A stretch of 64,000 nucleotides of DNA from Candidatus Poribacteria bacterium (GTDB lineage: Bacteria > Poribacteria > WGA-4E > JAJDTR01). Of the stretch, positions 1-64,000 are shown one piece after another (within the stretch, counting starts at the first letter, position 1; every line of letters begins with the position of its first letter). The stretch spans positions 4,224,001 through 4,288,000 of the forward strand of contig CBDCTK010000002.1 of the NCBI GenBank assembly GCA_965222225.1, given 5' to 3'. The notes beneath the pieces were generated by a model. That model worked only from the letters and a program-made list of their open reading frames with translations, did no database searches and was not told the origin of the DNA. The position numbers were made by a program, and so were the translations under genes.

Positions 1-393
1 TGACTGAGTCATGGTCAAGAGTTCGCGGAGGTCTTTAACGGTTGTGATTTCCACCTTCGCGTTATTTAATGCTTGCATAATGCAGTCGGTAAAACGGTCG
101 GTCGCTTTGTCGATTTTACTATGCAAGTTCGCGAGGTATTCCTGTTTGCATTCTTGGTAGATTTCACCCCACTTGGCACGGTTGAATTTTTTGTTGTTGG
201 GATTCATCGTGCGAATGCGTTCGCGTATTTGATCGCGGCTCAGGTGGAATTCCTTATCGGTCACGTGCTCCTGCACTTTCTCCAACAAATCTAGAACCTG
301 GTTGGTTGTGCAGCATTCGGCAAACCTGCGTATGATATACTCGCAGACAAATGCCTCTTTCGAAAAATCGAGCGGCTTTTGTAATTTATTCAC
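1..393 (-). CDS. Hypothetical protein, DUF2280-like (runs off the window start)
   Basis: GTG at 393 with GAGGAGG RBS; frame open to position 1 (MNKLQKPLDFSKEAFVCEYIIRRFAECCTTNQVLDLL...LSRDQIRERIRTMNPNNKKFNRAKWGEIYQECKQEYL). DUF2280 resemblance is by eye only; absent from the ORF track because it is truncated. Confidence 0.6.
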   Translation of the reverse strand, partial: MNKLQKPLDFSKEAFVCEYIIRRFAECCTTNQVLDLLEKVQEHVTDKEFHLSRDQIRERIRTMNPNNKKFNRAKWGEIYQECKQEYLANLHSKIDKATDRFTDCIMQALNNAKVEITTVKDLRELLTMTQS

Positions 394-996
394 GTTTTCC
401 TCCTCAAAAAGCAATTAGTGGCGAGCCACGGGATTGGATTATGGATGATACCCCAAATTCGGCGGTTTATCCAATAAAAGCCCCTTCAACAACGCAGAAA
501 ACCGCCTTGTAATCTTGTAACACAGTTTTGCAATATTTTCCGTGCAGGCATGGTGTTGTGAGATGTTGCCATTGCGGGACGAGGAGATCCCCGTTGGGTG
601 GAATCTGTATGTAATCTCTATGTTGTGCCCGATGAATCTTATAACTCAAAACTACGTGTGCTGCCGGGAATAAGCTGGACGAATGATACGACATGTATGT
701 TAAGTTTGTCAGGGTAAATCTTCTGATTAAGAAGACGGCGGCTGAATGGGGTTCAATCGGCGAGGTTCATCACCGGGCGAGATGTGGCTGCGAGTTTTGG
801 GAATTAGGGATTGGCGGGAATTCTGTCTCAAAGTCTGTATCACGGATATTCGCGGATAAAAGGATTACGCGGATAAAATTCTTCAGCGATTAGTAACCTA
901 AGAGCTTGTTTGAATAATAGATAGTCAAGTCATGTCTGGTCATTTGAGGAAGGGCTTTTCATGTTCTTGTCGTCACACGCACACTATTCACCTGTC

Positions 997-1092
997 GGAT
1001 CTCTATGGGAGCTCTATCGCGGTCACTACGGGATCTTCTATCGCCTTCGTTAACCACTCTCAGTTGATCGCTCGTTATTCACTCGCTTGATC
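997..1092 (+). repeat. Nested composite of 35-bp micro-elements
   Basis: Three GGA(T/G)C..CTAT heads and two TTGATC tails; same architecture as 57467-57573. Confidence 0.8.
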
Positions 1093-1118
1093 CCGCGCTG
1101 GGGCTTTTAGAGGCTGGT

Positions 1119-1155
1119 GGGATCTCTATCGCATTCGCTAATCGCTCATTTGATC
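1119..1155 (+). repeat. Single 35-bp micro-element inserted in a GTAG-REP hairpin
   Basis: GGGATCTCTATCGCATTCGCTAATCGCTCATTTGATC interrupts GGCTGGTG..GCAGTGCGCACCCTACAAATGTAC; uninterrupted counterpart at about 47180-47212. Confidence 0.85.
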
Positions 1156-1373
1156 GCAGTGCGCACCCTACAAATGTACTTTTCAAACAGGTTCTAAGGC
1201 TTTCTATCAGTGATAAATATTTTTTTCATGTACTTTTACTTCAGTGATTACGTGATGACGTGGATTAGGGTGTGCGGGGGCGGGGGCGGACTTAGGGTGA
1301 AGATTATGAACTAAAGGCGAAAGAACGCGTTCGTAATGGTACTGGGAGAAAACCCTGATAGGCTTAGGTGGAT

Positions 1374-1856
1374 TTACTGAATATTCTCAAGCTCGGTTAA
1401 GTCTTCAACTTCTGCCATTAAAGACAGTGCTTTTGCGTAACCACGCAGTTTTTCTTGTAATTCTTCAAGTTCACACCTGAACTGTCTCACTAGTGCCTCA
1501 TCATTAAATGCATCTTCTAGTGATAGTTTGTGCCACTTCGCCGTAAATGGTCGTATGACTTGATTTAATACAGGTATGGCGATTTTTGCAAACTGAATAG
1601 ATCCAGAACCCTTGTCTTTCAAAATATCACGTGTTATTTGAAATAAGGAATAAACGCTAGTAAGTGCTGTTTTATCATCTCCAACATCAATCGGGAGTGG
1701 TTGAGTTGTGATTCTAGTCAGTAATTCAATGTACAATTCCCAAGCTGCTTCCTTGTCATGTTCTTTGGGCTTGAATTCAGCCTTTAACACATGAATATTA
1801 AGTTTCAATTGTGAAAGTTCTAGCCCAGAAATGGAAAGCCATTTTGAAAGTTTCAA
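1374..1856 (-). CDS. Conserved hypothetical protein (AAWELYIELLTRITTQPL...IRPFTAKWH)
   Basis: 160-aa ORF, TTG start with AGGAGG RBS; protein-like helical sequence in the AT-rich island. Confidence 0.75.
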   Translation of the reverse strand: MKLSKWLSISGLELSQLKLNIHVLKAEFKPKEHDKEAAWELYIELLTRITTQPLPIDVGDDKTALTSVYSLFQITRDILKDKGSGSIQFAKIAIPVLNQVIRPFTAKWHKLSLEDAFNDEALVRQFRCELEELQEKLRGYAKALSLMAEVEDLTELENIQ

Positions 1857-2017
1857 ACCTACCTCCTAATGGGTGACTCCGCAATGTATACATTTTGAAT
1901 TGTACTTCTTAACTTACCCCCATCCTTTAGACAGTAAATGACGAGATTTAAGTAATGAAAACCGACTAAACCTGGTCAAATTGCTGGGCGTAAGTTCAAA
2001 AGAGGGCAAGCATTCTT

Positions 2018-2236
2018 TTAGATGTTGTACCCTAGTTTTGAGAATAGAAGTTGAAGAAGATCTGTATCGTTTTCAAACAACTCGATCGCCGTTTGTGATT
2101 CTAATTCGGTAAAGTGTTTCGTTCTTGACAGATGCTCTTTTATTCGGTTGATTTCGGTCCTACGTTCATTTAGAATCATTTCGACTTCTTCTTGAGTTAG
2201 TTCGCGCCGACTTATGGCTATTTCACGATAATTCAT
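2018..2236 (-). CDS. Small hypothetical protein
   Basis: 72-aa ORF, ATG preceded by AAGGAGGT. Confidence 0.55.
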   Translation of the reverse strand: MNYREIAISRRELTQEEVEMILNERRTEINRIKEHLSRTKHFTELESQTAIELFENDTDLLQLLFSKLGYNI

Positions 2237-2415
2237 AAGTCAAACCTCCTTGAGGATATACTCTGAAGAAAACGAAGATAGAATCCATTAAAGGAATCTT
2301 GGAAGGCTTGGCAAAACGAATTCGACAACTGACCGAAAAAGTAAAAACCAGCATTCATAACAACGTATAGTCCTGACTACTTGGGGATAGCTAGCATTTG
2401 ACTTCTAGTTCCTGC

Positions 2416-2453
2416 AAAAGAAAAGGGAACGCCTGGTGAGAAGGCACTCCCTT
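2416..2453 (-). terminator. Rho-independent terminator downstream of the TIR gene
   Basis: Minus strand AAGGGAGTGCCT-TCTCACC-AGGCGTTCCCTT hairpin followed by TTCTTTT. Confidence 0.55.
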
Positions 2454-2510
2454 AGCACCGGTGGCCGCAATTAACGTTCGCCGAAAAGCCTCGGTCTCTA
2501 TACTATACTG

Positions 2511-3152
2511 TTACGTCATTGCAAACGCCGGTGTCCATCCTAACTGCCTTGGAGAATTGTGTTTTCTCATTTCGCGTCTAAGATCATATTTGCATGTGCT
2601 TCGACCTTGAAACGCAGCATCAATCAGAAAGCGAAGGTTCTTCGGATTGTTTGCAATTGTTTCCCATTTAGTAACTGAGATTTTTGCCTTCGGGTTTAGT
2701 AAGTTGCCGATGATTCGTTCGGGGACGTAAGGCTAACGACGCTCGTATTCTGACCGATGGTCAATGCTGTACCAACTAGGAAACTCAGGATAAAGAGCAT
2801 GTTCGCCATCATGGGGAGCTGTAACAAAATGGGAATTAGTCAATGGCAGGCTTACCACGAGAAGCCCGGATTTTTTGTTAACTTTCCCGTTAATCATACT
2901 CGAATAAATTTCCCAATCTACGTGTTTCCTTCCTTTAGTTTCTAACCCTATAAGCACAATAGTAATTGTCGAATCACGCAGGTACTTGTCACGGATTTTT
3001 TCTCTGATTACTTCGTCTTTAAGATTCTCAGAGATGTCACCCGTGTCCACAGATTGGTCAATAAAAATTCTGTATCGTCTCCCTAGTCGAACAAGTTCTT
3101 CCTGGTAATCTTGGTCATTAGCATGATGGTAACTGATAAAGGTCTTATGCAT
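2511..3152 (-). pseudogene. TIR-like (DUF1863/MTH538, ThsB-like) protein with an internal TAG
   Basis: MHKTFISYHH...IREKIRDKYLRDSTITIVLIGLETKGRKHVDWEI; after TAG at 2733-2735 the frame continues 73 sense codons (PYVPERIIGNLLNPKAKISVTKW...YDLRREMRKHNS) to TAA at 2511-2513. Confidence 0.8.
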
Positions 3153-3167
3153 TGATACCTCCAAGAA

Positions 3168-3548
3168 TTATGTGCGGGAAAAGTACATTACGATAAATGT
3201 CACACCTAGAAGAATCAACGTCAGAGGAACAATAAACCCAAAACTAAACCACAACCTCGACTTAGGCGGAATGTTATTGTCGCCAATCTTAGAAGCGACC
3301 TCACGAAGAACCTTGTTGTTCATATCGACCCCGTGCTTAATCTTGAATATGGTCGCCCCAAAGATGACAAATAAAGTGCCCACTACTGCGAACACCCATT
3401 GCACTGATTCACATTCTGCTTTTACATAGGCTAAAGACAACGGGCCAAGTATCATGACTATCTGCAACATTTGCCAACGTAATCGGTCGAGATAGCGGAA
3501 TGTTTCGTAGCGCTGTTTGTAAATTTCTAGTTCCTCGCATGTAGCCAT
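3168..3548 (-). CDS. Small 3-TM membrane protein, candidate TIR-associated effector
   Basis: ATG at 3548 with AAGGAG RBS; three hydrophobic segments; lies between two TIR genes. Confidence 0.65.
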   Translation of the reverse strand: MATCEELEIYKQRYETFRYLDRLRWQMLQIVMILGPLSLAYVKAECESVQWVFAVVGTLFVIFGATIFKIKHGVDMNNKVLREVASKIGDNNIPPKSRLWFSFGFIVPLTLILLGVTFIVMYFSRT

Positions 3549-3556
3549 GTTTTTAC

Positions 3557-3742
3557 TCACTCCTTGTTGATTAGTGGTTTCACTGCCAAAGGGCTTGTCC
3601 TTTTCGCAGTTTCCCAAACCGAAGCGTCAAAAAAGCCCGCATCATCTCGATCTGCTTTAGTGAGCCAATGGTTCCTGACCACGTTCGCCCTAAAGTCTAT
3701 TACATTCTGATAATGAAAACTGAAGAACACTCTGCGCGCCAT
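3557..3742 (-). pseudogene. Truncated TIR-like (DUF1863/ThsB-like) N-terminus
   Basis: MARRVFFSFHYQNVIDFRANVVRNHWLTK..AGFFDASVWETAK is the typical DUF1863 start; stops after 61 aa, before the catalytic Glu region. Confidence 0.75.
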
Positions 3743-3928
3743 GGTAATCGTCCTCTTCACGTCCTTGAAGTTTTCTGTTGGGAATTCTGAGAATCATGCG
3801 CTGGTCGGATTGCCGGAAACATGTCAAGCTAGAATGAAAACAGTATAAGAAAGGCTAACTCGGTGGTTCAGGTCAATAGGTTTTGCCAGGGGGAATCACG
3901 GAGAACCAGATTGCCCAAAAAAAACGTA

Positions 3929-4240
3929 TCACCGGACAGATCTTCTTTTTGTGCCAGACATATTCTTAACAGTTCCACTGACTTCTTTTGTTTTCATTGC
4001 TTCAATCGCTTCGGGCATGTCCTTTTGGGGGACCTGCAATACCTTCTGCGGCTTCTTACTATCTTTCAACCTTTGAGCGGCTTTTACTAATTTCTGTTTC
4101 TCACCACTGCGTTCGATTTCCGTGGCTCTATTTTTGGTTTGGGCATCAAGCCGACGGCCACCTTTAAGAGGGGCTTCAGTCTTGCCACTTTTGCCTGCTG
4201 CCTTCGATTTTGCCCTTCTGTGGGCGTTTGATTCTGCCAT
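3929..4240 (-). CDS. Small basic hypothetical protein
   Basis: 103 aa, ATG with AGGAGG RBS, very K/R-rich, E..LDA..EIERS pattern. Confidence 0.7.
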   Translation of the reverse strand: MAESNAHRRAKSKAAGKSGKTEAPLKGGRRLDAQTKNRATEIERSGEKQKLVKAAQRLKDSKKPQKVLQVPQKDMPEAIEAMKTKEVSGTVKNMSGTKRRSVR

Positions 4241-4639
4241 TTGATTCGCCTCCTGTTAAAAGATGTTCATCATTGCCTACAACTCACGGCTATTGTGCGA
4301 TTGCCCTAACTTCTGAGATCGGAGCAGCCATACTTGCCAAACGACCGAATATTTCGGTGATTCAAAAAGTCTTGTTAATTCTTCGGTGTGGAGTCGATTT
4401 GCCGCGGGAAACGACAAGGTAAGATCAAAGTCTTGCATCTCTTCCACTGCTTTTTAAAGTTTGTTTAAGTTACAATCGTATGTTACCCGATGTGACTTGG
4501 GAATGCAAGTCGAAATCGGAGTTCATCGCCATAATTTGTACAAAATGTTAAAATACCCACGACATGTAGAAGATTGGATCGTTGGGGTGTAAAAACTAGA
4601 CCTGAGGGGATTGCTCTTATCCGTACCTCACGCCTGACC

Positions 4640-4695
4640 CTTCAAACACCTCGCCTTACTCAACCGCGCCTCGACAAGATTCACAACCGCCTCAT
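4640..4695 (-). repeat. 56-bp copy of the methyltransferase 3' end (8815-8870)
   Basis: 55/56 identity by direct comparison. Confidence 0.9.
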
Positions 4696-4928
4696 GCATA
4701 GTGCGATAACCGAAGAAGGGAGGCAGTGGGAGGCAAACCCTTTTCCCGATAATCAGGGCGAGGGTAGATTGCTATCCACTCAGTTGATTGTTGGCTTGAT
4801 CTGTCCTGCCGGCAGTTGGGTAGCGTAGGCGGTTTGCGGCACACGGGGGTTACGGCACACGGGGAGTGCCTACTACAATGATGCCACTTAGCGCCGTGTA
4901 TTCATTGATAATGTGTTGACCGGATTGG

Positions 4929-5360
4929 TTAGGGAGCTGGAAGTGTTTTCGCATCAACTATGAAGAACACAAAAACCGTGAAGGCAATTTCCAACAAATA
5001 GAAGATTACGAGCGTGACTGAAAAGATTGCCGATAGCCAGTTACATTTCGGTTTGTTTCTGTGTTTGAGCGGATCCATCTGAAAGTCAGTGTCAGATTGG
5101 ATTCTGATGTCGTCGTAGACTTTTCGAAACAGTCTTTCCTGCCAGAGGAAATATCCGTCAAGAATCCCGAAGCCTAGAACGGGAAGAACAAGCGCCAAGA
5201 CAAAATACGGGTTTTGTACATCGTGCTTAGCGATGAGTGCCATCGCCGCGATAATAAGAGCTAGGCTCCAAGTTTTGACCCACAAGCTGTTGCGTCCTAG
5301 ACGGTCAATCACGGCTTGGATTATTTTCAAGTGTTCTACGACTTTTTCTGTGCCATTCAT
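4929..5360 (-). CDS. 3-TM membrane protein of the family usually encoded beside DUF1863 TIR genes
   Basis: HLKIIQAVIDRLGRNSLWVKTW and LDGYFLWQERLFRKVYD motifs; three hydrophobic helices. Confidence 0.75.
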   Translation of the reverse strand: MNGTEKVVEHLKIIQAVIDRLGRNSLWVKTWSLALIIAAMALIAKHDVQNPYFVLALVLPVLGFGILDGYFLWQERLFRKVYDDIRIQSDTDFQMDPLKHRNKPKCNWLSAIFSVTLVIFYLLEIAFTVFVFFIVDAKTLPAP

Positions 5361-5540
5361 GGGCTAATCCTTCAACACGAACACTTGAAATCTCGTGGCG
5401 TCTTTAGGGTTAATTCTCTTTCGAGCGTTCACTACTTCAAGAAGAATCGTGCCTAGTTAGCCACAGGCGGATACTTAACGCAAGGCAAAATACACGCCAG
5501 TCGCTGGGAATTGTTACTTCCCTTGCGGCAATGTGGATTT

Positions 5541-6095
5541 TCAAACAGATATAAGGGAAAGATCTTCAAGAAACGAACATACCTTTTCGATCTGTGAATT
5601 ATTGAGATTCCATCCATACTCTTGAGCGATTTGTCGAATCTGCTCTGTTGTGGTACTTCTTTGCTGTTTGACAATGTAACAAACTTTTGCAGCGATTGAG
5701 AGCATGTTAAAATCGTGCGCCAATTTTCCCTTGTTCAGCGTGTGAAGTTCTCTCTGCCAATCCGTATATCCAGCCTCCTTTCTTATCTCCATCATTACGA
5801 TGTCTCCATCAGGAGTTAAAGAATACGTATGGCGGCGGATCTCGCCAAAGATATTCTGATCTGATTCAAAAGTCTCTTTTTCCTCGTTCAGGAAACGTGC
5901 GTTGACGAGAATATCCAAATTTTCTGCAACTAAACTGCTATAAGGCCCATAGTAGTGTGGGCGGAACCCATAGTCGACTCCCTTTAATTCCGAAAGAAAA
6001 TAAAGTTTCTTTTGGAGGATAGTTCGCCCCTGAAGGCGTTTACCTTCCTCATTTCCAATGATAAGCAAAATCAAGTCTTGAATGTGCATACACAC
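5541..6095 (-). CDS. YwgA / SocA(Panacea)-like winged-helix protein
   Basis: GRTILQKKLYFL and FRPHYYGPYS motifs; directly downstream of the HD gene. Confidence 0.75.
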   Translation of the reverse strand: MCMHIQDLILLIIGNEEGKRLQGRTILQKKLYFLSELKGVDYGFRPHYYGPYSSLVAENLDILVNARFLNEEKETFESDQNIFGEIRRHTYSLTPDGDIVMMEIRKEAGYTDWQRELHTLNKGKLAHDFNMLSIAAKVCYIVKQQRSTTTEQIRQIAQEYGWNLNNSQIEKVCSFLEDLSLISV

Positions 6096-6134
6096 TCCTT
6101 TTTTTCAGGGACAATGTCCCTTGACTCTCCCTTG

Positions 6135-7460
6135 TTAGAGATTAAGCAGAATATCTTGAAGCTGCAATTCATCTTGTTGTCTCTTCCAACCCTCCGGCGG
6201 GACATAAACTTGAATGGTTACCAAGTCAGTTGCATCAGAGGGCAGGCGGGCTAAAATGATCTCATAGTCACTAAGTTTTCTTAAGTCACCTTGCTTTTCA
6301 TCGAAAATTATAATCGCTTCTGGATCGAGGCTATAGCTTTGACTTCCGTAGTTGGGGTTCCGGATGTGGAGCTTGTTAACAATTACATCATCGGGGTCGA
6401 TTTCAAGATCTTCTGCAATTCGTCTTTCCCATTTCCGTATTTGCTCACCATCTGCTTGGTGGAGTCGTCTGTTGTCTATCGGATTCTGTATATTGTTTAA
6501 TGATAATTCACCAATCATCTTGAACAATCTTCTTTCATAAAGTCGTTCAAATATGTTGCGGGCATTTGCTTGGGCGCACCCTTTTAGGATATCAATCAGC
6601 CGTTCGTCATGATACCTCATGTAATTTTCTATAAATTCGGATGTTCCATCATATTTGTAAAGTCGTTCCAGTTCCGTATTCTTCTCTCTGATCGCAAGTT
6701 CGATTCCGCGCACAATCATCGCATCAGAGATTGATCTTACCCGATGGTGATATACTTGTTGTGTCATGTGGTGTTTTGCAAGTAGAAGTTGTTCAAGGGC
6801 GAGAATACCTTCATCGCTAATTGCCAAAACTGATTCATGCCCTTTGTAGTGTACCTGGAATGACTCAATGATTTTCTCCAGATCGTAAATCCCATATTTT
6901 ACGCCAGCGAAATAGGAATCCCGAAGTAGATAATCCATTTTGTCTGCATCCAGATCGCTGGAGACAATGTCACGCCGAAAGTCCTTCGTTGCCTTCCCTT
7001 TAATCATGTTAACGACGAAATCGCGTTCTTCATCACTAAGGATCGCGCAAATCTCAGTGTCATTGTTAACAATGTCAATTGTAACTTTCTCGTGGATTTT
7101 TTCCCGGTCTGAACCTTCACTCGCTTCGTTTGGTGCATGCTGATCCAAGAGGTATTCGGAAACGTGGCTAAACGGTCCATGACCAATGTCGTGTAGCAGC
7201 GCTGCAAGCCGAATCTGTTCGCGCTCCTTATCGGTTATCTTGAGCCGATTGCAGATATGTCCGGCGATGTGCATTACACCGATTGAGTGTTCGAAACGGG
7301 TGTGCAAGGTTCCGGGATACACAAGAAACGCCATCGCCAATTGGCGAATCCGACGAAGCCTTTGGAAAGCTCTGGTATTGACTAAATTAACTTCCTTTTC
7401 TGAGAGTGCAATGAAACCGTGAATCGGGTCTCGAATCTTATGCGCAGGTTTTTTCATCAA
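6135..7460 (-). CDS. HD-domain dNTP triphosphohydrolase (YwfO/SAMHD1-like)
   Basis: RDPIHGFI, FQRLRRIRQL, HTRFEHSIGVMH, LLHDIGHGPFSH, DADKMDYLLRDSY, VYHH motifs. Confidence 0.92.
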   Translation of the reverse strand: MMKKPAHKIRDPIHGFIALSEKEVNLVNTRAFQRLRRIRQLAMAFLVYPGTLHTRFEHSIGVMHIAGHICNRLKITDKEREQIRLAALLHDIGHGPFSHVSEYLLDQHAPNEASEGSDREKIHEKVTIDIVNNDTEICAILSDEERDFVVNMIKGKATKDFRRDIVSSDLDADKMDYLLRDSYFAGVKYGIYDLEKIIESFQVHYKGHESVLAISDEGILALEQLLLAKHHMTQQVYHHRVRSISDAMIVRGIELAIREKNTELERLYKYDGTSEFIENYMRYHDERLIDILKGCAQANARNIFERLYERRLFKMIGELSLNNIQNPIDNRRLHQADGEQIRKWERRIAEDLEIDPDDVIVNKLHIRNPNYGSQSYSLDPEAIIIFDEKQGDLRKLSDYEIILARLPSDATDLVTIQVYVPPEGWKRQQDELQLQDILLNL

Positions 7461-7708
7461 AGAAGGACCAGATTAAATTATACTATACTTATGTTTAGTA
7501 TTTCAAGAAAATTTTGGAATAATTTAGTAACAGTGTATCATTACTCCTCCAGAAAGATAGGGGAACGACAGAACTAAACTCGTTGGCGATTTTTTGAACC
7601 GTGGATTAAAGCATTTTACGGATAAAGTCTATACAAGAAGGCGACCTGAATGTATCCTGTATAAAGAGCGTGTTCCGATATTCAGAGAAGTATTTGGTAT
7701 TCTTCCGG

Positions 7709-8563
7709 TTAGGTGGTGTCGAGGATATCTATCACCTTAAATACAGTGAGCACGAACCTACGAAATTGGTTTAGGTAACATTCTTGTTCGTCTCTTTGCC
7801 AGTCTTGTGGCAAAGCCTTGGGGTGACCAGCCTCATTTCGGTTGAGACGATATATCCGGGCGATTCCTTCTAGCTTATCCCTGAGTTCACTTCGAAATGT
7901 TGAATCTGTAATTGGCTTGAAAATTTGGTTGACGTTGTCCGACAAGTAGCCTGTTAGTGCTGATATGCTTTGATGTTTGCCAATAGGCTCCTGATAATGG
8001 GCATCATGCCTAATAACTGCTTCTGCCAGACAATTGATAGCTCGTTCGGACGCTCCGCCTAAACAGATCACGGAGGAGATGTAGGAACCTTCTTGACAAG
8101 TTCGCAAACTCTCCAAATAGTATTGCCCAACGACGTAGTCAAGGTTGGGTATGTTCTCTTTGAGGGACTTGACTATGTCGTGAGCATCATCAAAAAGAAT
8201 AAGTATGCCATTATGATCGTCAGATTTTTCGCCAAGGGAGGTGAAGCAACAGCAAGGGCGGTTGGAATAACTAGGATCCAAAGCATCCATCAACAATCCC
8301 CGTCGCTTAAGTTGCGCAATCGCTTCATAGAATTTCAGAAAAAAACTCGGATCCTTGGTTTCTCCTTGAACTTCATTTTCAGCACATAATTGCTTTTGGA
8401 GATGGGGTAAAGAAAAGCGAATAGGTCCTTCTAATTGATTTCCTCGATTTTCGGCTTGTTTTTTCATGTCTTGCTCTATTCCTTTCACTAGACGGAAAAC
8501 AAGCCTTGCAAGTTCAGCAACGGTAATCTGTTCTCTCTGTTCTTGATTCAAAGATGATCGCAT
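7709..8563 (-). CDS. HEPN-domain (DUF4145-like) protein
   Basis: C-terminal RNEAGH (Rx4H) motif preceded by the ESLRTC..SSVICLGGASE helix; GGGAG RBS. Confidence 0.7.
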   Translation of the reverse strand: MRSSLNQEQREQITVAELARLVFRLVKGIEQDMKKQAENRGNQLEGPIRFSLPHLQKQLCAENEVQGETKDPSFFLKFYEAIAQLKRRGLLMDALDPSYSNRPCCCFTSLGEKSDDHNGILILFDDAHDIVKSLKENIPNLDYVVGQYYLESLRTCQEGSYISSVICLGGASERAINCLAEAVIRHDAHYQEPIGKHQSISALTGYLSDNVNQIFKPITDSTFRSELRDKLEGIARIYRLNRNEAGHPKALPQDWQRDEQECYLNQFRRFVLTVFKVIDILDTT

Positions 8564-8805
8564 TATATTCTCCCATTATAGATGCAGTATTGTTTCAGAT
8601 CAAGCCAATATTTTTCTAGGCGGAATAAAGTTAACATCAATTGGCACGGGTGGTAAATCTAGTGCTCTATTATTATGATAGGGATTCGGAGAACATACAG
8701 CTATCTACATTCGGTTCCTGACCTCGGATTGAAACACTATCGTACATTGGCACAACCTTTCCATAGCACGCGGTTCTAATCCATGTAATCTGTTAAATTC
8801 GTGAT

Positions 8806-11800
8806 TCAGATAGACTTCAAACTCCTCGCCTTACTCAACCGCGCCTCGACAAGATTCACAACCGCCTCATAAACCCCGTCCCGTTCCCCTTGCGTGAGGT
8901 CGAGGGCATCAAAGACGATTGCATCAAGGGCGCGGCGGTCATCAGATGGTTCCAGCATCTCCCATGAAGATGATGCGAAAATGGCTTCATCGTCAAACAC
9001 GATTGTCGTTGGGTCTAGACAAAACAATTCCGCAACTTCATAGGTCTGTATTTTCAGCAATCCTCCGCCGAAATTGGAACGGCCAGCCATATTCACCATA
9101 AGTTGAAACAAAGATGAATTCACGGAGACACACAAACGCAATGTCAAGCCTGAATCCGTGTGTACCTCTTGAAAGTTGTCGCTTGCGAAACAACTGTCCG
9201 GAGCATAAAGTGTTCTTGCTGTTGAAGAAATCAAGTAGTTGAAAGCAAGGTGTGGAATCCGCCGTTGCCCCAAATCCCACCATCGCGCCCGACCTCGGCA
9301 ACTCGGCCTCTCATCAAATTCTTGCGACTCACCCCACTCAATGTATTTCAGCGCTGCCGTGCCGTCCAAGTCTTCTTTGTCTTTCCCGCAGATAAACAGC
9401 TTAAACTTCAGCCGGCTTGGGTCGATTAGGATGCTTTTGCATTCTCGCGGGCTTTTGATGACAGGATTCAGGAACTCCTCCTCGATTTCCCATTGACGGA
9501 TGGCGTCGGCATCAAGGTAAAAAAACTCGTTTGCTCCCGTCGTAAAACCACGTCGCACCTCTGCAACATCGCCCAAACGCACCAGTTTGTCCCTTCCCTT
9601 CTTCAGAATTGTCCAGTAGATGTCGGGTGCGCGGAGGTACTTGCCGCCCCACTTGTCGCCGGTGTACTTTGCCGTGGCAGACTTATCTGTGGTTTGATTA
9701 TCTCCGCCTGATTCCAGGAGCGCGCGTTGGGAGACGGGGAAAATGCGGTGTTCTTCCGTGCTCTTTCGTTCACTAGTCTCCTCAACCTCCTCGAAAATAA
9801 CCGGTGACAGCACACTCTCAAAGGGGGTTTTGAACATCACAAACCGTGCGATCTCATCTAATCCCGACCAGCGTTTTTCGTCGGGTGCGGAGAAGAGGCA
9901 GATGACGGTGTTCACATCGGCGGAGGCGAAGGAGCGCCGCGACTGGTTGTCAATAATCTGCTTGATGTGGCAGTGCTTGAGGAGGAATTCCTGAAGGTCT
10001 TTTCCGTAGCCGACATCCAGCCACGAATTGGAGGTGATGAAACAGAACGAGCCTTTCGGATTGAGGAGGGAAAGTCCGTGAAAATAGAAATAGATGTAGA
10101 GGTCGCTTTTGGCGTCGAGCTTGTGGGAGACAGCAGCGGCGGGGTTGTCCGGTTTGATATCCTTCTCGCGTTTGTACCCGAAGAAACGCGGGAAGGCTTG
10201 ATACACGGCGCGGGCAAGTTTTGTTTTGTAGGCTTTCTTGTTAGCGGTTGTAATGTCTTCGCGCGGGAGCTTCGGATCAGCGATGTTCTCCTGCCGTACG
10301 TACGGCGGGTTGCCGATGACAATATCGAATCCGCGTTTATCGTCGGAAAAGATTTCGACAAAGGCGATGTCCCAGACAAATGGCGAAGTAGGTGCGTTCG
10401 CGAGAGCGCCCCGTGCCTCTACAAGACGGTCGTAGTCTATGGTCAACACCTCAATCTGTTTGCTCCATTCTATTTCTTGGCGTTTGAGTTTCTGGCTGGT
10501 TGTCTCATCAATTGTCCCTTCAATCGTGATCTGCTGTGCTTTGAGATCATTGATAAGCTCCTTTAGGTCGTCAATTTGCTTTTTGACATCTTCGGCGTGT
10601 GTATCCACGAGATCTCGGAAAAGGTTCAACTCTTCCTGTTCTAGCGCTTGTTTAGACCTGTAGCGACAGGTTTTGTCGTTGTTGAAGAATTTGAGTTTTT
10701 CAGTTTTGAGACGGGTGGTACGTGCTTTTAATGATCTCGGTATCCCACTGAAATCGGCGCGGATTTGGACGAGGTTCATGCCGCCGATTTCTTGAAGGAG
10801 GCCATCGCCGCATCGGATGTTGAACGAGAAGTGCGGGAGGAGAGGCTCTATTCGTAATTGGAGTTCAGCGCGGGGAATATCGGCGTCAATGATGAGTGCC
10901 AGCCAAAGTCGCAGTTCTGCCACGTGGCACGCCCACTCCATTACGTCCACGCCGTAGAGATTCTTCCCGATGATGGCTTTCTTGCGATCGAAACTCAATT
11001 GTTCATACCCAAGTACGCGATTTGCTCTATCCTGCAGATCGTCAAGGATATGCAGCATCCCGACCAGAAATGAACCGGAACCGCAGGCTGGATCGACGAC
11101 GGCGAGTCCTTTAAGACGCTCATCAAGCTGATTCCAGAGGTTCTTTTCTCGGAGTTGTTGATCTGCACGTGTTCTTTCGTCGGGTTCAAAGGCGAAAACG
11201 GCTTTGTAGAGGGCAGATTTATTTTCTTCTCCCAAGTGATTTGCCAGGTTGTCCACCAGCGCGTCGGCACATCAGGTCGATTTCTGTGCGAGGGGTGTAG
11301 AAGATGCCGGCATCACCCTGTTTATCCGTCTCCTCCGAGACGTTGACCAGGCTCTCATACACCTTTCCAATCATCTCCGGATCGACGGCGACCTCTTGAT
11401 CGAGCGGGCTGTCTTCGGCGATGGTGAAGTTGTAGCTTTCAAGGAAATTGAAAATACTCTTAAAGCGAGAGTCAGAGATTTGAAAGTCGTGTTGGCTGTC
11501 GAGGTCGTTCTCGGTGAACAGCCCGCCGTTGAGGTAAGGGGCTGAGGCTAACGCCCTTCGAATCTCGTCCGGGAAATGGCGGTGTCCGCCGTGGAATCTG
11601 TTATTGAACGCCTCAAAGAACATGACGTTGAGCCAATGTTCAACGAACGAGTCGACCGGCTGATCTGTCGTCTGATAGGACTCCCAGAACGTCCGTAGAA
11701 AGTCGGTGTTGTCACCAAGCCAACCTTTCCGCTGGATGAAGTAGAGAAACATACAGCGGTTGAGAAACTGCAAAGCGTAATCGTGCGCCCATTGGTTGTC

Positions 11801-12412
11801 ATCCGTCTGATCCGCCAAATCATCCTGCAAACGCTGAAAAACGGATTTGTAGGCGTCGAAGAAGCCTTTGGTAACGGCTTCAACGTCAAAGGCTTTGTCG
11901 TGACGGCTTTGAATTTCAAGCGGCGAGTCTAAGGATTCTGCATCCAGCATCGCAATCCGCTCTGAGGCGGTACGAAGTTTTTCACGCGGGCTAATCGTAA
12001 TGCGGCGGTAGAGTCGGCGTTTCTCCGGATGTTCTTCGTCGAATTTGGCATTGACGAAGTGCCAGTCGGTTTGCTCCCGGTTGCTGAACATGAAAAGGGC
12101 GTAGGGGTAGTCTTTCAGGAGACGAGAGATGATGGGTCGTTCGGCGGTCAGGGGCAGGCGGTCCGAGTCGAGACGGGTATAGATGAGGTGAAAATCGGAG
12201 TCATTTCCGCCTGTCGCAAATAGGAGCGGGTCTTCAGCCGTGCGAGAAGTGTTTGACTGGTTCCTGTCGCCAAGGGAAATCGGGGCGTTTTGGTAATCGT
12301 AGTTCAATTCCGTACAGAAGAGTTCTCTGAGGGGTTTGATTCCGCGGAAGTTTTGGAGGATGTCGTGGATTCTTTGTTCGTCGGGGAGGTCATGTGGCAT
12401 AGATGTTCTCAC
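8806..12412 (-). pseudogene. Eco57I/Type IIG-like N6-adenine DNA methyltransferase, frameshifted near 11262
   Basis: ORFs 11219-12412 (DPEMIGKVYE, GIFYTP) and 8806-11256 (VDPACGSGSF, GNPPYVRQE, C-terminal TRD) are contiguous halves; junction reads TGC CGA C GCG CTG GTG GAC. Confidence 0.85.
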
Positions 12413-12450
12413 AATGCATTTTTTTGTAAGTTGGGAGTCGGGAATCGGAG

Positions 12451-12487
12451 GGGATCTCTATCGCACTCCTTATTCAGTCGCTTGATC
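12451..12487 (+). repeat. Single 35-bp micro-element in a REP-like (..CCTAC) host
   Basis: GGGATCTCTATCGCACTCCTTATTCAGTCGCTTGATC. Confidence 0.85.
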
Positions 12488-12729
12488 CGTCCTACGGTAG
12501 AAGCCCCGCTGAAAATCCCCATACTATAATCGTACAGTTTTCGATTCAAGTCAAGCAAACAATCAAGTTTGGACTGCCTCCGACCTTGACAACGGAGACG
12601 AAATCGTGCGAGCCACCTTGGGAAGGTTTAGTATCAAACGCATTTTGTCAACGGCTGTGTCCTTTGATTCGTTAGGACTTGTATTCGGATACACAAAGAG
12701 AACGTCAAAGGTAAACTAGGAGGAACGAA

Positions 12730-13143
12730 ATGAGAATTGTAGCAATCTTAATGTTGGTGTTATTGACAGCTTGCGCCGAGATATACGAGGAGTTTAGGGA
12801 ACATGAAGAAAATGACAAACATGAAGAACACACTGAAATCTTGACCCTAGGTCCCTACACGATGCAGTGCTACGGGCCATTTGAGCAAGACTGCTTTATG
12901 GAGTACAACGAGGAAGCGGGACGCTGGCACTTTTTCTACGACGGTATTGAAGGCTTCCACTTTGAACCGGGGTACATCTATACGCTTGAGGTTAGGTTGG
13001 AGGACCGCGGCACCGAGATTCAGGATGTGGGACGCTATTCGTATCACCTGATAAAGATAGTGGATAAGGTAAAAGCGCCAGATGACTTTGATTACGCGAA
13101 AAACGAGAAACCCCAACTTTCAGATCTTGAATCTGGTGCATGA
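12730..13143 (+). CDS. DUF4377-domain lipoprotein
   Basis: Lipobox LTAC; C..GPFEQDC, FYDGIEGFHFEPGYIYTLEV motif. Confidence 0.85.
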   Translation: MRIVAILMLVLLTACAEIYEEFREHEENDKHEEHTEILTLGPYTMQCYGPFEQDCFMEYNEEAGRWHFFYDGIEGFHFEPGYIYTLEVRLEDRGTEIQDVGRYSYHLIKIVDKVKAPDDFDYAKNEKPQLSDLESGA

Positions 13144-13224
13144 GAATAGGTGTGATAAGACTTACACAAATGCAACCCATCCCGTGAATATGATTCGTCA
13201 CAGGTAGATTTAGGAGAGGCGAAA

Positions 13225-13566
13225 ATGAGATTCGTAATATTCGTTGTATTGGCGCTATTGGTGGCTTGCGGCGAAGAGCACACCGAGGTCCTAACGCTTG
13301 GTCCCTATACCAAGCGGTGCGTTGGGGCTTTTGAGCAAGACTGTTTTATGGAATACAACGAGGAAGCGCAACGCTGGCACTTTTTCTACGATGTTATTCA
13401 AGGCTTCGACTTTGAGCCGGGGTACATCTATACGCTTGAGGTTGGGTTGGAGGATCGTGGCACCGAGATACAGGATGTCGGACGGTATTCGTATCACCTT
13501 ACAAAGATAGTGGATAAAGTGAAATCTCCTGATGATTTTGACTACGCAAAGAACGAGAAGCCTTAA
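13225..13566 (+). CDS. DUF4377-domain lipoprotein, tandem paralogue
   Basis: Lipobox LVAC; near-identical core to 12730-13143. Confidence 0.85.
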   Translation: MRFVIFVVLALLVACGEEHTEVLTLGPYTKRCVGAFEQDCFMEYNEEAQRWHFFYDVIQGFDFEPGYIYTLEVGLEDRGTEIQDVGRYSYHLTKIVDKVKSPDDFDYAKNEKP

Positions 13567-13855
13567 TTCTCAGGACTTGAATGTTGTGTACGCGAACAAA
13601 TGTGATAGGACGTACACAATTGAGCCCTCAAATCCGTCTAACTCGGAGATTTCACCGTAGGGATAAGGAGGATTTCAATCGCGGGGGATTTACTATCGCC
13701 TTAGTATCCGCACAGTTAATTCTATCCGGTCGCTCAACATTCACTCGCCTCAGCCTGCTGTGGGGCTTTCTGCAGGAAATGGTGGGCGGTGCCCACCCTA
13801 CAAATATACTACAGCTCCTAAAATGTCGCGGTTTAGAAAAAGTTTGCAAAAAGAA

Positions 13856-13884
13856 TTGACAATCCCTTGACCATAAGATATAAT
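13856..13884 (+). promoter_or_regulatory. Consensus sigma70 promoter
   Basis: TTGACA-N17-TATAAT, perfect match. Confidence 0.7.
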
Positions 13885-13907
13885 AGCGCGCAACACGCGT
13901 GGCTGGC

Positions 13908-13997
13908 TTGAGACTGAGTCTCAGAGTCAATAACTAGTGGTATATAATAGCATCGGGATTTAATTTGAGAATGCATGATACTGAGTCTCAATATCAT
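13908..13997. promoter_or_regulatory. Two 7-1-7 palindromic operators (Fur-box-like)
   Basis: TGAGACT-G-AGTCTCA (13909-13923, perfect) and TGATACT-G-AGTCTCA (13976-13990), next to bfr and the Fe ABC genes. Confidence 0.55.
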
Positions 13998-14215
13998 ATT
14001 TTGCAGCCGCGTGACGGTCAAAACCGAATTCATCCGCAATAATATTTTTAACCTGTAGATTCTAGGCATCCAATCCTTGCACGTCACTTGATTGGTTCAC
14101 TTGCGGCAAAGCGTTATATAATACGTTTTGGGTTGAAACATATCTCTAGACCTCTTCGTTAATCGCATTGCCATCTGTGTATTCGGTGCAAAGTAAATTA
14201 GGCGTTCTCTTCGTC

Positions 14216-14689
14216 TTATTCGGCGTCAATCTGTTGCGCGAGGTAGTTTTCAATGCCCATCTGGCTAATTTGGTCCAGTTGTGCCTCAATCCAGTCAACG
14301 TGTTCCTCCTCCTCTCGGAGAATTTCTTCAAACAGTTCCTCCGTGCCAAAGTCCTTCAGGGTATGCGCAAGTTGAATCAATTCGTTCAACCGTTCAATAG
14401 CTTCCTTCTCAAGGGCGCAATCGTTATCCATCATCTCCTTAACGGTTTTGCCAATCTTGATTTCAAAGTATCGTGCCATGTTCGGCAAACCATCCAGGTA
14501 GAGAACTCGCGCTATCAATTTTTCAGCGTGCCTCATTTCTCCGATGGAATGTTCTCGAATCGCGGCGTGCAGGCGCTCATAACCCCAATTTTCGCACATT
14601 TCCGAATGAGCGAAATATTGGTTGATTGCGGTTAGCTCAGAGGTCAGTATTTCGTTGAGTGCTTCAATGATGTCGGGATGGCCGTACAA
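14216..14689 (-). CDS. bfr: Bacterioferritin
   Basis: ELTAINQYFAH, EMRHAEKLIARVLYLDG, EEEHVDWIE ferroxidase motifs. Confidence 0.95.
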   Translation of the reverse strand: MYGHPDIIEALNEILTSELTAINQYFAHSEMCENWGYERLHAAIREHSIGEMRHAEKLIARVLYLDGLPNMARYFEIKIGKTVKEMMDNDCALEKEAIERLNELIQLAHTLKDFGTEELFEEILREEEEHVDWIEAQLDQISQMGIENYLAQQIDAE

Positions 14690-14859
14690 TTTGGTCTCCT
14701 CTTCGGTTTGGTATAAATTAGATTTAATGTAAAGCTTGTAAGACTACGAACACAGTTAAAGCATAGTTTAGAAACGTGGGCGATGTCAAGCAAAAGTGAG
14801 GGAGGTAAGAATTCTGTACACTCGACCTAGACCGGCCAAGGGAAAGTAATTTCGGGATT

Positions 14860-15348
14860 TTGATTCCTCTTGTGTCCGAATCGAGTGGAATTCCCAGACA
14901 TAGTTATATGCCTTTACAAATCCAAACAGCATCGGTGAATCGAGAAGAATCTCGATTCGTAAAAGCGACAGAGACCAACAACGTGACCCCGGGAAGTAGT
15001 GTCGCCGTAAAGTTGGAAGGTAATTTCATTGGAATACACAATGTTGATGGCGAGTACTACGCTATCGATAATATCTGCCCTCACGTGGGCGGCGTTTTGC
15101 ACGCGGGCAAACAGGAAGGCGGTGTTATTGTTTGTCCAATCCATGAGTGGAAATTTGATGTGAAAACAGGGAAATGCATCTGGCCCGGCGAATGTGAATT
15201 GGCTACCTATCCTTTGAAGGTAAGCGGAGGTGATATCTTGGTTGACGTGGATTCACCAAGTACCCCGCAGAAACGTAGTCGTCTTCGCGCGTGTTCAACT
15301 AATACCAATGACCAATCGAAATCAAGCGAATGGAGGATACAGAGTTGA
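14860..15348 (+). CDS. Rieske [2Fe-2S] ferredoxin (true start probably downstream)
   Basis: CPHVG and CPIHEWKFD Rieske ligand motifs. Confidence 0.85.
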   Translation: MIPLVSESSGIPRHSYMPLQIQTASVNREESRFVKATETNNVTPGSSVAVKLEGNFIGIHNVDGEYYAIDNICPHVGGVLHAGKQEGGVIVCPIHEWKFDVKTGKCIWPGECELATYPLKVSGGDILVDVDSPSTPQKRSRLRACSTNTNDQSKSSEWRIQS

Positions 15349-16346
15349 AATTCCTCGTGCTGGCAATCAGTATTCTAACGGTTGTGGCGACGTGCGGTGC
15401 CGTAGACGCAAAAGAACTGGTTCTCTATTCCGGTAGAAGCAAGAGTCTGGTTGAACCGATAATTAAGCAATTTGAGAATGAGACGCAAATTAAGGTGAAG
15501 GTGCGTTACGGCGGCACAGCGGAGCTTGCAGTTGCATTGTTGGAGGAGGGGGAGAATAGTCCCGCCGATCTCTTCTGGGCTCAAGATGCGGGGGCGCTCG
15601 GTGCAATCAGTAAGCGTGGTCTATTTCAACAACTGCCTGACACAATCCCTTCGAAAGTGCCTGAAAAATTCCGCGATTCGGGAGGAATGTGGGTGGCTAC
15701 CAGCGGACGTGCTCGTGTCATCGCATACTCCTCCGACCAGATTAAAGCTGAGGACGTGCCCGACAGCATCTTTGAGTTGACGGATTCAAAATGGCAGGGA
15801 CGGGTTGGATGGGCACCGCAGAACGCTTCGTTCCAGGCATTTGTGACGGCGATGCGCGTTGGAATCGGGGAGGAAAAGACCGAGGAATGGCTGCGTGGAA
15901 TGAAGGCGAACAAAACAAAAGGTTATGCCAAGAATACTCCGATCATCAAAGCGCTCGCAGCGGGCGAGATCGATCTGGGTCTGCCGAATCATTACTACCT
16001 GTTGCGATTCAAGAAAACCGATTCCGAGTTCCCGGTCGAACAAGCTTTCTTTAAACCCGACGACCCGGGAAATCTCGTCAATATCTCAGGCATCGGACAT
16101 CTAAAAACCAGCCAAAACTCCGAAGAAGCTCTCGCCCTGATCCAATTCTTGCTCTCTTCCCAAGCACAACAGTTTTTCGTCAGTGAAGTCTTTGAGTATC
16201 CTATAACCAATAACGCAGTTCCAAATCCAAACCCGAAGCTAGTGCCGCTTGCAGAACTACTGGAGCGGACACCGAAAATCAATCTTGGAGACTTGGACGA
16301 TCTTGACGGCACCCTCAAACTTCTAAGGAAGGTGGGAATCTTGTGA
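15330..16346 (+). CDS. Fe3+ ABC transporter substrate-binding protein (FutA/AfuA/FbpA family)
   Basis: Signal peptide, LYSGR, SPADLF, NHYY iron-binding tyrosines. Confidence 0.92.
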   Translation: MEDTELKFLVLAISILTVVATCGAVDAKELVLYSGRSKSLVEPIIKQFENETQIKVKVRYGGTAELAVALLEEGENSPADLFWAQDAGALGAISKRGLFQQLPDTIPSKVPEKFRDSGGMWVATSGRARVIAYSSDQIKAEDVPDSIFELTDSKWQGRVGWAPQNASFQAFVTAMRVGIGEEKTEEWLRGMKANKTKGYAKNTPIIKALAAGEIDLGLPNHYYLLRFKKTDSEFPVEQAFFKPDDPGNLVNISGIGHLKTSQNSEEALALIQFLLSSQAQQFFVSEVFEYPITNNAVPNPNPKLVPLAELLERTPKINLGDLDDLDGTLKLLRKVGIL

Positions 16347-17926
16347 CATTTCACAAGATTGGTCGGGTTCTACAGTGGTTCTTCTTCCTCCTCCCGACGT
16401 TTATTGTTAGCTTGAGTGTGCTCGTGTCTTTAGCGTACCTTGTTTTACGGGCCGCTGAGGCAGACAGTGCGGAGTTGATCGAGGTTGTTTTTCGATCAAG
16501 AACTCTTTTCCTCTTTGGCAACACAGTGTTGCTCGTCGTCGGTGTTGTCGTCGCTGACATCGCTTTGGCATTGCCTTTCGCTTGGATCACCAGCCACACG
16601 AATGTTAAGGCTAAGCGTTTCTTTACGCTGATGGGTGTGTTGCCGCTGGCAATTCCCAGTTACGTGATGGCATACGCTATTCTGGGTTTGGGCGGCAAAG
16701 ACGGGGCATTTGCTCAACTGTTCGGTATAAGCCTCCCTCGGTTGAGTGGATATTGGGGGGCATTGACCGCACTTAGTTTTTATACATTCCCTTACTTTTT
16801 TCTAAATATACGTTCAGCATTGATCGGAGTCGATCCGGCGCTTGAGGAATCTGCCCGCAGTCTCGGCTATCGGCGGCGGGAAGTGTTGTATTACGTCCTT
16901 ATCCCCCAGCTACGCCCGGCGCTCTACGCTAGCGGACTGGTCGTCGGACTACACGTATTGGGTAATTTCGGGGTTGTCTCGCTAATGCGGTATGAAACAT
17001 TTAGTTTCGCAATCTACTTGCAATTAGCCTCTTTCGATCGCATTTACGCGGCATGGCTCGCGCTGATGCTCCTCGTTTTTGCCGGATGCCTGGTCTATGT
17101 CGAAGCACGACTATTGCGAGGCAAGAGTTTTCATCGGGCGGGAATTGGTAGCATTCATCAAAGAAACCTCATCCCACTCAAAGGATGGGGACAACTCTCT
17201 TACCTCTATCTCGGCGTTTTGATATTCAGCTGTATCGCGGTTCCAACTATTACGATAGTATTATGGATGATCAGGGGACTTGATTCGGTGTCTATGGAAA
17301 ACCTCGTTAAAGCGGTGATTGGCTCCCTTGGGGCTGCTGTACCAGCCGCTTTTCTGAGTACTAGCCTTATGCTACCGCTAGTGTACTTGGGAGTTCGTCG
17401 TCCTTCCGCTTTGTCTCGACTGTTGGAGCGCCTCGCCTACATCGGCTATGCCATACCGCCGTTGGCATTCGGGCTGTCTTTGATTTTCTTCGTACAGCGG
17501 GTAATTCCCGGTCTCTATCAAACGTTATGGCTTCTAGTTTATGGTTACACGTTACATTTCATGGCTGAAGCAATCGGTCCCGCACGCAGCACCATTTATC
17601 AAGCTTCGACCAACATTGAGGAAGCGGCGCGTTCCCTCGGTTTTTCGAGGCTAAAGGCCTTTTACAAAGTGACCATTCCCATACTTATCCGAGGGCTGAC
17701 CATAAGCACTGCTTTTGTATTTCTCTCCGCTATGAAAGAACTTCCAATTGCCTTCTTACTCCGCCCTATAGGATATGAGACGTTAGCGTTGAATGTCTGG
17801 AGCAACACCTCCGAAGCCTTTTTTGCCGAAGCGGCTCCATACGCTCTACTTATGATAATCTTCGCCGGGCTATTTGTTGGACTCCTGCTTGTTCGGGAAA
17901 GGAGCGTGCATGAACTGCCTGCTTAA
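16343..17926 (+). CDS. Fe3+ ABC transporter permease
   Basis: Two EESARSLG/EEAARSLG (EAA) loops, many TM helices. Confidence 0.92.
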   Translation: MTFHKIGRVLQWFFFLLPTFIVSLSVLVSLAYLVLRAAEADSAELIEVVFRSRTLFLFGNTVLLVVGVVVADIALALPFAWITSHTNVKAKRFFTLMGVLPLAIPSYVMAYAILGLGGKDGAFAQLFGISLPRLSGYWGALTALSFYTFPYFFLNIRSALIGVDPALEESARSLGYRRREVLYYVLIPQLRPALYASGLVVGLHVLGNFGVVSLMRYETFSFAIYLQLASFDRIYAAWLALMLLVFAGCLVYVEARLLRGKSFHRAGIGSIHQRNLIPLKGWGQLSYLYLGVLIFSCIAVPTITIVLWMIRGLDSVSMENLVKAVIGSLGAAVPAAFLSTSLMLPLVYLGVRRPSALSRLLERLAYIGYAIPPLAFGLSLIFFVQRVIPGLYQTLWLLVYGYTLHFMAEAIGPARSTIYQASTNIEEAARSLGFSRLKAFYKVTIPILIRGLTISTAFVFLSAMKELPIAFLLRPIGYETLALNVWSNTSEAFFAEAAPYALLMIIFAGLFVGLLLVRERSVHELPA

Positions 17927-18953
17927 CCTTCACAACGTGACCAAGCATTTCTCACCACTTCCAGCGCCGGTGGTGGATGATGTTAGCTTCGAGATGAACG
18001 CCGGCGAGATTTTTGCCTTATTGGGACCTAGTGGGTGTGGCAAAACGACGACCTTGCGCCTAATTGCGGGATTCGAGCGATCCGATTCAGGAGAAATTCA
18101 CGTAGAAGACAGATGCATCGAAAGCCTGTCAATCCATGCACCACCCGAGTCGCGCGAGATCGGCTTCGTTTTTCAGGACTATGCGCTTTTTCCGCATCTA
18201 AATGTTTTGGACAATGTCGCGTTCGGTTTGAAGAAATTACCCCCGAAAGCTCGATTCGATCGGGCGTTGGAAGTGCTGGAGATGGTAGAACTTGCCGAAT
18301 TCCGAGGCCGAACGCCTCACGACCTCTCCGGCGGCGAACAGCAACGCGTCGCATTGGCTCGTTCCATCGCTCCAAGCCCCAAACTCATTCTTCTGGACGA
18401 ACCGTTTTCCAATCTTGACGCCGGGTTACGTCAAGCCACCCGCAAAGAGGTGCGACAACTGCTTAAAGATGCCGGGATGAGCGCCATGTTGGTCACACAT
18501 GATCGGGAGGAAGCTCTCAGTTTTGCCGATCGCGTTGCTGTCATGGAAAACGGTAGAATTGAACAGACGGGGGCACCCGAAGCCATGTATAATCGACCCA
18601 AAACCCCGTTTGTGGCAGAATTCCTCGGTAAGACAAATCTCGTTTCGGGCGCCGCTCGTGGAGACTGTGCCGAAACCGATTTAGGTAAATTCAAACTTGA
18701 TTGTCACGCTCAAGGTAGGGTGTTGCTCTCAATAAGACCGGAACATTTGACAATGATTCACGCTACCGCAGGCGAAAAGAATGCCAAATTGGGCAAAATC
18801 GTCGAGCGTGAATTCAAGGGGCACGACCTCACCTATCGGGTGCAGGTCGAAGGCAGAGACTACTTCGTGCAGACCGATTACCGCTGCCCATACCAAATCG
18901 GAGATTGGGTACAACTCAAGGCAGTTGAACCTGGGGTGGTGCTCAATGAATAG
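17910..18953 (+). CDS. Fe3+ ABC transporter ATP-binding protein
   Basis: GPSGCGKT, LSGGEQQR, LLDEP, TOBE-like tail; ATG 17910 with AAGGAG. Confidence 0.92.
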   Translation: MNCLLNLHNVTKHFSPLPAPVVDDVSFEMNAGEIFALLGPSGCGKTTTLRLIAGFERSDSGEIHVEDRCIESLSIHAPPESREIGFVFQDYALFPHLNVLDNVAFGLKKLPPKARFDRALEVLEMVELAEFRGRTPHDLSGGEQQRVALARSIAPSPKLILLDEPFSNLDAGLRQATRKEVRQLLKDAGMSAMLVTHDREEALSFADRVAVMENGRIEQTGAPEAMYNRPKTPFVAEFLGKTNLVSGAARGDCAETDLGKFKLDCHAQGRVLLSIRPEHLTMIHATAGEKNAKLGKIVEREFKGHDLTYRVQVEGRDYFVQTDYRCPYQIGDWVQLKAVEPGVVLNE

Positions 18954-18969
18954 AGTTCAGACCTCAAGT

Positions 18970-19126
18970 GATTAAGCGAGCAAATGGATTGACCGAGATC
19001 GATTTAGCTGATAATGAGGGATCAACCGAACGATGAACTGAGTGGATAACGAAGTCGATAGTAAGTCCTATAGTGAGGGATCAAGGGAACGAACAGTGAC
19101 CGCGATAGAGCTCCCATAGAGATCCC
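18970..19126 (-). repeat. Nested composite of 35-bp micro-elements (minus strand)
   Basis: Outer unit 19020-19126 contains complete inner units at 19079-19115 and 19032-19069; degenerate tails extend to about 18970. Confidence 0.8.
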
Positions 19127-19466
19127 TTAATCCGCGATTCAGACAAGTACCAAAATACCCCTGCCTTATACATTATTCTTTTAGCGAATAAACCACTTGA
19201 ATTTAGACCCTGTTTGAAGAACCATTTTCCTCTATGAAAGCAGCATTAATTGGAGAATGAAATTGCTTTGTCTGGCAACTTTGGTTTCATACCTAAATTT
19301 CATACCAACACCCCTTTGACGTTAATGTCGAAATTGCCCAAAAGCCGCTGATAACAAGAGTTCTCACCTTTTCTTGGACGCTATCGAAACCCTCATTTGG
19401 TATGAAAAATATGAAAAGTATGAAAGTTCTTAGCATTATCAAGCGACGTTCTTTAGGTTCAACTTA

Positions 19467-20360
19467 TTAATATATTTCGGGCACGTACGTCTGATCGGAT
19501 CTGGGAGGGCGGATATAATGTTGGTCGGACTGAAGGGGTGGAAGTTCCATCGGTTGAAGCCGTAAATCCTCGTACGGAATTTGTCTTAACAGGTGGGCAA
19601 TACAGTTCAAGCGTGCCCGGCGTTTATCGTGAGATTCAACCACGAACCATGGAGCTTGTTTAATATCTGTATACTTGAACATGTCATCTTTCGCCCTTGA
19701 ATAGTCAACCCACCTCTTGCGCGCCTCCAAATCCATCTTGCTAATTTTCCACCGCTTGCTCGGATTTTCAATCCGAGCCTGAAAGCGGTGCGCCTGTTCC
19801 TCGAAATCCACGGATAACCAATACTTAATCAGGACAATACCTGAACGCACCAGCATCCGTTCGAACTCCGGACACGAACGCAGGAATTCTTGATACTCTT
19901 CATCGGTACAGAAATTCATTACGCGTTCAACACCAGCTCGGTTGTACCAGCTCCGGTCGAACAGTACCATCTCTCCAGATGCTGGAAGATGGGCGACGTA
20001 TCGTTGGAAGTACCACTGGTTTTTTTCGCGTTCCGTTGGTGTCCCTAACGCGACGACTCGACAGATACGGGGATTCAAAGCTTCGGTAATCCGCTTGATT
20101 GTGCCTCCCTTTCCCGCGGTGTCGCGTCCTTCAAAGATTACGACAACTTTCAACCCCTTGTGCTTGATGTGTTCCTGCAACTTAATTAACTCAAGCTGAA
20201 GCCGCGCTAACTCTTTTTCATAGAATTTTCGCTTTAGCGCCTTTTCTTTCTGGGCGGGATTCTCTCCTACTATGTGAGTTTCCTCGTTTGCAACCTGTTG
20301 GCTATCCTTCATCTCGGAGTTCTGCTCCTTATGCGAACAGGATTTCTTCTTTTTCGCCAT
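19467..20360 (-). CDS. ppk2: Polyphosphate kinase 2
   Basis: FEGRDTAGKGGTIK, FDRSWYNRAGVERVM motifs; ATG 20360 with GAGGAGG. Confidence 0.95.
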   Translation of the reverse strand: MAKKKKSCSHKEQNSEMKDSQQVANEETHIVGENPAQKEKALKRKFYEKELARLQLELIKLQEHIKHKGLKVVVIFEGRDTAGKGGTIKRITEALNPRICRVVALGTPTEREKNQWYFQRYVAHLPASGEMVLFDRSWYNRAGVERVMNFCTDEEYQEFLRSCPEFERMLVRSGIVLIKYWLSVDFEEQAHRFQARIENPSKRWKISKMDLEARKRWVDYSRAKDDMFKYTDIKQAPWFVVESHDKRRARLNCIAHLLRQIPYEDLRLQPMELPPLQSDQHYIRPPRSDQTYVPEIY

Positions 20361-20465
20361 AATCTCCTCCTCTTTATCTTGACCCAACTCAATTAAAATG
20401 GGACGCATGCACTGAAAATTCTGGAGAACGAAAAGCTAACGTCGTAGCCGTCCAAGTAGCAATCC

Positions 20466-20708
20466 TTATCTCAAAGATCCCGTTTCAGCCTCTCTGTGTA
20501 CTGCCATCTTGATTTTAGTCCAAGCTGAACTTGATTGGTTGAGCACGACAATTGCTTTGGCATTCTTCCGATAGTCTTGGCAGGTGTCGTATACGAGTCG
20601 CAGCATGTCCGAAGAATCGGAATCGAGATAGCAATCACCAAGTTTTTCCATAATTATTATATCGTCCTCAGAATTATCCATCAGCTCTGCCAAAGACTTT
20701 TGATCCAT
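20466..20708 (-). CDS. Small hypothetical protein
   Basis: 80-aa ORF co-oriented upstream of ppk2; no recognised motif. Confidence 0.35.
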   Translation of the reverse strand: MDQKSLAELMDNSEDDIIIMEKLGDCYLDSDSSDMLRLVYDTCQDYRKNAKAIVVLNQSSSAWTKIKMAVHREAETGSLR

Positions 20709-20885
20709 GCCGATTAGCTTTGATCCGAATTACGCCATGTCGTTACCGGACAAGATATCACGTTTTGATTTCATTGTACAACCTCAATTAACACATATAC
20801 CAAGCATTTCGGCTTAATGGAAGCTGCCAAAAACAACTCGACGGATAAAGTCTTAGATACGCGCTCTGAAATCCCCCCACAGCGT

Positions 20886-20914
20886 TGACAGGAATCCCGC
20901 AGACATGTAAAATC
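20886..20914 (+). promoter_or_regulatory. sigma70-like promoter of the EamA gene
   Basis: TTGACA-N17-TAAAAT with TG extension, about 26 bp before ATG 20941. Confidence 0.5.
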
Positions 20915-20940
20915 GTGTCGATTCAACCCAAAAGACACCT

Positions 20941-21834
20941 ATGACACTTTTAACTATCATTCTGGTTCTTTTCTCCGCCTTCATTCATGCCCTTTGGAAT
21001 TACTATGCAAAATCCAGTAAATCTACCCAGATTTTCTTCTTTTGGATTGGTATCTTCACACTCTTTTTGACACTCGCAGCGTTCGCGATTCGATCGCCTA
21101 TTATCCCTTCACAAGTTTGGGTGTATGTTATTACATCCGGTCTAGTCCACTTCGGTTACTGGTTCTCCTTGAGTCGCGCCTACATGCTGGGTGAGATCTC
21201 GTTTGTTTATCCAATCGCGCGCTCGGCGCCCGCGTTTGTTCCGCTCTTAGCGTTCCTGTTCTTGGACGAATCAATTTCCACACGGGGACTGGTGGGTATC
21301 TTCTGTGTGGTGTTGGCAATCTATCTTTTCCAGCAACGGGGAAATAAAATTATGCTCAAATCAATCCTTCAATATGCACGGAAACCAGATTCAATCTGGG
21401 CATTTTCGACACTTGGCACGGTCATAGCATACTCCTTGATTGATAAGCAAGGAATGACGGTATTCCACGCATATTCCAATAAATCGGCTATTTGGGACGC
21501 GATGACCTATTATCTTGCCGAGGGATGTATTGCGCTGGTGTTGTACAATACCTACATTTTTCTTCAGTTTCGATGGAGACAAATTGCTGAAATTGGACGA
21601 CGAGAATGGAAGCAAGTGATTACGGCGGCTACATTGGCGATGGTCTCGTACACACTGATTCTTTACCTCCTGATGACCGAAAAGGTCAGTTACATCGTTG
21701 CGCTTCGACAATGCTCTGTAATCTTTGCGGTGCTTCTCGGCAGTTACAAGTTACACGAGTCCGGTTTAAGGCTACGGTTAGCTGGGGCAGCCCTGATAGT
21801 GTTTGGAATGTTTCTAATTTCGATGGCGGGATAG
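20941..21834 (+). CDS. EamA/DMT family transporter
   Basis: SAFIHALWN, GEISFVYPIARS, YSLIDK, VALRQCSV; about 10 TM helices. Confidence 0.9.
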   Translation: MTLLTIILVLFSAFIHALWNYYAKSSKSTQIFFFWIGIFTLFLTLAAFAIRSPIIPSQVWVYVITSGLVHFGYWFSLSRAYMLGEISFVYPIARSAPAFVPLLAFLFLDESISTRGLVGIFCVVLAIYLFQQRGNKIMLKSILQYARKPDSIWAFSTLGTVIAYSLIDKQGMTVFHAYSNKSAIWDAMTYYLAEGCIALVLYNTYIFLQFRWRQIAEIGRREWKQVITAATLAMVSYTLILYLLMTEKVSYIVALRQCSVIFAVLLGSYKLHESGLRLRLAGAALIVFGMFLISMAG

Positions 21835-21900
21835 AGAAAAAGAATTTAAACAAACGAGACAACCGATTGTTGATTTACCGTGAATCTGTTCTGCCATTTT

Positions 21901-22668
21901 CTAAACAGAGTCCTCGTCCGATGTATCGGTTGGGGTAGCCGGTTCATCACCTTCTTCATCCGTTCTGTCGGGAGTTGTGACTTGCAGAAACAAATCCTCT
22001 AAGTTCATCTCAATCTCCGCTATACTATCGGAAAATGCCAAGCCGCCTTCCGCCAAGATTATGACGTGACTGCAAATGGGAGCAACCTCCCCAGGTCGGT
22101 TCGTGGTGGTTACAATCGTTTTTTCCATTGCGGAAAGTTCTTGTATCAGCGTACTCAGCTCGTTCCGTCCACGCACGTCCAATCCGGAAAAAGGCTCATC
22201 AAACAACCAGATTTCCGGGTCATGTAGAAATGTTTTGGCAAGGCAAAGCCGCCGTTTCTCGCCTTGAGAAAGAGATGCAATCTTCCGATGGGCTATCGCA
22301 GCAATGTCCATTAGATTCAACACGTCTTCAATTGCGGTGGCGCGTCCGCTTTTGTCCAATTTGTACGCGGCGGCAAAAAAATCAAGGTATTCAACAATCG
22401 AAAGGTGTGGATAACCATCGAATGTTTCCGGAACATAGCCTATAAGAGGCCTGACCTCGCGTAGATTCGTAAATGCATCATGTCCGGCAATATTGACCGT
22501 TCCGCTAGTCGGTTCAGTTAAGGTCGCCAAAATTCTGAGTAGTAACGATTTGCCCGATCCGTTTGCGCCGAGAAGAGCAAGACTCTCGCCCGATTCCACA
22601 CGGAACGTTAGGTCGGCGAAAATTACGTTTCCTTCTACTGATTTGGATAAATTCTGGACTTCAATCAC
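21901..22668 (-). CDS. ABC transporter ATP-binding protein (ABC-2 type)
   Basis: GANGSGKS, LSQGEKRR, LFDEPFSGLD. Confidence 0.9.
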   Translation of the reverse strand: MIEVQNLSKSVEGNVIFADLTFRVESGESLALLGANGSGKSLLLRILATLTEPTSGTVNIAGHDAFTNLREVRPLIGYVPETFDGYPHLSIVEYLDFFAAAYKLDKSGRATAIEDVLNLMDIAAIAHRKIASLSQGEKRRLCLAKTFLHDPEIWLFDEPFSGLDVRGRNELSTLIQELSAMEKTIVTTTNRPGEVAPICSHVIILAEGGLAFSDSIAEIEMNLEDLFLQVTTPDRTDEEGDEPATPTDTSDEDSV

Positions 22669-22901
22669 ACTGGTAGGCTCCGTGCATGTTATGTCAATTG
22701 TGACGCAATGGATGATCGTAAAGATTTAATTGTACACGGGCATCATGGCTTACGTCATACATATAGGTGACGTGGCGCCCATCACGATACACCGTTGATA
22801 TTTTAGCAAAGATGGCGGAATTTCGCAACTGCCCGCTATACATTTAATCAACCAAGAGTCGGTACTCATTAAAATCAACCGTGCCGAACTGAAGAAACGC
22901 A

Positions 22902-23510
22902 ATGCGGAAATCCACTAAAGCTTTATTGGTCATTGAGTTTTTTTTCGTGGTTAACCTTATGATTCCTGATGATGTCTACGTTCACAAAACGGTTGAAGGT
23001 GATGGGAGTGCGTTCAACGAACTTGTGCAACGTCACTATGCCAAGATTTATGGGCTGGCTTGCCGTATGCTTGGTAATCCGGACGATGCATCCGACGCAA
23101 CTCAAGAGACGTTTTTGGAAGCCTATAAATCGCTTCAATCCTTCCAGTTTCAATCGAAGTTTTCAACGTGGTTGTATCGAGTAGCAATCAATACATGCCA
23201 ACAGCACATTCGTAAGTCCGAGTCCCGGGGCCGCACGTTGATGTCTTACACGAATAGCCTGCGAGAGCAGGACCGTCAGTACATCGCAGATTTTCCGGAG
23301 CGGATGATATTGAAAACCGAGCGAGATGGCTTAATACAAGCAGCAATCGACCAATTGCCGCCAAAGCAACGAGCCGTGGTAGTTCTGTTTTATGCTCAAA
23401 ATCTGAAATATCGAGAGATTGCACTGGTTTTAGATTGTTCGGAAGGCACAGCGGCTTCACGCCTGAACGCGGCAATAAGAAACCTCAAATCAATGCTCAA
23501 GAATCTGTAG
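22902..23510 (+). CDS. ECF RNA polymerase sigma factor (start possibly 22959)
   Basis: DASDATQETFL, FSTWLYRVAIN, LPPKQR..YREIA..L..SEGT region 4. Confidence 0.92.
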   Translation: MRKSTKALLVIEFFFVVNLMIPDDVYVHKTVEGDGSAFNELVQRHYAKIYGLACRMLGNPDDASDATQETFLEAYKSLQSFQFQSKFSTWLYRVAINTCQQHIRKSESRGRTLMSYTNSLREQDRQYIADFPERMILKTERDGLIQAAIDQLPPKQRAVVVLFYAQNLKYREIALVLDCSEGTAASRLNAAIRNLKSMLKNL

Positions 23511-23541
23511 AGGTGACGACGTATAGAAAGGAGGTACTATT

Positions 23542-24075
23542 TTGAATTGTGAAGATTTCATGACAACTATCAATGTGAATCGCTTAAGTTCAGAGCTCCA
23601 ACTGCAAGAGAATGTTGAATTGAAACGGCACCTTGAGACGTGCCCAAAGTGTGAGGCGGAATATGAGGAGATGCTGCATGCGGTAGCAGTTCTTGAAAGC
23701 CTGCCAGATCCCGCGCCACCTCCAGATCTTGCCTTGCGCATTCAGAAAGAGATTGCCAAGGAACATCGTCGCAGTCGCCTCGCTTTTTTTGCAAACCCGT
23801 TTGCCCGCCTTATTCTTGCTTTGAAGATCAACCCTCACCCGGCACTCGTTAACTGTACCGCGATGATATTCTACTTAATGCTGACGGTTTTTTTGGTAAA
23901 ACTCACATTCTTCAGCGAATCAAATGATGCAAGGCACATCTCATCCCCTGCCAAAGCCGTAAAGAAGAACGCGCGTGTTGTCACAACATCATGGGCTGCG
24001 ATCAGAGGAATACCAACTCTCAGAGAGGAACCTGAGCTGATGATGCCAGAGGAGGAGACTATACAAGAGCGATAA
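23542..24075 (+). CDS. Zinc-finger (zf-HC2) anti-sigma factor, single TM
   Basis: HLETCPKC motif, TM helix, directly after the ECF sigma; AGGAGG RBS. Confidence 0.85.
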   Translation: MNCEDFMTTINVNRLSSELQLQENVELKRHLETCPKCEAEYEEMLHAVAVLESLPDPAPPPDLALRIQKEIAKEHRRSRLAFFANPFARLILALKINPHPALVNCTAMIFYLMLTVFLVKLTFFSESNDARHISSPAKAVKKNARVVTTSWAAIRGIPTLREEPELMMPEEETIQER

Positions 24076-24079
24076 TTAA

Positions 24080-25328
24080 CGGAATTAGTAGCTTGTAGCT
24101 TTTAGACTGACGACAAACATAAAACTTGGTACCCTGTCGTAAATCTTTTCGTCACACGTAGATGTCCATAGTGACTATTCTTCTCGTAGGAGTTTGCTAT
24201 GGACATTTTGAATCTTATGAAAGAGTTTCCAAATCAAGAATCTTGTCTCAGATTTATAGAGGAAAAACGTTGGAAGGACGGTGTTTGCTGTATCCACTGT
24301 GGCAGTGAAAAAGTTGGACGCAAGAACAAAAACGACATTACTACTGGTTGGAATTGCTACGATTGTGAATCTAGCTTTTCGGCTACAGCAGGAACCATCT
24401 TCCATGGTACCAAGATACCTCTCCAGAAATGGTTTTTGGCTATCTCAATTCTTTCCAATGCCAAGAAAAGCATATCGAGTTGTCAGCTTGCTCGTGACTT
24501 GGACATGAATCAAAAGTCCGCTTGGTATATGGCAATGCGCCTCCGTGAGAAAATGAGTGATAGTGATGAATTGCTGAAAGGGATAGTTGAAGCGGACGAA
24601 ACCTATGTCGGCGGCAAACCCAGAGCAAAATCTAAGAGAGGTAGAGGCACAAATAAATCTCCCGTCATCGGCGTAGTCGAGAGAGGCGGTCGGGTGGTTG
24701 CTAAATTCATGAAGGTTCTATCTGGTGAAAATATCAGAGAATTCATCCTTAGCAATGTCTCACCCGATGAGTCTATTCTTATGACTGATGAATTTCGCTC
24801 TTACAATAGTCTGGACGAAGATATCGAAAGACATGTTATCCATCACCAAGAGAGATATGTTTCTGAGGACGGCGTAACTCACACCAACACCATCGAGTCG
24901 TTTTGGGCTTGTGTCAAGAGGTCATTCTACGGAACGCATCATCACTACAGCAAGAAGTGGCTGCCACTGTATATCATGGAGTCTTGCTGGAAATATAATC
25001 GCAGAAAAGATGATGAGATTTTCATAAGATTTTTTGATGAATGCTTCACCTGAGCCACATGAATTGTTTGGCTATCGGTATATTCTGTCAACGACAACAT
25101 CATGGTGTGCTGAAAATCCCATAGTGTTGGAAATTAAAATCCCGCAGATAACCCGCAATGCTCCCGCGAGCATGTACAAACGCTTGGTCAACATGATATG
25201 CCTCCATTTCTCTCTTATAGAGATGTATTTTAGTGTGAATCAAGATTCCGAACACTGTCTAAAGTTATTGTACATTAAGAAGAGAAAAGCAAGCAAATCG
25301 ACCAAAAAGCAGTTAACTACTAAGTCCC
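24080..25328 (+). mobile_element. Complete IS1595-family insertion sequence (1249 bp)
   Basis: 8-bp TSD ATAATTAA at 24072-24079 and 25329-25336; imperfect IRs CGGAATTAGTAG / CTACTAAGTCCC. Confidence 0.85.
24199..25053 (+). CDS. IS1595-family (ISXO2-like) transposase
   Basis: N-terminal CxxC..CxxC ribbon, VEADETYVGG, MTDE, HTNTIESFW..KR motifs. Confidence 0.95.
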   Translation: MDILNLMKEFPNQESCLRFIEEKRWKDGVCCIHCGSEKVGRKNKNDITTGWNCYDCESSFSATAGTIFHGTKIPLQKWFLAISILSNAKKSISSCQLARDLDMNQKSAWYMAMRLREKMSDSDELLKGIVEADETYVGGKPRAKSKRGRGTNKSPVIGVVERGGRVVAKFMKVLSGENIREFILSNVSPDESILMTDEFRSYNSLDEDIERHVIHHQERYVSEDGVTHTNTIESFWACVKRSFYGTHHHYSKKWLPLYIMESCWKYNRRKDDEIFIRFFDECFT

Positions 25329-25741
25329 ATAATTAATGTTACGTGTTAACGCCTCATGACTACAAGACGTCAAGATTACAACAAGAATTGATTACCGAGG
25401 CGCATGTTTTCCCGACCTGTTCTACACCCCGTTATTGTACGGAACATCCCTACATTAACTAGGAATACGTCTATGCCTATTTGCTGGTTCTCATGTATCT
25501 CACTTAAATATCCCGGCACTGGCGCATTCCCGTCCTAGAGGCATCAATTTGATTGACGCAGTAATTCCGGATATGCTATGATAACCTTTCTGCGTTACGG
25601 AAAGACATAGGACTGTATTCACCCTAATTGAGAGTGCATTTGAAAGCAGGGCGTTTACCAAAGTCCGACCGTTGCTTAATCGAATTGTCGAAACTGGCCA
25701 GAGAGAAGCAAAAATCGTAAAAATATAAGGGAGGCAACTGA

Positions 25742-26509
25742 ATGCCGGAAATTGGAATACCTCACACGATTGGCGGGATTGCCATCATCATAGCCTTAAC
25801 GACCTCATTTCGTATTCTGAAAGAATACGAACGAGCTGTTGTTTTTCGCCTTGGGCGACTCAGTGGAACAAGAGGTCCCGGCTGGGTTTGGTTGATTCCA
25901 TTCTGGGTTGAACGCATGCAGAAAATTAGCCTTCGGGTGGTTGTGCAGGATGTCACCCCTCAAGATGCGATCACGAAGGACAACGTCTCGGTGAGTGTGA
26001 ATGCGGTGCTCTCTTTTCGAGTTGTGGCGGCGGACAAAGCCGTCGTTGAAGTGGAGGACTTTGGGTTCGCCATCGCGCAGGTTGCGCAGACGACACTCCG
26101 GAGCGTACTCGGTAGGGCTGAGCTTGATGATCTTCTGTCAGAGCGGGAGAAGCTTAATCAAGACCTTCAAACAATCATTGAACAACACTGTGCACCGTGG
26201 GGTGTCAAGGTCTTTGCCATGGAGATTAAGCATGTTGACTTGCCTGCCGAGATGCAACGAGCAATGGCAAAACAGGCGGAGGCGGAAAGAGAACGGCGTG
26301 CCAAGATCACTCACGCAGAAGGTGAATTGGAATCTGCCCACGCATTGACAGATGCGGCGACAATCTTGAGCGCAACGCCAACCGCAATCCAATTGCGATT
26401 TCTGCAGGCAATGGTTGAGGTTTCCGCGGAGAAAAATTCAACTCTCGTGTTTCCGATTCCCATCGATCTCCTCACACCGTTCCTAAAACAGAGAGATGAA
26501 AAGAGTTAA
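25742..26509 (+). CDS. SPFH/band 7 (stomatin/slipin) protein
   Basis: [48 protein letters not shown]. Confidence 0.93.
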
Positions 26510-26529
26510 GTGTTTCCCACAGGTCGAAT

Positions 26530-26898
26530 ATGTTGTCTGCGAGAGACAAAATCATCCTCAAAGGTATTCGATTCCATGGTTACCATGGCACCTCTGAGTC
26601 CGAGAGACAAGTGGGACAGAAATATGAGGTTGATGTCGAATTGATATGCAGTTTGGCTACAGCCGGCGGTACGGATGACCTCGACGACACCGTTAACTAT
26701 ACCGATGTCGTCGACCTAATTGTCGAAATCGGGACGGAAAAATCCTTCCATTTAATCGAGGCCCTGGCAGAAAGGTCGGCGTCAGGAATTTTGAACCGTT
26801 TCCCGGTTGATGAAGTCCGAATAACCGTTAAGAAGCTGTCTCCTCCGATTGAGCAACCTCTTCCTCATGTTGCGGTAGAAATATGTCGAAGCAAATAG
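26530..26898 (+). CDS. folB: Dihydroneopterin aldolase
   Basis: FHGYHG..E..GQ, DDTVNY, LIEALAE motifs. Confidence 0.93.
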   Translation: MLSARDKIILKGIRFHGYHGTSESERQVGQKYEVDVELICSLATAGGTDDLDDTVNYTDVVDLIVEIGTEKSFHLIEALAERSASGILNRFPVDEVRITVKKLSPPIEQPLPHVAVEICRSK

Positions 26899-26997
26899 CA
26901 GCCAAGATTAATTCGCTAGCCATTACGAATACGGTTTTCACATCTGGATTGGCAGCTTCAACGTGCCCAACTTATTGCGAAGAGGTTGAAATCCGTC

Positions 26998-28287
26998 TTA
27001 CTCCAAATAGGGGCGCAGGTGAGTCAACGTCCGCTCTGCAGCCCCTAGATTCTCTTCAATAACACGCTTTCCAATCAATCCCCTTCGAACTCGTTCTTTC
27101 GGGTTATTGAACCAATGTCCGAGCACGGAAGCCATTTCAGTCGCATTATTGACTAATTGCGCTGCCCCTTCGTCCCGGAGCATGTGCGCTTCGTGAGCGT
27201 TGTGGACGGTTGGCCCGAATAGTATGGGTTTCGCCATTGCCGCCGGCTCCATCACGTTATGAACGCTGCCGTGAAAACTTCCTCCCACAAATACAACATC
27301 GCCCATTAAATAGAGTTTCGCGAGCAATCCAACGGTGTCGATTATAATCACATCGGTGTCTTTCAGATTAATCCCGTCCGTTAAATCGGAAAAACAGAAA
27401 TATGAGAAGCCGCGTAGATTTAACACTTCTCGAATCTGGCGGATGCGGTTCTCGGTCGGCTCGTGAGGAACAAGAATAAGGTGGGGTCGAATCCGGGATG
27501 GTTCCTGCTGCAGAAGTTTGTACGCCTCCAACAATACTCGCTCATCCTCCGAGTAGGTGCTTCCGGCAATCAGAACCTGGCGGGCTAACGTAGCCTGTCC
27601 CGGAAAGAATTCGGCGTCAGCCTCAACGGTTAGCGCTCGTTGGTAGACCCTATCGAAACGTGTGTCGCCAGTCACCTCAATTCGGGCATCAGGCGGGCAA
27701 ATCTGACGGAATCGTTCCGCGTCTGCCTCCGAGATGGCGCAATGGAGTGTGATGTGGCGGTGCACACTCCTGGAAAACGGGCGCACTAGGTATGACATCC
27801 GCTTTGACTTTGCGTGCAGTGTCCCGGCAATAAGAATGATTGGTACCTTCTGGCGGGCGGTTGACCACACGAGATTGGGCCAAGTATCAAATTTTGAAAA
27901 GACTAGAAGTGTTGGCTTGATAATCTGAAGAAGTGCGCGCGCATTGTGACGCGTGTCAAGCGGTAGGTAACCCGATGCATCGCAGTAAGAATATCGCGCG
28001 ACGTTGGGGTGTACGGACGGCGAGAAGTAGGTCAGTACAATTCGAGAATCATCTTTAATCGCCTCAATTAGAGGTTTAGCTTGTTCAAATTCTCCGACCG
28101 AAGTAAAATGAAACCAAACAGTGCAGTCCGATTGCCGTGCCGAATTCAACTGGCTTTTCAGCTTTCTCAGTACATCACGCCTACCTGCGATGCCCTCCCG
28201 GACCTTATTGTCGAATTTCGCTGCGGTGTGAAAACCAACGAATAGCGCCGGAACACCTATCGCGTTATAGAGTGATTCCCAAATCAT
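26998..28287 (-). CDS. waaA: 3-deoxy-D-manno-octulosonic-acid (Kdo) transferase
   Basis: WFHFTSVGEFEQ, YLPLD, TGDTRFD, LVPHEP, VGGSF..HNVMEPA. Confidence 0.9.
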   Translation of the reverse strand: MIWESLYNAIGVPALFVGFHTAAKFDNKVREGIAGRRDVLRKLKSQLNSARQSDCTVWFHFTSVGEFEQAKPLIEAIKDDSRIVLTYFSPSVHPNVARYSYCDASGYLPLDTRHNARALLQIIKPTLLVFSKFDTWPNLVWSTARQKVPIILIAGTLHAKSKRMSYLVRPFSRSVHRHITLHCAISEADAERFRQICPPDARIEVTGDTRFDRVYQRALTVEADAEFFPGQATLARQVLIAGSTYSEDERVLLEAYKLLQQEPSRIRPHLILVPHEPTENRIRQIREVLNLRGFSYFCFSDLTDGINLKDTDVIIIDTVGLLAKLYLMGDVVFVGGSFHGSVHNVMEPAAMAKPILFGPTVHNAHEAHMLRDEGAAQLVNNATEMASVLGHWFNNPKERVRRGLIGKRVIEENLGAAERTLTHLRPYLE

Positions 28288-28367
28288 ATAGAATCTACAC
28301 GTATTTCATTACAAGAGAAGCCAAATAATTGTACCATGTCACTCCGTGCCGTGTGTCGCGACGCACT

Positions 28368-28694
28368 TTATAGTGCGCCTAGAATTTTTTGCTGCAATGC
28401 ATCCTTCGGCATGACACCGACAATTTGCTCGGCAACTTCACCATCTTTGAAAACGAGCAGTGTGGGGATGCTTCGAATGCCGTATTTCATCGCTGTTTCG
28501 CGGTTGTTATCCACATCTAACTTTCCAACAGAGAATTTCCCAACATTCTCATCGGCAAGTTCTTCCAGAATTGGAGCAATCATCTTGCACGGGCCGCACC
28601 ATTCCGCCCAAAAATCAACCACCGTCGGCGTATCGGAACTTACAACACTTTCTTCAAAAGTTTCATCAGTGACTTCAAAAACGTTCCCAGCCAT
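28368..28694 (-). CDS. trxA: Thioredoxin
   Basis: [19 protein letters not shown]. Confidence 0.97.
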
Positions 28695-29039
28695 AATTTC
28701 CCTCCTTCTAAGTAATAATCTGTTTTCATGTTTCTCAAAACCGCGTCTCTATTGCTTATCACGAAAAACGAGCAGTGTAGAATCCGCCTACTTGAATATT
28801 GCCAAAAACTGCGCAATATGATACCCTACAAGTATACCAGAGTCAACCGTATTCCCGTCAAAAATCTGTCAACCTCTTGGCGTGGAATACTGTGCATCTG
28901 TTCCGAGTCTGACATCATAGGCATTTGGCTTCAGCCTGAGGCAGCAAAATAAATGGCACCAAGCTTACAACGGATTACTGATTTTGGTTCGGAGTTTAAG
29001 CCTATCCGATGGATCCAAAGACTTGTATCGGAAAGGGCA

Positions 29040-29648
29040 ATGTACAATTTAAGCGGAAAAATAGCCCTTGTCACAGGTGTTGGAGGAGAGTTCGGAATAG
29101 GACGCGCTATCGCCATGAGACTTGCCGAGGATGGCGCCGACTTCGCTATCAGCGACCTCGCACAGAGTCTCCGTATACCGACAGCGGATCGGACTGGGCT
29201 GTGTTGCCGCAGGTAGTCGATGAAATCCGTGCGTTGGAATGCAGATCGATTGGAATTACGGCCGACGTTTCTAAAGCAGTTCAAGTCGAGAACATGGTCC
29301 GGAAGGTGATTGGAGAGTTCGGACGTATTGACATTCTGGTAAACAATGCCGGTGCACTCGCGGGACCGGACCGCGTTTCCGTCACTGGACTGGATGAGGC
29401 GGTCTGGGATCGAGTACAATTTGTTAATGTCAAGGGGACGTTTCTCTGTTGCAAGACAGCTGCCCGGCACTTCAACAATTACGGAAAAACGACGGCAGAT
29501 AGTTGAGAAGAAAGCTTCAGATGTACCTCTAGGTCGGATTGCTCAAGGTCTTGATGTTGATCGAACCGCGGCATACCTCGCTTCGTCCGAGTCGGGCTAT
29601 CACACCGGATTGGCAATAAGTGTTACCGGCGGGTTGGAAATGGGATGA
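29040..29648 (+). pseudogene. SDR oxidoreductase pseudogene
   Basis: ALVTGVGGEFGIGRAIA, DILVNNAG and VPLGR..YLAS..TG..ISVTGG pieces lie in different frames; the catalytic YxxxK segment is missing. Confidence 0.8.
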
Positions 29649-29903
29649 AACCTTTGGCTTGTTTTCGTTCAATACCACGTCCGTTTGATACAGAATAGCC
29701 AACGGCGCTCCCGATACCCTTCAGAGGCAACCAAGCCTTACACTTTTGAGTGCAAGACTTGGGACAGGACGCAGAGCACTACAACTAACACTTCTCGACT
29801 CGTTTCAGCATCTAGGCTACCGCTAAACTTTCAATTCCAACTTCCGTCAAAAAATACGGTTAAATGGATTATGGAGCAGGTCAACATACTCAAGGAGATG
29901 CTA

Positions 29904-31235
29904 ATGATTAGACGGAGAACGTGGTTCGCGCTGGCAATCGTGCTGATGCTTTCAATCCGATTTACGGACGCAGAGGAGCCTGATGTTGGAGTCGACTTTT
30001 CCAGACCTCTCACACTTGAACAGTGCATCAAACTTGCACTGGAGAAGTCGTCCGATATGCGTAATGCACGACTAGATTTTGCCATTCAAGACCTCCGAGT
30101 CGAAAATGCGCGAGCACAATTTCTGCCCGATGTTTTGCTCGGTGGACGATATGGAATTTCCGAAAGGGCTGATTTCGGATTCAAACGCGCAAATTACGAT
30201 CTTGATGTCACGGGAAGATATACACTGTGGGATCACGGCCAGAGAACGGCAACTTACTCGCAGGCAAAGGAGACACGCAATGCGACTGAAAATCGAAACG
30301 AGCGAGTTAAGCAGGGCCTTATTTTTCAAATCACACAAGCCTATTACGATGTGCTCAAATCGCAGGAGCTTGTCAAGGTAAGTAAGGAAATTTTGGCAAG
30401 ATCGCAAGAAAACACTGCGGCAACGAAGGTTCATGTTCAAGTCGGCAATCTGATTCCCGCTGATATTGCCACTTCCCAAGTACGAGAAGCGAATGACGAA
30501 TTGAGTCTCTTAAGCAACGAGAACGATCTCAAAATCGCCTTGGCGACTTTGCCACGGTTAATGGGCATGAAACCGGACACTGTAATCATCCTTGCCGAAG
30601 ACGCTGATTATGTTCAATATCGCGATCGCGGCGAAATTGAGGTCACGGAAATGGCGGTCGAAGAAGCCATCCAGTTGGCATATGAGAACCGTCCGGAGTT
30701 CAAAGAACTTAACTCCCTCCTTGCCCAGCGTGAAGCAGATATGAAACTCGCAACGTTGGGGCGATTGCCACAACTGGACGCGGACTTCAACTACTCCATA
30801 AACCTTGATGATTACCTCCACGAACGTGAGGATTTTAATCAGTTCCGAAGTTGGGACTTTACGACACGGTTGAATTTCCCTATTTTCGATGGCGGGGTCA
30901 CTAAGCGGCTTGTTCAGGAAGTTAGCATACTGCTAAGTCAAATACGCGAGGACGCTCAGGATTTGGAACGCTCTATCGCACTGGAAGCCCGGCAAGCATA
31001 CCTTAACCTCAAACGTGCGGAACGGGCGCTAGATATTTCCGGTACTCAAGTCAGAAACGCTGAATCGAGTCTTGAGGTAATTCGCGGACGATTTCAACAG
31101 GAGCTAGCATTTCTGCTAGAATTACTCGACTCGCAAACGGAGTATGCACAAGCTGTGACCAATCAGGTTCGGTCATTTTATGATTACAAGATTGCGCAAA
31201 GTGCATTGCAGCGTGCAATGGGAACGCTAAATTGA
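29904..31235 (+). CDS. TolC-family outer membrane protein
   Basis: Signal peptide, LTLEQCIKLAL, PIFDGG, two OEP-like helical repeats; ATG 29904 with AAGGAG. Confidence 0.88.
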   Translation: MIRRRTWFALAIVLMLSIRFTDAEEPDVGVDFSRPLTLEQCIKLALEKSSDMRNARLDFAIQDLRVENARAQFLPDVLLGGRYGISERADFGFKRANYDLDVTGRYTLWDHGQRTATYSQAKETRNATENRNERVKQGLIFQITQAYYDVLKSQELVKVSKEILARSQENTAATKVHVQVGNLIPADIATSQVREANDELSLLSNENDLKIALATLPRLMGMKPDTVIILAEDADYVQYRDRGEIEVTEMAVEEAIQLAYENRPEFKELNSLLAQREADMKLATLGRLPQLDADFNYSINLDDYLHEREDFNQFRSWDFTTRLNFPIFDGGVTKRLVQEVSILLSQIREDAQDLERSIALEARQAYLNLKRAERALDISGTQVRNAESSLEVIRGRFQQELAFLLELLDSQTEYAQAVTNQVRSFYDYKIAQSALQRAMGTLN

Positions 31236-33190
31236 GATTCAACAAGAAACACAGCATTATACTCTCATTAGTCGTACTCTTGGTTGCCACGGTTGTGATT
31301 ATCGTCATTAAAATTAAAGGGAAGAGTAAAGATGACGATGAAGAGAAAATGGAAGTTGTCCGGCGCGGCGAGTTTGTTGTCAAGTTGCGTGAGACAGGCA
31401 ATCTTGCGGCTTTGCTTTCTGTAGAAGTGCGTTCAAACGTTGAGGGAGAAATTGAGCAGATTTTTGTGACGGCGGGAGCGCTTGTTGAAGAAGGGCACGA
31501 ATTGCTCAAAATTGACGATGAGCAAATCTCCGAGCAGCGGAACCAGGCAGAGGCATACCGCAACGCACAGAAAGCGCAGCACAAACAGGCGGAACTACGG
31601 ATCGAGCTGAAAAAAAAACAGCAAGCAAGTGAAATTGCCCAAGCCGAAAATTCTGTAAAAATAAAGGAAGGGCGTCTGGAATCGCTAGAACCGACTATAC
31701 GCCAACGAATCACCGAATCCGAAACTCGTATCTCGACAACTTACAACTCTCTTGCACAAGACGACATCGCGCTGCGTCAGGCCAAGATTGCGTTAGAACA
31801 GGCACAACTTGCCCATCAACGCGCGCAAGGCGCCTCTGAAGCGGCGAAGGTTAAGCTTGAAACCGTCCAAGCGGACTACAAGCGCAACCAGGAACTTTAT
31901 GAGAAAAAGTTGGTGCCGAAACGAACGGTGGAGGAATCCGACACGCGTCATGCGAATGCCCTATTCGAATACGAAACAGCAAAGAAAGATGTTGAAACAC
32001 AACTGCAATCCGTTGAATCCCGGAAACAATATATTGAGGCGAGAGAGGAAGCAATTAAGAGCCGCAAAGCAACCCTAAAACTTCATGAACAGGGACTTAT
32101 CACTATCACGGACTCGGGAGCGGCGCAAGAGAAAGAATATCTCGCTGAATTGGAAAATTCCCGTAGACGGCTTCAGAAAATACTAGAAACAACCGAGCCG
32201 GAGAAAGAACTAACGATACACTCGGAAGTGAGCGCACGAGCAACTTGGCTTGAGGCCGAAAGCGCCCTTGCCGCACAAGAAAAGCGGCTAGAATGGGCTA
32301 CCGTCAAAGCGCCAATCTCTGGTACCATCACACGTGTATTCTTTGAGGAAGGAGAAATCGTCACCTCGGGACGCTCCGCATTTTCGCGCGGTGAAGCCTT
32401 GATGACAATCGCAGATTTCTCCAAGATGATTGTCAAGACACGAATCAACGAAGTCGAAATCTCTAAGGTAGAAGTTGGGCAAGAAGCGGAGGTTCGAGTT
32501 GAAACCTACACCGATTTAGTCTTTAAAGGGCGCGTTAGCGAAATATCGCCAGGGGCTATCGTCCCTCAACAGGGTGTGGAAAACACCGTTATTACTTTCG
32601 AAGTAGATGTCGAAATACTTGAAGCGACATCTCAACTCCTTCCTGGCATGTCGGCAGATGTAGATATCATCGTTTTCAAGGGAGAGGATGTTCTCCAACT
32701 GCCCATTGAAGCTGTTATCAATTCAGAGGTATTAACCGTAAAAGCAACAGTGACGGGGAGCGACCTTAGACGCCTTCGCCCAAATCAGGAACTCAAAATC
32801 CTAAACTTGATTGGTAAAGAATTCACCGGCAAAGTTGGCAAGATCCGAGCAAATGCTTCACGCGGGAACGTGGAGATTCTACTTGATGGTACTCCCCGTG
32901 GACTACGAACGGGGCCAGCTGAAGTCAGCATATTAATTTCGGACACGAATCGAATCTCGCGCGTGCAAGCGGGGATTGGTAGTACCAAGCAGCATTATGT
33001 GCAACTTGATACTGAAACCAAAGAGTCTAAGCGAAAAAAGGGAAAAGACAACGAGATGAAGGGCGTAAAGACTAGAATAGAAGTCGGTCAGCGCAATGCC
33101 AGCCATTTTGAGATTCTTGCTGGCGTGGACGCGGGAGATCGAGTCTTTGTCCCTTCCATGGAGCAGCTTACACGGCAGGATGGGAAGTAG
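31232..33190 (+). CDS. MacA/HlyD-family periplasmic adaptor with long coiled coil
   Basis: N-terminal TM, lipoyl halves ([11 protein letters not shown]; VKAPISGTI), [11 protein letters not shown]. Confidence 0.88.
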
Positions 33191-33219
33191 CCTGCCACGT
33201 CAACAGGTGGGGTGTTATC

Positions 33220-33930
33220 GTGCTTATAGATGCTCGCAATCTTACAAAAGTCTATCAAATGGGCGATGTTAAGGTGAATGCTCTCAGAGGTGTGACATTC
33301 ACCGCTGAATCCGGCGAATTCATCGCGATTATGGGGCCCTCTGGCTCGGGGAAATCCACGATGATGGATATTCTCGGCTGTCTCGCACAGCCGACCGAAG
33401 GCGAATACTACCTTGAAGGAGAGGAGGTCGGGCAGTTGTCCGACAACCGGCTCGCCGAGATTCGCAATCGGAAAATTGGGTTTGTATTCCAAACCTTCAA
33501 CCTACTGCCGCGCACAAGTGCCCAACATAATGTTGAGTTACCTCTCATTTATGCCGGAATTGGGCGCAAAGAGCGCAAACGTCGCGCTTTTGAATCGCTT
33601 GAAGCGGTTGGATTGGCAGATCGTGTGCGGCACAAATCGACGGAACTATCCGGTGGGCAGATTCAACGCGTGGCAATCGCACGCGCGCTTGTAGCGGATC
33701 CGTCAATCATCTTCGCTGATGAGCCCACGGGAAATCTCGATTCCAAGTCGGGTGCCGAAATCATGGCGATTTTCCACCGACTTAATGAAAAGGGGAATAC
33801 AATTATTATGGTCACGCACGAACAAGAGCTCGCCCAACACGCGAGGCGTGTGCTCCATATTCGAGATGGGCTGATTGAACGAGATGAGCGACGGAATGAG
33901 GAGTCTGAAACTCCGGAGATTGAAGAGTGA
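33220..33930 (+). CDS. MacB/LolD-type ABC ATP-binding protein
   Basis: [37 protein letters not shown]. Confidence 0.93.
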
Positions 33931-34365
33931 GATTACTCTACTTTTAGCACAGCAAAAATCGACGCCTCTTACCTCTGCTGAGTTTCGTTATTCCTCCCAA
34001 TTCATTCGCGTGCGTTTAACCTCCCATTGAATGAGATATTCACAATTACGTTGTGAATGCGCTCACCTCAAAAATTCCTGCACCAAGACGTCCAATTCAA
34101 CTACGACCTCTGCACGAATTCGTTCAGATTCCAAGGCACTTTTGCCGAATCCTGATTTGCTAACTTGTCGGTAGATATGGCATAATAATTGCGTGTAACT
34201 TTGAGTGACCGGCCTAGCACTTCGTCTGAATCCCCAATCTTGATTTGCCTCATCAACCCAACCACCACTGAGGGAAAGACAAAAAGAGTTGCAAATAACC
34301 TTTGACCGCCATCGAAACGCTCTGTTTCGGATGGCCCAACTCAAACGTTGTAAAAGGGGGGCATC

Positions 34366-37128
34366 ATGAAGAAGATACTTGTGCTACTGACTCTTTTCGT
34401 CGCTTTTTCATGGAACACCTTCGCGCAAATTAGTTTGCCGGAGGGGGCTACTCAGCGTATCGGCAAAGGTGCAATCTGGGAGATTGCATATTCACCAGAT
34501 GGTAAGTATCTCGCAGTTGCCAGTTCTATTGGGACGTGGCTGTATGATGCGCATACGGGCGCCGGACTCTCCCTACTCACCGGACATACGTACGGCGTGA
34601 CTAGTGTAGCGTTCAGTCCTGACGGCCAGACGCTCGCCAGTGGCGGTGATTGGCCTGACAGGACCATCCGTTTGTGGGACGCGGCAACGGGCGCACACAA
34701 GTTGACGCTAGACGTAAGTGCATTCAGTGGCGGCAGTTTAGCGTTCAGTCCTGACGGTAAAGCGCTTGCGGGGACGACCTACGATAAGAAGGTACGTCTT
34801 TGGAATGCCGCGACAGGAGCTCCCATCCTGACATTGGAGGGGCATACGTCCAGCATCACTAGCGTGGCGTTCAGTCCGGATGGCCGCGCACTTGCCTCAG
34901 GAAGCGGGGACGATACCGTCCGGTTGTGGGATATAGGCACGGGGCGGCAAAAATTTAAACTAACCGAAAATAAGAATTGGGTTACTAGCGTCGCGTTCAG
35001 CCCCGACGGGCGCATGCTGGCTAGCAGCAGTTATGATGGTAGAATCCGTTTGTGGGATGCGGAGACAGGCGATCTCCAGAGATCTCTTGGAGGACATACC
35101 GGAGTGATTGCCTGCGTTGCTTTCAATCCGGATGGTCGGACGCTTGCCAGTGGAGGTGAAGACAGCACCGTCCGTCTTTGGGATGTAATGACAGGCGGCC
35201 ACAAGCGAACGATTGAAGGACATTCGTCTTGGGTCAGGAACATCGCTTTCAGTCCGGACGGTCAAACACTTGCCAGTGGGAGTTGGGACTACACCGTCCG
35301 CCTGTGGAATACGGCGACGGGTGACCACAAGCAAACGATTGAAGGGCACACGGGGATGGTCTGGAGTGTAGCCTTCAGTCCGGATGGTCAAATGCTTGCT
35401 AGCGGGAGTGGAAATCCGTTCCCTTGGATAGCGAACAACCATGTCCGCATTCTGGATCCACTAACAGGTAGTGTCCAGCAAACTCTCACTCCGCAAAGCT
35501 CTTGGGTGCAGAGCGTGGTGTTCAGTCCGGATGGGAGAACGCTCGTTAGTGGTGGAGGGCGTGACATGCATCTTTGGGATGTCGTGTCGGGAGCGCAGAA
35601 ACTAACCCTAAAGGGGCATACACGTTCGGTCTATAGCGTTGTGTATGATCGGGATGGTCGAACGCTCGCCAGCGGGAGCGATGACGGGACCGTCCGTTTG
35701 TGGAATGCTGAGACCGGTGCGCATGCTCGAACACTGGAAGGACACAAGGACAGGGTAAATGGCGTAGTGTTTAGTCCAAATGGAAGTACACTTGCCAGTG
35801 GGAGTGATGATCATACTATACGATTGTGGGATACGGTCACGGGTGCACAGCTCATGACTCTTCGAGGGTACAGGGATAAGGTGCATAGCTTGGCATTCAG
35901 TCCGGACGGGCGCACGCTTGCCAGTGGGAACGGGCATAAAATCCATCTCTGGGACTCCGTAACAGGAACAATCCAGCGAACCCTTGAAGACCATAGGGGG
36001 CAGGTGAAAAGCATTGTATTTAGTCCAAATGGACGATCGCTCGCCAGTGGCAGTGGAGATGGCACAGTGCTTTTATGGAGGATTATCCCCTCTGTCAACA
36101 TCAATTCTACCGCAAGAGTCTCGCCTGCTACGGTGCGGTTGCCTGCCCTCGGAGCAGAGTTCGCCATTGCACTCACCATTGCGGAAACCGAAAACGTGGC
36201 GGGCTATCAAGCAACCCTTCAATTTGACCCCACCGCGGTCCGCTTTGTCGCGAACATTAATGGCGACTACTTCCTTGGCGGTGTCTTTGCCGCGCCACCA
36301 GTCGATAAGGGAAATAGTGTTACGGTCACAGCGACATCCCTCGCCGGTGTAAATAGCGGAGAGGGAACGCTTGTTACGTTCACCTTTGAAGTTCTTGCTT
36401 TCAAAGAATCTAGTCTGACGCTATCTGAAGTAATTCTAGTGGCTCCGGACGGGGAGCGTCATTTTCCTCACATCGAAAACGGGCAAGTGTTGGTAAAATC
36501 CCCGGACGAAACAGGAATCGCAGGCGATGTCAATCGCGATGGCGTAGTAAATCTCCAGGATCTTGTACTGATAGGTTCGAACTTGGTTCAGGCGGGACAA
36601 AACGATGCCGATGTGAATGGCGATGGAATTGTTGATATTGTTGACTTGGTTAAGGCAGCCGGCGCAATAGGGAACGGCGCAGGTGCGCCTCCAGCGTCTT
36701 TTGATATGCAGCCGTCCCTTTCTGCAATTGATGTGAAACGGTGGCTTGACTTAACAAGAGGATTATCCTCTGCGGACGCATCATTGCAACAGGGAGTTCG
36801 CTTCTTAGAAAGTCTATTGGTGGCATTGACTCCCAAAGAGACCGTATTGTTGCCAAACTACCCAAATCCGTTCAACCCGGAAACATGGATTCCGTATCAT
36901 CTCGCCAACGACTCCAATGTCATGATCGCGATTTACGACGTGAACGGCATGTTGGTGCGTCGGTTGGACTTAGGGCATCAGCAAGCGGGGTTTTACGCTG
37001 ATAAAGGGCTTGCGGCGTATTGGGATGGCAGAAACATGAGAGGTGAGCCGGTTGCGAGCGGCACGTATTTCTATCAACTCCAAACGGGTGATTTCTCAGC
37101 GATGCGGCGATTGGTAATTGTCAAGTAG
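34366..37128 (+). CDS. Secreted WD40-repeat protein with cohesin, dockerin and FlgD/T9SS-like C-terminal domain
   Basis: Signal peptide; about 13 GH...VAFSPDG...LWD repeats; cohesin-like NVAGYQATLQFD; dockerin GDVNRDGVVNLQDL/DVNGDGIVDIVDL; LLPNYPNPFNPETWIPY tail. Confidence 0.92.
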   Translation: MKKILVLLTLFVAFSWNTFAQISLPEGATQRIGKGAIWEIAYSPDGKYLAVASSIGTWLYDAHTGAGLSLLTGHTYGVTSVAFSPDGQTLASGGDWPDRTIRLWDAATGAHKLTLDVSAFSGGSLAFSPDGKALAGTTYDKKVRLWNAATGAPILTLEGHTSSITSVAFSPDGRALASGSGDDTVRLWDIGTGRQKFKLTENKNWVTSVAFSPDGRMLASSSYDGRIRLWDAETGDLQRSLGGHTGVIACVAFNPDGRTLASGGEDSTVRLWDVMTGGHKRTIEGHSSWVRNIAFSPDGQTLASGSWDYTVRLWNTATGDHKQTIEGHTGMVWSVAFSPDGQMLASGSGNPFPWIANNHVRILDPLTGSVQQTLTPQSSWVQSVVFSPDGRTLVSGGGRDMHLWDVVSGAQKLTLKGHTRSVYSVVYDRDGRTLASGSDDGTVRLWNAETGAHARTLEGHKDRVNGVVFSPNGSTLASGSDDHTIRLWDTVTGAQLMTLRGYRDKVHSLAFSPDGRTLASGNGHKIHLWDSVTGTIQRTLEDHRGQVKSIVFSPNGRSLASGSGDGTVLLWRIIPSVNINSTARVSPATVRLPALGAEFAIALTIAETENVAGYQATLQFDPTAVRFVANINGDYFLGGVFAAPPVDKGNSVTVTATSLAGVNSGEGTLVTFTFEVLAFKESSLTLSEVILVAPDGERHFPHIENGQVLVKSPDETGIAGDVNRDGVVNLQDLVLIGSNLVQAGQNDADVNGDGIVDIVDLVKAAGAIGNGAGAPPASFDMQPSLSAIDVKRWLDLTRGLSSADASLQQGVRFLESLLVALTPKETVLLPNYPNPFNPETWIPYHLANDSNVMIAIYDVNGMLVRRLDLGHQQAGFYADKGLAAYWDGRNMRGEPVASGTYFYQLQTGDFSAMRRLVIVK

Positions 37129-37354
37129 CACAGTCGAGTCCGGGCTTCCGTGGAGCGCGACAAGGAAACTTCTGGACTATTTTGTAGGGCTGAGCGTTAT
37201 GGTGTTGCGGTAAGTCCATGAAAGCGGTATAGTGTAAGCATTATACCCAAGTTCATCTTGCGATGCCTTTGAAGCTGCCTAAGCACGGTCAAAATCAATA
37301 GGAATCCTCGCGGTCTTATCAATCATCTACTAGCACTAGCAATTCGGTATAACT

Positions 37355-38323
37355 ATGAGGCATGTAAAAGTAATAACCCCCGCTCGCCTCCACTTTGGGC
37401 TAATTGATCTCAACGGTGCGTTGGGCAGGATTGACGGTGGCGTTGGACTCGCGATCAACGATCCAATCTTCGAGTTAATCGCTAAACCTTCAAACCGAAT
37501 TGAAATCGAGTCATGGCAATACCAGCAGCGGGCATACACCATACTTGGACGTCTTCAGGCGAAATTCGAATTTCCCGGTCTGCACGTGGAGTTTTTATCC
37601 GAGATTCCCGCGCATTCGGGTTTCGGATCGGGAACGCAACTTGCGCTGGGACTTGGTCAAGCTGTCAATACTCTTTACAACCTTAATCTCAGCATCCTGG
37701 ACCTCGCCTTCGCTGCCGCTCGCGGGGGAACATCCGGAATAGGTGTTGCAGCATTTGAACATGGCGGATTCGTCCTTGATGGCGGTCATCTCTTCCCCGA
37801 TCAGAAATCCTCTTTTCTCCCCTCCTCGGCTGTCGGCAATGTTCCACCGCCACCCGTTCTTCTTCGATACCCCTTCCCAAATTGGGATTTATTAATCGTT
37901 AGTCCGACCTGCAAACATATCTCGGGCAAAGCAGAGATCAATCCGTTTCAGACGTTGTGCCCTCAACCGCAATCGACAGCAGAACGGCTTTCACATATCA
38001 TCCTGATGAAACTTTTGCCAGCAATTCATGAAGAGAACCTCCACGCCTTTGGCGATGCGATTAATCGAATTCAGACCTTCGGGTGGAAAAAGGTTGAGAT
38101 TGATGCTCAACGGGGCGTACTTCAACAGACGCTTGACTTTCTCCGAGAGAGTGGCGCGATTGGCGCCGGAGTCAGCAGCTGGGGGCCCGCGATTTTCGCT
38201 GTAGGCGAGAATCTCTCTGCCTTGCATAGGAAGACCGAAGCCTTTCTTGACTCCTTGCCAGACGGCGGTAGTTGCTTTGTCACGCAACCAAATAATGTCG
38301 GCGCCCGAGTGGAGTTGCCTTAA
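37355..38323 (+). CDS. Beta-ribofuranosylaminobenzene 5'-phosphate (RFAP) synthase, GHMP family
   Basis: PARLHFGLIDLNG..GRIDGGVGL, PAHSGFGSGTQ, RGGTSGIG..AFEHGGFVLDGGH, SSWGP. Confidence 0.88.
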   Translation: MRHVKVITPARLHFGLIDLNGALGRIDGGVGLAINDPIFELIAKPSNRIEIESWQYQQRAYTILGRLQAKFEFPGLHVEFLSEIPAHSGFGSGTQLALGLGQAVNTLYNLNLSILDLAFAAARGGTSGIGVAAFEHGGFVLDGGHLFPDQKSSFLPSSAVGNVPPPPVLLRYPFPNWDLLIVSPTCKHISGKAEINPFQTLCPQPQSTAERLSHIILMKLLPAIHEENLHAFGDAINRIQTFGWKKVEIDAQRGVLQQTLDFLRESGAIGAGVSSWGPAIFAVGENLSALHRKTEAFLDSLPDGGSCFVTQPNNVGARVELP

Positions 38324-38363
38324 TTTGCCGTTCAGTTCAGTTATGAGTTCTCAACTTTTGTTC

Positions 38364-39962
38364 CTAGTCTAAATACTCCGTAGCAACGTATAGCCGAATT
38401 TGAGTGCCGCTTCGGTTTCGCAAACAGAGGATTACTTCATTCCTATCATCGTTATCCGCGTCATCAATCTTCAAGTCGACAATCTTTCCGTCAAGTAGCG
38501 GACTCTTCCAAACGATCGTATACACCCCGTGTCTGTTTTCAAGAACCACAAATTGATCCCGCAATTCGCCGCTCGGCAGCTCCACAGGCGCGCTTAGGCT
38601 CGTAGCAATTTCAAATATTGCATCGCCATCCAAATCTCCGATCGCGATTCCCTCGCCAAACAGCGGCGGCGTTTGCCAGAGAAGTCGAGCTGTTTTGGGG
38701 TCGATATGATATGCCCGAAGGTGGCCGTCGGAATCAATCATAACAATCTCACCGCTTCGATTTGACGAGTCTGCGCTTAGTATACGAGGGGCAACAGAAT
38801 GATAGTTGACGTGAAGGGCGGACGGTTGAGTGCCCCGATCGCCTTTCGCGTTTCTGACTAAGAAGACGGTCGAATTTGCTTCGTAGTTCGACGAGTCCGT
38901 TTCGGTTTTCGCGGCAAGGAAAAAATCTGCGCCATGGGCGACCAACATCGGCGAATGTTTTGACACTAACGCTCGGTTGTCCTCTATCCACTCGACTCGC
39001 CAGGTAATATCCGGTGGAGAACTAATATAAAGTTCGTCTCGATCGTTTTCATCCTGATCTGCCGAGAACATTGTCCGGCGCTCCCGGTCCGTGATGGGTG
39101 ATTCGTCTTCTTGATACTGGATGTCCGCCAGATTAGTACGTTTGTCAAAACCAACACCGTTCCACTGTAACGTTTTTATTTGCTTAGCCTCTGCCAACAT
39201 CAGTTCATTGTAGCCATCACCATCAACATCCGCGACATCAAGGGCGAGCACTGCTAAATTTTTGTCTGGCAGCCCTTTCCATCTCAAGTGATAAAGATTG
39301 TTGATTCCTTGCGACGTGTGATTTGAGGAAGACGGCGACGGAACCGAGAGGGTTGATTCAAACTCGGCATAATGGTTGAGATATCCTGTAGCTACATCCC
39401 AAAGAAATAAAGTACCTTTCATTGGTTGATGCGGGTCGCTCTGGATTATTCGCCCCGTCAGCAACTGCTTGCACCGAAGAATCTTTCCATACTTCCATGT
39501 CTGAGGAATCGACAATAGTCCATTGTCCGTAGGGAAATCACGCCAATCAATCCCATTAATACCGATGAAGTCTTCGCCGGCATGAACAACTAGCCGTGCA
39601 GCTAGCAGACGTGTAAGGATTTCGCAAACGGGCTGAAGGTTAGCTTGGTTGGAAGTCAGTGGGATAAGTGCGATAAAGGTATCATCTTGCGGAAGTTGCG
39701 TGCTTATCTCCTCCACAGCTTGGCGAATCCCAAAGGTTGGGTTGGTTGCCTTAGCAGTGGAAGTTTTTGTCAAGAAACACGCCGTTATCACGGTAAGAAG
39801 GAGGAGGGAAAGCTGCCTCATGGAAATTGAAGGTTGCATGTTGTTAACCTGTGAAGCATGCTCAATCAAAGCGAGATCTCTCAACCGTTTGATTAGAGAT
39901 TCTGGCGGTTCGGAGCGCTTAGTCTTTGCAAACCGCCTTCCATAATTACAATAGATAGTCAA
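38364..39962 (-). CDS. Exported protein with FG-GAP/VCBS-like repeats (start probably downstream)
   Basis: ADVDGDGYNEL, GDLDGDAIFEI, DADNDDRNEV motifs; hydrophobic signal segment. Confidence 0.7.
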   Translation of the reverse strand: MTIYCNYGRRFAKTKRSEPPESLIKRLRDLALIEHASQVNNMQPSISMRQLSLLLLTVITACFLTKTSTAKATNPTFGIRQAVEEISTQLPQDDTFIALIPLTSNQANLQPVCEILTRLLAARLVVHAGEDFIGINGIDWRDFPTDNGLLSIPQTWKYGKILRCKQLLTGRIIQSDPHQPMKGTLFLWDVATGYLNHYAEFESTLSVPSPSSSNHTSQGINNLYHLRWKGLPDKNLAVLALDVADVDGDGYNELMLAEAKQIKTLQWNGVGFDKRTNLADIQYQEDESPITDRERRTMFSADQDENDRDELYISSPPDITWRVEWIEDNRALVSKHSPMLVAHGADFFLAAKTETDSSNYEANSTVFLVRNAKGDRGTQPSALHVNYHSVAPRILSADSSNRSGEIVMIDSDGHLRAYHIDPKTARLLWQTPPLFGEGIAIGDLDGDAIFEIATSLSAPVELPSGELRDQFVVLENRHGVYTIVWKSPLLDGKIVDLKIDDADNDDRNEVILCLRNRSGTQIRLYVATEYLD

Positions 39963-40150
39963 GTCAAACGAGACAAATCATGACAGGAATCCAAACGTTA
40001 ACTCAACTGGTTGCAAGGCCAATCTTCGAGTGGCAACGAGTCGTTGGTTGACTGAATTATTCAAAAGTTTAACTTGACAAATCTTAGGCGCTATGTGAAT
40101 ATAAAAAACCGTTCCTTACGTGCACAAGAAACAAACTTACTTGATGGCCC

Positions 40151-40981
40151 GTGACTCAGATGTCAACACCTGACCACTATCAGACACTAGAAGTCAATCG
40201 GCACGCAGCAGCGGGAGCGATTAAGCAGGCGTTCCGTCGGTTGGCTAAGGAATATCATCCGGACAAAAATCCGACGCGCGAGAAATTTGCCACAAAAATG
40301 TTTCGGCAGATTTCTACCGCATACGATGTCCTCCGTGACCCGGCGGAGAGGTTCAAATACGATTTAACACTAAACGCCGCAACACGCAACGCGAGTTTTC
40401 GGAGCCCCTATCATGAAGGCTTCACGCATCGGCATTACACCCAATACAGGTTTGGCTTGATGTTTCAGCAGTTGTTAACTCAGAACTATGAAGCTGGTAT
40501 CCAGATTTACGAACAGTTGCAACGAGGAAATAAGAAGTTCCGCATGGACGACTTTTTAGATTATGAAAATAGCAGGGACTGTGAGTTCCTTATCGCTGAA
40601 GCCTATCAAACCCTTGGTGACCTGCCGAAAGCAACACGTATTTACGAATCTTTGCTTGCGTTGGAAAAACGCCGACCTGTTTTTCATCATTTTGCCGACG
40701 AGATTAGAGACCGGTTAAAACGAATCTACTGCTATGCCTTAGCCGATCCGGTGCACATTGAATCTATTCCTAATAACCTAGAGAAGATCCGTGCGCTGAA
40801 GTTATCAAAACGTGAGACCGCCTGGGTATACAAAAAACTTGCGGAATTCTATTGCGAAATTAACTGGCTTGCCAAAGCCCAAGAAATGCTGCGGATAGCC
40901 CTTGAACTGCATCCACGTTTAGAGGGTACGAAGAAGATTTGCCAGAAATTAAGACTAGAACATCAGTTATGTCAGGATTGA
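40151..40981 (+). CDS. DnaJ-domain / TPR protein
   Basis: DHYQTLEV..IKQAFRRLAKEYHPDKN J-domain; TPR-like C-terminus. Confidence 0.88.
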   Translation: MTQMSTPDHYQTLEVNRHAAAGAIKQAFRRLAKEYHPDKNPTREKFATKMFRQISTAYDVLRDPAERFKYDLTLNAATRNASFRSPYHEGFTHRHYTQYRFGLMFQQLLTQNYEAGIQIYEQLQRGNKKFRMDDFLDYENSRDCEFLIAEAYQTLGDLPKATRIYESLLALEKRRPVFHHFADEIRDRLKRIYCYALADPVHIESIPNNLEKIRALKLSKRETAWVYKKLAEFYCEINWLAKAQEMLRIALELHPRLEGTKKICQKLRLEHQLCQD

Positions 40982-41178
40982 AAGCCGTCTCATCAAGATT
41001 GTAACATCTCTCGAATTGACACACAAGGCAAAAGCCTAGACTGGTGTGAAGCCGTAACAACGGCATCTGTTAGCGCACGACTCTCATTCCGTACAGGCCG
41101 GTTGTCAAAATGAGACCCTAAGTAAAATCAAGGCTCTACAATAGATTCTGAGTAAAACTGACATATAGGAACTCACTT

Positions 41179-42318
41179 ATGAGTATAACAAATCAGGATG
41201 ACGACGCGATAGCTGCACACGTTCGCGAAGGCGAGAGAAAGGCACGCGAACTTGACAACCGCGGTCCGATCGAATTTGGCTCAGACGGCTTACTGGATAA
41301 CAGAATTCTAGATGCCTACTCGCGTTACGGCTTTTATGTGTTTGAAGATGTCGTGACAGGCGAAGAACTCAACGATTTACAGACTGAGTTAGAACGCATG
41401 CTTGAGCGCGTCCCACACACCAAAGATGCGCTTGTTGACGCGAAAGGACGACCCGCGATTGGAGCCGAATTTTCTCATCGGGTTTTCAACTTTGCGAAGC
41501 CGTTGAGCGATCCCGTCGGCGGAACCTCAAAAAACCAGGGGCGCCACCATGTTAAAATGGAAGAACCCGAACCACCTCCCGACGCCCCGGAATATATACT
41601 GTACACAATCACCGGTCCGCTACAGATTATGGATTCCTGCCTCCGGCTCTACGGCCATTCACAGCTTTTATCCGTAGCAGAACAGATTAATGGGCCAGAT
41701 TTTGCCCCGTTCGGCGAGGCGATGTTCATCAAGCAGCCAGGACTTGGTGCATCAGTTGCCTGGCACCAGGACGGTACGACACACTGGGACAAACCTGACC
41801 TCGACGAGGGAACACACGGTTTCAATTTCATGTTTCAATTCTACGGAAGTTCTGGCGGCAGCGGCGTATGGGTACTCCCCGGATCGCACAAGGGAAGCAG
41901 GCACAATATCAAAGATATGATTCAGGAAAACGATGGTTCCGACCGTCTCCCAGGGGCAGTCCCGCTAGTCTGTGAGGCAGGAGATGTTGTCATGGCAAAC
42001 CGTCAAACGTTGCACTGCTCTTTCGCCAATACTTCACCGGATCGACGCGTAACGTTCAACTTCGGATTTCACCGCCGCGCCTCGGTGCTCAATGTCACGA
42101 CCCACTTCTTCGAAAAGCCGGTGGTCTACGACGAGGAATACATTCACGAAAGAGCACGATTGATTGCCGTGGCTATTGATGCCCGCCAGCAGCGTTTTCC
42201 CCACGAATCGCGATACGTCTACCAGCCTTTTATCGGACAGGAGGACGCCAACCGCTGGAACGAAGCCGCACGGGAAAACATCGTCAAAGACTACCATTTG
42301 AAGGATCTTCGGCTTTGA
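41179..42318 (+). CDS. Phytanoyl-CoA dioxygenase (PhyH) family Fe/2OG oxygenase
   Basis: WHQD, LPGSH, LHCSFANTS..RR. Confidence 0.9.
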   Translation: MSITNQDDDAIAAHVREGERKARELDNRGPIEFGSDGLLDNRILDAYSRYGFYVFEDVVTGEELNDLQTELERMLERVPHTKDALVDAKGRPAIGAEFSHRVFNFAKPLSDPVGGTSKNQGRHHVKMEEPEPPPDAPEYILYTITGPLQIMDSCLRLYGHSQLLSVAEQINGPDFAPFGEAMFIKQPGLGASVAWHQDGTTHWDKPDLDEGTHGFNFMFQFYGSSGGSGVWVLPGSHKGSRHNIKDMIQENDGSDRLPGAVPLVCEAGDVVMANRQTLHCSFANTSPDRRVTFNFGFHRRASVLNVTTHFFEKPVVYDEEYIHERARLIAVAIDARQQRFPHESRYVYQPFIGQEDANRWNEAARENIVKDYHLKDLRL

Positions 42319-42494
42319 CCCTATGCATGTTCCAATAACCTCCGAATTCTTGTGGAATTTTGACAAAATCTGGTAGGTAAGAGCGACATTGAGGGTCACC
42401 GATATTCCACGCGAAGGGTGGAACGGTATGGGTATTGGGTATAGAGTGCGCACTACCCCACTGCTGAATCGCACTGTAAAAAGGGAGCAATACG

Positions 42495-43058
42495 ATGGAA
42501 AAGGTTCTGTTGGTCATTGGCGATGCCGCCGAGGTTACTGATACGCTTTATCCCTACTACCGAATCGCTGAAGACGACTATCAGGTACGGGTTGGAGCAC
42601 CCGAGAAACGAACTTATCACCTTGTGCAGCACGACGCGCATCCGGAGTGGGATATAACGGTGGAGTCGAAGGGATACGAGTTCGCCGCAGACATTGCGTT
42701 CCGGGAGGTCAATCCGGAAACTTACTTGGGACTGGTGATTTCCGGAGGCCGCGCTCCAGAGTACCTCCGCTACGACGAGGACCTGATGGCAATCACTAGT
42801 CACTTCGGCGAAAGCGGCAAACCTATCGCCTCCGTGTGCCACGGCATTGAGATTGTGGCTAAGGCTGGCGTCATCAGAGGCAAAACGGTAACAACCGTTG
42901 CCAAATGCCGTTTTGATGCCGAGGTTTGCGGGGCAACTTATGTGGATGCGCCGGTGGTGGTAGACGGAAATATCGTGACTGCCCGCACCTTTCACGATAA
43001 TGCACACTGGATGCGGGAGTACATGAAGCTTCTGAACGCCGCGCGGGATGCCCGTTAA
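42495..43058 (+). CDS. DJ-1/PfpI family protein
   Basis: GGRAPEYLR, SVCHG nucleophile elbow, VVVDGNIVTAR. Confidence 0.92.
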   Translation: MEKVLLVIGDAAEVTDTLYPYYRIAEDDYQVRVGAPEKRTYHLVQHDAHPEWDITVESKGYEFAADIAFREVNPETYLGLVISGGRAPEYLRYDEDLMAITSHFGESGKPIASVCHGIEIVAKAGVIRGKTVTTVAKCRFDAEVCGATYVDAPVVVDGNIVTARTFHDNAHWMREYMKLLNAARDAR

Positions 43059-43380
43059 ACCTGTAGCAGTCATCTCATAAACAGCCCCATCAGTTCCAGC
43101 TTTGTCTGACCCGTCCTTGAACCTGGGCTTCGAATTGTAGGCTAGTGGCGGAACAGTTTCTACAATCGAACCATTTTCCGCTACGGCTGGGGAAGTTACA
43201 ATCGCCATACCGGCTCTATTGAACTTCAGGTTCACTATCCGGAAACCATGAAAGTAAACCACGGCTTGACCCGTGTCAGCGTTGAGCTCCTATAATCCGC
43301 CACGACCATGAACTTCCCGTCACGAAATGCCTCCTTTGATTGATTGACTGTCACAATCGCATATTACACAGTATTCATTT

Positions 43381-44106
43381 ATGAACCAACCCATTCGCGT
43401 CACAGTCTGGAACGAATACCGACACGAGACGAGTGACGACCACATAGGCAAGATTTATCCAGGCGGAATACACAACGCCATCGGCAATTATCTGAAAAGA
43501 CAACCCGGCTTTGAGGTTCGGACAGCCACGTTAGACGAACCCGAACACGGTCTGACGACGGACGTCTTGGTTGCCACTGATGTGCTCATTTGGTGGGGAC
43601 ACGCGGCCCACACCGAGGTCCAGGATGATGTTGTCAACCGAATCCACGCCCGCGTGCTGGACGGAATGGGCCTCATTTGTCTCCACTCAGCCCACTATTC
43701 CAAAATCTTCATGAAGCTTATGGGCACAACCTGTAGCCTAAAATGGCGAGAGTCGGGCGATAAGGAGCGGCTCTGGGTTGTCGCACCGGGGCACCCGATT
43801 GTTGATGGATTGGATGAATACTTCGAGATAGAACATGCCGAGATGTACGGCGAACCCTTCGATATACCCGATCCGGACACACTGGTATTCATTAGCTGGT
43901 TCTCCGGCGGGGAGGTGTTCCGAAGCGGGTGTTGCTATTATCGCGGCAGGGGGAAGGTGTTCTATTTTCGGCCGGGCCATGAGACTCACCCGATTTACTA
44001 CGACGCCAACGTTTCACGTGTCATCGCTAACGCCGTGCGGTGGACCGCTCCCATAAACGGACCAAAACCTACCTTCGGAAACGTACAATCCCTGGAAGAA
44101 ATCTAA
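43381..44106 (+). CDS. ThuA-like (trehalose utilisation) protein
   Basis: [34 protein letters not shown]. Confidence 0.92.
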
Positions 44107-44272
44107 CTCTTTCAGTATCACAATGTCCCCAAGCGAATCTTCGCATGTCAAACCAAGACGCATCATCCTTCATGTTATGGGCAGGCATCTGTGGGTAAAG
44201 TATTGTCTCCAGCCCGTATGAGTGATATAATGACGCACTCAATTTCCGAAAATCACGTGTAGGGAACACACC

Positions 44273-45175
44273 ATGAAAAACGCGTTCATGCGGTGGTGGG
44301 GATGCGGCGCCTTTGATTTCATCTTGGGCGATGTCAATATTGCCTTCGATCCATACCTCTTCAACGAAAACCTGGAATCCGCCGAGCCGATCTACGATTA
44401 TATTTTCATTTCGCACGAGCACTTCGATCACTGCAATCCCCCGACCCTGCTGAAACTTTGTCAAGGCGACCGATTCAAGAAACTCTTCGTTAGCCCCGGC
44501 TGCGTTTACCCTGTATTGCCAATTGATGAAAACTATGGGGATGCTGCTTTTGAGCGCGATCTGCCAATTACCAAGTATCTGCCGGTAGAGAAAGTTCAAG
44601 TCCTTTATCCCAAATATCTCGACGATAGCCAAGTGAACACCCGAAAGTTCCCGGGGCCATTTGAGGCAGATCTCGGGGCATTAAAGGTCGAGACAATCGA
44701 AAGCGGGGAAAATTCTGACCCGTGTACCCCGACATGTGGATATCTCGTGTCCCACACGGAAAAAAACATCTCCGTGCTGCACACCGGGGACATGCATGTA
44801 CCGTATCCAGCTTTGAAAAACATACAGGGACGCGTCGACTTTCTTATCCACATGAAGCTGGGTTTGACGGAGTGGGAAGGTCCGAATTACACGCAAAATC
44901 TCCTGGACTGTCTCGACCTCATACAACCTCGCTACCTCATCCCCACGCATTACAGGACAGACAGCGCCAGCGATCCAATCCCTCACGGTACCTGGCCCCC
45001 AAATGTCACCGATGTCTTGGCTTTCATTGAGTGGATTCGCGAGACGGTAGGGGACAGAACCAAAGTGCTCCCGTTTACGGCTGGGGTTCAATACGAGGTA
45101 GAAATGCCGGCAAAGAAAATTCTCTGGAAATGGAACTGGTTCAATACATGGACAGTACCACCGTGGCGTGGTTGA
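44273..45175 (+). CDS. MBL-fold metallo-hydrolase (UlaG-like)
   Basis: FDPY, SHEHFDH, HTGD, IPTHY. Confidence 0.85.
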   Translation: MKNAFMRWWGCGAFDFILGDVNIAFDPYLFNENLESAEPIYDYIFISHEHFDHCNPPTLLKLCQGDRFKKLFVSPGCVYPVLPIDENYGDAAFERDLPITKYLPVEKVQVLYPKYLDDSQVNTRKFPGPFEADLGALKVETIESGENSDPCTPTCGYLVSHTEKNISVLHTGDMHVPYPALKNIQGRVDFLIHMKLGLTEWEGPNYTQNLLDCLDLIQPRYLIPTHYRTDSASDPIPHGTWPPNVTDVLAFIEWIRETVGDRTKVLPFTAGVQYEVEMPAKKILWKWNWFNTWTVPPWRG

Positions 45176-45235
45176 CCTAGGTTACCAGTAGCAGACACAC
45201 TCCAATTCCCCTTGCGTAGATTACAGCACGACGAA

Positions 45236-45310
45236 GGGATTTTTATCAGGATCTTCTATCGCCTTGGAATCACTATCGCACTCGTTATTCGCTCTCCTGT
45301 TCGTTCCTAC
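45236..45310 (+). repeat. Degenerate nested micro-element cluster in a REP host
   Basis: Three heads (GGGATTTTTATC, GGATCTTCTATCGC, GGAATCACTATCGC) ending at CCTACTAC. Confidence 0.6.
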
Positions 45311-45325
45311 TACGTTTTAATAACT

Positions 45326-46915
45326 ATGGCGAAACTCAAGGACATCAATACCACCGATATTCGCGACGCAATTCGACTAGGCTGCCGCACGATGTCCAAC
45401 GTGTTCAATGCGGATGACAATGATGTTCCGTTCTTCGGCGCTTACGTGCGTCCCCATCCACCGGCTCTTGTCTGGAGCGACTTGCACGAGGAGGCGCAGA
45501 TTCCCGGCAGGCATCTCAACGCACTACTGGCCGCAGAAAGCATCACCGGTGTGGAGATTGATGAGCAGGTTATTGAAAAGCACGCGCGAGCGGCATTCTT
45601 TGCCTATTCCGGTCCGATGCCATTGCCTCTGAACAGGGAAACAATGGACGGTGTGCCAATCAAGCTGTTTTCACACAACGTCCGCGAAGGCTTCCACGCG
45701 CTGCATGCCCTCGTGCGTTACCGTGATTGCAATCGTGCTAGGGAACTTGCCGAAGGTAGCATCGCCATTATTCTGGAACGTTGGGATCCTGACGATGGCT
45801 GGGAAGGCGATTACCTTGAGGGAAAATTCGGACTAAAGATTTGGGGAACGATTGGCTCAACCTATCGAGATGGGAACATACTTATCGGCTTAGGAAGATC
45901 TGTGGGGCCACTGGTGAAATACTACCGCACAACAGGCTATGGTCCCTCGCTTGAGTTGGCATTGCGGCTGAAAGATAGAATGCTTCAAGATTGCTTCTGG
46001 GAAGAGGGATGCTACGATGCGGAACGGTTCGGACACCATGCGCATTCGATTACATCGTCGATGACTTCGCTGGCGCAATTGGCAGATCTGTTGCAAGATC
46101 CGGCGCTAATGAACCGCGTGAAAACGTTCTACGACAACGGCCTTTGGAGTTTTCGCGACCAGGTCGGCTGGGCAAGTGAGCACGCGGAAGGAGGCGATAG
46201 GCCCGACATGGGGGAGATGAACACCACCGGCGACATCCTGGAAACCGCACTCATTCTAGGAAGCTGGGGTTTTACGCAATACTATGAAGATGCCGAGCGA
46301 ATCCTTCGGTGTCATATCCTTCCATCCCAACTCCGCGACATCTCTTTTTGTGAGGTTGGGGAAAATCCAAATAACGAAGACCGACTGCATGACGTTCCCA
46401 ATCGACTATACGGCGCATTCGGCTTTCCAGCGCCATACGGCCACGCCTCACTAGGCGTCGACGGAATCTGCTTCAATCTGGACGTTGTAGGAGGCACTGT
46501 CGGATCGCTGTGCGCCGCCTATGAATCAATCACGCGTTTTGCTGAAGCCGGACACCGGGTGAACCTGCTATTCGACCACGAAACTGATGCCATAAAGGTT
46601 GAATCTCCCTATACACACGAAGCATTGTATGTTAGACTGAAGCGGAGTGGACCTCTATTTGTACGAATTCCGTCGTGGGTGAAAACAGGAGAGCTAGTCG
46701 TTACGGGAACAGACCAAACGCCAATCCTCAACAATGGTTATGCTTTCTTCCCTCAACCGCCGGTGAATCGCCCTATTGGGATTCGCTTTCCGCTGTCGGA
46801 GCGTGAGATGATCCTAAAGCATACAGCCCGAGATATTCGCGTTCGACTCGGAGGAGACACGGTAGTCGCAATGGAAAATTTTGGGGCAGACCTTACGTTT
46901 TTCGATCCACTTTAA
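45326..46915 (+). CDS. GH127/GH146-like glycoside hydrolase homologue
   Basis: HAHS motif, YYEDAERILRCHI helix, beta-rich C-terminus with LFVRIPSWV; start moved from 45212 because the upstream part is repeat DNA. Confidence 0.65.
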   Translation: MAKLKDINTTDIRDAIRLGCRTMSNVFNADDNDVPFFGAYVRPHPPALVWSDLHEEAQIPGRHLNALLAAESITGVEIDEQVIEKHARAAFFAYSGPMPLPLNRETMDGVPIKLFSHNVREGFHALHALVRYRDCNRARELAEGSIAIILERWDPDDGWEGDYLEGKFGLKIWGTIGSTYRDGNILIGLGRSVGPLVKYYRTTGYGPSLELALRLKDRMLQDCFWEEGCYDAERFGHHAHSITSSMTSLAQLADLLQDPALMNRVKTFYDNGLWSFRDQVGWASEHAEGGDRPDMGEMNTTGDILETALILGSWGFTQYYEDAERILRCHILPSQLRDISFCEVGENPNNEDRLHDVPNRLYGAFGFPAPYGHASLGVDGICFNLDVVGGTVGSLCAAYESITRFAEAGHRVNLLFDHETDAIKVESPYTHEALYVRLKRSGPLFVRIPSWVKTGELVVTGTDQTPILNNGYAFFPQPPVNRPIGIRFPLSEREMILKHTARDIRVRLGGDTVVAMENFGADLTFFDPL

Positions 46916-47225
46916 GCTCGACTTTGTACATTTGAGCGACACAACAAACGGTCTCAATCAAGCGTTGAAGAAAAGCAGGGACATTTTGATTATCTGGCCT
47001 AGATTATCTGGCCTATTTGATTGACCATTGAAAAAGTCCGCCCCGAGCGGTTCTAATTCCTATACAATCTGTGAAATCTCTATCGTCCTCGCTATTCGTT
47101 TGGTTGAACTCGCACTGGGACTTTGGTGTGGTGCGACTCGGTGTTGCTATACACCTGCCGCGCCTCCGGCGCTTTCAAAGGCTGGTGGGCAGTGCCCACC
47201 CTACAAATGTACAAAGTCGAGTTTA
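46913..47225. mobile_element. MITE-like element with 22-bp terminal inverted repeats
   Basis: TAAGCTCGACTTTGTACATTTG (46913-46934) / CAAATGTACAAAGTCGAGTTTA (47204-47225), 21/22; contains a micro-element (47073-47109) and a GTAG-REP hairpin. Confidence 0.7.
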
Positions 47226-47512
47226 GAGCCTGTTTGAATAATGGATGGCAGAATAATTCTGATTAGCTAAATAGCTGGGTTTCACTGGGAGCTCTATCGC
47301 GAGCAAAGGGGATTCCATCTTCGAATTCATGATCGAAGATGGCTCCTACAGAAGACGCACAATAAATTGCGCTACTGCAAACCGAACTTGGTAGATCCTA
47401 TCTGCATGATTCTTAGTTGCAATAACTAAAATCCCAATTCCTTAGCGCCACCACAGCTTAACACACTCACATCGACTATCGAGACCACTAAAACAGTCAC
47501 GGGGGTACACAT

Positions 47513-50020
47513 ATGAATGATTCCTCAAACATAGATGAATTAGCATCGTCAGCGACAGCCGATGAACTTGACAAAGCCCAAAAGTGGACACAGGCAAAAT
47601 TTGGAGGAGTAGCAGAGACGAAACCGGATGAAGGCTACCTGACGGTGAATTTGACTGCGGGCAGGGTTCAAAGGAGCGAAGTCACTACTACCGGATACGG
47701 ACTCTACGCGATTGCCAGCCGGCCGCTTCGAATCGCTGACCGTGACTATGGACGAGGTCTCCATTTTCCGTCCGAAGGGGAGGTAGTGGTTCATCTGCCT
47801 AAACCCGCAAAAACCTTTGAAGCGACCCTGGGAGTGGACAGCAATCGGGTTACCGGTTTCTATTCCAACGCGGGTCGTGGCACTGTGATTGCCAAAGTCG
47901 ATGTCAATGGAAATGAGGTTTTTCGCTCGGACGTGCTACACGAAGGAATAGAGGGGATTCCCGTTACTATCCAACTCAACGGGGCAACCGAGTTCGTTCT
48001 CGGCTTGATCGATGCTGGCAGAGGAACAATCCAAAGAGTTAACTTCAACCAAGTGGATTGGGCGGAAGCACGAGTAAATCTGGATGACGGGGAGACCGTA
48101 TGGTTGGATGATCTACCCACTGCCCCACTACGCGCATCCTATTCAACCGACGCCCCTTTTTCATTCCGCTATGCGGGTCAACCCTCCGGCGATTTTCTTG
48201 ATGGTTGGAAACTTGAGCGTGACAAGAGAGCATTGGATGAAGACCGAACGGAACTTACAACCACATACACCGATCCGTCTACCGGTTTGCAGGTGCGATG
48301 CGTTGCCGAGATGTATTCGGCGTTTCCCGTCGTGGAGTGGACGCTATACTTCAAAAACACCGGCGAGCGGCCGACTCCAATTATTGAGGACATTCAAGCG
48401 ATCGACACGCAATTAGAACGCGGTGGAGACGGCGAGTTTCGACTGCATCACGGCGACGGGAGTCCTCACTCCGGCTTGGCGCCGCAAACTCCCACGCAAT
48501 ACGCTCCGCGGGAAACCGAACTTACTCCCAGAACAGAGAAACATCTTCTGGCAATGGAAGGATTACCGGCTGGCGGCGATCTTCCGTATTTTAATGTGGA
48601 ATGTAACGGTGAGGGCGCCATAATTGCCATAGGTTGGCTTGGACAGTGGGCGGCACAATTCATCCGAGATAATGCATATGGCTTGCGAATACGTGCGGGA
48701 CAGGAGTTAACCCACTTCAAATTGCTGCCCGGCGAAGAGGTGCGCACCCCTCTCATTGCGATGCTGTTTTGGGAAGGCGATTGGATTCGTTCACAGAATC
48801 TATGGCGCCGCTGGATGATTCGCCACAACCTGCCTCGGCCGGGCGGAAAGCTGCCACCGCCGCAACTGGAAGCAAGCGGCTCAGCACAGTATATTGAAAT
48901 GTCTCTGGCAACCGAAGAAAACCAAGTAGAGTTTGTTGATCGATACTTTGAAGAAAAGATTGGAATTGATTACTGGTGGATGGATGCCGGATGGCACATC
49001 TTCCGCGAATACTGGTTAAGCTTGGGAACATGGACACCGGATCCGGAGCGGTTTCCACGCGGTCTTCGTCCCGTCTCAGATCACGTTCGTTCCAAAGGCG
49101 CCAAAGTCATCCTCTGGTTCGTGCCTGAAAGAACGGACCCCGGCGAATGGCTCTACGAAAACCGTCCCGAATGGCTACTGGGAATCAACGGAGGCAGGAA
49201 ACTGCTCAACTTTGGGGACCCCGATGCTTGGGAGTGGGCGCTAAATCACTTCGACACTCTTATAGTTGAACAAGGAGTCGATCTCTTCCGAATGGATGGC
49301 GATTCCACACTCCCCTATTGGCGGGCAAACGACACGGAAGACCGCCAAGGAATCACTGAAATCCGTCATGTGGAGGGAGTTTTGGCATTTTGGGATGAAT
49401 TACGGCGTCGCCACCCCGACATGCTGATGGATATCTGCGCCGGCGGCGGGGCTCGAAACGCGCTTGAAGCACTGCGCCGCGCCGTCCCGTTGTGGCGAAG
49501 CGACTATGCCTACGAAACAACAGGAATGCAGAACCTGACTCGTGCCATGTCTCTGTGGATTCCCTTCTTCGGAACCGGGACGAATGCGTTTGAATCGTAC
49601 ACCTTCCGAAGCCAGATGGCGCCGGCTTTGTGCTGCATCTGGGATTTGCGCCGCAGGGATGTGGACTACACTTTCCAGCGCCGGATGGTGGCGGAATGGC
49701 GTCAAGTAGCGGGCAACTATTACGGAGACTACTATCCGCTCACTACTTACCGCACTGAGGACGATGTCTGGGCGGCTTGGCAGTTCGATCGGCCCGAATC
49801 CGGACAGGGGATGGTACAAGCATTCCGTCGTCAAGATAGCGACATCACACAGATGTGCTTCAAGTTGCGCGGGTTAGACGCCTCGGCACACTACACCGTT
49901 ACGAATATGGACATTGATGGTACAACGAAAATCTCAGGCAAGGATTTGACCGAAAACGGTCTATCAATTACAATTGAGGAACAGCCGGGCGCAGCCCTGA
50001 TAGTCTACAAACGCTTATAG
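47513..50020 (+). CDS. GH36 alpha-galactosidase with N-terminal NPCBM domain
   Basis: NPCBM (RGLHFPSEG..FEATLGVD..VDWAEA), WWMDAGW, FPRGL, LWFVPE, FRMD, DICAGGGAR, WRSD. Confidence 0.88.
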   Translation: MNDSSNIDELASSATADELDKAQKWTQAKFGGVAETKPDEGYLTVNLTAGRVQRSEVTTTGYGLYAIASRPLRIADRDYGRGLHFPSEGEVVVHLPKPAKTFEATLGVDSNRVTGFYSNAGRGTVIAKVDVNGNEVFRSDVLHEGIEGIPVTIQLNGATEFVLGLIDAGRGTIQRVNFNQVDWAEARVNLDDGETVWLDDLPTAPLRASYSTDAPFSFRYAGQPSGDFLDGWKLERDKRALDEDRTELTTTYTDPSTGLQVRCVAEMYSAFPVVEWTLYFKNTGERPTPIIEDIQAIDTQLERGGDGEFRLHHGDGSPHSGLAPQTPTQYAPRETELTPRTEKHLLAMEGLPAGGDLPYFNVECNGEGAIIAIGWLGQWAAQFIRDNAYGLRIRAGQELTHFKLLPGEEVRTPLIAMLFWEGDWIRSQNLWRRWMIRHNLPRPGGKLPPPQLEASGSAQYIEMSLATEENQVEFVDRYFEEKIGIDYWWMDAGWHIFREYWLSLGTWTPDPERFPRGLRPVSDHVRSKGAKVILWFVPERTDPGEWLYENRPEWLLGINGGRKLLNFGDPDAWEWALNHFDTLIVEQGVDLFRMDGDSTLPYWRANDTEDRQGITEIRHVEGVLAFWDELRRRHPDMLMDICAGGGARNALEALRRAVPLWRSDYAYETTGMQNLTRAMSLWIPFFGTGTNAFESYTFRSQMAPALCCIWDLRRRDVDYTFQRRMVAEWRQVAGNYYGDYYPLTTYRTEDDVWAAWQFDRPESGQGMVQAFRRQDSDITQMCFKLRGLDASAHYTVTNMDIDGTTKISGKDLTENGLSITIEEQPGAALIVYKRL

Positions 50021-50141
50021 GGAGATTACTATTCACCACTAAAGACATATGGATGGAACGACATCCCCATCCTTCCGACCTTACATGTGACTTTAGAAGA
50101 TAGGCATACCTATCGTAATTACTTCAGGAGGAGAAATAACC

Positions 50142-51368
50142 ATGCAGGTAAATCCGAAACAGTTGTGGGAGGACGGTTTCATCATTATTCCAGACTGCGT
50201 CCCCCCGAATCGCCTTGATGAGTTACGCAACAGTTTCGAGGTTCTTGTTGAACGCCAGAAAGAGATATGGGCGCGGGAACGCAATCCCGACGACCCACCA
50301 GGCGGTCACTGGGAAACGGGTGCACAGCCGAGGGTCAGCTTCAGTCCACTCATTGACGAGGAAACCGCCAATGCCGTTGAATTCTGTCTGCAAGAGAACA
50401 CGCTAGGCGTTAGTTGTCAAGTGATGCAAGCACCTGAAACAATCCTCAAGTACATTACAATGATGTGCAGCCCATTGCGGGATCATGGTCCTTCAGGGTG
50501 GCATCGTGATATCGAACCCTATCGCGACGGTCCGCTGAGCGGTTTACAAGCGGATATGGCGGCGAACGGTGTGGGTACTGTGCAATGGAACATTGCGCTC
50601 TACGATGACGATGTCCTTTGGATAGTCCCAGGCAGCCACCGACGCCGCAACACCGATGCCGAGAATCGTACACTGCTGGAAAGTTCGCGGGTGCCGCTCC
50701 CCAATAGCATCCCAGTGCAACTCAAGGCAGGCGAAGGTGTGGTCTATTCCAACGCGATTCTCCACTGGGGCAGCAACTACAGCACGAAATTGAGACGGAC
50801 AATCCATCTCGCGTTCCGTGCGTATGGGAGTGACCTGTTTTCATACCGGCCCTATCTCAACTGGACGATTGACTTCAGCAAACATCTGTCTCCGTGGGGA
50901 CGAGGGATTGTTGAGCGGTTCGCCAGTCGTTTCACCGCTGAGTTTGACGTTATCGCGCAGACCTTCCGTGCGGTCATCGACAAAGACGAAACCGCCTTTC
51001 TCGAAGGCCTTGCAATGCTTCACCCCGGCGAAGAGCATCGGATGATCTGTGTCATGTTTCTAACTAAGCTGGCGTACAAAGTCCACTTGCTCAACCAGCC
51101 CGAGGTAGCGACGCTCCCCGATCCTGCACAGGCGGGACAGATTGGATGGCCATGGGAATGTGTCGATGTCCTTCAGAACATCGCTCGCCGCTTCACCATT
51201 GATGAAACTAATCTCCTGTGGCATCGCTTCGCCGATATGGACAATAGACTCAAGTCGGAAGAGGACCAATACGTTCCCGGCTTCCAGACCGGTCCCACGA
51301 AGTACCTGTTCTACGACATGCCTCCGAATTTTGAAGTCGAGGACTTCATCGCCACCTGGGATTCCTAG
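50142..51368 (+). CDS. PhyH-family Fe/2OG dioxygenase
   Basis: WHRD, VPGSH, LHWGSNYS..RRTIH. Confidence 0.88.
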   Translation: MQVNPKQLWEDGFIIIPDCVPPNRLDELRNSFEVLVERQKEIWARERNPDDPPGGHWETGAQPRVSFSPLIDEETANAVEFCLQENTLGVSCQVMQAPETILKYITMMCSPLRDHGPSGWHRDIEPYRDGPLSGLQADMAANGVGTVQWNIALYDDDVLWIVPGSHRRRNTDAENRTLLESSRVPLPNSIPVQLKAGEGVVYSNAILHWGSNYSTKLRRTIHLAFRAYGSDLFSYRPYLNWTIDFSKHLSPWGRGIVERFASRFTAEFDVIAQTFRAVIDKDETAFLEGLAMLHPGEEHRMICVMFLTKLAYKVHLLNQPEVATLPDPAQAGQIGWPWECVDVLQNIARRFTIDETNLLWHRFADMDNRLKSEEDQYVPGFQTGPTKYLFYDMPPNFEVEDFIATWDS

Positions 51369-51646
51369 AAGCGTGTAGTAGGAGCGAGCTCTGCTCGCGA
51401 TTATTGAGGCAAAAACGCTTCTCCTACCGTGGCCACGACATCCTAGGGGGTCGGATGACCTTCACCCTCAAAAAAGAACAACAATGTGCCCGCGCTTACC
51501 AGCCACTGATCACTAGCCAACTAGTCACCGCTTTTCTGTTGATCAATCGTCCGATAACTGCTAGAATACTCTATACTTCGCTCCTCAAGTATCGTCGAAA
51601 GTTAACCGCGACACCGAAGCCTTAACTTAAGGAAGGAGAGGTTAAA

Positions 51647-52624
51647 ATGGCTTTAACACAAGCGCAACTCAATAAGTTTCACGAAGATGGCTTTCTCATA
51701 GTGGAAGACGTTTTCGACAAGAAGGATGTGGAAGCCGCTAGAATCGAAATGGAAAAGATCTTCTACGGCACGAGTTTCGAGGATTACCTTGCGAAGTTTG
51801 ACTCCACCGGCGAAGCGGAATCCGCCGACCCCACCCATACGGGGGCAGTTGCCCACTACGGCGAAACAAAACACGGGCGCCCCCAATTCCCGACAGGCAT
51901 TGACGCACTCGATCGCCTCATTGAGAACGATGACTATCTTGACATGTATGAGCAATGCCTCGGAACATCGGACATAAGTTACTGCAACGGCCACCTGTTT
52001 CTGCGCACAGGCCCCACCGACGAGCGACACGCCGAACACCCGTGGCAAGGATATCACATTGACCATTCAACAAACTGCTTTCTGCCGCCTAGCCAGGAGG
52101 TGGATTTATATAACTATGTTAACTCCGGCGTTTATCTCCACGATGTTGAAGACGATGGCGCCCCGATGCAAATCATCCCCGGCACCCATCGCCAGATTAT
52201 TGATCTGCTGCCCCGGCTTATTGAAGAGGATAACTGGACCGGGCACGGAGGAATTAAAGATATCCGGGAAATCCCCGAATTTCCCCCACCCGTAGCCACC
52301 ACTGCCAAGGCAGGCAGCGTCCGATTCAATAGTTCCTACGGTGTTCACGCGGCGATCCCCTTCAAAAACAAGCGTAGACAGCGAGGATATTGGACACTCT
52401 CACTCTGCCGCGGAGATAGCAGCCAGTTCACGAAATTGTCGAACCTATGGAGGGAACGGGAGTTTTCCGTTCCATTCTGGCAGACAACCACATCGCGCGT
52501 GCGGTCACTTTTCGGTTGGCCCAAGCCGGGACACCCCTACTACACGCCCGAGACCGTTGAATTCCTCGCACACTGGTATCCGGAGATGGACCTAACGCCG
52601 TATAAAGAAGCAATGGAGGGGTGA
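51647..52624 (+). CDS. PhyH-family Fe/2OG dioxygenase
   Basis: YHID, IIPGTH, VHAA..R. Confidence 0.88.
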   Translation: MALTQAQLNKFHEDGFLIVEDVFDKKDVEAARIEMEKIFYGTSFEDYLAKFDSTGEAESADPTHTGAVAHYGETKHGRPQFPTGIDALDRLIENDDYLDMYEQCLGTSDISYCNGHLFLRTGPTDERHAEHPWQGYHIDHSTNCFLPPSQEVDLYNYVNSGVYLHDVEDDGAPMQIIPGTHRQIIDLLPRLIEEDNWTGHGGIKDIREIPEFPPPVATTAKAGSVRFNSSYGVHAAIPFKNKRRQRGYWTLSLCRGDSSQFTKLSNLWREREFSVPFWQTTTSRVRSLFGWPKPGHPYYTPETVEFLAHWYPEMDLTPYKEAMEG

Positions 52625-53517
52625 TGCCCCGAATTGATGCTCATCTTCACGTTTTCACCAAGGCGTCCACAGAGTTTCCGAGGGAAACCAATGAACTCTG
52701 GCCCGCTGAGCGGGAAGAATCCGTGGAAAAATTGCTAGTTGAGATGGAAACGCATCAGATTGACCAAGCGGTGTTGGTGCAACACCCTGGCGTGCAGATT
52801 GTGCGTCACGCCTATCTTTTGCACTGCCTCAGAACCTACCCGGACCGTTTTTTGGGCATTGGACTTATATCTCCCGATCTTCCCGACGTTGAAACCCACA
52901 TGGACACCTTGACAGATGGGACCGGGATTATCGGTTTTCGTCTTTCGACAATCGGCGGTCCTCGGGATCCCTTTGAAAAGATAAGTGTGAAGCAGCTCCG
53001 CGCCTATCGCATTTGGAAACACGCCGCAGAGAAAGATTATGTGCTCTGGCTGATTCTCCAAGCGCGCGATGCACATCTACTGCCTTATCTGCTTACCGAA
53101 TTCCCCCAGGTCAGAATTGTCATTAACCACCTTGGTATATGTCCAGGTAAAGGCAAGCTCTCATGGGGTACAAATTGCTGGCCGCGAATAGAAACACCGA
53201 TGTACAATCCGGCGTTCCACACGACCTGGCGTCTCGCACAATTCGAGAACGTCGCAATGTTGCTGTGTCTTCAGTACGCATTCAGCAACGAGCCGTTCCC
53301 ATATCGAGATCTTACGAACTGGCATCGCAGCCTCTTACGCATCTACGGATCCAAACGTCTCATGTGGGCGACCGATTTCCCGTGGATTCTTGAAGACCCG
53401 GGCTACGGCAAACTAACAACTATCATCAAAGAATTAATGCCCGATTTAACAGAGGATGAATACCGCGACATCATGGGCGGAACGGCAAAACGGTTCCTGC
53501 GCTTTCCCGACCAATGA
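52621..53517 (+). CDS. Amidohydrolase_2 family protein (lactonase-like)
   Basis: IDAHLHVF, VINHLG, RLMWATDFPW. Confidence 0.88.
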   Translation: MMPRIDAHLHVFTKASTEFPRETNELWPAEREESVEKLLVEMETHQIDQAVLVQHPGVQIVRHAYLLHCLRTYPDRFLGIGLISPDLPDVETHMDTLTDGTGIIGFRLSTIGGPRDPFEKISVKQLRAYRIWKHAAEKDYVLWLILQARDAHLLPYLLTEFPQVRIVINHLGICPGKGKLSWGTNCWPRIETPMYNPAFHTTWRLAQFENVAMLLCLQYAFSNEPFPYRDLTNWHRSLLRIYGSKRLMWATDFPWILEDPGYGKLTTIIKELMPDLTEDEYRDIMGGTAKRFLRFPDQ

Positions 53518-53658
53518 CTCGTTTTACACGGAGCGCACTGCCCTTTCTTCCTAACAGGTAAGATTAGGAACTTGTAGCACGGGTTTTAGAATCCACGTTT
53601 ATTCGCCTCGATCTACTCCCTTTTTTGAATCGCGCATCACCTGCTAAGAGGAAAAAAG

Positions 53659-54411
53659 ATGGACATTGAAGCGTTAAAAACAGAACTGGACGAGTACGGT
53701 TTCGTAGTTCTTCCCGACCTGATTCCGGCACCGGATGCCCGACACATGGCAAAGCGGCTGATGGAAATCATGGATCAGATTCCCGATTCCCACGATTTCA
53801 GCGGCGCCAATGAAACGAGTCAACACCTGCGGGGTGTTTTCAACTTTCTGCACCCTAGCGAGTTCGATCTTTTTGAGCAGATAGTTATAAATCCCGTTCT
53901 CCTTGAATTGGCGGACTACAAACTTGGCGATGGCTTTCAACTCAACACGGTCGCAGCACTCTGGCGCAAACCCGGTGCGACAATCGGCAAACTCCACGCC
54001 GATTTGCCGATGTTGACGAGGCGTGAGACTCCGTTCCCCACCCCCAAGGTGTGCTTTCTGCTCAACTGTCTATGGATGTTGGACGATTTCACTAAGGAAA
54101 ACGGTGCCACGCGCGTGATGCCTTTCAGCCATCACGCCGGAATCGCCCCTAGAGCCGAAGTAGACTACCGGCATTTGGTGCCAATCGAAGGACGCGCCGG
54201 ATCGGTTGTCGTGCTCAATGGTCCGGTTTGGCATGCCGCTTGGTCAAACACGACGAAAGATGACCAACGTATTGGCGCCCCCGTTCCCTATCATGCACGG
54301 TGGATGGATCCCACCGATCCGGCTCTGGGATGGTGCCTCCATAAACGCAGCGTCCGGGACAAATTCTCGCCCATGATGCAAGAGCTAACGCAACACGTAG
54401 AAGACGACTGA
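53659..54411 (+). CDS. PhyH-family Fe/2OG dioxygenase
   Basis: LHAD, DDFTKENGATRVMPFSH, WHAAWSN..R. Confidence 0.9.
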   Translation: MDIEALKTELDEYGFVVLPDLIPAPDARHMAKRLMEIMDQIPDSHDFSGANETSQHLRGVFNFLHPSEFDLFEQIVINPVLLELADYKLGDGFQLNTVAALWRKPGATIGKLHADLPMLTRRETPFPTPKVCFLLNCLWMLDDFTKENGATRVMPFSHHAGIAPRAEVDYRHLVPIEGRAGSVVVLNGPVWHAAWSNTTKDDQRIGAPVPYHARWMDPTDPALGWCLHKRSVRDKFSPMMQELTQHVEDD

Positions 54412-54656
54412 TTAGCCGTGTAGGGTGGGCACTCCGTATCAGCCTTTAACCATCCTCGGGTTTTGCACTTCGGTTTGTAGTAGCGCAATTCATTGCGCGT
54501 TTTTTGGAGAAGTTAGTTCTGTTCGCGAACCAACAACGTTACTCGCGATAGAAGGACGCGATCGGTGTCGAACTACGAAAATCCTACTGTATTTATTCGT
54601 GTTAATCGGTGCCCTTCTGACTTCTCGTTCCCCTCAACTCAAGGAGGAAACAAACA

Positions 54657-55472
54657 ATGGCACTCACACCCCAACAATGCGAATTCTTCGATTCATTCGG
54701 ATATCTCGTGCTGCCCGGCTTACTGGCGGACGATGTCGATTGGATGGTTGAAGAACATCGCAAGGTTTTTGAACAGAACGGCATCGTCCATGATGGCACG
54801 AAACGCTCTTTCATCGTGCCGTTCATAGATCAAACCGAGAAGCTATGTACCTTACTCGACCATCCCAAGGTGCTTGAGGTGCTCGGATCTCTGTTAGGCG
54901 ATGATTTCAATTACGTCGGCAGCGATGGCAGCTACTACAGTGGCAGCACAAATTGGCACGATGACGGCGGACATCGGCCCGGCGGGCTCACCTTCGCGAA
55001 ATTCCATATCTATCTTGACACGCTGACACGCGATACGGGCTGTATCCGCGTCATCCCCGGCAGTCACCTATCAGGCGGATGGAGAGACCAACTCAGGAAG
55101 AACATCTGGCTGCAACCGTTCAGCGAAACTATAGGTGTCCTGGGGAGCGATATTCCTTGTGTCGCAATTGGAAACCAGCCTGGGGACGTCGCTGTGTTAA
55201 ATCACACCACCTATCACGCAACCTTCGGGGGCGGACCGGCACGTCGTCACTTTGACCTCAATCTGTCAAGTCGCGCAAAAACGGAAGAAGAACTCGCAGA
55301 CCTTGAGAAGTTCATCCTACCGAAAGAACGAACAAAAGAGAAACCCAGCAAATACGCGCCGGGGGTACAAGACATTATGCTCGGCACGGCTACTCCCGAG
55401 CGCATGCGCCACCTTGAGCAAGTCATTGAGCGCGAAAACCTCGATCGTGCGGCATGGGAAGCTACACAATAG
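54657..55472 (+). CDS. PhyH-family dioxygenase, tandem paralogue 1
   Basis: WHDD, IRVIPGSH, TYHATFGG..RR. Confidence 0.9.
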   Translation: MALTPQQCEFFDSFGYLVLPGLLADDVDWMVEEHRKVFEQNGIVHDGTKRSFIVPFIDQTEKLCTLLDHPKVLEVLGSLLGDDFNYVGSDGSYYSGSTNWHDDGGHRPGGLTFAKFHIYLDTLTRDTGCIRVIPGSHLSGGWRDQLRKNIWLQPFSETIGVLGSDIPCVAIGNQPGDVAVLNHTTYHATFGGGPARRHFDLNLSSRAKTEEELADLEKFILPKERTKEKPSKYAPGVQDIMLGTATPERMRHLEQVIERENLDRAAWEATQ

Positions 55473-55560
55473 TTATTGGTTTAAGGCGGAATCGGCAAGC
55501 AGCAAATCGCCGCTGGAGCGAAAGGCTGTTCAATTTTCGAAATGAGGTACATAGCCTAAA

Positions 55561-56352
55561 ATGACGCTTACCCCCCAACAATGCACTTTCTTCGAATCAT
55601 TTGGCTATCTAATTCTGCCGGGTTTATTGACGGATGACATTGATTGGATTATCCGGGAGCATCAAAAAGTCTTTGAGCAGGAGGGAGTCGTTCATGATGG
55701 CACAAAGCGCTCCTTTATTGTCCCTTTCATTGACGAAAGCAAGCATCTGTGTACTCTCCTCGATCATCCCAATGTCGTCGGGGTGCTCAGCTCGTTGTTG
55801 GGCGACTTCAACTACGTAGGGGGTGGCGGCAACTACTACAGCGGCGACACGAATTGGCACGACGACGGAGGACATCGCATCGGAGGTCTGGTTTTCGTCA
55901 AGTTTCATATATATCTCGATCCACTGACGCGCGAAACAGGTTGTATCCGAGTGATCCCAGGCAGCCATCTAGATGGCAAATGGAGGGACCAGCTACATAA
56001 AATCCGCCTTCAGGCGTTCAGCGAGGATTTGGGGATTCGAGGAGACGATGTCCCGTGTGTTACCGCTGAAACCGAACCCGGCGATGTCGTCGTCTTGAAT
56101 CACACAACGTATCACGCTTCCTTCGGCGGCGGGCCGGCACGTCGTCATCTTGACCTCAACGCCTCCAGTCGAGCGAGAACCGATGCCGAGTTCAAAGATC
56201 TCGACAAATTCATCAAGATTATAGAAGGCTTCAAACGGCAAAAGGAGCCAACGGGAGCAGAAGACATGATTCTCGGGACCGCCTCTCCCGAACGAATGCG
56301 CCACCTTGAACAGGTAATAGAACGCGAAAACTATCTTCACAACGCTCCGTGA
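55561..56352 (+). CDS. PhyH-family dioxygenase, tandem paralogue 2
   Basis: WHDD, IRVIPGSH, TYHASFGG..RR. Confidence 0.9.
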   Translation: MTLTPQQCTFFESFGYLILPGLLTDDIDWIIREHQKVFEQEGVVHDGTKRSFIVPFIDESKHLCTLLDHPNVVGVLSSLLGDFNYVGGGGNYYSGDTNWHDDGGHRIGGLVFVKFHIYLDPLTRETGCIRVIPGSHLDGKWRDQLHKIRLQAFSEDLGIRGDDVPCVTAETEPGDVVVLNHTTYHASFGGGPARRHLDLNASSRARTDAEFKDLDKFIKIIEGFKRQKEPTGAEDMILGTASPERMRHLEQVIERENYLHNAP

Positions 56353-56475
56353 TTGTAGGGTGGGCACTGTCCACCAGTCGTTGAACTTGCATGTGAGATG
56401 TTTTGCGCATTACGCAATGCTTCATCGCCATTCCCGTTACGCTTTGATATTCAACACAAAGGATGCAACCCTAAA

Positions 56476-57267
56476 ATGACTCTTACTCCGCAACAATGCA
56501 CCTTCTTCGAATCATTTGGCTATCTGATTCTACCGGACTTGATGACGGACGACGTCGCCTGGATAATTGAGGAGCATCGGAAGGTTTTTGAGCAGAAGGG
56601 CGTCAATCACGACGGATCAAAACGCTCTATGATCGTCCCATTCAGCGATCGGAGCGAGCGACTCTGCACGCTTTTAGACCATCCGAAGGTACTCGGTGCG
56701 CTGAAATCCCTACTCGGCGATGATTTCAACTACGTGGGTGGCGACGGGAACTACTACAGCGGCGAAACCGGATGGCACTCCGACGGTGGGCATCAAGTCG
56801 GTCTCTTCGCCAAATTTCATCTCTATCTTGACCCGCTGGCACGGGATACAGGAAGCATTCGCGTGATTCCCGGCAGTCACCTTATCGGGCCGTGGAGAGA
56901 CCACCTTCAGCGGACTCGTCAGCCAAACGAACTATTAGGAGTACCGGGACGCGATGTTCCATGCATCGCCGCTGAAACCGAACCCGGCGATGTTGTTGTG
57001 TTCAATCATAACATTTACCACGCCTCTTTCGGTGGGGGCACTGCTCGCCGCCACATGTGCCTCAACGTGACGAGCCGAGCAAGAACCGAAGCCGAAATCA
57101 ACGAACTTGACAGCTACCTACGCCCGGGCGGAAGACCGAAGCATTGGCCCGGAAAATATGCGCCCGGCGCACAAGACATCATGCGCAATACGGCTTCTCC
57201 CGAGCGGTATGTCCATCTGGAACAGGTAATTCAACGCGAGCAGTACTATATAAACGCAGCGCAATAA
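56476..57267 (+). CDS. PhyH-family dioxygenase, tandem paralogue 3
   Basis: Start set by homology (MTLTPQQC); WHSD, IRVIPGSH, IYHASFGG. Confidence 0.9.
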   Translation: MTLTPQQCTFFESFGYLILPDLMTDDVAWIIEEHRKVFEQKGVNHDGSKRSMIVPFSDRSERLCTLLDHPKVLGALKSLLGDDFNYVGGDGNYYSGETGWHSDGGHQVGLFAKFHLYLDPLARDTGSIRVIPGSHLIGPWRDHLQRTRQPNELLGVPGRDVPCIAAETEPGDVVVFNHNIYHASFGGGTARRHMCLNVTSRARTEAEINELDSYLRPGGRPKHWPGKYAPGAQDIMRNTASPERYVHLEQVIQREQYYINAAQ

Positions 57268-57353
57268 ATTAAGGGAGCACCACGCACCCGCCTTTGAGTT
57301 TTGTCTATCTTTGTTTATCCCTTGTCGTTTGTGCGTCTTTTACCATCTACCAA

Positions 57354-57650
57354 TAGGACTTACGTAGCAACAGGAGGCAGCTCCGGTGGGCAGGGATTAA
57401 GCAAGCGATAGCGCGTGCGATAGATATGTTTTTGCCCTGCCACGCATGGGCGGTCGCGATCGGGAGAGGATCTCTATGGGAACCCTATCGCACTCACTAC
57501 AAGATCTACTATCGCCTTCGTTATTCACTCAGTTGATCGTTCGCTTGATCGCTCCTTATCCAGTCGCTTGATCTTACAGGGATTGTGCGCAGAAATAGGA
57601 ATTAACCTACTCTGCCGCTAGCTTTTGAGTGTTCAATCGTGTAAGTCCTA
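57354..57650. mobile_element. MITE-like element with TAGGACTTAC/GTAAGTCCTA ends carrying micro-elements
   Basis: Inverted ends at 57354-57363 and 57641-57650; contains a minus-strand micro-element (57395-57427) and a triple nest (57467-57573). Confidence 0.6.
57467..57573 (+). repeat. Triple-nested 35-bp micro-element
   Basis: Three heads followed by three TTGATC tails, parsable as unit within unit within unit. Confidence 0.85.
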
Positions 57651-57710
57651 TACAAACCAAAGGGGATCTGTTTCTCATCGTGCGCCACAATCCAAGGACG
57701 AAACCTCAAA

Positions 57711-58514
57711 ATGTCATTGACCCCACAACAGTGCTCGTTCTTTGAGTCGTTCGGATACATCCTTCTGCCGCGTTTGATGACCGAAGACATTCCTTGGATA
57801 ATTGAGGAACACAGAAGAGTCTTTGAGAAAAAGGGAATCGTACATGACGGAAGCAGGCGTTCTCAGATTGTGCCTTTCAGCGATCAGAGCGAGCGACTCT
57901 GTACTTTACTCGACCATCCCAAAGTGCTCGGTGTACTTACGTCGCTGCTTGGAGACGACTTCAATTATATCGGCGGCGACGGCAACTTCTACAGCGGCGA
58001 CACAAACTGGCATTCCGACGGCTTTCATACAGTCGGTCTTTACGCCAAGTTTCATCTTTATCTCGACCCGCTGACGCGCGACACCGGTTGTATCCGCGTG
58101 ATTCCCGGCAGCCACCTAAGTGGACCATGGCGGAATCAGGCAGAACGTGGTCGCCAATCAAACGAAAATTTTGGAATCCCGGGCAGCGGCGTTCCCTGTG
58201 CCGCCATCGAGACCGAACCCGGTGACATCGTGGTATTCAATCACAATATCCTCCATGCTGCATACGGTGGAGGCACCGCCCGTTGCCACTTTTGTTTGAA
58301 TGTATCACGTCGGGCGAAAACCGAGGCCGAAATCGAAGAGCTCCACAAATACATCCGTCGTCCCGATGGATTGCCTCGTTATCATCCGAGATCCGCCAGT
58401 GTACACTCGGAACTGATGCGCCGTACCGCATCTCCCGCACGAATGCGTCACTTAGAGCAGGTTATCGAATGCGAAAGCCAGTGGCTAACAGCTAGGAGAG
58501 ATTCGCACATATGA
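57711..58514 (+). CDS. PhyH-family dioxygenase, tandem paralogue 4
   Basis: WHSD, IRVIPGSH, ILHAAYGG. Confidence 0.9.
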   Translation: MSLTPQQCSFFESFGYILLPRLMTEDIPWIIEEHRRVFEKKGIVHDGSRRSQIVPFSDQSERLCTLLDHPKVLGVLTSLLGDDFNYIGGDGNFYSGDTNWHSDGFHTVGLYAKFHLYLDPLTRDTGCIRVIPGSHLSGPWRNQAERGRQSNENFGIPGSGVPCAAIETEPGDIVVFNHNILHAAYGGGTARCHFCLNVSRRAKTEAEIEELHKYIRRPDGLPRYHPRSASVHSELMRRTASPARMRHLEQVIECESQWLTARRDSHI

Positions 58515-59347
58515 CAACCTCCGATATACTTGCCGGCGAACCGGAACTCGTTGCAACCGGATTTAAATTCACGGAAGGCCCCGTCTGGCACCCCGATGGC
58601 TATCTCTTCTTGAGCGACATTCCGGCACATCGAATCTTTAAATTGACGCCCGACGGCACTTCGGAAATCTATCGCGAACCCAGCGGCGGTGCCAACGGAT
58701 TAACCTTCGATCGCCAAGGCAGGCTCATTGCGTGTGAATACCACAGCCGTCGCGTTTCCCGCATGGAAATTGACGGCACTATCAGCACCCTCGCAGACAA
58801 CTACCGCGGCAGGCGCTTGAATAGCCCCAATGATGTGGTGGTGAAATCGAACAGCAGCATCTATTTCACCGATCCGTTCTACGGTTTCCCCGCATCCCAG
58901 GAACGTGAACTTGATTTTCAGGGCGTCTACCGCATCGCCGCGGATGGGACAATTTCACTGCTTGTCGAAGATTTCGGTGTTCCAAACGGATTGGCATTCT
59001 CACCGGACGAATGTATCCTGTATATTGACGATTCAAGGCACCAGCATGTCCGCGCCTTCGACGTTTTATCGGACGGCTCCCTCGCCAACGGGCGTATCTT
59101 GATCGATATGACAGCCGATGCGCGAGGCGCCGCAGATGGAATGAAGGTAGATATCGCCGGTAATCTCTATGTCACTGGCGCAGGCGGGACATGGGTTATC
59201 TCTCCGACAGGTGAGCACCTCGGAACCATCGTCACCCCTGAATTGCCGGAGAACTGCGCCTTCGGCGGGCCGGACCATAAGACACTCTTTATCGCAGCCA
59301 GAACCTCAATCTACAGCATTCGGCTCAAAATCAGCGGCGTCCAATAG
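58511..59347 (+). CDS. SMP-30/gluconolactonase family protein
   Basis: FTEGPVW, ANGL, LNSPND, PNGLAFSPD, ADGMKVD. Confidence 0.93.
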   Translation: MTTSDILAGEPELVATGFKFTEGPVWHPDGYLFLSDIPAHRIFKLTPDGTSEIYREPSGGANGLTFDRQGRLIACEYHSRRVSRMEIDGTISTLADNYRGRRLNSPNDVVVKSNSSIYFTDPFYGFPASQERELDFQGVYRIAADGTISLLVEDFGVPNGLAFSPDECILYIDDSRHQHVRAFDVLSDGSLANGRILIDMTADARGAADGMKVDIAGNLYVTGAGGTWVISPTGEHLGTIVTPELPENCAFGGPDHKTLFIAARTSIYSIRLKISGVQ

Positions 59348-59475
59348 TGATTTCCGCGTTATTCGTCATGTCGGCATCGGTGCGTACTATTCTGCTTTTT
59401 TTACGCATTATACCATTTCTCCATATTTACAGCGCATTAATAGCGTCAATCAAGTCTCTCCGAGGCGGGGAAAGG

Positions 59476-59547
59476 GGATTTCTATCGCACGGGACTTACT
59501 ATCGCGCTCCCTGTTCAGTCGCTTGATCGCTATTCGCTTGCTTGATC
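59476..59547 (+). repeat. Double-nested micro-element in the loop of an AGGCGGGG/CCCCGCCT REP hairpin
   Basis: Inner unit 59492-59527 splits outer unit; host stem arms at 59463-59470 and 59547-59554. Confidence 0.85.
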
Positions 59548-59715
59548 CCCGCCTACCGGTTTTGGTGTGCAGGGCATGGTTGGTATCGGTCTTTTCACAA
59601 TAGTATAATTGGGAAAACCCAATGCAACATTATTCAATCGAGATGGTATTACGTATTATTTTCTTAGCTTCTTCTCACGCCTCATTTTGATTCTTGACCA
59701 AGGAAACGTAAACAC

Positions 59716-60639
59716 ATGCAATATCGTCAGTTGGGTAATTCCGGGATTGAAGTACCCGTTCTAGGGCTGGGCGGTTGGACACTGGGCGGAGCAGCTTACG
59801 GAGCCGTTGACCGGGACACGGCGGTGACCGCCATGCGCACAGCATTCGACCTCGGCATCACTCTCATTGACGGCGCCCCGTACTATGGCCAGACTGAGAC
59901 GTGGTTCGGAGAGGAATTTCGCTCTCGACGCCACGAAGTGTTCCTCATCACCAAGTCTCAGAGTCGACCTTACACAAAGGTAAATCTATTTGCCAACATT
60001 GAAGGCAGCCTAAAAAATTTACGCACAGATTACGCCGACCTCTATGTAATCTTTCCCGATGCGAATACTTCCGTGGACGACATCCTTGATGGGTTAATTC
60101 AGGTAAAAGAATCTGGCAAAGCCCGCGTCGTGGGCGTCACCAATTGGGATAGCTGTATGCTACAGGCATCCGTTGGCAAGGTAGAACTGGCTACCAATCA
60201 GCTCGGTTACAGCCTTTTCGATCGCTATTGGCAAAAGACCGTATTCCCAACTTGCGCCGAGCTAGGTATCGGTGTTATGGCATACAGTCCGCTCGCTCAG
60301 GGACTCCTCAGCGGCGCTATTACCCGCGACACCAAACTTCCGCCGGACGACGTGCGAACACATAACAATCTGTACGCCCCCGAAAACCTCCCCACGAATT
60401 TGACCGTAGTGGAGAGGTTGAATGAATTCGCAAGTGAACGCGGGTTGACACTCTCCCAACTGGCGCTGGCATGGACGCTCACCAATCCGCTCGTAAGTGT
60501 GGCAATCATCGGAACCCGGCGCCCAAATCGGTTGGCGGAAGATATCGGCGCGCTTGATGCGCAATTAACTCCTGTGGAGTTAGCCCGACTTGAAAGCATT
60601 GTCGCCAATATCTCCGGAGTTGCCCCACGCTTCGGTTGA
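59716..60639 (+). CDS. Aldo/keto reductase
   Basis: MQYRQLGNSG, D..YYG, SLKNLRTDYADLY, AYSPLAQGLL. Confidence 0.92.
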   Translation: MQYRQLGNSGIEVPVLGLGGWTLGGAAYGAVDRDTAVTAMRTAFDLGITLIDGAPYYGQTETWFGEEFRSRRHEVFLITKSQSRPYTKVNLFANIEGSLKNLRTDYADLYVIFPDANTSVDDILDGLIQVKESGKARVVGVTNWDSCMLQASVGKVELATNQLGYSLFDRYWQKTVFPTCAELGIGVMAYSPLAQGLLSGAITRDTKLPPDDVRTHNNLYAPENLPTNLTVVERLNEFASERGLTLSQLALAWTLTNPLVSVAIIGTRRPNRLAEDIGALDAQLTPVELARLESIVANISGVAPRFG

Positions 60640-60799
60640 ATCGTGCACTATATTCCCCGTGTCTAATTTACGTCTATCAATGTCTCTCTTGCGCAATTTT
60701 CTTTTCAATCTCTGTTCTCTAGTTCTTCTCGCTAGCGACTAACCACCGCGTATTTGCGTTCAACGATTTTCACATCATTTCCTTCGGGGAGCACTTCCG

Positions 60800-62275
60800 A
60801 TGTCCAATCCTTCTCAACATCGCCCTAATATCATGGTCATCCACTGCCACGACCTTGGTCGGCATCTCGGTTGTTACGGCCGTGGCGTCGAAACACCAAA
60901 CATCGACCGCCTGGCAGGTGAAGGCGTTCGATTCGATCGGTATTTTTCAACGGCCCCGTACTGCGCCCCGAGCAGATGCAGCCGCATGACAGGACTTTAT
61001 CCCGTCAACCACGGTGCAATCGGTCAGACGCACTTGGGTTGGAAAATGAACGATGGGCTTCAAACACTGCCGATGTACATGAACGCGCTCGGTTATGATA
61101 CCTATCTCTTCGGTTTTCAACACGAAGCTATCGATCCTAAAGAACTCGGTTATCAGCACACCGAATACGGTTTTCCAAACGCCACGATTAGCGCCATGGA
61201 TGTAGCGCCGCGTGTTCAACAGTTTCTCGACGGTCATCGCCAAGAAGATGGCCCCTTCTACATGGATGTCGGATTCACGGAGGCGCACTCGATGACCCCG
61301 CGCGGCGGGTTCGACACTTGGCCCGACAACCTACCCGTGCCGCGTTTCAAACCAAAGTATGTCCACCGTGTCGATGCCTCTAAGTACATGGGTCAGATAG
61401 TCTGTCCCGTTGACAACCCGTGCGATCCCTATTTTCGCGACTACGATCCGGACGAAGTTCAGGCGCTTCCATACCTCCCGGACCGACGTGGGATTCGCGA
61501 AGACATCGCGGAACTGAATAGCCTCATCACATGCGTCATTGATGTCGCGGTCGGACGAATCCTCGACAGACTTAGCGCCACCGGGCTGGACAAAAACACA
61601 CTTGTCATCTTCACGACAGATCACGGTATCGAGGTGCCGCGCGCCAAAGGATCCCTCTACGACGCGGGCATTGAGTGTGCCCTGATTATGCGCTATCCCG
61701 ACAATTTCCACCCGGGGAAGACGAATGATGCTTTGCTAAGCAATGTTGACTTTCTGCCCACCCTTGTCGAGATTGCCGGCGGCCATGCGCCGAATGACAT
61801 TGACGGACGCTCCTTCCTTCCAATGCTTCAAAACCGCGCTTATCAACGACGAGATCACATCTATGCTGAAAACACCTGGCACGGTCAGTATATCCCGATA
61901 CGAGGAATTAGGACGGAGCGCTTCAAGTATCTTATGAACTTCGATTCTCACAAGCATCTGCTGTACCCGCAAAATAGATCCGCCCGCGAAGTGCTCACGG
62001 AACTGCTAACGGGATTCAAAGGAATCGAGGAGCTATACGACCTCCGGTTTGATCCACACGAGCAGAATAATCTCGCATGTACACGAAAGATGTTTGGTTT
62101 CGGCAACATGGGGTTCACCGGATTGTCAGACTGGAAGCCCTGTCATCCCGATTACGAGGAAACTGCGAAGTCCTTCAAAACGCAATTGAGGGCGCACATG
62201 GAGGAAACAAACGATCTGCTGCTGACGGGCCCTGTAACGCATCCCGGTTTTGAGCACATTTGGGACGACCTCTAA
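60800..62275 (+). CDS. Formylglycine-dependent sulfatase
   Basis: RPNIMVIHCHDLG, TPNIDRLA, CAPSR...MTG, FTTDHG, ELYDL..DP.E..NL. Confidence 0.93.
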   Translation: MSNPSQHRPNIMVIHCHDLGRHLGCYGRGVETPNIDRLAGEGVRFDRYFSTAPYCAPSRCSRMTGLYPVNHGAIGQTHLGWKMNDGLQTLPMYMNALGYDTYLFGFQHEAIDPKELGYQHTEYGFPNATISAMDVAPRVQQFLDGHRQEDGPFYMDVGFTEAHSMTPRGGFDTWPDNLPVPRFKPKYVHRVDASKYMGQIVCPVDNPCDPYFRDYDPDEVQALPYLPDRRGIREDIAELNSLITCVIDVAVGRILDRLSATGLDKNTLVIFTTDHGIEVPRAKGSLYDAGIECALIMRYPDNFHPGKTNDALLSNVDFLPTLVEIAGGHAPNDIDGRSFLPMLQNRAYQRRDHIYAENTWHGQYIPIRGIRTERFKYLMNFDSHKHLLYPQNRSAREVLTELLTGFKGIEELYDLRFDPHEQNNLACTRKMFGFGNMGFTGLSDWKPCHPDYEETAKSFKTQLRAHMEETNDLLLTGPVTHPGFEHIWDDL

Positions 62276-62386
62276 TTGCTAGATTGACTTTTTCAGTTTC
62301 CTGTCTAGTGGTGGCCCATGCCCCGCTCGTTCTGGATTGACAAATCCAGAACGTTAACCCGGAACGTCTCCTCCGGAGAGAAAGCG

Positions 62387-63549
62387 ATGATAACAAAATT
62401 CGGTACACTCTTTGCGGGCCATGTTGACCTGCCAGAGGTAGGATACGGCGCTCCCCCCGTTAACTCGCACTGGCTGTCCAATGAACACCTAGCCACCGTG
62501 TACGCTAAAACGGAAGCCATCGCAAAGTTCATGGATCGCACCGGTTACGACACACTCTGGTTGGCGGAGCATCACTTCCAGCGCGAAGGATATGAGTGCA
62601 TCTCAAACATCATGATGCTTGCAGTCCATCTCGCGCATCTAACGGAAAAACTGAAAATCGGAAGCGCTTTCAACATTCCGCCTATGTGGCATCCACTTCG
62701 CCTAGCCGAGGATTATTCCACCGCCGACATTCTTACAAATGGGCGCATCATCTTCGGAATAGGACGCGGTTACCACACACGTGAAGTCGAGGTATTCGGT
62801 GCACCGCTGCTTGATAAAGATGCCAACCGCGAGCTGTTCGAGGAGCAGATAGAGGTCATTTTCAAGGCATTCAATGAGCCTTCCTTCTCTCACCATGGTA
62901 AGTATTACGACATTCCGCCTAGGTGCCCTATCGCGGGTACGAATTGGAAGACATTACACTCGTCCCGCGACCCCTCAAACTACCTGTGGAGTGCTGGCAA
63001 CCCATCGTCAGCGCCAGCGATCGCGGACTGAACTTGATGGCGAAGTACGGTATCAAAGGCATGATAGGCGGCGGAGCTGCAGCTGGCGGCGCGGCGGACA
63101 AAGTCGTGGATGCATGGCAGCGCGTCCAAGCAAATCACGGTAGAGAACTGCATCGCGGCGGTGACCTGAACGTTGGATTCACCTGTTATATCGCCGACAC
63201 CGAAGAACAGGCAATAAAGGAGGCTACGAAATACTTTGAAGAGAACGTGAAGATGTTCGCTCCGCTTGGGTTCGTAGGTGGATTAACCGAGGATCAGGTC
63301 GCCGCCACAGCGGATCCACTACGAATAAAAAGCGCGGGGCTCCCTACGCTCAAGGACGCCATAAAAGCCGGTTCTTGGCTATGCGGTCCGCCCGAGTTAA
63401 TCATTGAAAAATTGATGGACGTTCAGAAACGACTTCCCGGTCTTGAGCAAATCACTCTCAACAATACAATCGGGATGCCCGAGGATGCCATCTTGGAGCA
63501 ACTCGACCGCTTCGCCGCAGACGTGATGCCGGCATTTAAGAGTCAGTAG
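62387..63549 (+). pseudogene. LLM-class flavin-dependent oxidoreductase with a 1-nt frameshift near 62920
   Basis: WLAEHHF, WHPLRLAED, GIGRGY in the first frame; VPYRGY..LVPRP continues in the next frame; junction CCG CCT AG GTG (expected GAG). Confidence 0.8.
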
Positions 63550-63712
63550 GATGGGGGCTACCCACCAGATTTCGAGTCTTGTCCCAACCACTGCTTTTCT
63601 TACGCATCACGTATCAGGAATCGCCGGCTACTAGCCACTAATCACCAGCCATCGCTTTTCTCACGCATTATTCATCATCGTTCCAACCCGTTCCGCTGCC
63701 ACTCCTGATAAC

Positions 63713-64000
63713 GTGAAAAAAACTCTGCCACCCCCCATCACGAAAAGGGCTATCCTAACCGGTGTGCTACTAATCATTGCCAATAGTTATTGGCTTGCCT
63801 ACATTGAAATGATTTGGCACACAGCCCATTTGACAACTGTTGCGCTCTCAGTTAACGTCCTGTTCGCTATTTTGATGATTACGTGGCTAAACATGGGCGT
63901 GCGTACCATCGCTCCGAGAGCAGCGTTAAGTCAGCGCGATTTGCTTGTCATCTACAGCATGCTCGCCGTGGGCAGCGCATTTTCCGGTCACGACTCAATG
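63713..64000 (+). CDS. DUF6785-like membrane protein, N-terminal part (runs off the window end)
   Basis: GTG 63713, open frame: ITKRAILTGVLLIIANSYW...ALSQRDLLVIYSMLAVGSAFSGHD. Confidence 0.65.
   Translation, partial: MKKTLPPPITKRAILTGVLLIIANSYWLAYIEMIWHTAHLTTVALSVNVLFAILMITWLNMGVRTIAPRAALSQRDLLVIYSMLAVGSAFSGHDSM

Follow-up and report, generated by a model that had tools for sequence, protein, structure and literature searches.

The intergenic regions of a 64-kb stretch of a Candidatus Poribacteria genome (the whole stretch of DNA analysed, hereafter the window) hold short, variable sequences that a first-pass annotation had read as copies of a single dispersed, non-coding micro-element, the variable dinucleotides of which co-vary as a hairpin and which is mobilised in trans. 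Are these sequences copies of one structured element and, if so, how could such a small element spread?

A dispersed repeat of about 36 nt

On the written strand (F) the unit reads RGRATYT(N)-CTATCGC-nn-TC-nn-TAYYC-nn-TC-nn-TTGA(TC), and on its complement (R, the structure or "GA" strand) (G)ATCAA-n1n2-GA-n3n4-GRAYA-n4′n3′-GA-n2′n1′-GCGATAG-(N)-ARATYYY. The pattern first proposed did find matches, seven with at most two mismatches in the window versus none in 100 dinucleotide shuffles, but its constant left arm is less fixed than had been written, and the right end of the unit proper is at TTGA or TTGAT. A covariance model built from seven window units and run with filters off (threshold E ≤ 1) returned 13 matches in the window, of which seven match by construction, being the units used for building, and four are weak (E 0.006–0.1); the sites are those annotated at first (Table 1). 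All are intergenic by crude open reading frames (ORFs), and one overlaps only an over-long 5′ extension of an ORF.

The arrangement of the first composite in Table 1 is of the same type as nested and left-arm insertions found elsewhere in the genome, and the single unit that follows it, counted below among the filled sites of the REP-P palindrome, lies between palindrome halves at about 1093–1118 and 1156–1175. In the composite at 57467..57576, the loop TAC^TC of the outer unit holds the complete inner unit; this is the loop insertion at genome position C2:4281484-4281550. No unit is marked at the intergenic site of 45236..45310 in the four related genomes compared, and the REP2 corresponding to that at 59476..59547 is empty in a related genome (G009).

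Table 1. Copies and fragments of the element in the window (positions are those of the window; the strand is that of the GA strand)
Feature	Position	Strand	Evidence
Composite of four pieces	997..1092	-	sequence; model match 1031-1072, 43.4 bits
Piece 1, left-end remnant	997-1006		
Piece 2, left half of a unit broken in the loop	1007-1029		
Piece 3, complete inner unit with 2-nt TC duplication	1030-1067		
Piece 4, short unit, hairpin and TTGATC without CTATCGC	1068-1092		
Complete single unit inside REP-P palindrome	1119..1155	-	sequence and pattern; model match 1119-1158, 55.4 bits
Complete single unit	12451..12490	-	exact pattern match; model, 55.9 bits
Degenerate unit	13686..13724	-	model, 21.6 bits, E 0.006
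Cluster of two full units and flanking short or partial units	18970..19126	+	pattern and model
Full units of this cluster	19029-19068, 19076-19115	+	52.5 and 53.9 bits
Left-arm remnants, then one decayed unit (45266-45305, two unpaired stem cells)	45236..45310	-	pattern and model
Diverged unit	47073..47112	-	model, 26.6 bits, E 4e-4
Weak fragment	47287..47337	-	model, 16.6 bits, E 0.099
Degenerate unit, opposite orientation	57392..57430	+	sequence; model, 18.4 bits, E 0.036
Composite: left-end remnant, outer unit holding inner unit, short unit	57467..57576	-	sequence and model
Inner unit of this composite	57502-57541		56.1 bits
Short unit of this composite	57546-57576		model, 18.8 bits
Nested units inside a GTAG-tagged REP (REP2), between its arms; full unit 59492-59531	59476..59547	-	pattern and model

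Across its own genome (G000), the pattern gave 600 exact matches and 1031 with up to two mismatches, and the most abundant 12-mers of this genome are those of the element (284 copies for the top one); the reversed pattern, used as a control, had no match in 41 genomes. The copies are mostly non-coding, as had been claimed (78 of 1009 lie within crude ORFs of at least 120 aa), and form about 500 separate clusters over the whole chromosome, 282 of them single copies, with up to 28 copies in 7.4 kb in the densest pile-up. Rfam gave no match at the gathering threshold over the whole 64-kb window, nor at E ≤ 1 for positions 900–1300. A repeated DNA element of roughly 36 nt is thus confirmed as real.

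High copy numbers are limited to two genera of sponge-associated Candidatus Poribacteria, with presence in 14 of 14 genomes and about 1000 copies per genome; three other bins have 2–17 pattern matches, mostly limited to a few contigs. Among seven sister genera sampled (26 genomes), six lack any match and the seventh has 2–4. The framing by the small dispersed repeats (SDRs) of cyanobacteria, suggested at first, does not suit this host, a member of Candidatus Poribacteria in which HIP1 is rare (120 copies).

Pairing is conserved in the stem

In the seven full units of the window, 26 of 28 stem cells pair on the GA strand, three of them as G.U/T; shuffles give 57.7% and none of 500 reaches the observed value. 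Genome-wide, copies were anchored on CTATCGC, 17 nt and TTGATC, so that the interior of the unit was left unconstrained, which gave 749 copies and, among them, 347 different interiors (no other spacing between 12 and 23 yields more than five copies). By mutual information, the four predicted pairs rank first to fourth among 136 position pairs (1.04, 0.79, 0.68 and 0.33 bits), with Watson–Crick counts of 546, 694, 704 and 636 of 749. The wobble had been noted on the opposite, GA strand, and so it is found: A-C on F, which is G.T on R, occurs 171, 23, 23 and 92 times at the four pairs (309 cells), versus 6, 7, 7 and 9 times for G-T on F (29 cells). Altogether 654 of the 749 anchored copies are fully paired. 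They carry 166 stem haplotypes, the commonest of which holds 59 copies, so that the element is not limited to a single larger repeat that was duplicated; of the 54 fully Watson–Crick haplotypes that are possible, 37 are seen. In other Poribacteria genomes, 97.1% of cells pair versus 64.7% in shuffles (0 of 500; 146 distinct matches), a figure that leans towards pairing because the alignment was fitted to the model and only the best 150 matches were used. Thus, at n1–n4 it is shown that pairing is conserved and not sequence, and that G.T is tolerated only on R.

The stem consists of 2 bp, GA facing GA, and 2 bp, with a loop of 5 nt and an optional ATC/GAT extension across an AA/GC internal loop. 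The facing GA dinucleotides and both flanks are 94–99% invariant, even where they were not used for finding copies; the 749-copy counts include no pair type with A on the 5′ side of GA or T on its 3′ side, and the context Y-GA-R occurs in about 71% of copies. The invariant GA/GA and this context suggest that the facing dinucleotides form tandem sheared G.A pairs. With RNA parameters R has the more stable fold of the two strands in 169 of 200 copies (average −5.4 kcal/mol), and 117 of 200 share a common fold that includes the ATC/GAT extension; DNA nearest-neighbour parameters, which have no tandem-GA term, give almost no stability (average −1.6 kcal/mol).

Insertion sites and proposed mobility

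Units nested inside units, also part of the original description, are borne out by 14 units of 35–36 nt inserted at TAY^TC, the loop of the outer unit, and by seven inserted between its first variable dinucleotide (V1) and TC, that is, in the stem. Copies thus interrupt other copies in both loop and stem, follow one another head to tail, and lie within several families of GTAG-tagged REPs, in which the element is co-oriented with the GTAG strand. The REP-P palindrome was found empty 102 times and filled, at one fixed point, by 17 inserts of 45 nt with mostly different stems. A unit 25 nt after the stop codon of an IS200-like gene is present at three loci and missing from five, and the loop of REP2 is filled in one genome (G007) and empty in another (G004). 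Among 126 filled/empty events, 93 show a net gain of 34–36 nt and 38 are clean by an automatic measure. The insertion point is always 3′ of a G on R (often GA, and GA in the clean cases); no target duplication accompanies the insertions, and one to three target bases are lost at GC sites. The 5′ junction on R is sharp; the 3′ junction is fuzzy, with variable purines on F and 0–3 target bases lost. CTAC is found within 24 nt after the core in 298 of 1046 copies versus a background of 5%, mostly contributed by neighbouring REPs, and directly follows TTGATC in only 25.

Between species, orthologous intergenic sites differ in the four regions examined, with lengths from 59 to 4933 nt. Such presence/absence differences, between paralogous repeats and between species, fit the proposed mobility, which is taken to be in trans because an element of 36 nt has no room for a gene. 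Public runs showed no polymorphism for the insertion or excision of units.

Orientation and replication

The orientation of the element follows GC skew in G000: with 50-kb skew, F:R is 291:180 where skew is positive and 155:383 where it is negative (OR 4.0). Counted as 2-kb clusters, the figures are 141:80 vs 71:172 (p 1e-13), and the bias holds within gene-orientation strata; bin-level Spearman coefficients are 0.47, 0.54 and 0.74 at 50, 100 and 250 kb. The GA strand is therefore found on the C-rich strand by about 2:1. This polarity is shared by four further hairpin repeat families, namely three GTAG-tagged REP families and the repeat flanking the IS200-like gene (OR 0.15–0.45). There is no consistent link to the strand of neighbouring genes; among co-directional genes the GA strand is sense in 335 cases and antisense in 283. 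In a second genome (G001), 40 sparse 20-kb samples gave agreement in 16 of 34 regions (rho 0.13), a sampling that performs poorly in G000 too (61% agreement), and 1.2 Mb of contiguous sequence gave rho 0.41 (p 0.18, 12 bins), an OR of 1.5 for clusters (p 0.24) and, by copies, 73:69 vs 31:108. This is a partial replicate, with the same sign but not significant, and most of the support for a link to replication comes from one genome. By the published rule, the top strand of IS200/IS605 elements lies on the lagging-strand template, the G-rich strand (PMC6006769); relative to skew, the polarity of the element in G000 is opposite to this rule.

Candidate enzymes

An HUH/RAYT-type mover or a reverse transcriptase had been put forward. 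Genes of the Y1/RAYT type are indeed present (six matches to PF01797 in the genome), but none of the three subfamilies traced follows the distribution of the element or is regularly flanked by it. A RayT-type remnant, C-terminal only, lies within one of the densest clusters of G000. Units in G000 flank a RAYT fragment and an IS200-like gene; in the second carrier genus, units lie beside the RayT-type genes of two genomes (G015 and G027). The RayT-type gene has a patchy distribution, in 39 of 176 genomes, whether or not they carry the element, and in every genus the REP that flanks it is another, GTAG-tagged one. The IS200-like gene (157 aa), whose own terminal hairpins differ from the element, is found in seven of seven sampled genomes of an element-free genus and in two of four of the second carrier genus. 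For the third RAYT subfamily, no unit was found within 1.5 kb at six of six loci with a full-length gene in other genomes of the same genus. Neither IS110 nor TnpB was found, and a noisy split-unit search (300–4000 nt) recognised no full-length parent element with the same ends. The only reverse transcriptase match in the genome is weak (27.5 bits), adjoins a gene that was taken, on visual inspection, for a type I restriction subunit, and looks defence-type, which makes the reverse transcriptase route unlikely. 

A model for spread and its alternatives

We regard it as moderately probable that the repeat is a non-autonomous, REP- or SDR-like hairpin micro-element, specific to two Poribacteria genera and moved as single-stranded DNA. 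The R strand would fold into a mini-hairpin of 2 bp, tandem sheared G.A, 2 bp and a pentaloop, possibly extended by ATC/GAT; a structure-reading single-strand nuclease or transferase, supplied in trans, would cut out or copy this hairpin. During replication it would then attach the hairpin 3′ of a G in other DNA that is prone to form hairpins and is transiently single-stranded. An HUH Y1 protein of the RAYT/IS200 kind would be the likeliest candidate for this enzyme. Only copies in which shape and constant contacts are both preserved would breed, and the stems would for that reason be free but compensated. With one to three bases lost at GC sites and 38 of 126 events clean, insertion is untidy for a precise HUH cut-and-paste. 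Doubtful, in our estimate, is a bolder proposal: a micro-transposon of single-stranded DNA, addressed by its shape, that lives as a parasite of REP/RAYT systems and uses the other strand from IS200/IS605, moved by an enzyme, or an enzyme mode, so far unconnected with bacterial repeats. If true, a 36-nt hairpin with facing GA dinucleotides and short flanks as its only fixed features would insert 3′ of G in the GTAG arm of several unrelated REPs and in its own copies, and would enter or survive on the opposite strand, for example through the nascent lagging strand.

Could the copies instead be sites kept by the host for a nucleoid, replication, recombination or repair protein, or for structure, under selection locus by locus as has been proposed for REPs, with spread secondary? 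The 94–99% conservation of constant positions even outside the search anchors, the presence of the element in every genome of both genera and a skew polarity common to REP families, as for polar chromosomal motifs, would be expected of such sites; yet species differ in where the copies lie at the four orthologous intergenic regions examined, copies pile up and interrupt one another, the polarity is moderate, and six of the seven sister genera sampled gave no match. We therefore consider this explanation unlikely. An origin at the RNA level, with the GA strand acting as a structured transcript motif or an RNA intermediate being copied back by a reverse transcriptase, appears quite unlikely. RNA is well known for tandem G.A within short helices, G.U-type wobble is tolerated on one strand only, the RNA-parameter fold is consistent, and metatranscriptome contigs cover the window, although such coverage does not show transcription; but orientation follows GC skew and is not tied to neighbouring genes, Rfam gave no match at either threshold, the single reverse transcriptase match is that described above, and nested insertions destroy the hairpin of the outer copy.

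Replication slippage, template switching and recombination among hairpin-rich repeats, with no dedicated transposition, would account for the head-to-tail arrays (five units with a 34-nt period at locus L076; 38-nt arrays in G000), the left arms duplicated in some copies, the one fuzzy junction and the prevalence of co-orientation among neighbours within 400 nt in G000 (265 vs 73 opposite). Such processes are hard to reconcile with some 500 clusters spread chromosome-wide, many of them single copies, with the same 34–36 nt block at unrelated sites with a fixed right junction, or with a wide diversity of stems without matching neighbours, and we find them very improbable as the sole cause.

Comparison with known systems

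Four known systems come closest to the element. Integron attC sites (57–141 bp) flank gene cassettes and need an integron integrase; what is recognised is the folded form of a single strand, in which stems vary but pair and unpaired bases are conserved. The element would share this mode of recognition and has such stems and conserved bases, but a gene-cassette context was not seen around it. The SDRs of heterocyst-forming cyanobacteria, reportedly described by Elhai et al. in 2008, are said to be units of 21–27 nt with a shared predicted hairpin and compensatory changes, nested within each other and with no known enzyme. Hairpin, compensation and nesting, as reported for SDRs, would be common to both; compared by description only, the element differs in its phylum, longer unit, invariant facing GA and GTAG-tagged REP targets.

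IS200/IS605 elements and their gene-less derivatives resemble it in the lack of a target duplication, in insertion 3′ of a short fixed sequence on one strand, in a hairpin read as single-stranded DNA (as proposed for the element) and in a replication-linked orientation (PMC6006769). The element, however, has one hairpin and not two subterminal ones, a target of only G or GA, one fuzzy end and the opposite polarity versus skew, and the noisy search gave no full-length element with the same ends.

REPs, which are GTAG/CGTC-tagged extragenic palindromes, are defined by a GTAG or GTGG 0–2 nt 5′ of a hairpin with a fully paired stem of 7–20 nt; a genome may hold several families, and Y1 enzymes acting on single strands have been proposed to move them (PMC6006769). 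The element has neither tag, a constant GATCAA forming its 5′ flank on the GA strand, and its stem is 2+2 bp around GA/GA instead of 7–20 paired nt with a loop of 2–5 nt. At about 36 nt and about 1000 copies, however, it falls within the description of REPs as 20–40 bp, extragenic and of high copy number, and it is inserted in GTAG REPs with the same orientation and strand polarity. For two traits of REPIN–RAYT systems, inverted doublets as the replicating unit and a single cognate RAYT gene flanked by the repeat, the observations are mixed: neighbouring units in G000 are mostly direct, whereas one locus of the second genus (L056) has three inverted pairs, and units flank some RayT-type genes, but no cognate RAYT regularly flanked by the element emerged across genomes. 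Its paired stem changes recall the compensatory changes described for REPIN hairpins (PMC3116915). Because the hairpin is kept while the stems vary, and because it inserts into repeats and into its own copies, the element looks like the small mobile hairpin repeats of other bacteria.

Co-variation and fold of the micro-element

The micro-element is a dispersed unit of about 36 nt whose stems are constrained in shape, with wobble on one strand, and whose GA/GA bases and flanks are invariant (F is used for the strand as first written and R for its complement, the GA strand). In the window, the sequences at the coordinates listed by the first-pass annotation match their description on reading, and the pattern CTATCGC-nn-TC-nn-TAnnC-nn-TC-nn-TTGAT, with up to two mismatches, occurs seven times as against none in 100 shuffles. 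A covariance model of the R strand, trained on seven window units, returned 13 matches at E ≤ 1 in the window, seven of them by construction and four of them weak, which coincide with the sites annotated at first pass. All window units are intergenic by crude ORF calls, and no described Rfam family was matched by the micro-element or by any other part of the window.

For the genome-wide analysis, copies in the window's own genome (G000) were anchored on CTATCGC, 17 free bases and TTGATC only, a choice made against circularity. This yielded 749 copies with 347 distinct interiors (other spacings gave at most five copies each), in which the interior constants not demanded by the anchor (TC, T, A, T, C and TC) are 86–99% conserved. 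The hairpin co-variation of the dinucleotides, as claimed at first pass, is real: among 136 position pairs, the four predicted stem pairs rank as the top four by mutual information. The Watson–Crick share of the stem cells is 73–94% across the 749 copies, 654 of which are fully paired at all four positions. Exceptions to Watson–Crick pairing cluster at the outermost and the loop-closing pairs; they comprise 309 A-C cells on F, equivalent to G.T on R, as against just 29 G-T cells, which bears out the wobble assigned earlier to the opposite strand. Fully Watson–Crick stems were observed in 37 of the 54 possible combinations, and since there are 166 stem haplotypes, the commonest with 59 copies, a few lineages cannot account for the signal. 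Other Poribacteria species show pairing in 97.1% of the cells of a model-fitted alignment of the best 150 matches, compared to 64.7% in shuffles, none of 500 reaching the observed value.

Some stem pair types were never seen among the 749 anchored copies and, as a result, the base 5′ of each GA on R is never A (a pyrimidine in about 71% of the copies) and the base 3′ is never T (a purine in about 72%). On physical chemistry, contexts of the Y-GA-R type are favoured for tandem sheared G.A pairs, the geometry that we infer for the micro-element. With RNA folding parameters, R is the stabler of the two strands in 169 of 200 copies, and a single common fold, with an extra outer ATC/GAT helix, is found in 117 of the 200; DNA parameters, which have no tandem-GA term, predict almost no stability.

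Copy number and host range

The genome G000 (5.70 Mb in two contigs, 50% G+C) holds 600 exact copies of the micro-element and 1031 pattern copies with up to two mismatches, and its most frequent 12-mers are those of the unit. HIP1 is rare in this genome (120 copies). A scan with each species represented by a single genome listed 80 loci, of which 74 fall in Candidatus Poribacteria MAGs and six are single matches in unrelated taxa; this places the host in a sponge-symbiont lineage and rules out a cyanobacterial origin. Across 176 genomes of the phylum, the micro-element is abundant in two genera only: that of the window (10/10 genomes, 476–1065 exact matches) and one genus of another family (4/4 genomes, 152–177 exact matches). 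The covariance model, run on 41 genomes, agrees with the pattern search, and gave no match in the 26 genomes sampled from seven other genera, with at most 150 candidates scored per genome. Three further Poribacteria genomes (G066, G146 and G010) have a few copies each, mostly confined to a handful of contigs, and the copy density on the few contigs of G066 resembles that of the carrier genus; these sporadic copies are read, short of proof, as binning contamination. No match was found in a plasmid collection or in viral contigs, and the four matches in JGI metagenome contigs, all one unpaired sequence found four times, are taken as chance.

Other repeats are numerous in G000. A palindromic 12-mer family, AAACTCGGTTTC, has 123 copies and the CCTGTTTGAA family has 94, both unrelated to the micro-element. 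The window also carries a further GTAG-tagged palindrome, which begins GTAGTAGCGCAAT and continues with its inverted half; the bin that holds it far exceeds all others in the summed contig depth of the aligned public runs (2498 in one of them, X3), so that it forms a very abundant repeat family in its own right.

Insertion sites and junctions

Units are found preferentially in REP arms and in their own hairpin, and they turn over between species (see also below). The nesting of units within units proposed at first pass was confirmed: a complete unit of 35–36 nt lies in the loop of another (TAY^TC) in 14 cases, including one in the window, and in seven it separates the first stem dinucleotide of the outer unit from the TC; when the inner unit is deleted in silico, the outer one is paired again. 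Head-to-tail TTGA|RGRAT junctions and arrays are also present. One array in another Poribacteria genome has five head-to-tail units with a period of 34 nt, and arrays in G000 have a 38-nt period and include a GTAG tag.

The palindromic, GTAG-tagged family REP-P (155 copies with up to two mismatches in G000) is a hot spot for the micro-element. It is empty in 102 occurrences in G000; its first fixed point holds 17 inserts of 45 nt, with mostly different stems, and its second point is filled in 15 copies, 11 of which share one stem set, which suggests a single event amplified along with the host repeat. Further hosts are the unit's own left arm, the hairpin repeat flanking an IS200-like gene, the loop of a second GTAG REP and a third REP.

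Insertion takes place 3′ of a G without target duplication, with one sharp and one fuzzy end. On R, the unit begins ATCAA after the G of every junction; a GA target gives a clean insertion, and a G followed by C gives the loss of 1–3 target bases. The F left arm varies in its first purines, hence the difference between the two ends. The net gain is 34–36 nt in 93 of 126 filled/empty events; substitutions between paralogous empty sites add noise to the automatic junction measure, and only its net-length distribution and clean-case count were used. Manual comparison with the junctions led us to drop a model of GATC restriction fragments or GAT-core recombination, and one of pure insertion between G and ATC, since the junctions or the net length that they predict (31–32 nt) misfit the observed 34–36 nt. 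A parent element bearing the ends of the unit was sought as split units 300–4000 nt apart; the 66 candidates, dominated by adjacent partial units, showed no recurrent length.

Orientation and strand polarity

In G000, CTAC, which reads GTAG on R, lies within 24 nt after the hairpin core in 298 of 1046 cases, over a background of 5%; R thus runs in the same orientation as the GTAG strand of the host REPs. The orientation of the units tracks the local GC skew of this genome: the F:R ratio is 291:180 at positive 50-kb skew and 155:383 at negative skew, so that F favours the G-rich strand and the hairpin strand is mostly on the C-rich strand. The effect is also seen with 2-kb clusters (141:80 vs 71:172, p = 1e-13), persists within gene-orientation strata and gives bin-level Spearman coefficients of 0.47, 0.54 and 0.74 at 50, 100 and 250 kb, respectively; no tie to the orientation of neighbouring genes was found in G000. 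The same polarity is seen in three GTAG REP families and in the hairpin repeat flanking the IS200-like gene. In REP-P, REP2 and REP3, it is the GTAG strand that is biased to the C-rich strand. The polarity rule of IS200/IS605 (PMC6006769) is the opposite of that of the micro-element.

The replicate in a second species (G001) is weak: 16 of 34 regions agreed (rho 0.13) among 40 sparse 20-kb samples, a design that gives only 61% agreement even in G000. Over 1.2 Mb of contiguous G001 sequence, the copies divide 73:69 vs 31:108, with rho 0.41 for bins (p = 0.18) and an odds ratio of 1.5 for clusters (p = 0.24). A link between unit orientation and replication thus has support from one genome and is tentative beyond it. 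Over the whole length of contig C2 of G000, the GC skew flips sign about a dozen times instead of twice; these flips may stem from rearrangements, which repeats could have driven, or from joins in the assembly.

Turnover between species and public reads

At a position 25 nt past the stop of the IS200-like gene, a unit is present at three loci and absent at five, and the loop of REP2 carries a unit in one species but not in another. Of four intergenic regions of the window compared with their orthologues, with lengths of 59–4933 nt, three were inspected at the sequence level, and in these no unit occupied a shared position. Across nine genomes of the genus, the gap orthologous to window positions 45170–45330 spans 59–4933 nt and that orthologous to 46915–47500 spans 327–2781 nt; entire genes or large blocks of repeats have therefore been gained and lost there. 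The public data consisted of 24 runs, all as Logan contigs, four of which were aligned to window positions 44500–60500. These contigs break at repeats and show many repeat-to-repeat joints, and one joint, from 59487 to 59530 with five foreign letters, is indistinguishable from cross-mapping. The runs thus yielded no usable polymorphism for insertion or excision, and no evidence bearing on transcription.

Candidate enzymes

The unit is only 36 nt long and so encodes nothing. A search of G000 with PF01797 (Y1) gave six matches.

Repeat features and candidate genes, with their locations
Feature	Location	Description
REP-P halves	window 1093-1118 and 1156-1175	
Unit inserted in the loop of another	window 57502-57541	
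GTAG-tagged palindrome	window 54473-54495	
Head-to-tail array	L076:5793-5968	
IS200/IS605-type Y1 gene	G000 C2:3080258-3080728	157 aa; PF01797 match; NCBIfam 65.8 bits, cut-off 55
RAYT-like gene	G000	247 aa; PF01797 match
RAYT-like pseudogene	G000	PF01797 match; flanked by a different REP
Frameshifted Y1 copy	G000	PF01797 match
RAYT-related fragment	G000	PF01797 match; flanked by inverted units
Sixth PF01797 match	G000	sub-threshold, 17 bits; read as a short IS200-like fragment
RayT-type C-terminal remnant	G000 C2:1545633-1545950	tblastn; HUH half missing
Weak RT match	G000 C2:4499559-4505067 region	671-aa protein; the only RT match in G000

The first-pass annotation had suggested that an HUH/RAYT-type nuclease or an RT might move the unit. 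Y1 and RAYT genes are present in G000, yet none of the families traced follows the distribution of the micro-element. The IS200-like gene is found in 7/7 sampled genomes of one non-carrier genus and in 2/4 genomes of the second carrier genus, and the RayT-type gene occurs in 39 of 176 genomes regardless of the presence of the micro-element. In all genera, the RayT-type gene is flanked by a different, GTAG-tagged REP, with units there in carrier genomes only, and no unit lies within 1.5 kb of the full-length relatives of the RAYT fragment in other members of the window's genus (6/6 loci). IS110 and TnpB gave no match in G000 with working controls, and a Y2/IS91 search gave none with a control that likewise matched nowhere. 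An RT is an unlikely mover, the lone weak match being assigned to a defence gene from its neighbourhood alone: it adjoins a 1016-aa protein, by eye the R subunit of a type I restriction system, and the locus is probably a defence island. Dense clusters gave no lead to a source gene; the largest are ordinary multi-gene regions with several units per intergenic gap. The most economical guess is a candidate HUH Y1 enzyme acting in trans, because such enzymes read single-strand hairpins, occur in G000 and are the accepted partners of the REPs with which the micro-element is associated.

The 157-aa gene itself has inverted terminal repeats of about 80 nt, each made of two GCCCCnnnGGGGC hairpins, copies of which are dispersed through G000; G001 has two copies of the gene, 3 kb apart. 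The REP associated with the RayT-type gene, GTAGGTTGGGTTGA..., coexists in G000 with REP-P, REP2 and REP3. The surroundings of the RayT-type remnant, a 9-kb region with 24 micro-elements and many REPs, are among the densest unit clusters.

A model for spread, and comparison with known repeats

We propose that the GA strand would fold as single-stranded DNA, that a trans-acting single-strand nuclease or transferase would read the fold and its flanks, and that, at the replication fork, the unit would be inserted into other single-stranded DNA prone to form hairpins. Compensated stem diversity would arise if shape-competent copies alone propagate. The polarity, opposite to that of IS608, may reflect entry via the other strand or better survival on it.

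To our knowledge, the spread of very small bacterial repeats is a largely unsolved problem. The micro-element offers an unusually clean natural experiment, with about 1000 copies per genome in 14 genomes of two genera: its near-saturated, compensated four-pair stem maps what the machinery reads (shape, GA/GA and flanks), its self-nesting gives exact junctions, its preference for the arms of GTAG REPs is strong and its polarity is testable against replication. The units also cause breaks in the short-read assemblies of a major sponge-symbiont group, and may drive the rearrangements hinted at by the choppy GC skew. We rate the micro-element as of interest for the study of bacterial repeats and of single-strand transposition, and not as a new category. 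Literature searches on Poribacteria repeats returned nothing relevant, only unrelated papers.

The micro-element behaves like a REP or an SDR, the small dispersed repeats of cyanobacteria. REPs are defined by a GTAG tag beside the hairpin and by a long perfect stem, whereas the micro-element has neither, and no cognate RAYT could be demonstrated for it. The link between REPs and RAYTs is accepted, and we know of no case in which a REP insertion has been reconstructed, nor of an enzyme for the cyanobacterial SDRs. These SDRs combine nesting with compensatory hairpins, as does the micro-element.

Follow-up and report, generated by a model that had tools for sequence, protein, structure and literature searches.

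A repeat unit of 37-38 bases without genes has inserted many times into its own copies in the genome of a sponge-symbiont bacterium of the phylum Poribacteria, at a small number of internal sites and mostly in the orientation of the host copy. A genome-wide recursive parse with a tabulation of sites and orientations, as envisaged in a preliminary description of this DNA, resolved 303 such events. The window, i.e., the whole 64-kb stretch of DNA analyzed here, belongs to a 5.7-Mb genome in two contigs with 50% G+C. The unit is probably a non-coding, non-autonomous mobile element that is mobilized in trans, and it is among the smallest mobile elements seen.

Read in the orientation used throughout, the unit consists of a purine-rich head, CTATCGC, a mini-hairpin, and TTGATC. 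The head has 7 or 8 bases, most commonly in the form GGGATCT, and its first three bases are variable (GGG, AGG, or AAG). The mini-hairpin is composed of V1-TC-V2, a 5-base loop (TRTYC), and V2'-TC-V1', so that two variable 2-bp stems flank a conserved TC/TC pair. An exact-frame pattern matched 669 copies in the genome, a model tolerating two mismatches matched 968 uninterrupted units, and the recursive parse yielded 1259 units genome-wide after the nested ones had been resolved. Units account for 0.81% of the contig. The ends are constant (from the purine head to TTGATC) and donor flank is absent in the 968 simple units that were parsed. Most positions are intergenic, with 836/978 falling outside crude open reading frames, and unit orientation has no clear link to gene direction (259 in the same direction and 304 in the opposite one). 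An Rfam search of positions 57300-57750 returned a single match, to a long non-coding RNA, that lies outside the nested composite discussed below and is attributable to chance (E value, 0.8).

The head motif occurs nine times in the window, against an expectation of 0.5. At 57467..57573 (plus strand), the arrangement previously likened to a Russian doll was recovered by the recursive parser with all three levels, the three units being joined at two sites. The outer unit (57467-57477 plus 57551-57573) holds its guest after the CTAT of its head and has lost CGC. The middle unit (57478..57550, made up of 57478-57500 plus 57539-57550) hosts the inner unit in its loop, the insertion lying at core position 16 with 2 bases skipped and one model mismatch. 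The innermost unit (57501..57538) is complete, with 38 bases, an 8-base head, and no mismatch to the core model. The V pairs are restored across the guests, as had been claimed: GC/GC and CT/AG in the outer unit, and AC/GT and AC/GC (with one A.C) in the middle one. The outermost head had been described as one base short; it actually lacks three (CGC), or two if the last C of the guest is counted as the target's, and this loss is systematic, recurring in 69 events genome-wide.

Two other composites in the window had been reported to use the same two sites. A hand parse of 997..1092 (plus strand) gave three heads and two tails, in which a guest after CTAT (from 1007) itself hosts a loop guest (1030-1069) and the outer body occupies 1070-1092. 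The two sites are those reported, but the 3' arm and the tail of the middle unit are missing; the parser skipped this composite because the inner unit carries an extra TC. At 19020..19126 (minus strand), where irregularities stop the parser, a hand parse agreed with the earlier reading of one outer unit with two side-by-side guests that differ in their V letters. One guest (19079-19115, also recovered by the recursive parser) is at the CTAT site, and a degenerate one (19032-19069) is in the loop. A third site is indeed in use at 59475..59547 (plus strand), where a depth-2 nest lies within a repetitive extragenic palindrome (REP) hairpin and the guest (59491-59528) follows the V1 of its host, whose TC it replaces. 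The window also contains a decayed nest at 45250..45302 (plus strand), in which the head, V1, and T of a host are followed by a guest with 2 mismatches (45266-45302) and the 3' half of the host is unrecognizable. Simple units are present at 12451..12487 (plus strand; no model mismatch) and at 1119..1155 (plus strand), the latter in the 5' arm of a GTAG-type REP, the remainder of which is at ~1156-1172.

For the genome-wide parse, complete units were excised and their flanks were then tested for forming another unit, with up to 4 model positions allowed to be missing at the joint. Guests were carried by 291/1259 units, corresponding to the 303 insertion events, and 302/1255 units (24%) sit inside other units. 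The depth of the top-level structures was 1 in 708 cases, 2 in 208, 3 in 37, and 4 in 3. A chance origin of the nesting is excluded: an enclosing unit was found for 259/965 excised units, but for none when the model was reversed or replaced by any of 10 column-shuffled versions. Neither orientation nor position is random. Co-oriented guests outnumber inverted ones by 266 to 37 (binomial p, 7e-44), and five internal sites account for 225/303 events. With the caret marking the insertion point and brackets the host bases lost, these sites are CTAT^(CGC) with 69 events, CTATC^(GC) with 44 co-oriented and 32 inverted guests, V1^(TC) with 32, the loop site TRT^(YC) with 28, and V1-T^(C+V2) with 20. 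In 14/20 hosts of the last class V2' is GC, so that the lost string is again CGC. The inverted guests are concentrated at CTATC^, which accounts for 36/37 of them. The earlier statement that nested units are always co-oriented holds within the window but describes only 266/303 events in the genome.

With each insertion, 2-4 bases of the target give way to the unit, the locus becomes 34-36 bases longer, and no target duplication arises. The replaced strings, in REPs and units alike, always end in C, the last base of the unit, and at least a C is always common to the right junction and the guest end. The hosts at some sites are far from a random sample of units. V2 is AC in 23/28 loop hosts, compared to 15% of the population, and hosts of guests after V1 have AC as V1 in 26/32 cases and GT as V2 in 20/32. 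Guest heads differ by site as well: 7-base heads make up 65/69 guests at CTAT^ and 20/20 at V1-T^, and 8-base heads make up 42/44 co-oriented and 31/32 inverted guests at CTATC^, 28/32 at V1^, and 21/28 in the loop. This correlation may reflect sub-families that have a target preference of their own. A candidate rule by which head length and the number of lost bases would sum to 10 was rejected; it is a mere trend and is broken by one pair of empty and filled sites.

The nests could in principle descend from a few copied composites, and the variable letters bear on this directly. Distinct combinations of host and guest V genotypes were found in 22/28 loop nests, 31/32 nests after V1, 62/69 at CTAT^, and 44/44 co-oriented nests at CTATC^; in the remaining two main site classes, the values were 19/20 and 31/32. 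The composites are therefore not descendants of a single ancestor with identical V letters, the genotypes being nearly all distinct. Host arms pair across the guest, with Watson-Crick V2/V2' pairs in 24/28 loop-site hosts. Direct evidence that a unit has dropped into an existing unit comes from five paralogous pairs in the same genome, in which a plain unit is matched by the same unit with one guest (one pair at the loop, two at CTAT^, one after V1, and one with an inverted guest at CTATC^). The flanks match at 28-35/35 positions on each side, and at up to 95/100, and the filled copies are 34-36 bases longer than their empty paralogues. The host V letters are identical in 4/5 pairs; the pair after V1 differs at two transition positions. 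Hosts are also more decayed than guests, as expected if the host came first, with an average of 0.89 mismatches compared to 0.44 (p, 2e-11) and paired stems in 60% compared to 81%. The V genotypes, the bias in site and orientation, and the empty/filled pairs support the original proposal of repeated, strand-specific self-insertion, as opposed to slippage.

Besides independent insertion, copying of entire composites has taken place in some cases. A single loop-nested type, with AC/GT as host V2 and CT/AG as guest V1, accounts for 14/16 exact loop nests in this genome and is also found in four congeners, which hold other loop nests with different letters as well, all of them pairing across the guest. 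Both 35-base flanks are held in common in 32 groups of structures. A REP-plus-unit type with the V letters AG/AT includes 21 identical units, indicating that REP-plus-unit composites have also been copied whole.

The GTAG-tagged REPs of this genome are a second host for the unit. Their empty forms occur 62, 48, and 9 times, and in filled REPs the unit is located at fixed points, where it has replaced TGC, GC, or ATGC. The orientation of the unit in REP hosts is fixed. CTAC is present within 16 bases 3' of the unit tail in 339/953 structures, and GTAG is found 5' of the head in 23/953, about the background rate; the complement strand of the unit thus carries the GTAG of the REP on its 5' side. 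In an orthologous spacer of two congeners, the REP is empty in one and filled in the other.

The mini-hairpin is defined by covariation. The mutual information between V1 and V1' is 1.78 bits, compared to 0.09 after shuffling, and between V2 and V2' it is 1.68 compared to 0.07; the TC/TC between the stems never pairs. Watson-Crick pairs fill 3261 of the 3860 stem positions, compared to 425 with A.C and only 60 with G.T. The excess of A.C, together with the TC/TC, implies that the complement strand tolerates G.T wobbles as mismatches and conserves a tandem G.A. The mean energy of the implied 17-base hairpin, calculated with RNA parameters, is +2.8 kcal/mol on the strand read here and -1.0 kcal/mol on the complement; with DNA parameters, the energy is positive on both strands, and DNA folding of the whole unit is no better than that of shuffled sequences (z-scores of 0 or above). 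Because nearest-neighbor stability is lacking, the case for the hairpin rests on covariation, and the structure probably depends on non-canonical pairs or on a protein. The hairpin named in the preliminary description is thus upheld by covariation but not by predicted stability. V1 and V2 are themselves linked (0.75 bits compared to 0.05), with 37/48 combinations populated, as expected for sub-families that stem from several master lineages. Unit orientation tracks the sign of the local GC skew with an odds ratio of 4.8 (p, 2e-26; 809 single-orientation clusters, the copies being not fully independent). The G-rich, presumed lagging-template strand is enriched for the strand of the unit that folds less well, which makes for a poor fit to the IS608 model.

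The distribution of the unit is patchy. Among 176 genomes of the phylum, at least 100 copies were found only in two of 31 genera. All 10 genomes of the window's genus are unit-rich (330-859 exact matches), as are 4/4 genomes of a second genus, which belongs to another family (114-146 copies). Six genomes hold 1-14 copies and 156 hold none, and the reversed pattern was found in none of the 176. Exact head-site nests number 36 in this genome, compared to 1 across the four genomes of the second genus. In a genus otherwise without the unit, one genome (G066) contains 14 exact units, of which 13 share a strand, as well as 2 head-site nests on the small contigs C72 and C91; its units may result from contamination or from transfer out of a unit-rich genome.

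The spacer that carries the depth-3 composite lies between two PhyH-family genes. The genes at 56398-60639 of the window encode two paralogous PhyH-family dioxygenases, an SMP-30/gluconolactonase, and an aldo/keto reductase, and further PhyH paralogues with ~70% DNA identity are located upstream. None of 9 congeners carries the composite in the orthologous spacer, which is unalignable among them. At four loop-nested loci of one congener (G001), a close relative lacks the respective stretches or is not syntenic, so these loci are uninformative on host-only states. Sections of the composite, and of its junctions to unique flanking sequence, are present in contigs assembled from runs of four studies. 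In three studies, contigs reach position 57555 with 0-3 differences, and a contig of the fourth covers 57474-57610; on the right side, contigs cover 57509-58100, 57545-57829, and 57527-57902. The composite is therefore not an artifact of one assembly. No contig in the four studies spans it entirely, and none of these contigs, which can hide rare variants, joins the flanks over an empty site, the joints among the matches listed coming from other copies. There is accordingly no sign of current activity at this locus, and the comparison of nesting depth that had been proposed for 57467-57573 yielded neither an empty variant in the contigs of the four studies nor alignable orthologous spacers.

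The explanation that we favor, and judge to be probably correct, is a mobile non-coding unit with single-strand integration catalyzed in trans. The unit would be cut and joined by a protein supplied in trans, and the reaction would act on one DNA strand only; the fixed orientation in both kinds of host hairpin and the bias relative to GC skew suggest that it sees a single strand. The strand whose fold matters would be the complement of the one read here, with its tandem G.A and G.T, and sub-families with different head types would prefer different sites. By analogy alone, the leading, though tentative, candidate for the enzyme would be a transposase of the HUH/Y1 group, either REP-associated or IS200-type. 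The known HUH single-strand transposases insert precisely next to a fixed short target, whereas the present unit replaces bases and has diverse left flanks, and the guests at CTATC^ in both orientations (44 and 32) count against a single-strand model. A bolder and rather doubtful proposal is that the unit represents a new class of mobile DNA. It would be a 37-base single-stranded cassette that undergoes two strand exchanges a few bases apart and swaps 2-4 bases at exposed spots of hairpins, with the choice of target set by its own head variant, and would be mainly a parasite of REPs and of itself.

Searches for Y1_Tnp, RVT_1, IS110, and TnpB in this genome and its relatives revealed none that is co-distributed with the unit. 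Y1 genes are present in 34/41 relatives regardless of the presence of the unit. One Y1 transposase gene of this genome (G000) has units on both sides, is IS200-type according to NCBIfam, and scores below the REP_Tyr_transpos cut-off. Orthologues with 70-79% identity are present in a unit-free genus, and a search with this gene as the query gave no match in 2/4 genomes of the second unit-rich genus (g4). IS110 was not found in this genome. In 41 relatives of the order, TnpB (PF07282) was detected in 1/14 unit-rich genomes (0/10 in the window's genus and 1/4 in the second genus), compared to 19/27 others, and some of the TnpB-bearing genomes among the latter hold more than 100 copies; if anything, the distribution is inverse to that of the unit, related genomes not being independent samples. 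The sole reverse transcriptase found in the genome is a 670-amino-acid protein of the AbiA type (PADLOC, 255 bits). It is encoded beside a type I restriction R-subunit gene in a defense island (L055, G000:C2:4498000-4504000). RVT_1 was not found in 3/10 genomes of the window's genus or in 2/4 genomes of the second unit-rich genus.

The negative enzyme search would be expected if no dedicated enzyme were involved and the unit spread by copy-choice, with replication stalling at a REP or unit hairpin and the nascent strand jumping to a unit elsewhere, copying it, and returning. Small target losses and junction microhomology would then be by-products, in keeping with the loss of 2-4 target bases and the C, at least, that the right junction has in common with the guest end; the targets are indeed hairpin-forming repeats, and orientation does track GC skew. 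We nevertheless regard this route as unlikely, since the guest ends are constant and free of donor flank in 968 simple units, the sites are few and sequence-specific, different sub-families favor different sites, and only two genera are unit-rich even though REP-type hairpins and replication are universal. Retro-insertion through RNA appears more unlikely still. Here a transcript of the unit would be reverse-transcribed from the 3' end of the target, untemplated bases would give rise to the variable purine head, and the target would lose a few bases. The variable first three bases and length of the head, the small target deletions, the 1-2 bases of microhomology at the 3' junction, and the favorable folding of the complement strand as RNA all point in this direction, and the accessible text on mitochondrial hairpin elements, which also lack target duplications, proposes an RNA route for them (PMC2800124). 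Against it stand the reverse transcriptase complement, which in this genome consists of the AbiA-type defense enzyme beside a restriction gene and is without an RVT_1 match in 3/10 and 2/4 genomes of the two unit-rich genera, and the lack of a clear link between unit orientation and gene direction.

Two further alternatives would remove the need for repeated self-insertion. If one or a few ancestral composites had formed once and been amplified whole, the nesting would be uninformative on self-insertion. Wholesale copying did contribute, as seen in the loop-nested type that makes up 14/16 exact loop nests in this genome and recurs in four other genomes of the genus, the 21 identical units of the AG/AT REP-plus-unit form, and the 32 groups with common flanks. 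As the sole cause, it is largely refuted by the mostly distinct V genotypes across the six main site classes, by loop nests in congeners with other letters that pair across the guest, and by the empty/filled paralogue pairs, and we consider it very improbable. The lowest probability is assigned to the idea that the units are selected functional motifs, e.g., protein-binding or transcript-end signals, with stacking due to selection for arrays. Conserved unpaired bases beside covarying stems, the mostly intergenic location (836/978 outside crude open reading frames), and the fixation of the composite across samples would suit such motifs; the absence of an orientation preference relative to genes and of an Rfam match, a locus that is not conserved between species, the decay of interrupted hosts, and the patchy occurrence in two genera among 31 do not. 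Mobility through single-strand integration in trans thus remains our preferred reading.

The closest published parallel comes from Nostoc and its small dispersed repeats (SDR1-8). Elements of this type, 21-27 bases long, were reportedly described in Nostoc punctiforme and its relatives by Elhai et al. 2008 (Genome Res 18:1484); some are said to share a hairpin backed by compensatory changes, some to lie inside their own copies in complex nested insertions, and one to be confined to HIP1, a short palindrome. Movement through RNA was reportedly suggested. Both the Nostoc repeats and the present unit are very small, gene-less, dispersed, and nested in their own copies, here in 303 events to a depth of up to 4. 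Judged by their descriptions, the two are set apart by length (37-38 rather than 21-27 bases), phylum (Poribacteria), conserved blocks, the tandem-mismatch mini-hairpin, the REP as a second host, and the replacement of 2-4 target bases. The accessible parts of two papers describe SDR5 as a 21-base repeat associated with HIP1 and state that these repeats are not found outside the Nostocaceae (PMC5861425, PMC13756078). HIP1 sites number only 240 in the genome studied here, which speaks against the cyanobacterial origin that its GATCGC-like blocks might suggest.

Resemblances to other repeat families are partial. According to the available text on REPs, BIMEs, and REPINs with their RAYT proteins, these are short extragenic hairpins in hundreds of copies, and REPs have compensatory stem changes, mosaic clustering, and no target duplication (PMC3116915). 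The unit is likewise a short extragenic imperfect palindrome in hundreds of copies and has these features. It differs from REPs in lacking a GTAG or CGTC tag, in having its own conserved blocks (CTATCGC and TTGATC), in having a stem of merely 2+2 bp with a conserved mismatch, and in parasitizing REPs; unlike REPINs, the units do not form inverted doublets but are single or nested in co-orientation, with inverted pairs in 37 events. IS200/IS605 elements move by "peel and paste," which is strand-specific and hairpin-dependent, leaves no target duplication, and ties orientation to replication direction; they insert precisely 3' of one fixed 4- to 5-base target, and nothing is lost. The unit shares the strand specificity, the dependence on hairpins, and the link of orientation to replication (odds ratio, 4.8). 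In contrast to these elements, its left flanks are diverse (CTAT, CTATC, CGCAC, CCTT, and ACTAT in units; CGCAG, GCAAG, and CTGGT in REPs), it replaces 2-4 bases, and TnpB is present in 0/10 genomes of the genus. It is distinguished from the MITEs of DDE transposons by the absence of target duplication and by ends with only partial, 6-base complementarity. Hairpin and double-hairpin elements of fungal and sponge mitochondria are similarly tiny and without flanking duplications, but they are organellar and AT- or GC-rich, with long stable stems, and the accessible text of the source makes no mention of fixed-site self-nesting (PMC2800124). A search of the literature on Poribacteria repeats found nothing relevant, although supplementary tables might hold some.

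The unit accordingly belongs with the very small self-nesting hairpin repeats, a known kind, to which the present analysis adds a genome-wide insertion grammar, controls, empty/filled pairs, and a replacement rule. To our knowledge, almost every mobile element that is understood either codes for its own enzyme or imitates the termini of another element that does so. There is hardly any documentation of elements a few dozen bases long that choose targets, keep their orientation, and stack, and we know of none with a known mechanism. The 303 self-insertions, five empty/filled pairs, site rules, and replacement of 2-4 bases form a large and clean data set, which makes the way in which the smallest mobile elements move a testable question. 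The nesting also shows how mosaics of intergenic repeats arise in an uncultured symbiont phylum. Stacked units break short-read assemblies, in which contigs end inside the composite.

Two larger arrangements that involve REPs were observed in addition. At 1093-1175 of the window and at many other loci in the genome, a larger composite repeat recurs that consists of a stretch ending in CTGGGGCTTTTAGAGGCTGG, a GTAG-type REP, and a ACAAACTGTACTT-like sequence, in that order, and units occupy two different points of its REP. Outside the window, a tandem array of five 38-base modules is located at G000:C2 ~1578250-1578530 (minus strand), each module comprising CTACAAGA followed by a core unit, with variable letters that differ in each. 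Similar copies, of the forms CTACAAGA(A)+core and CCACCAAGA+core, are found at C2:1545-1556 kb. The five-module array may have grown by repeated insertion beside a REP tag and not by duplication.
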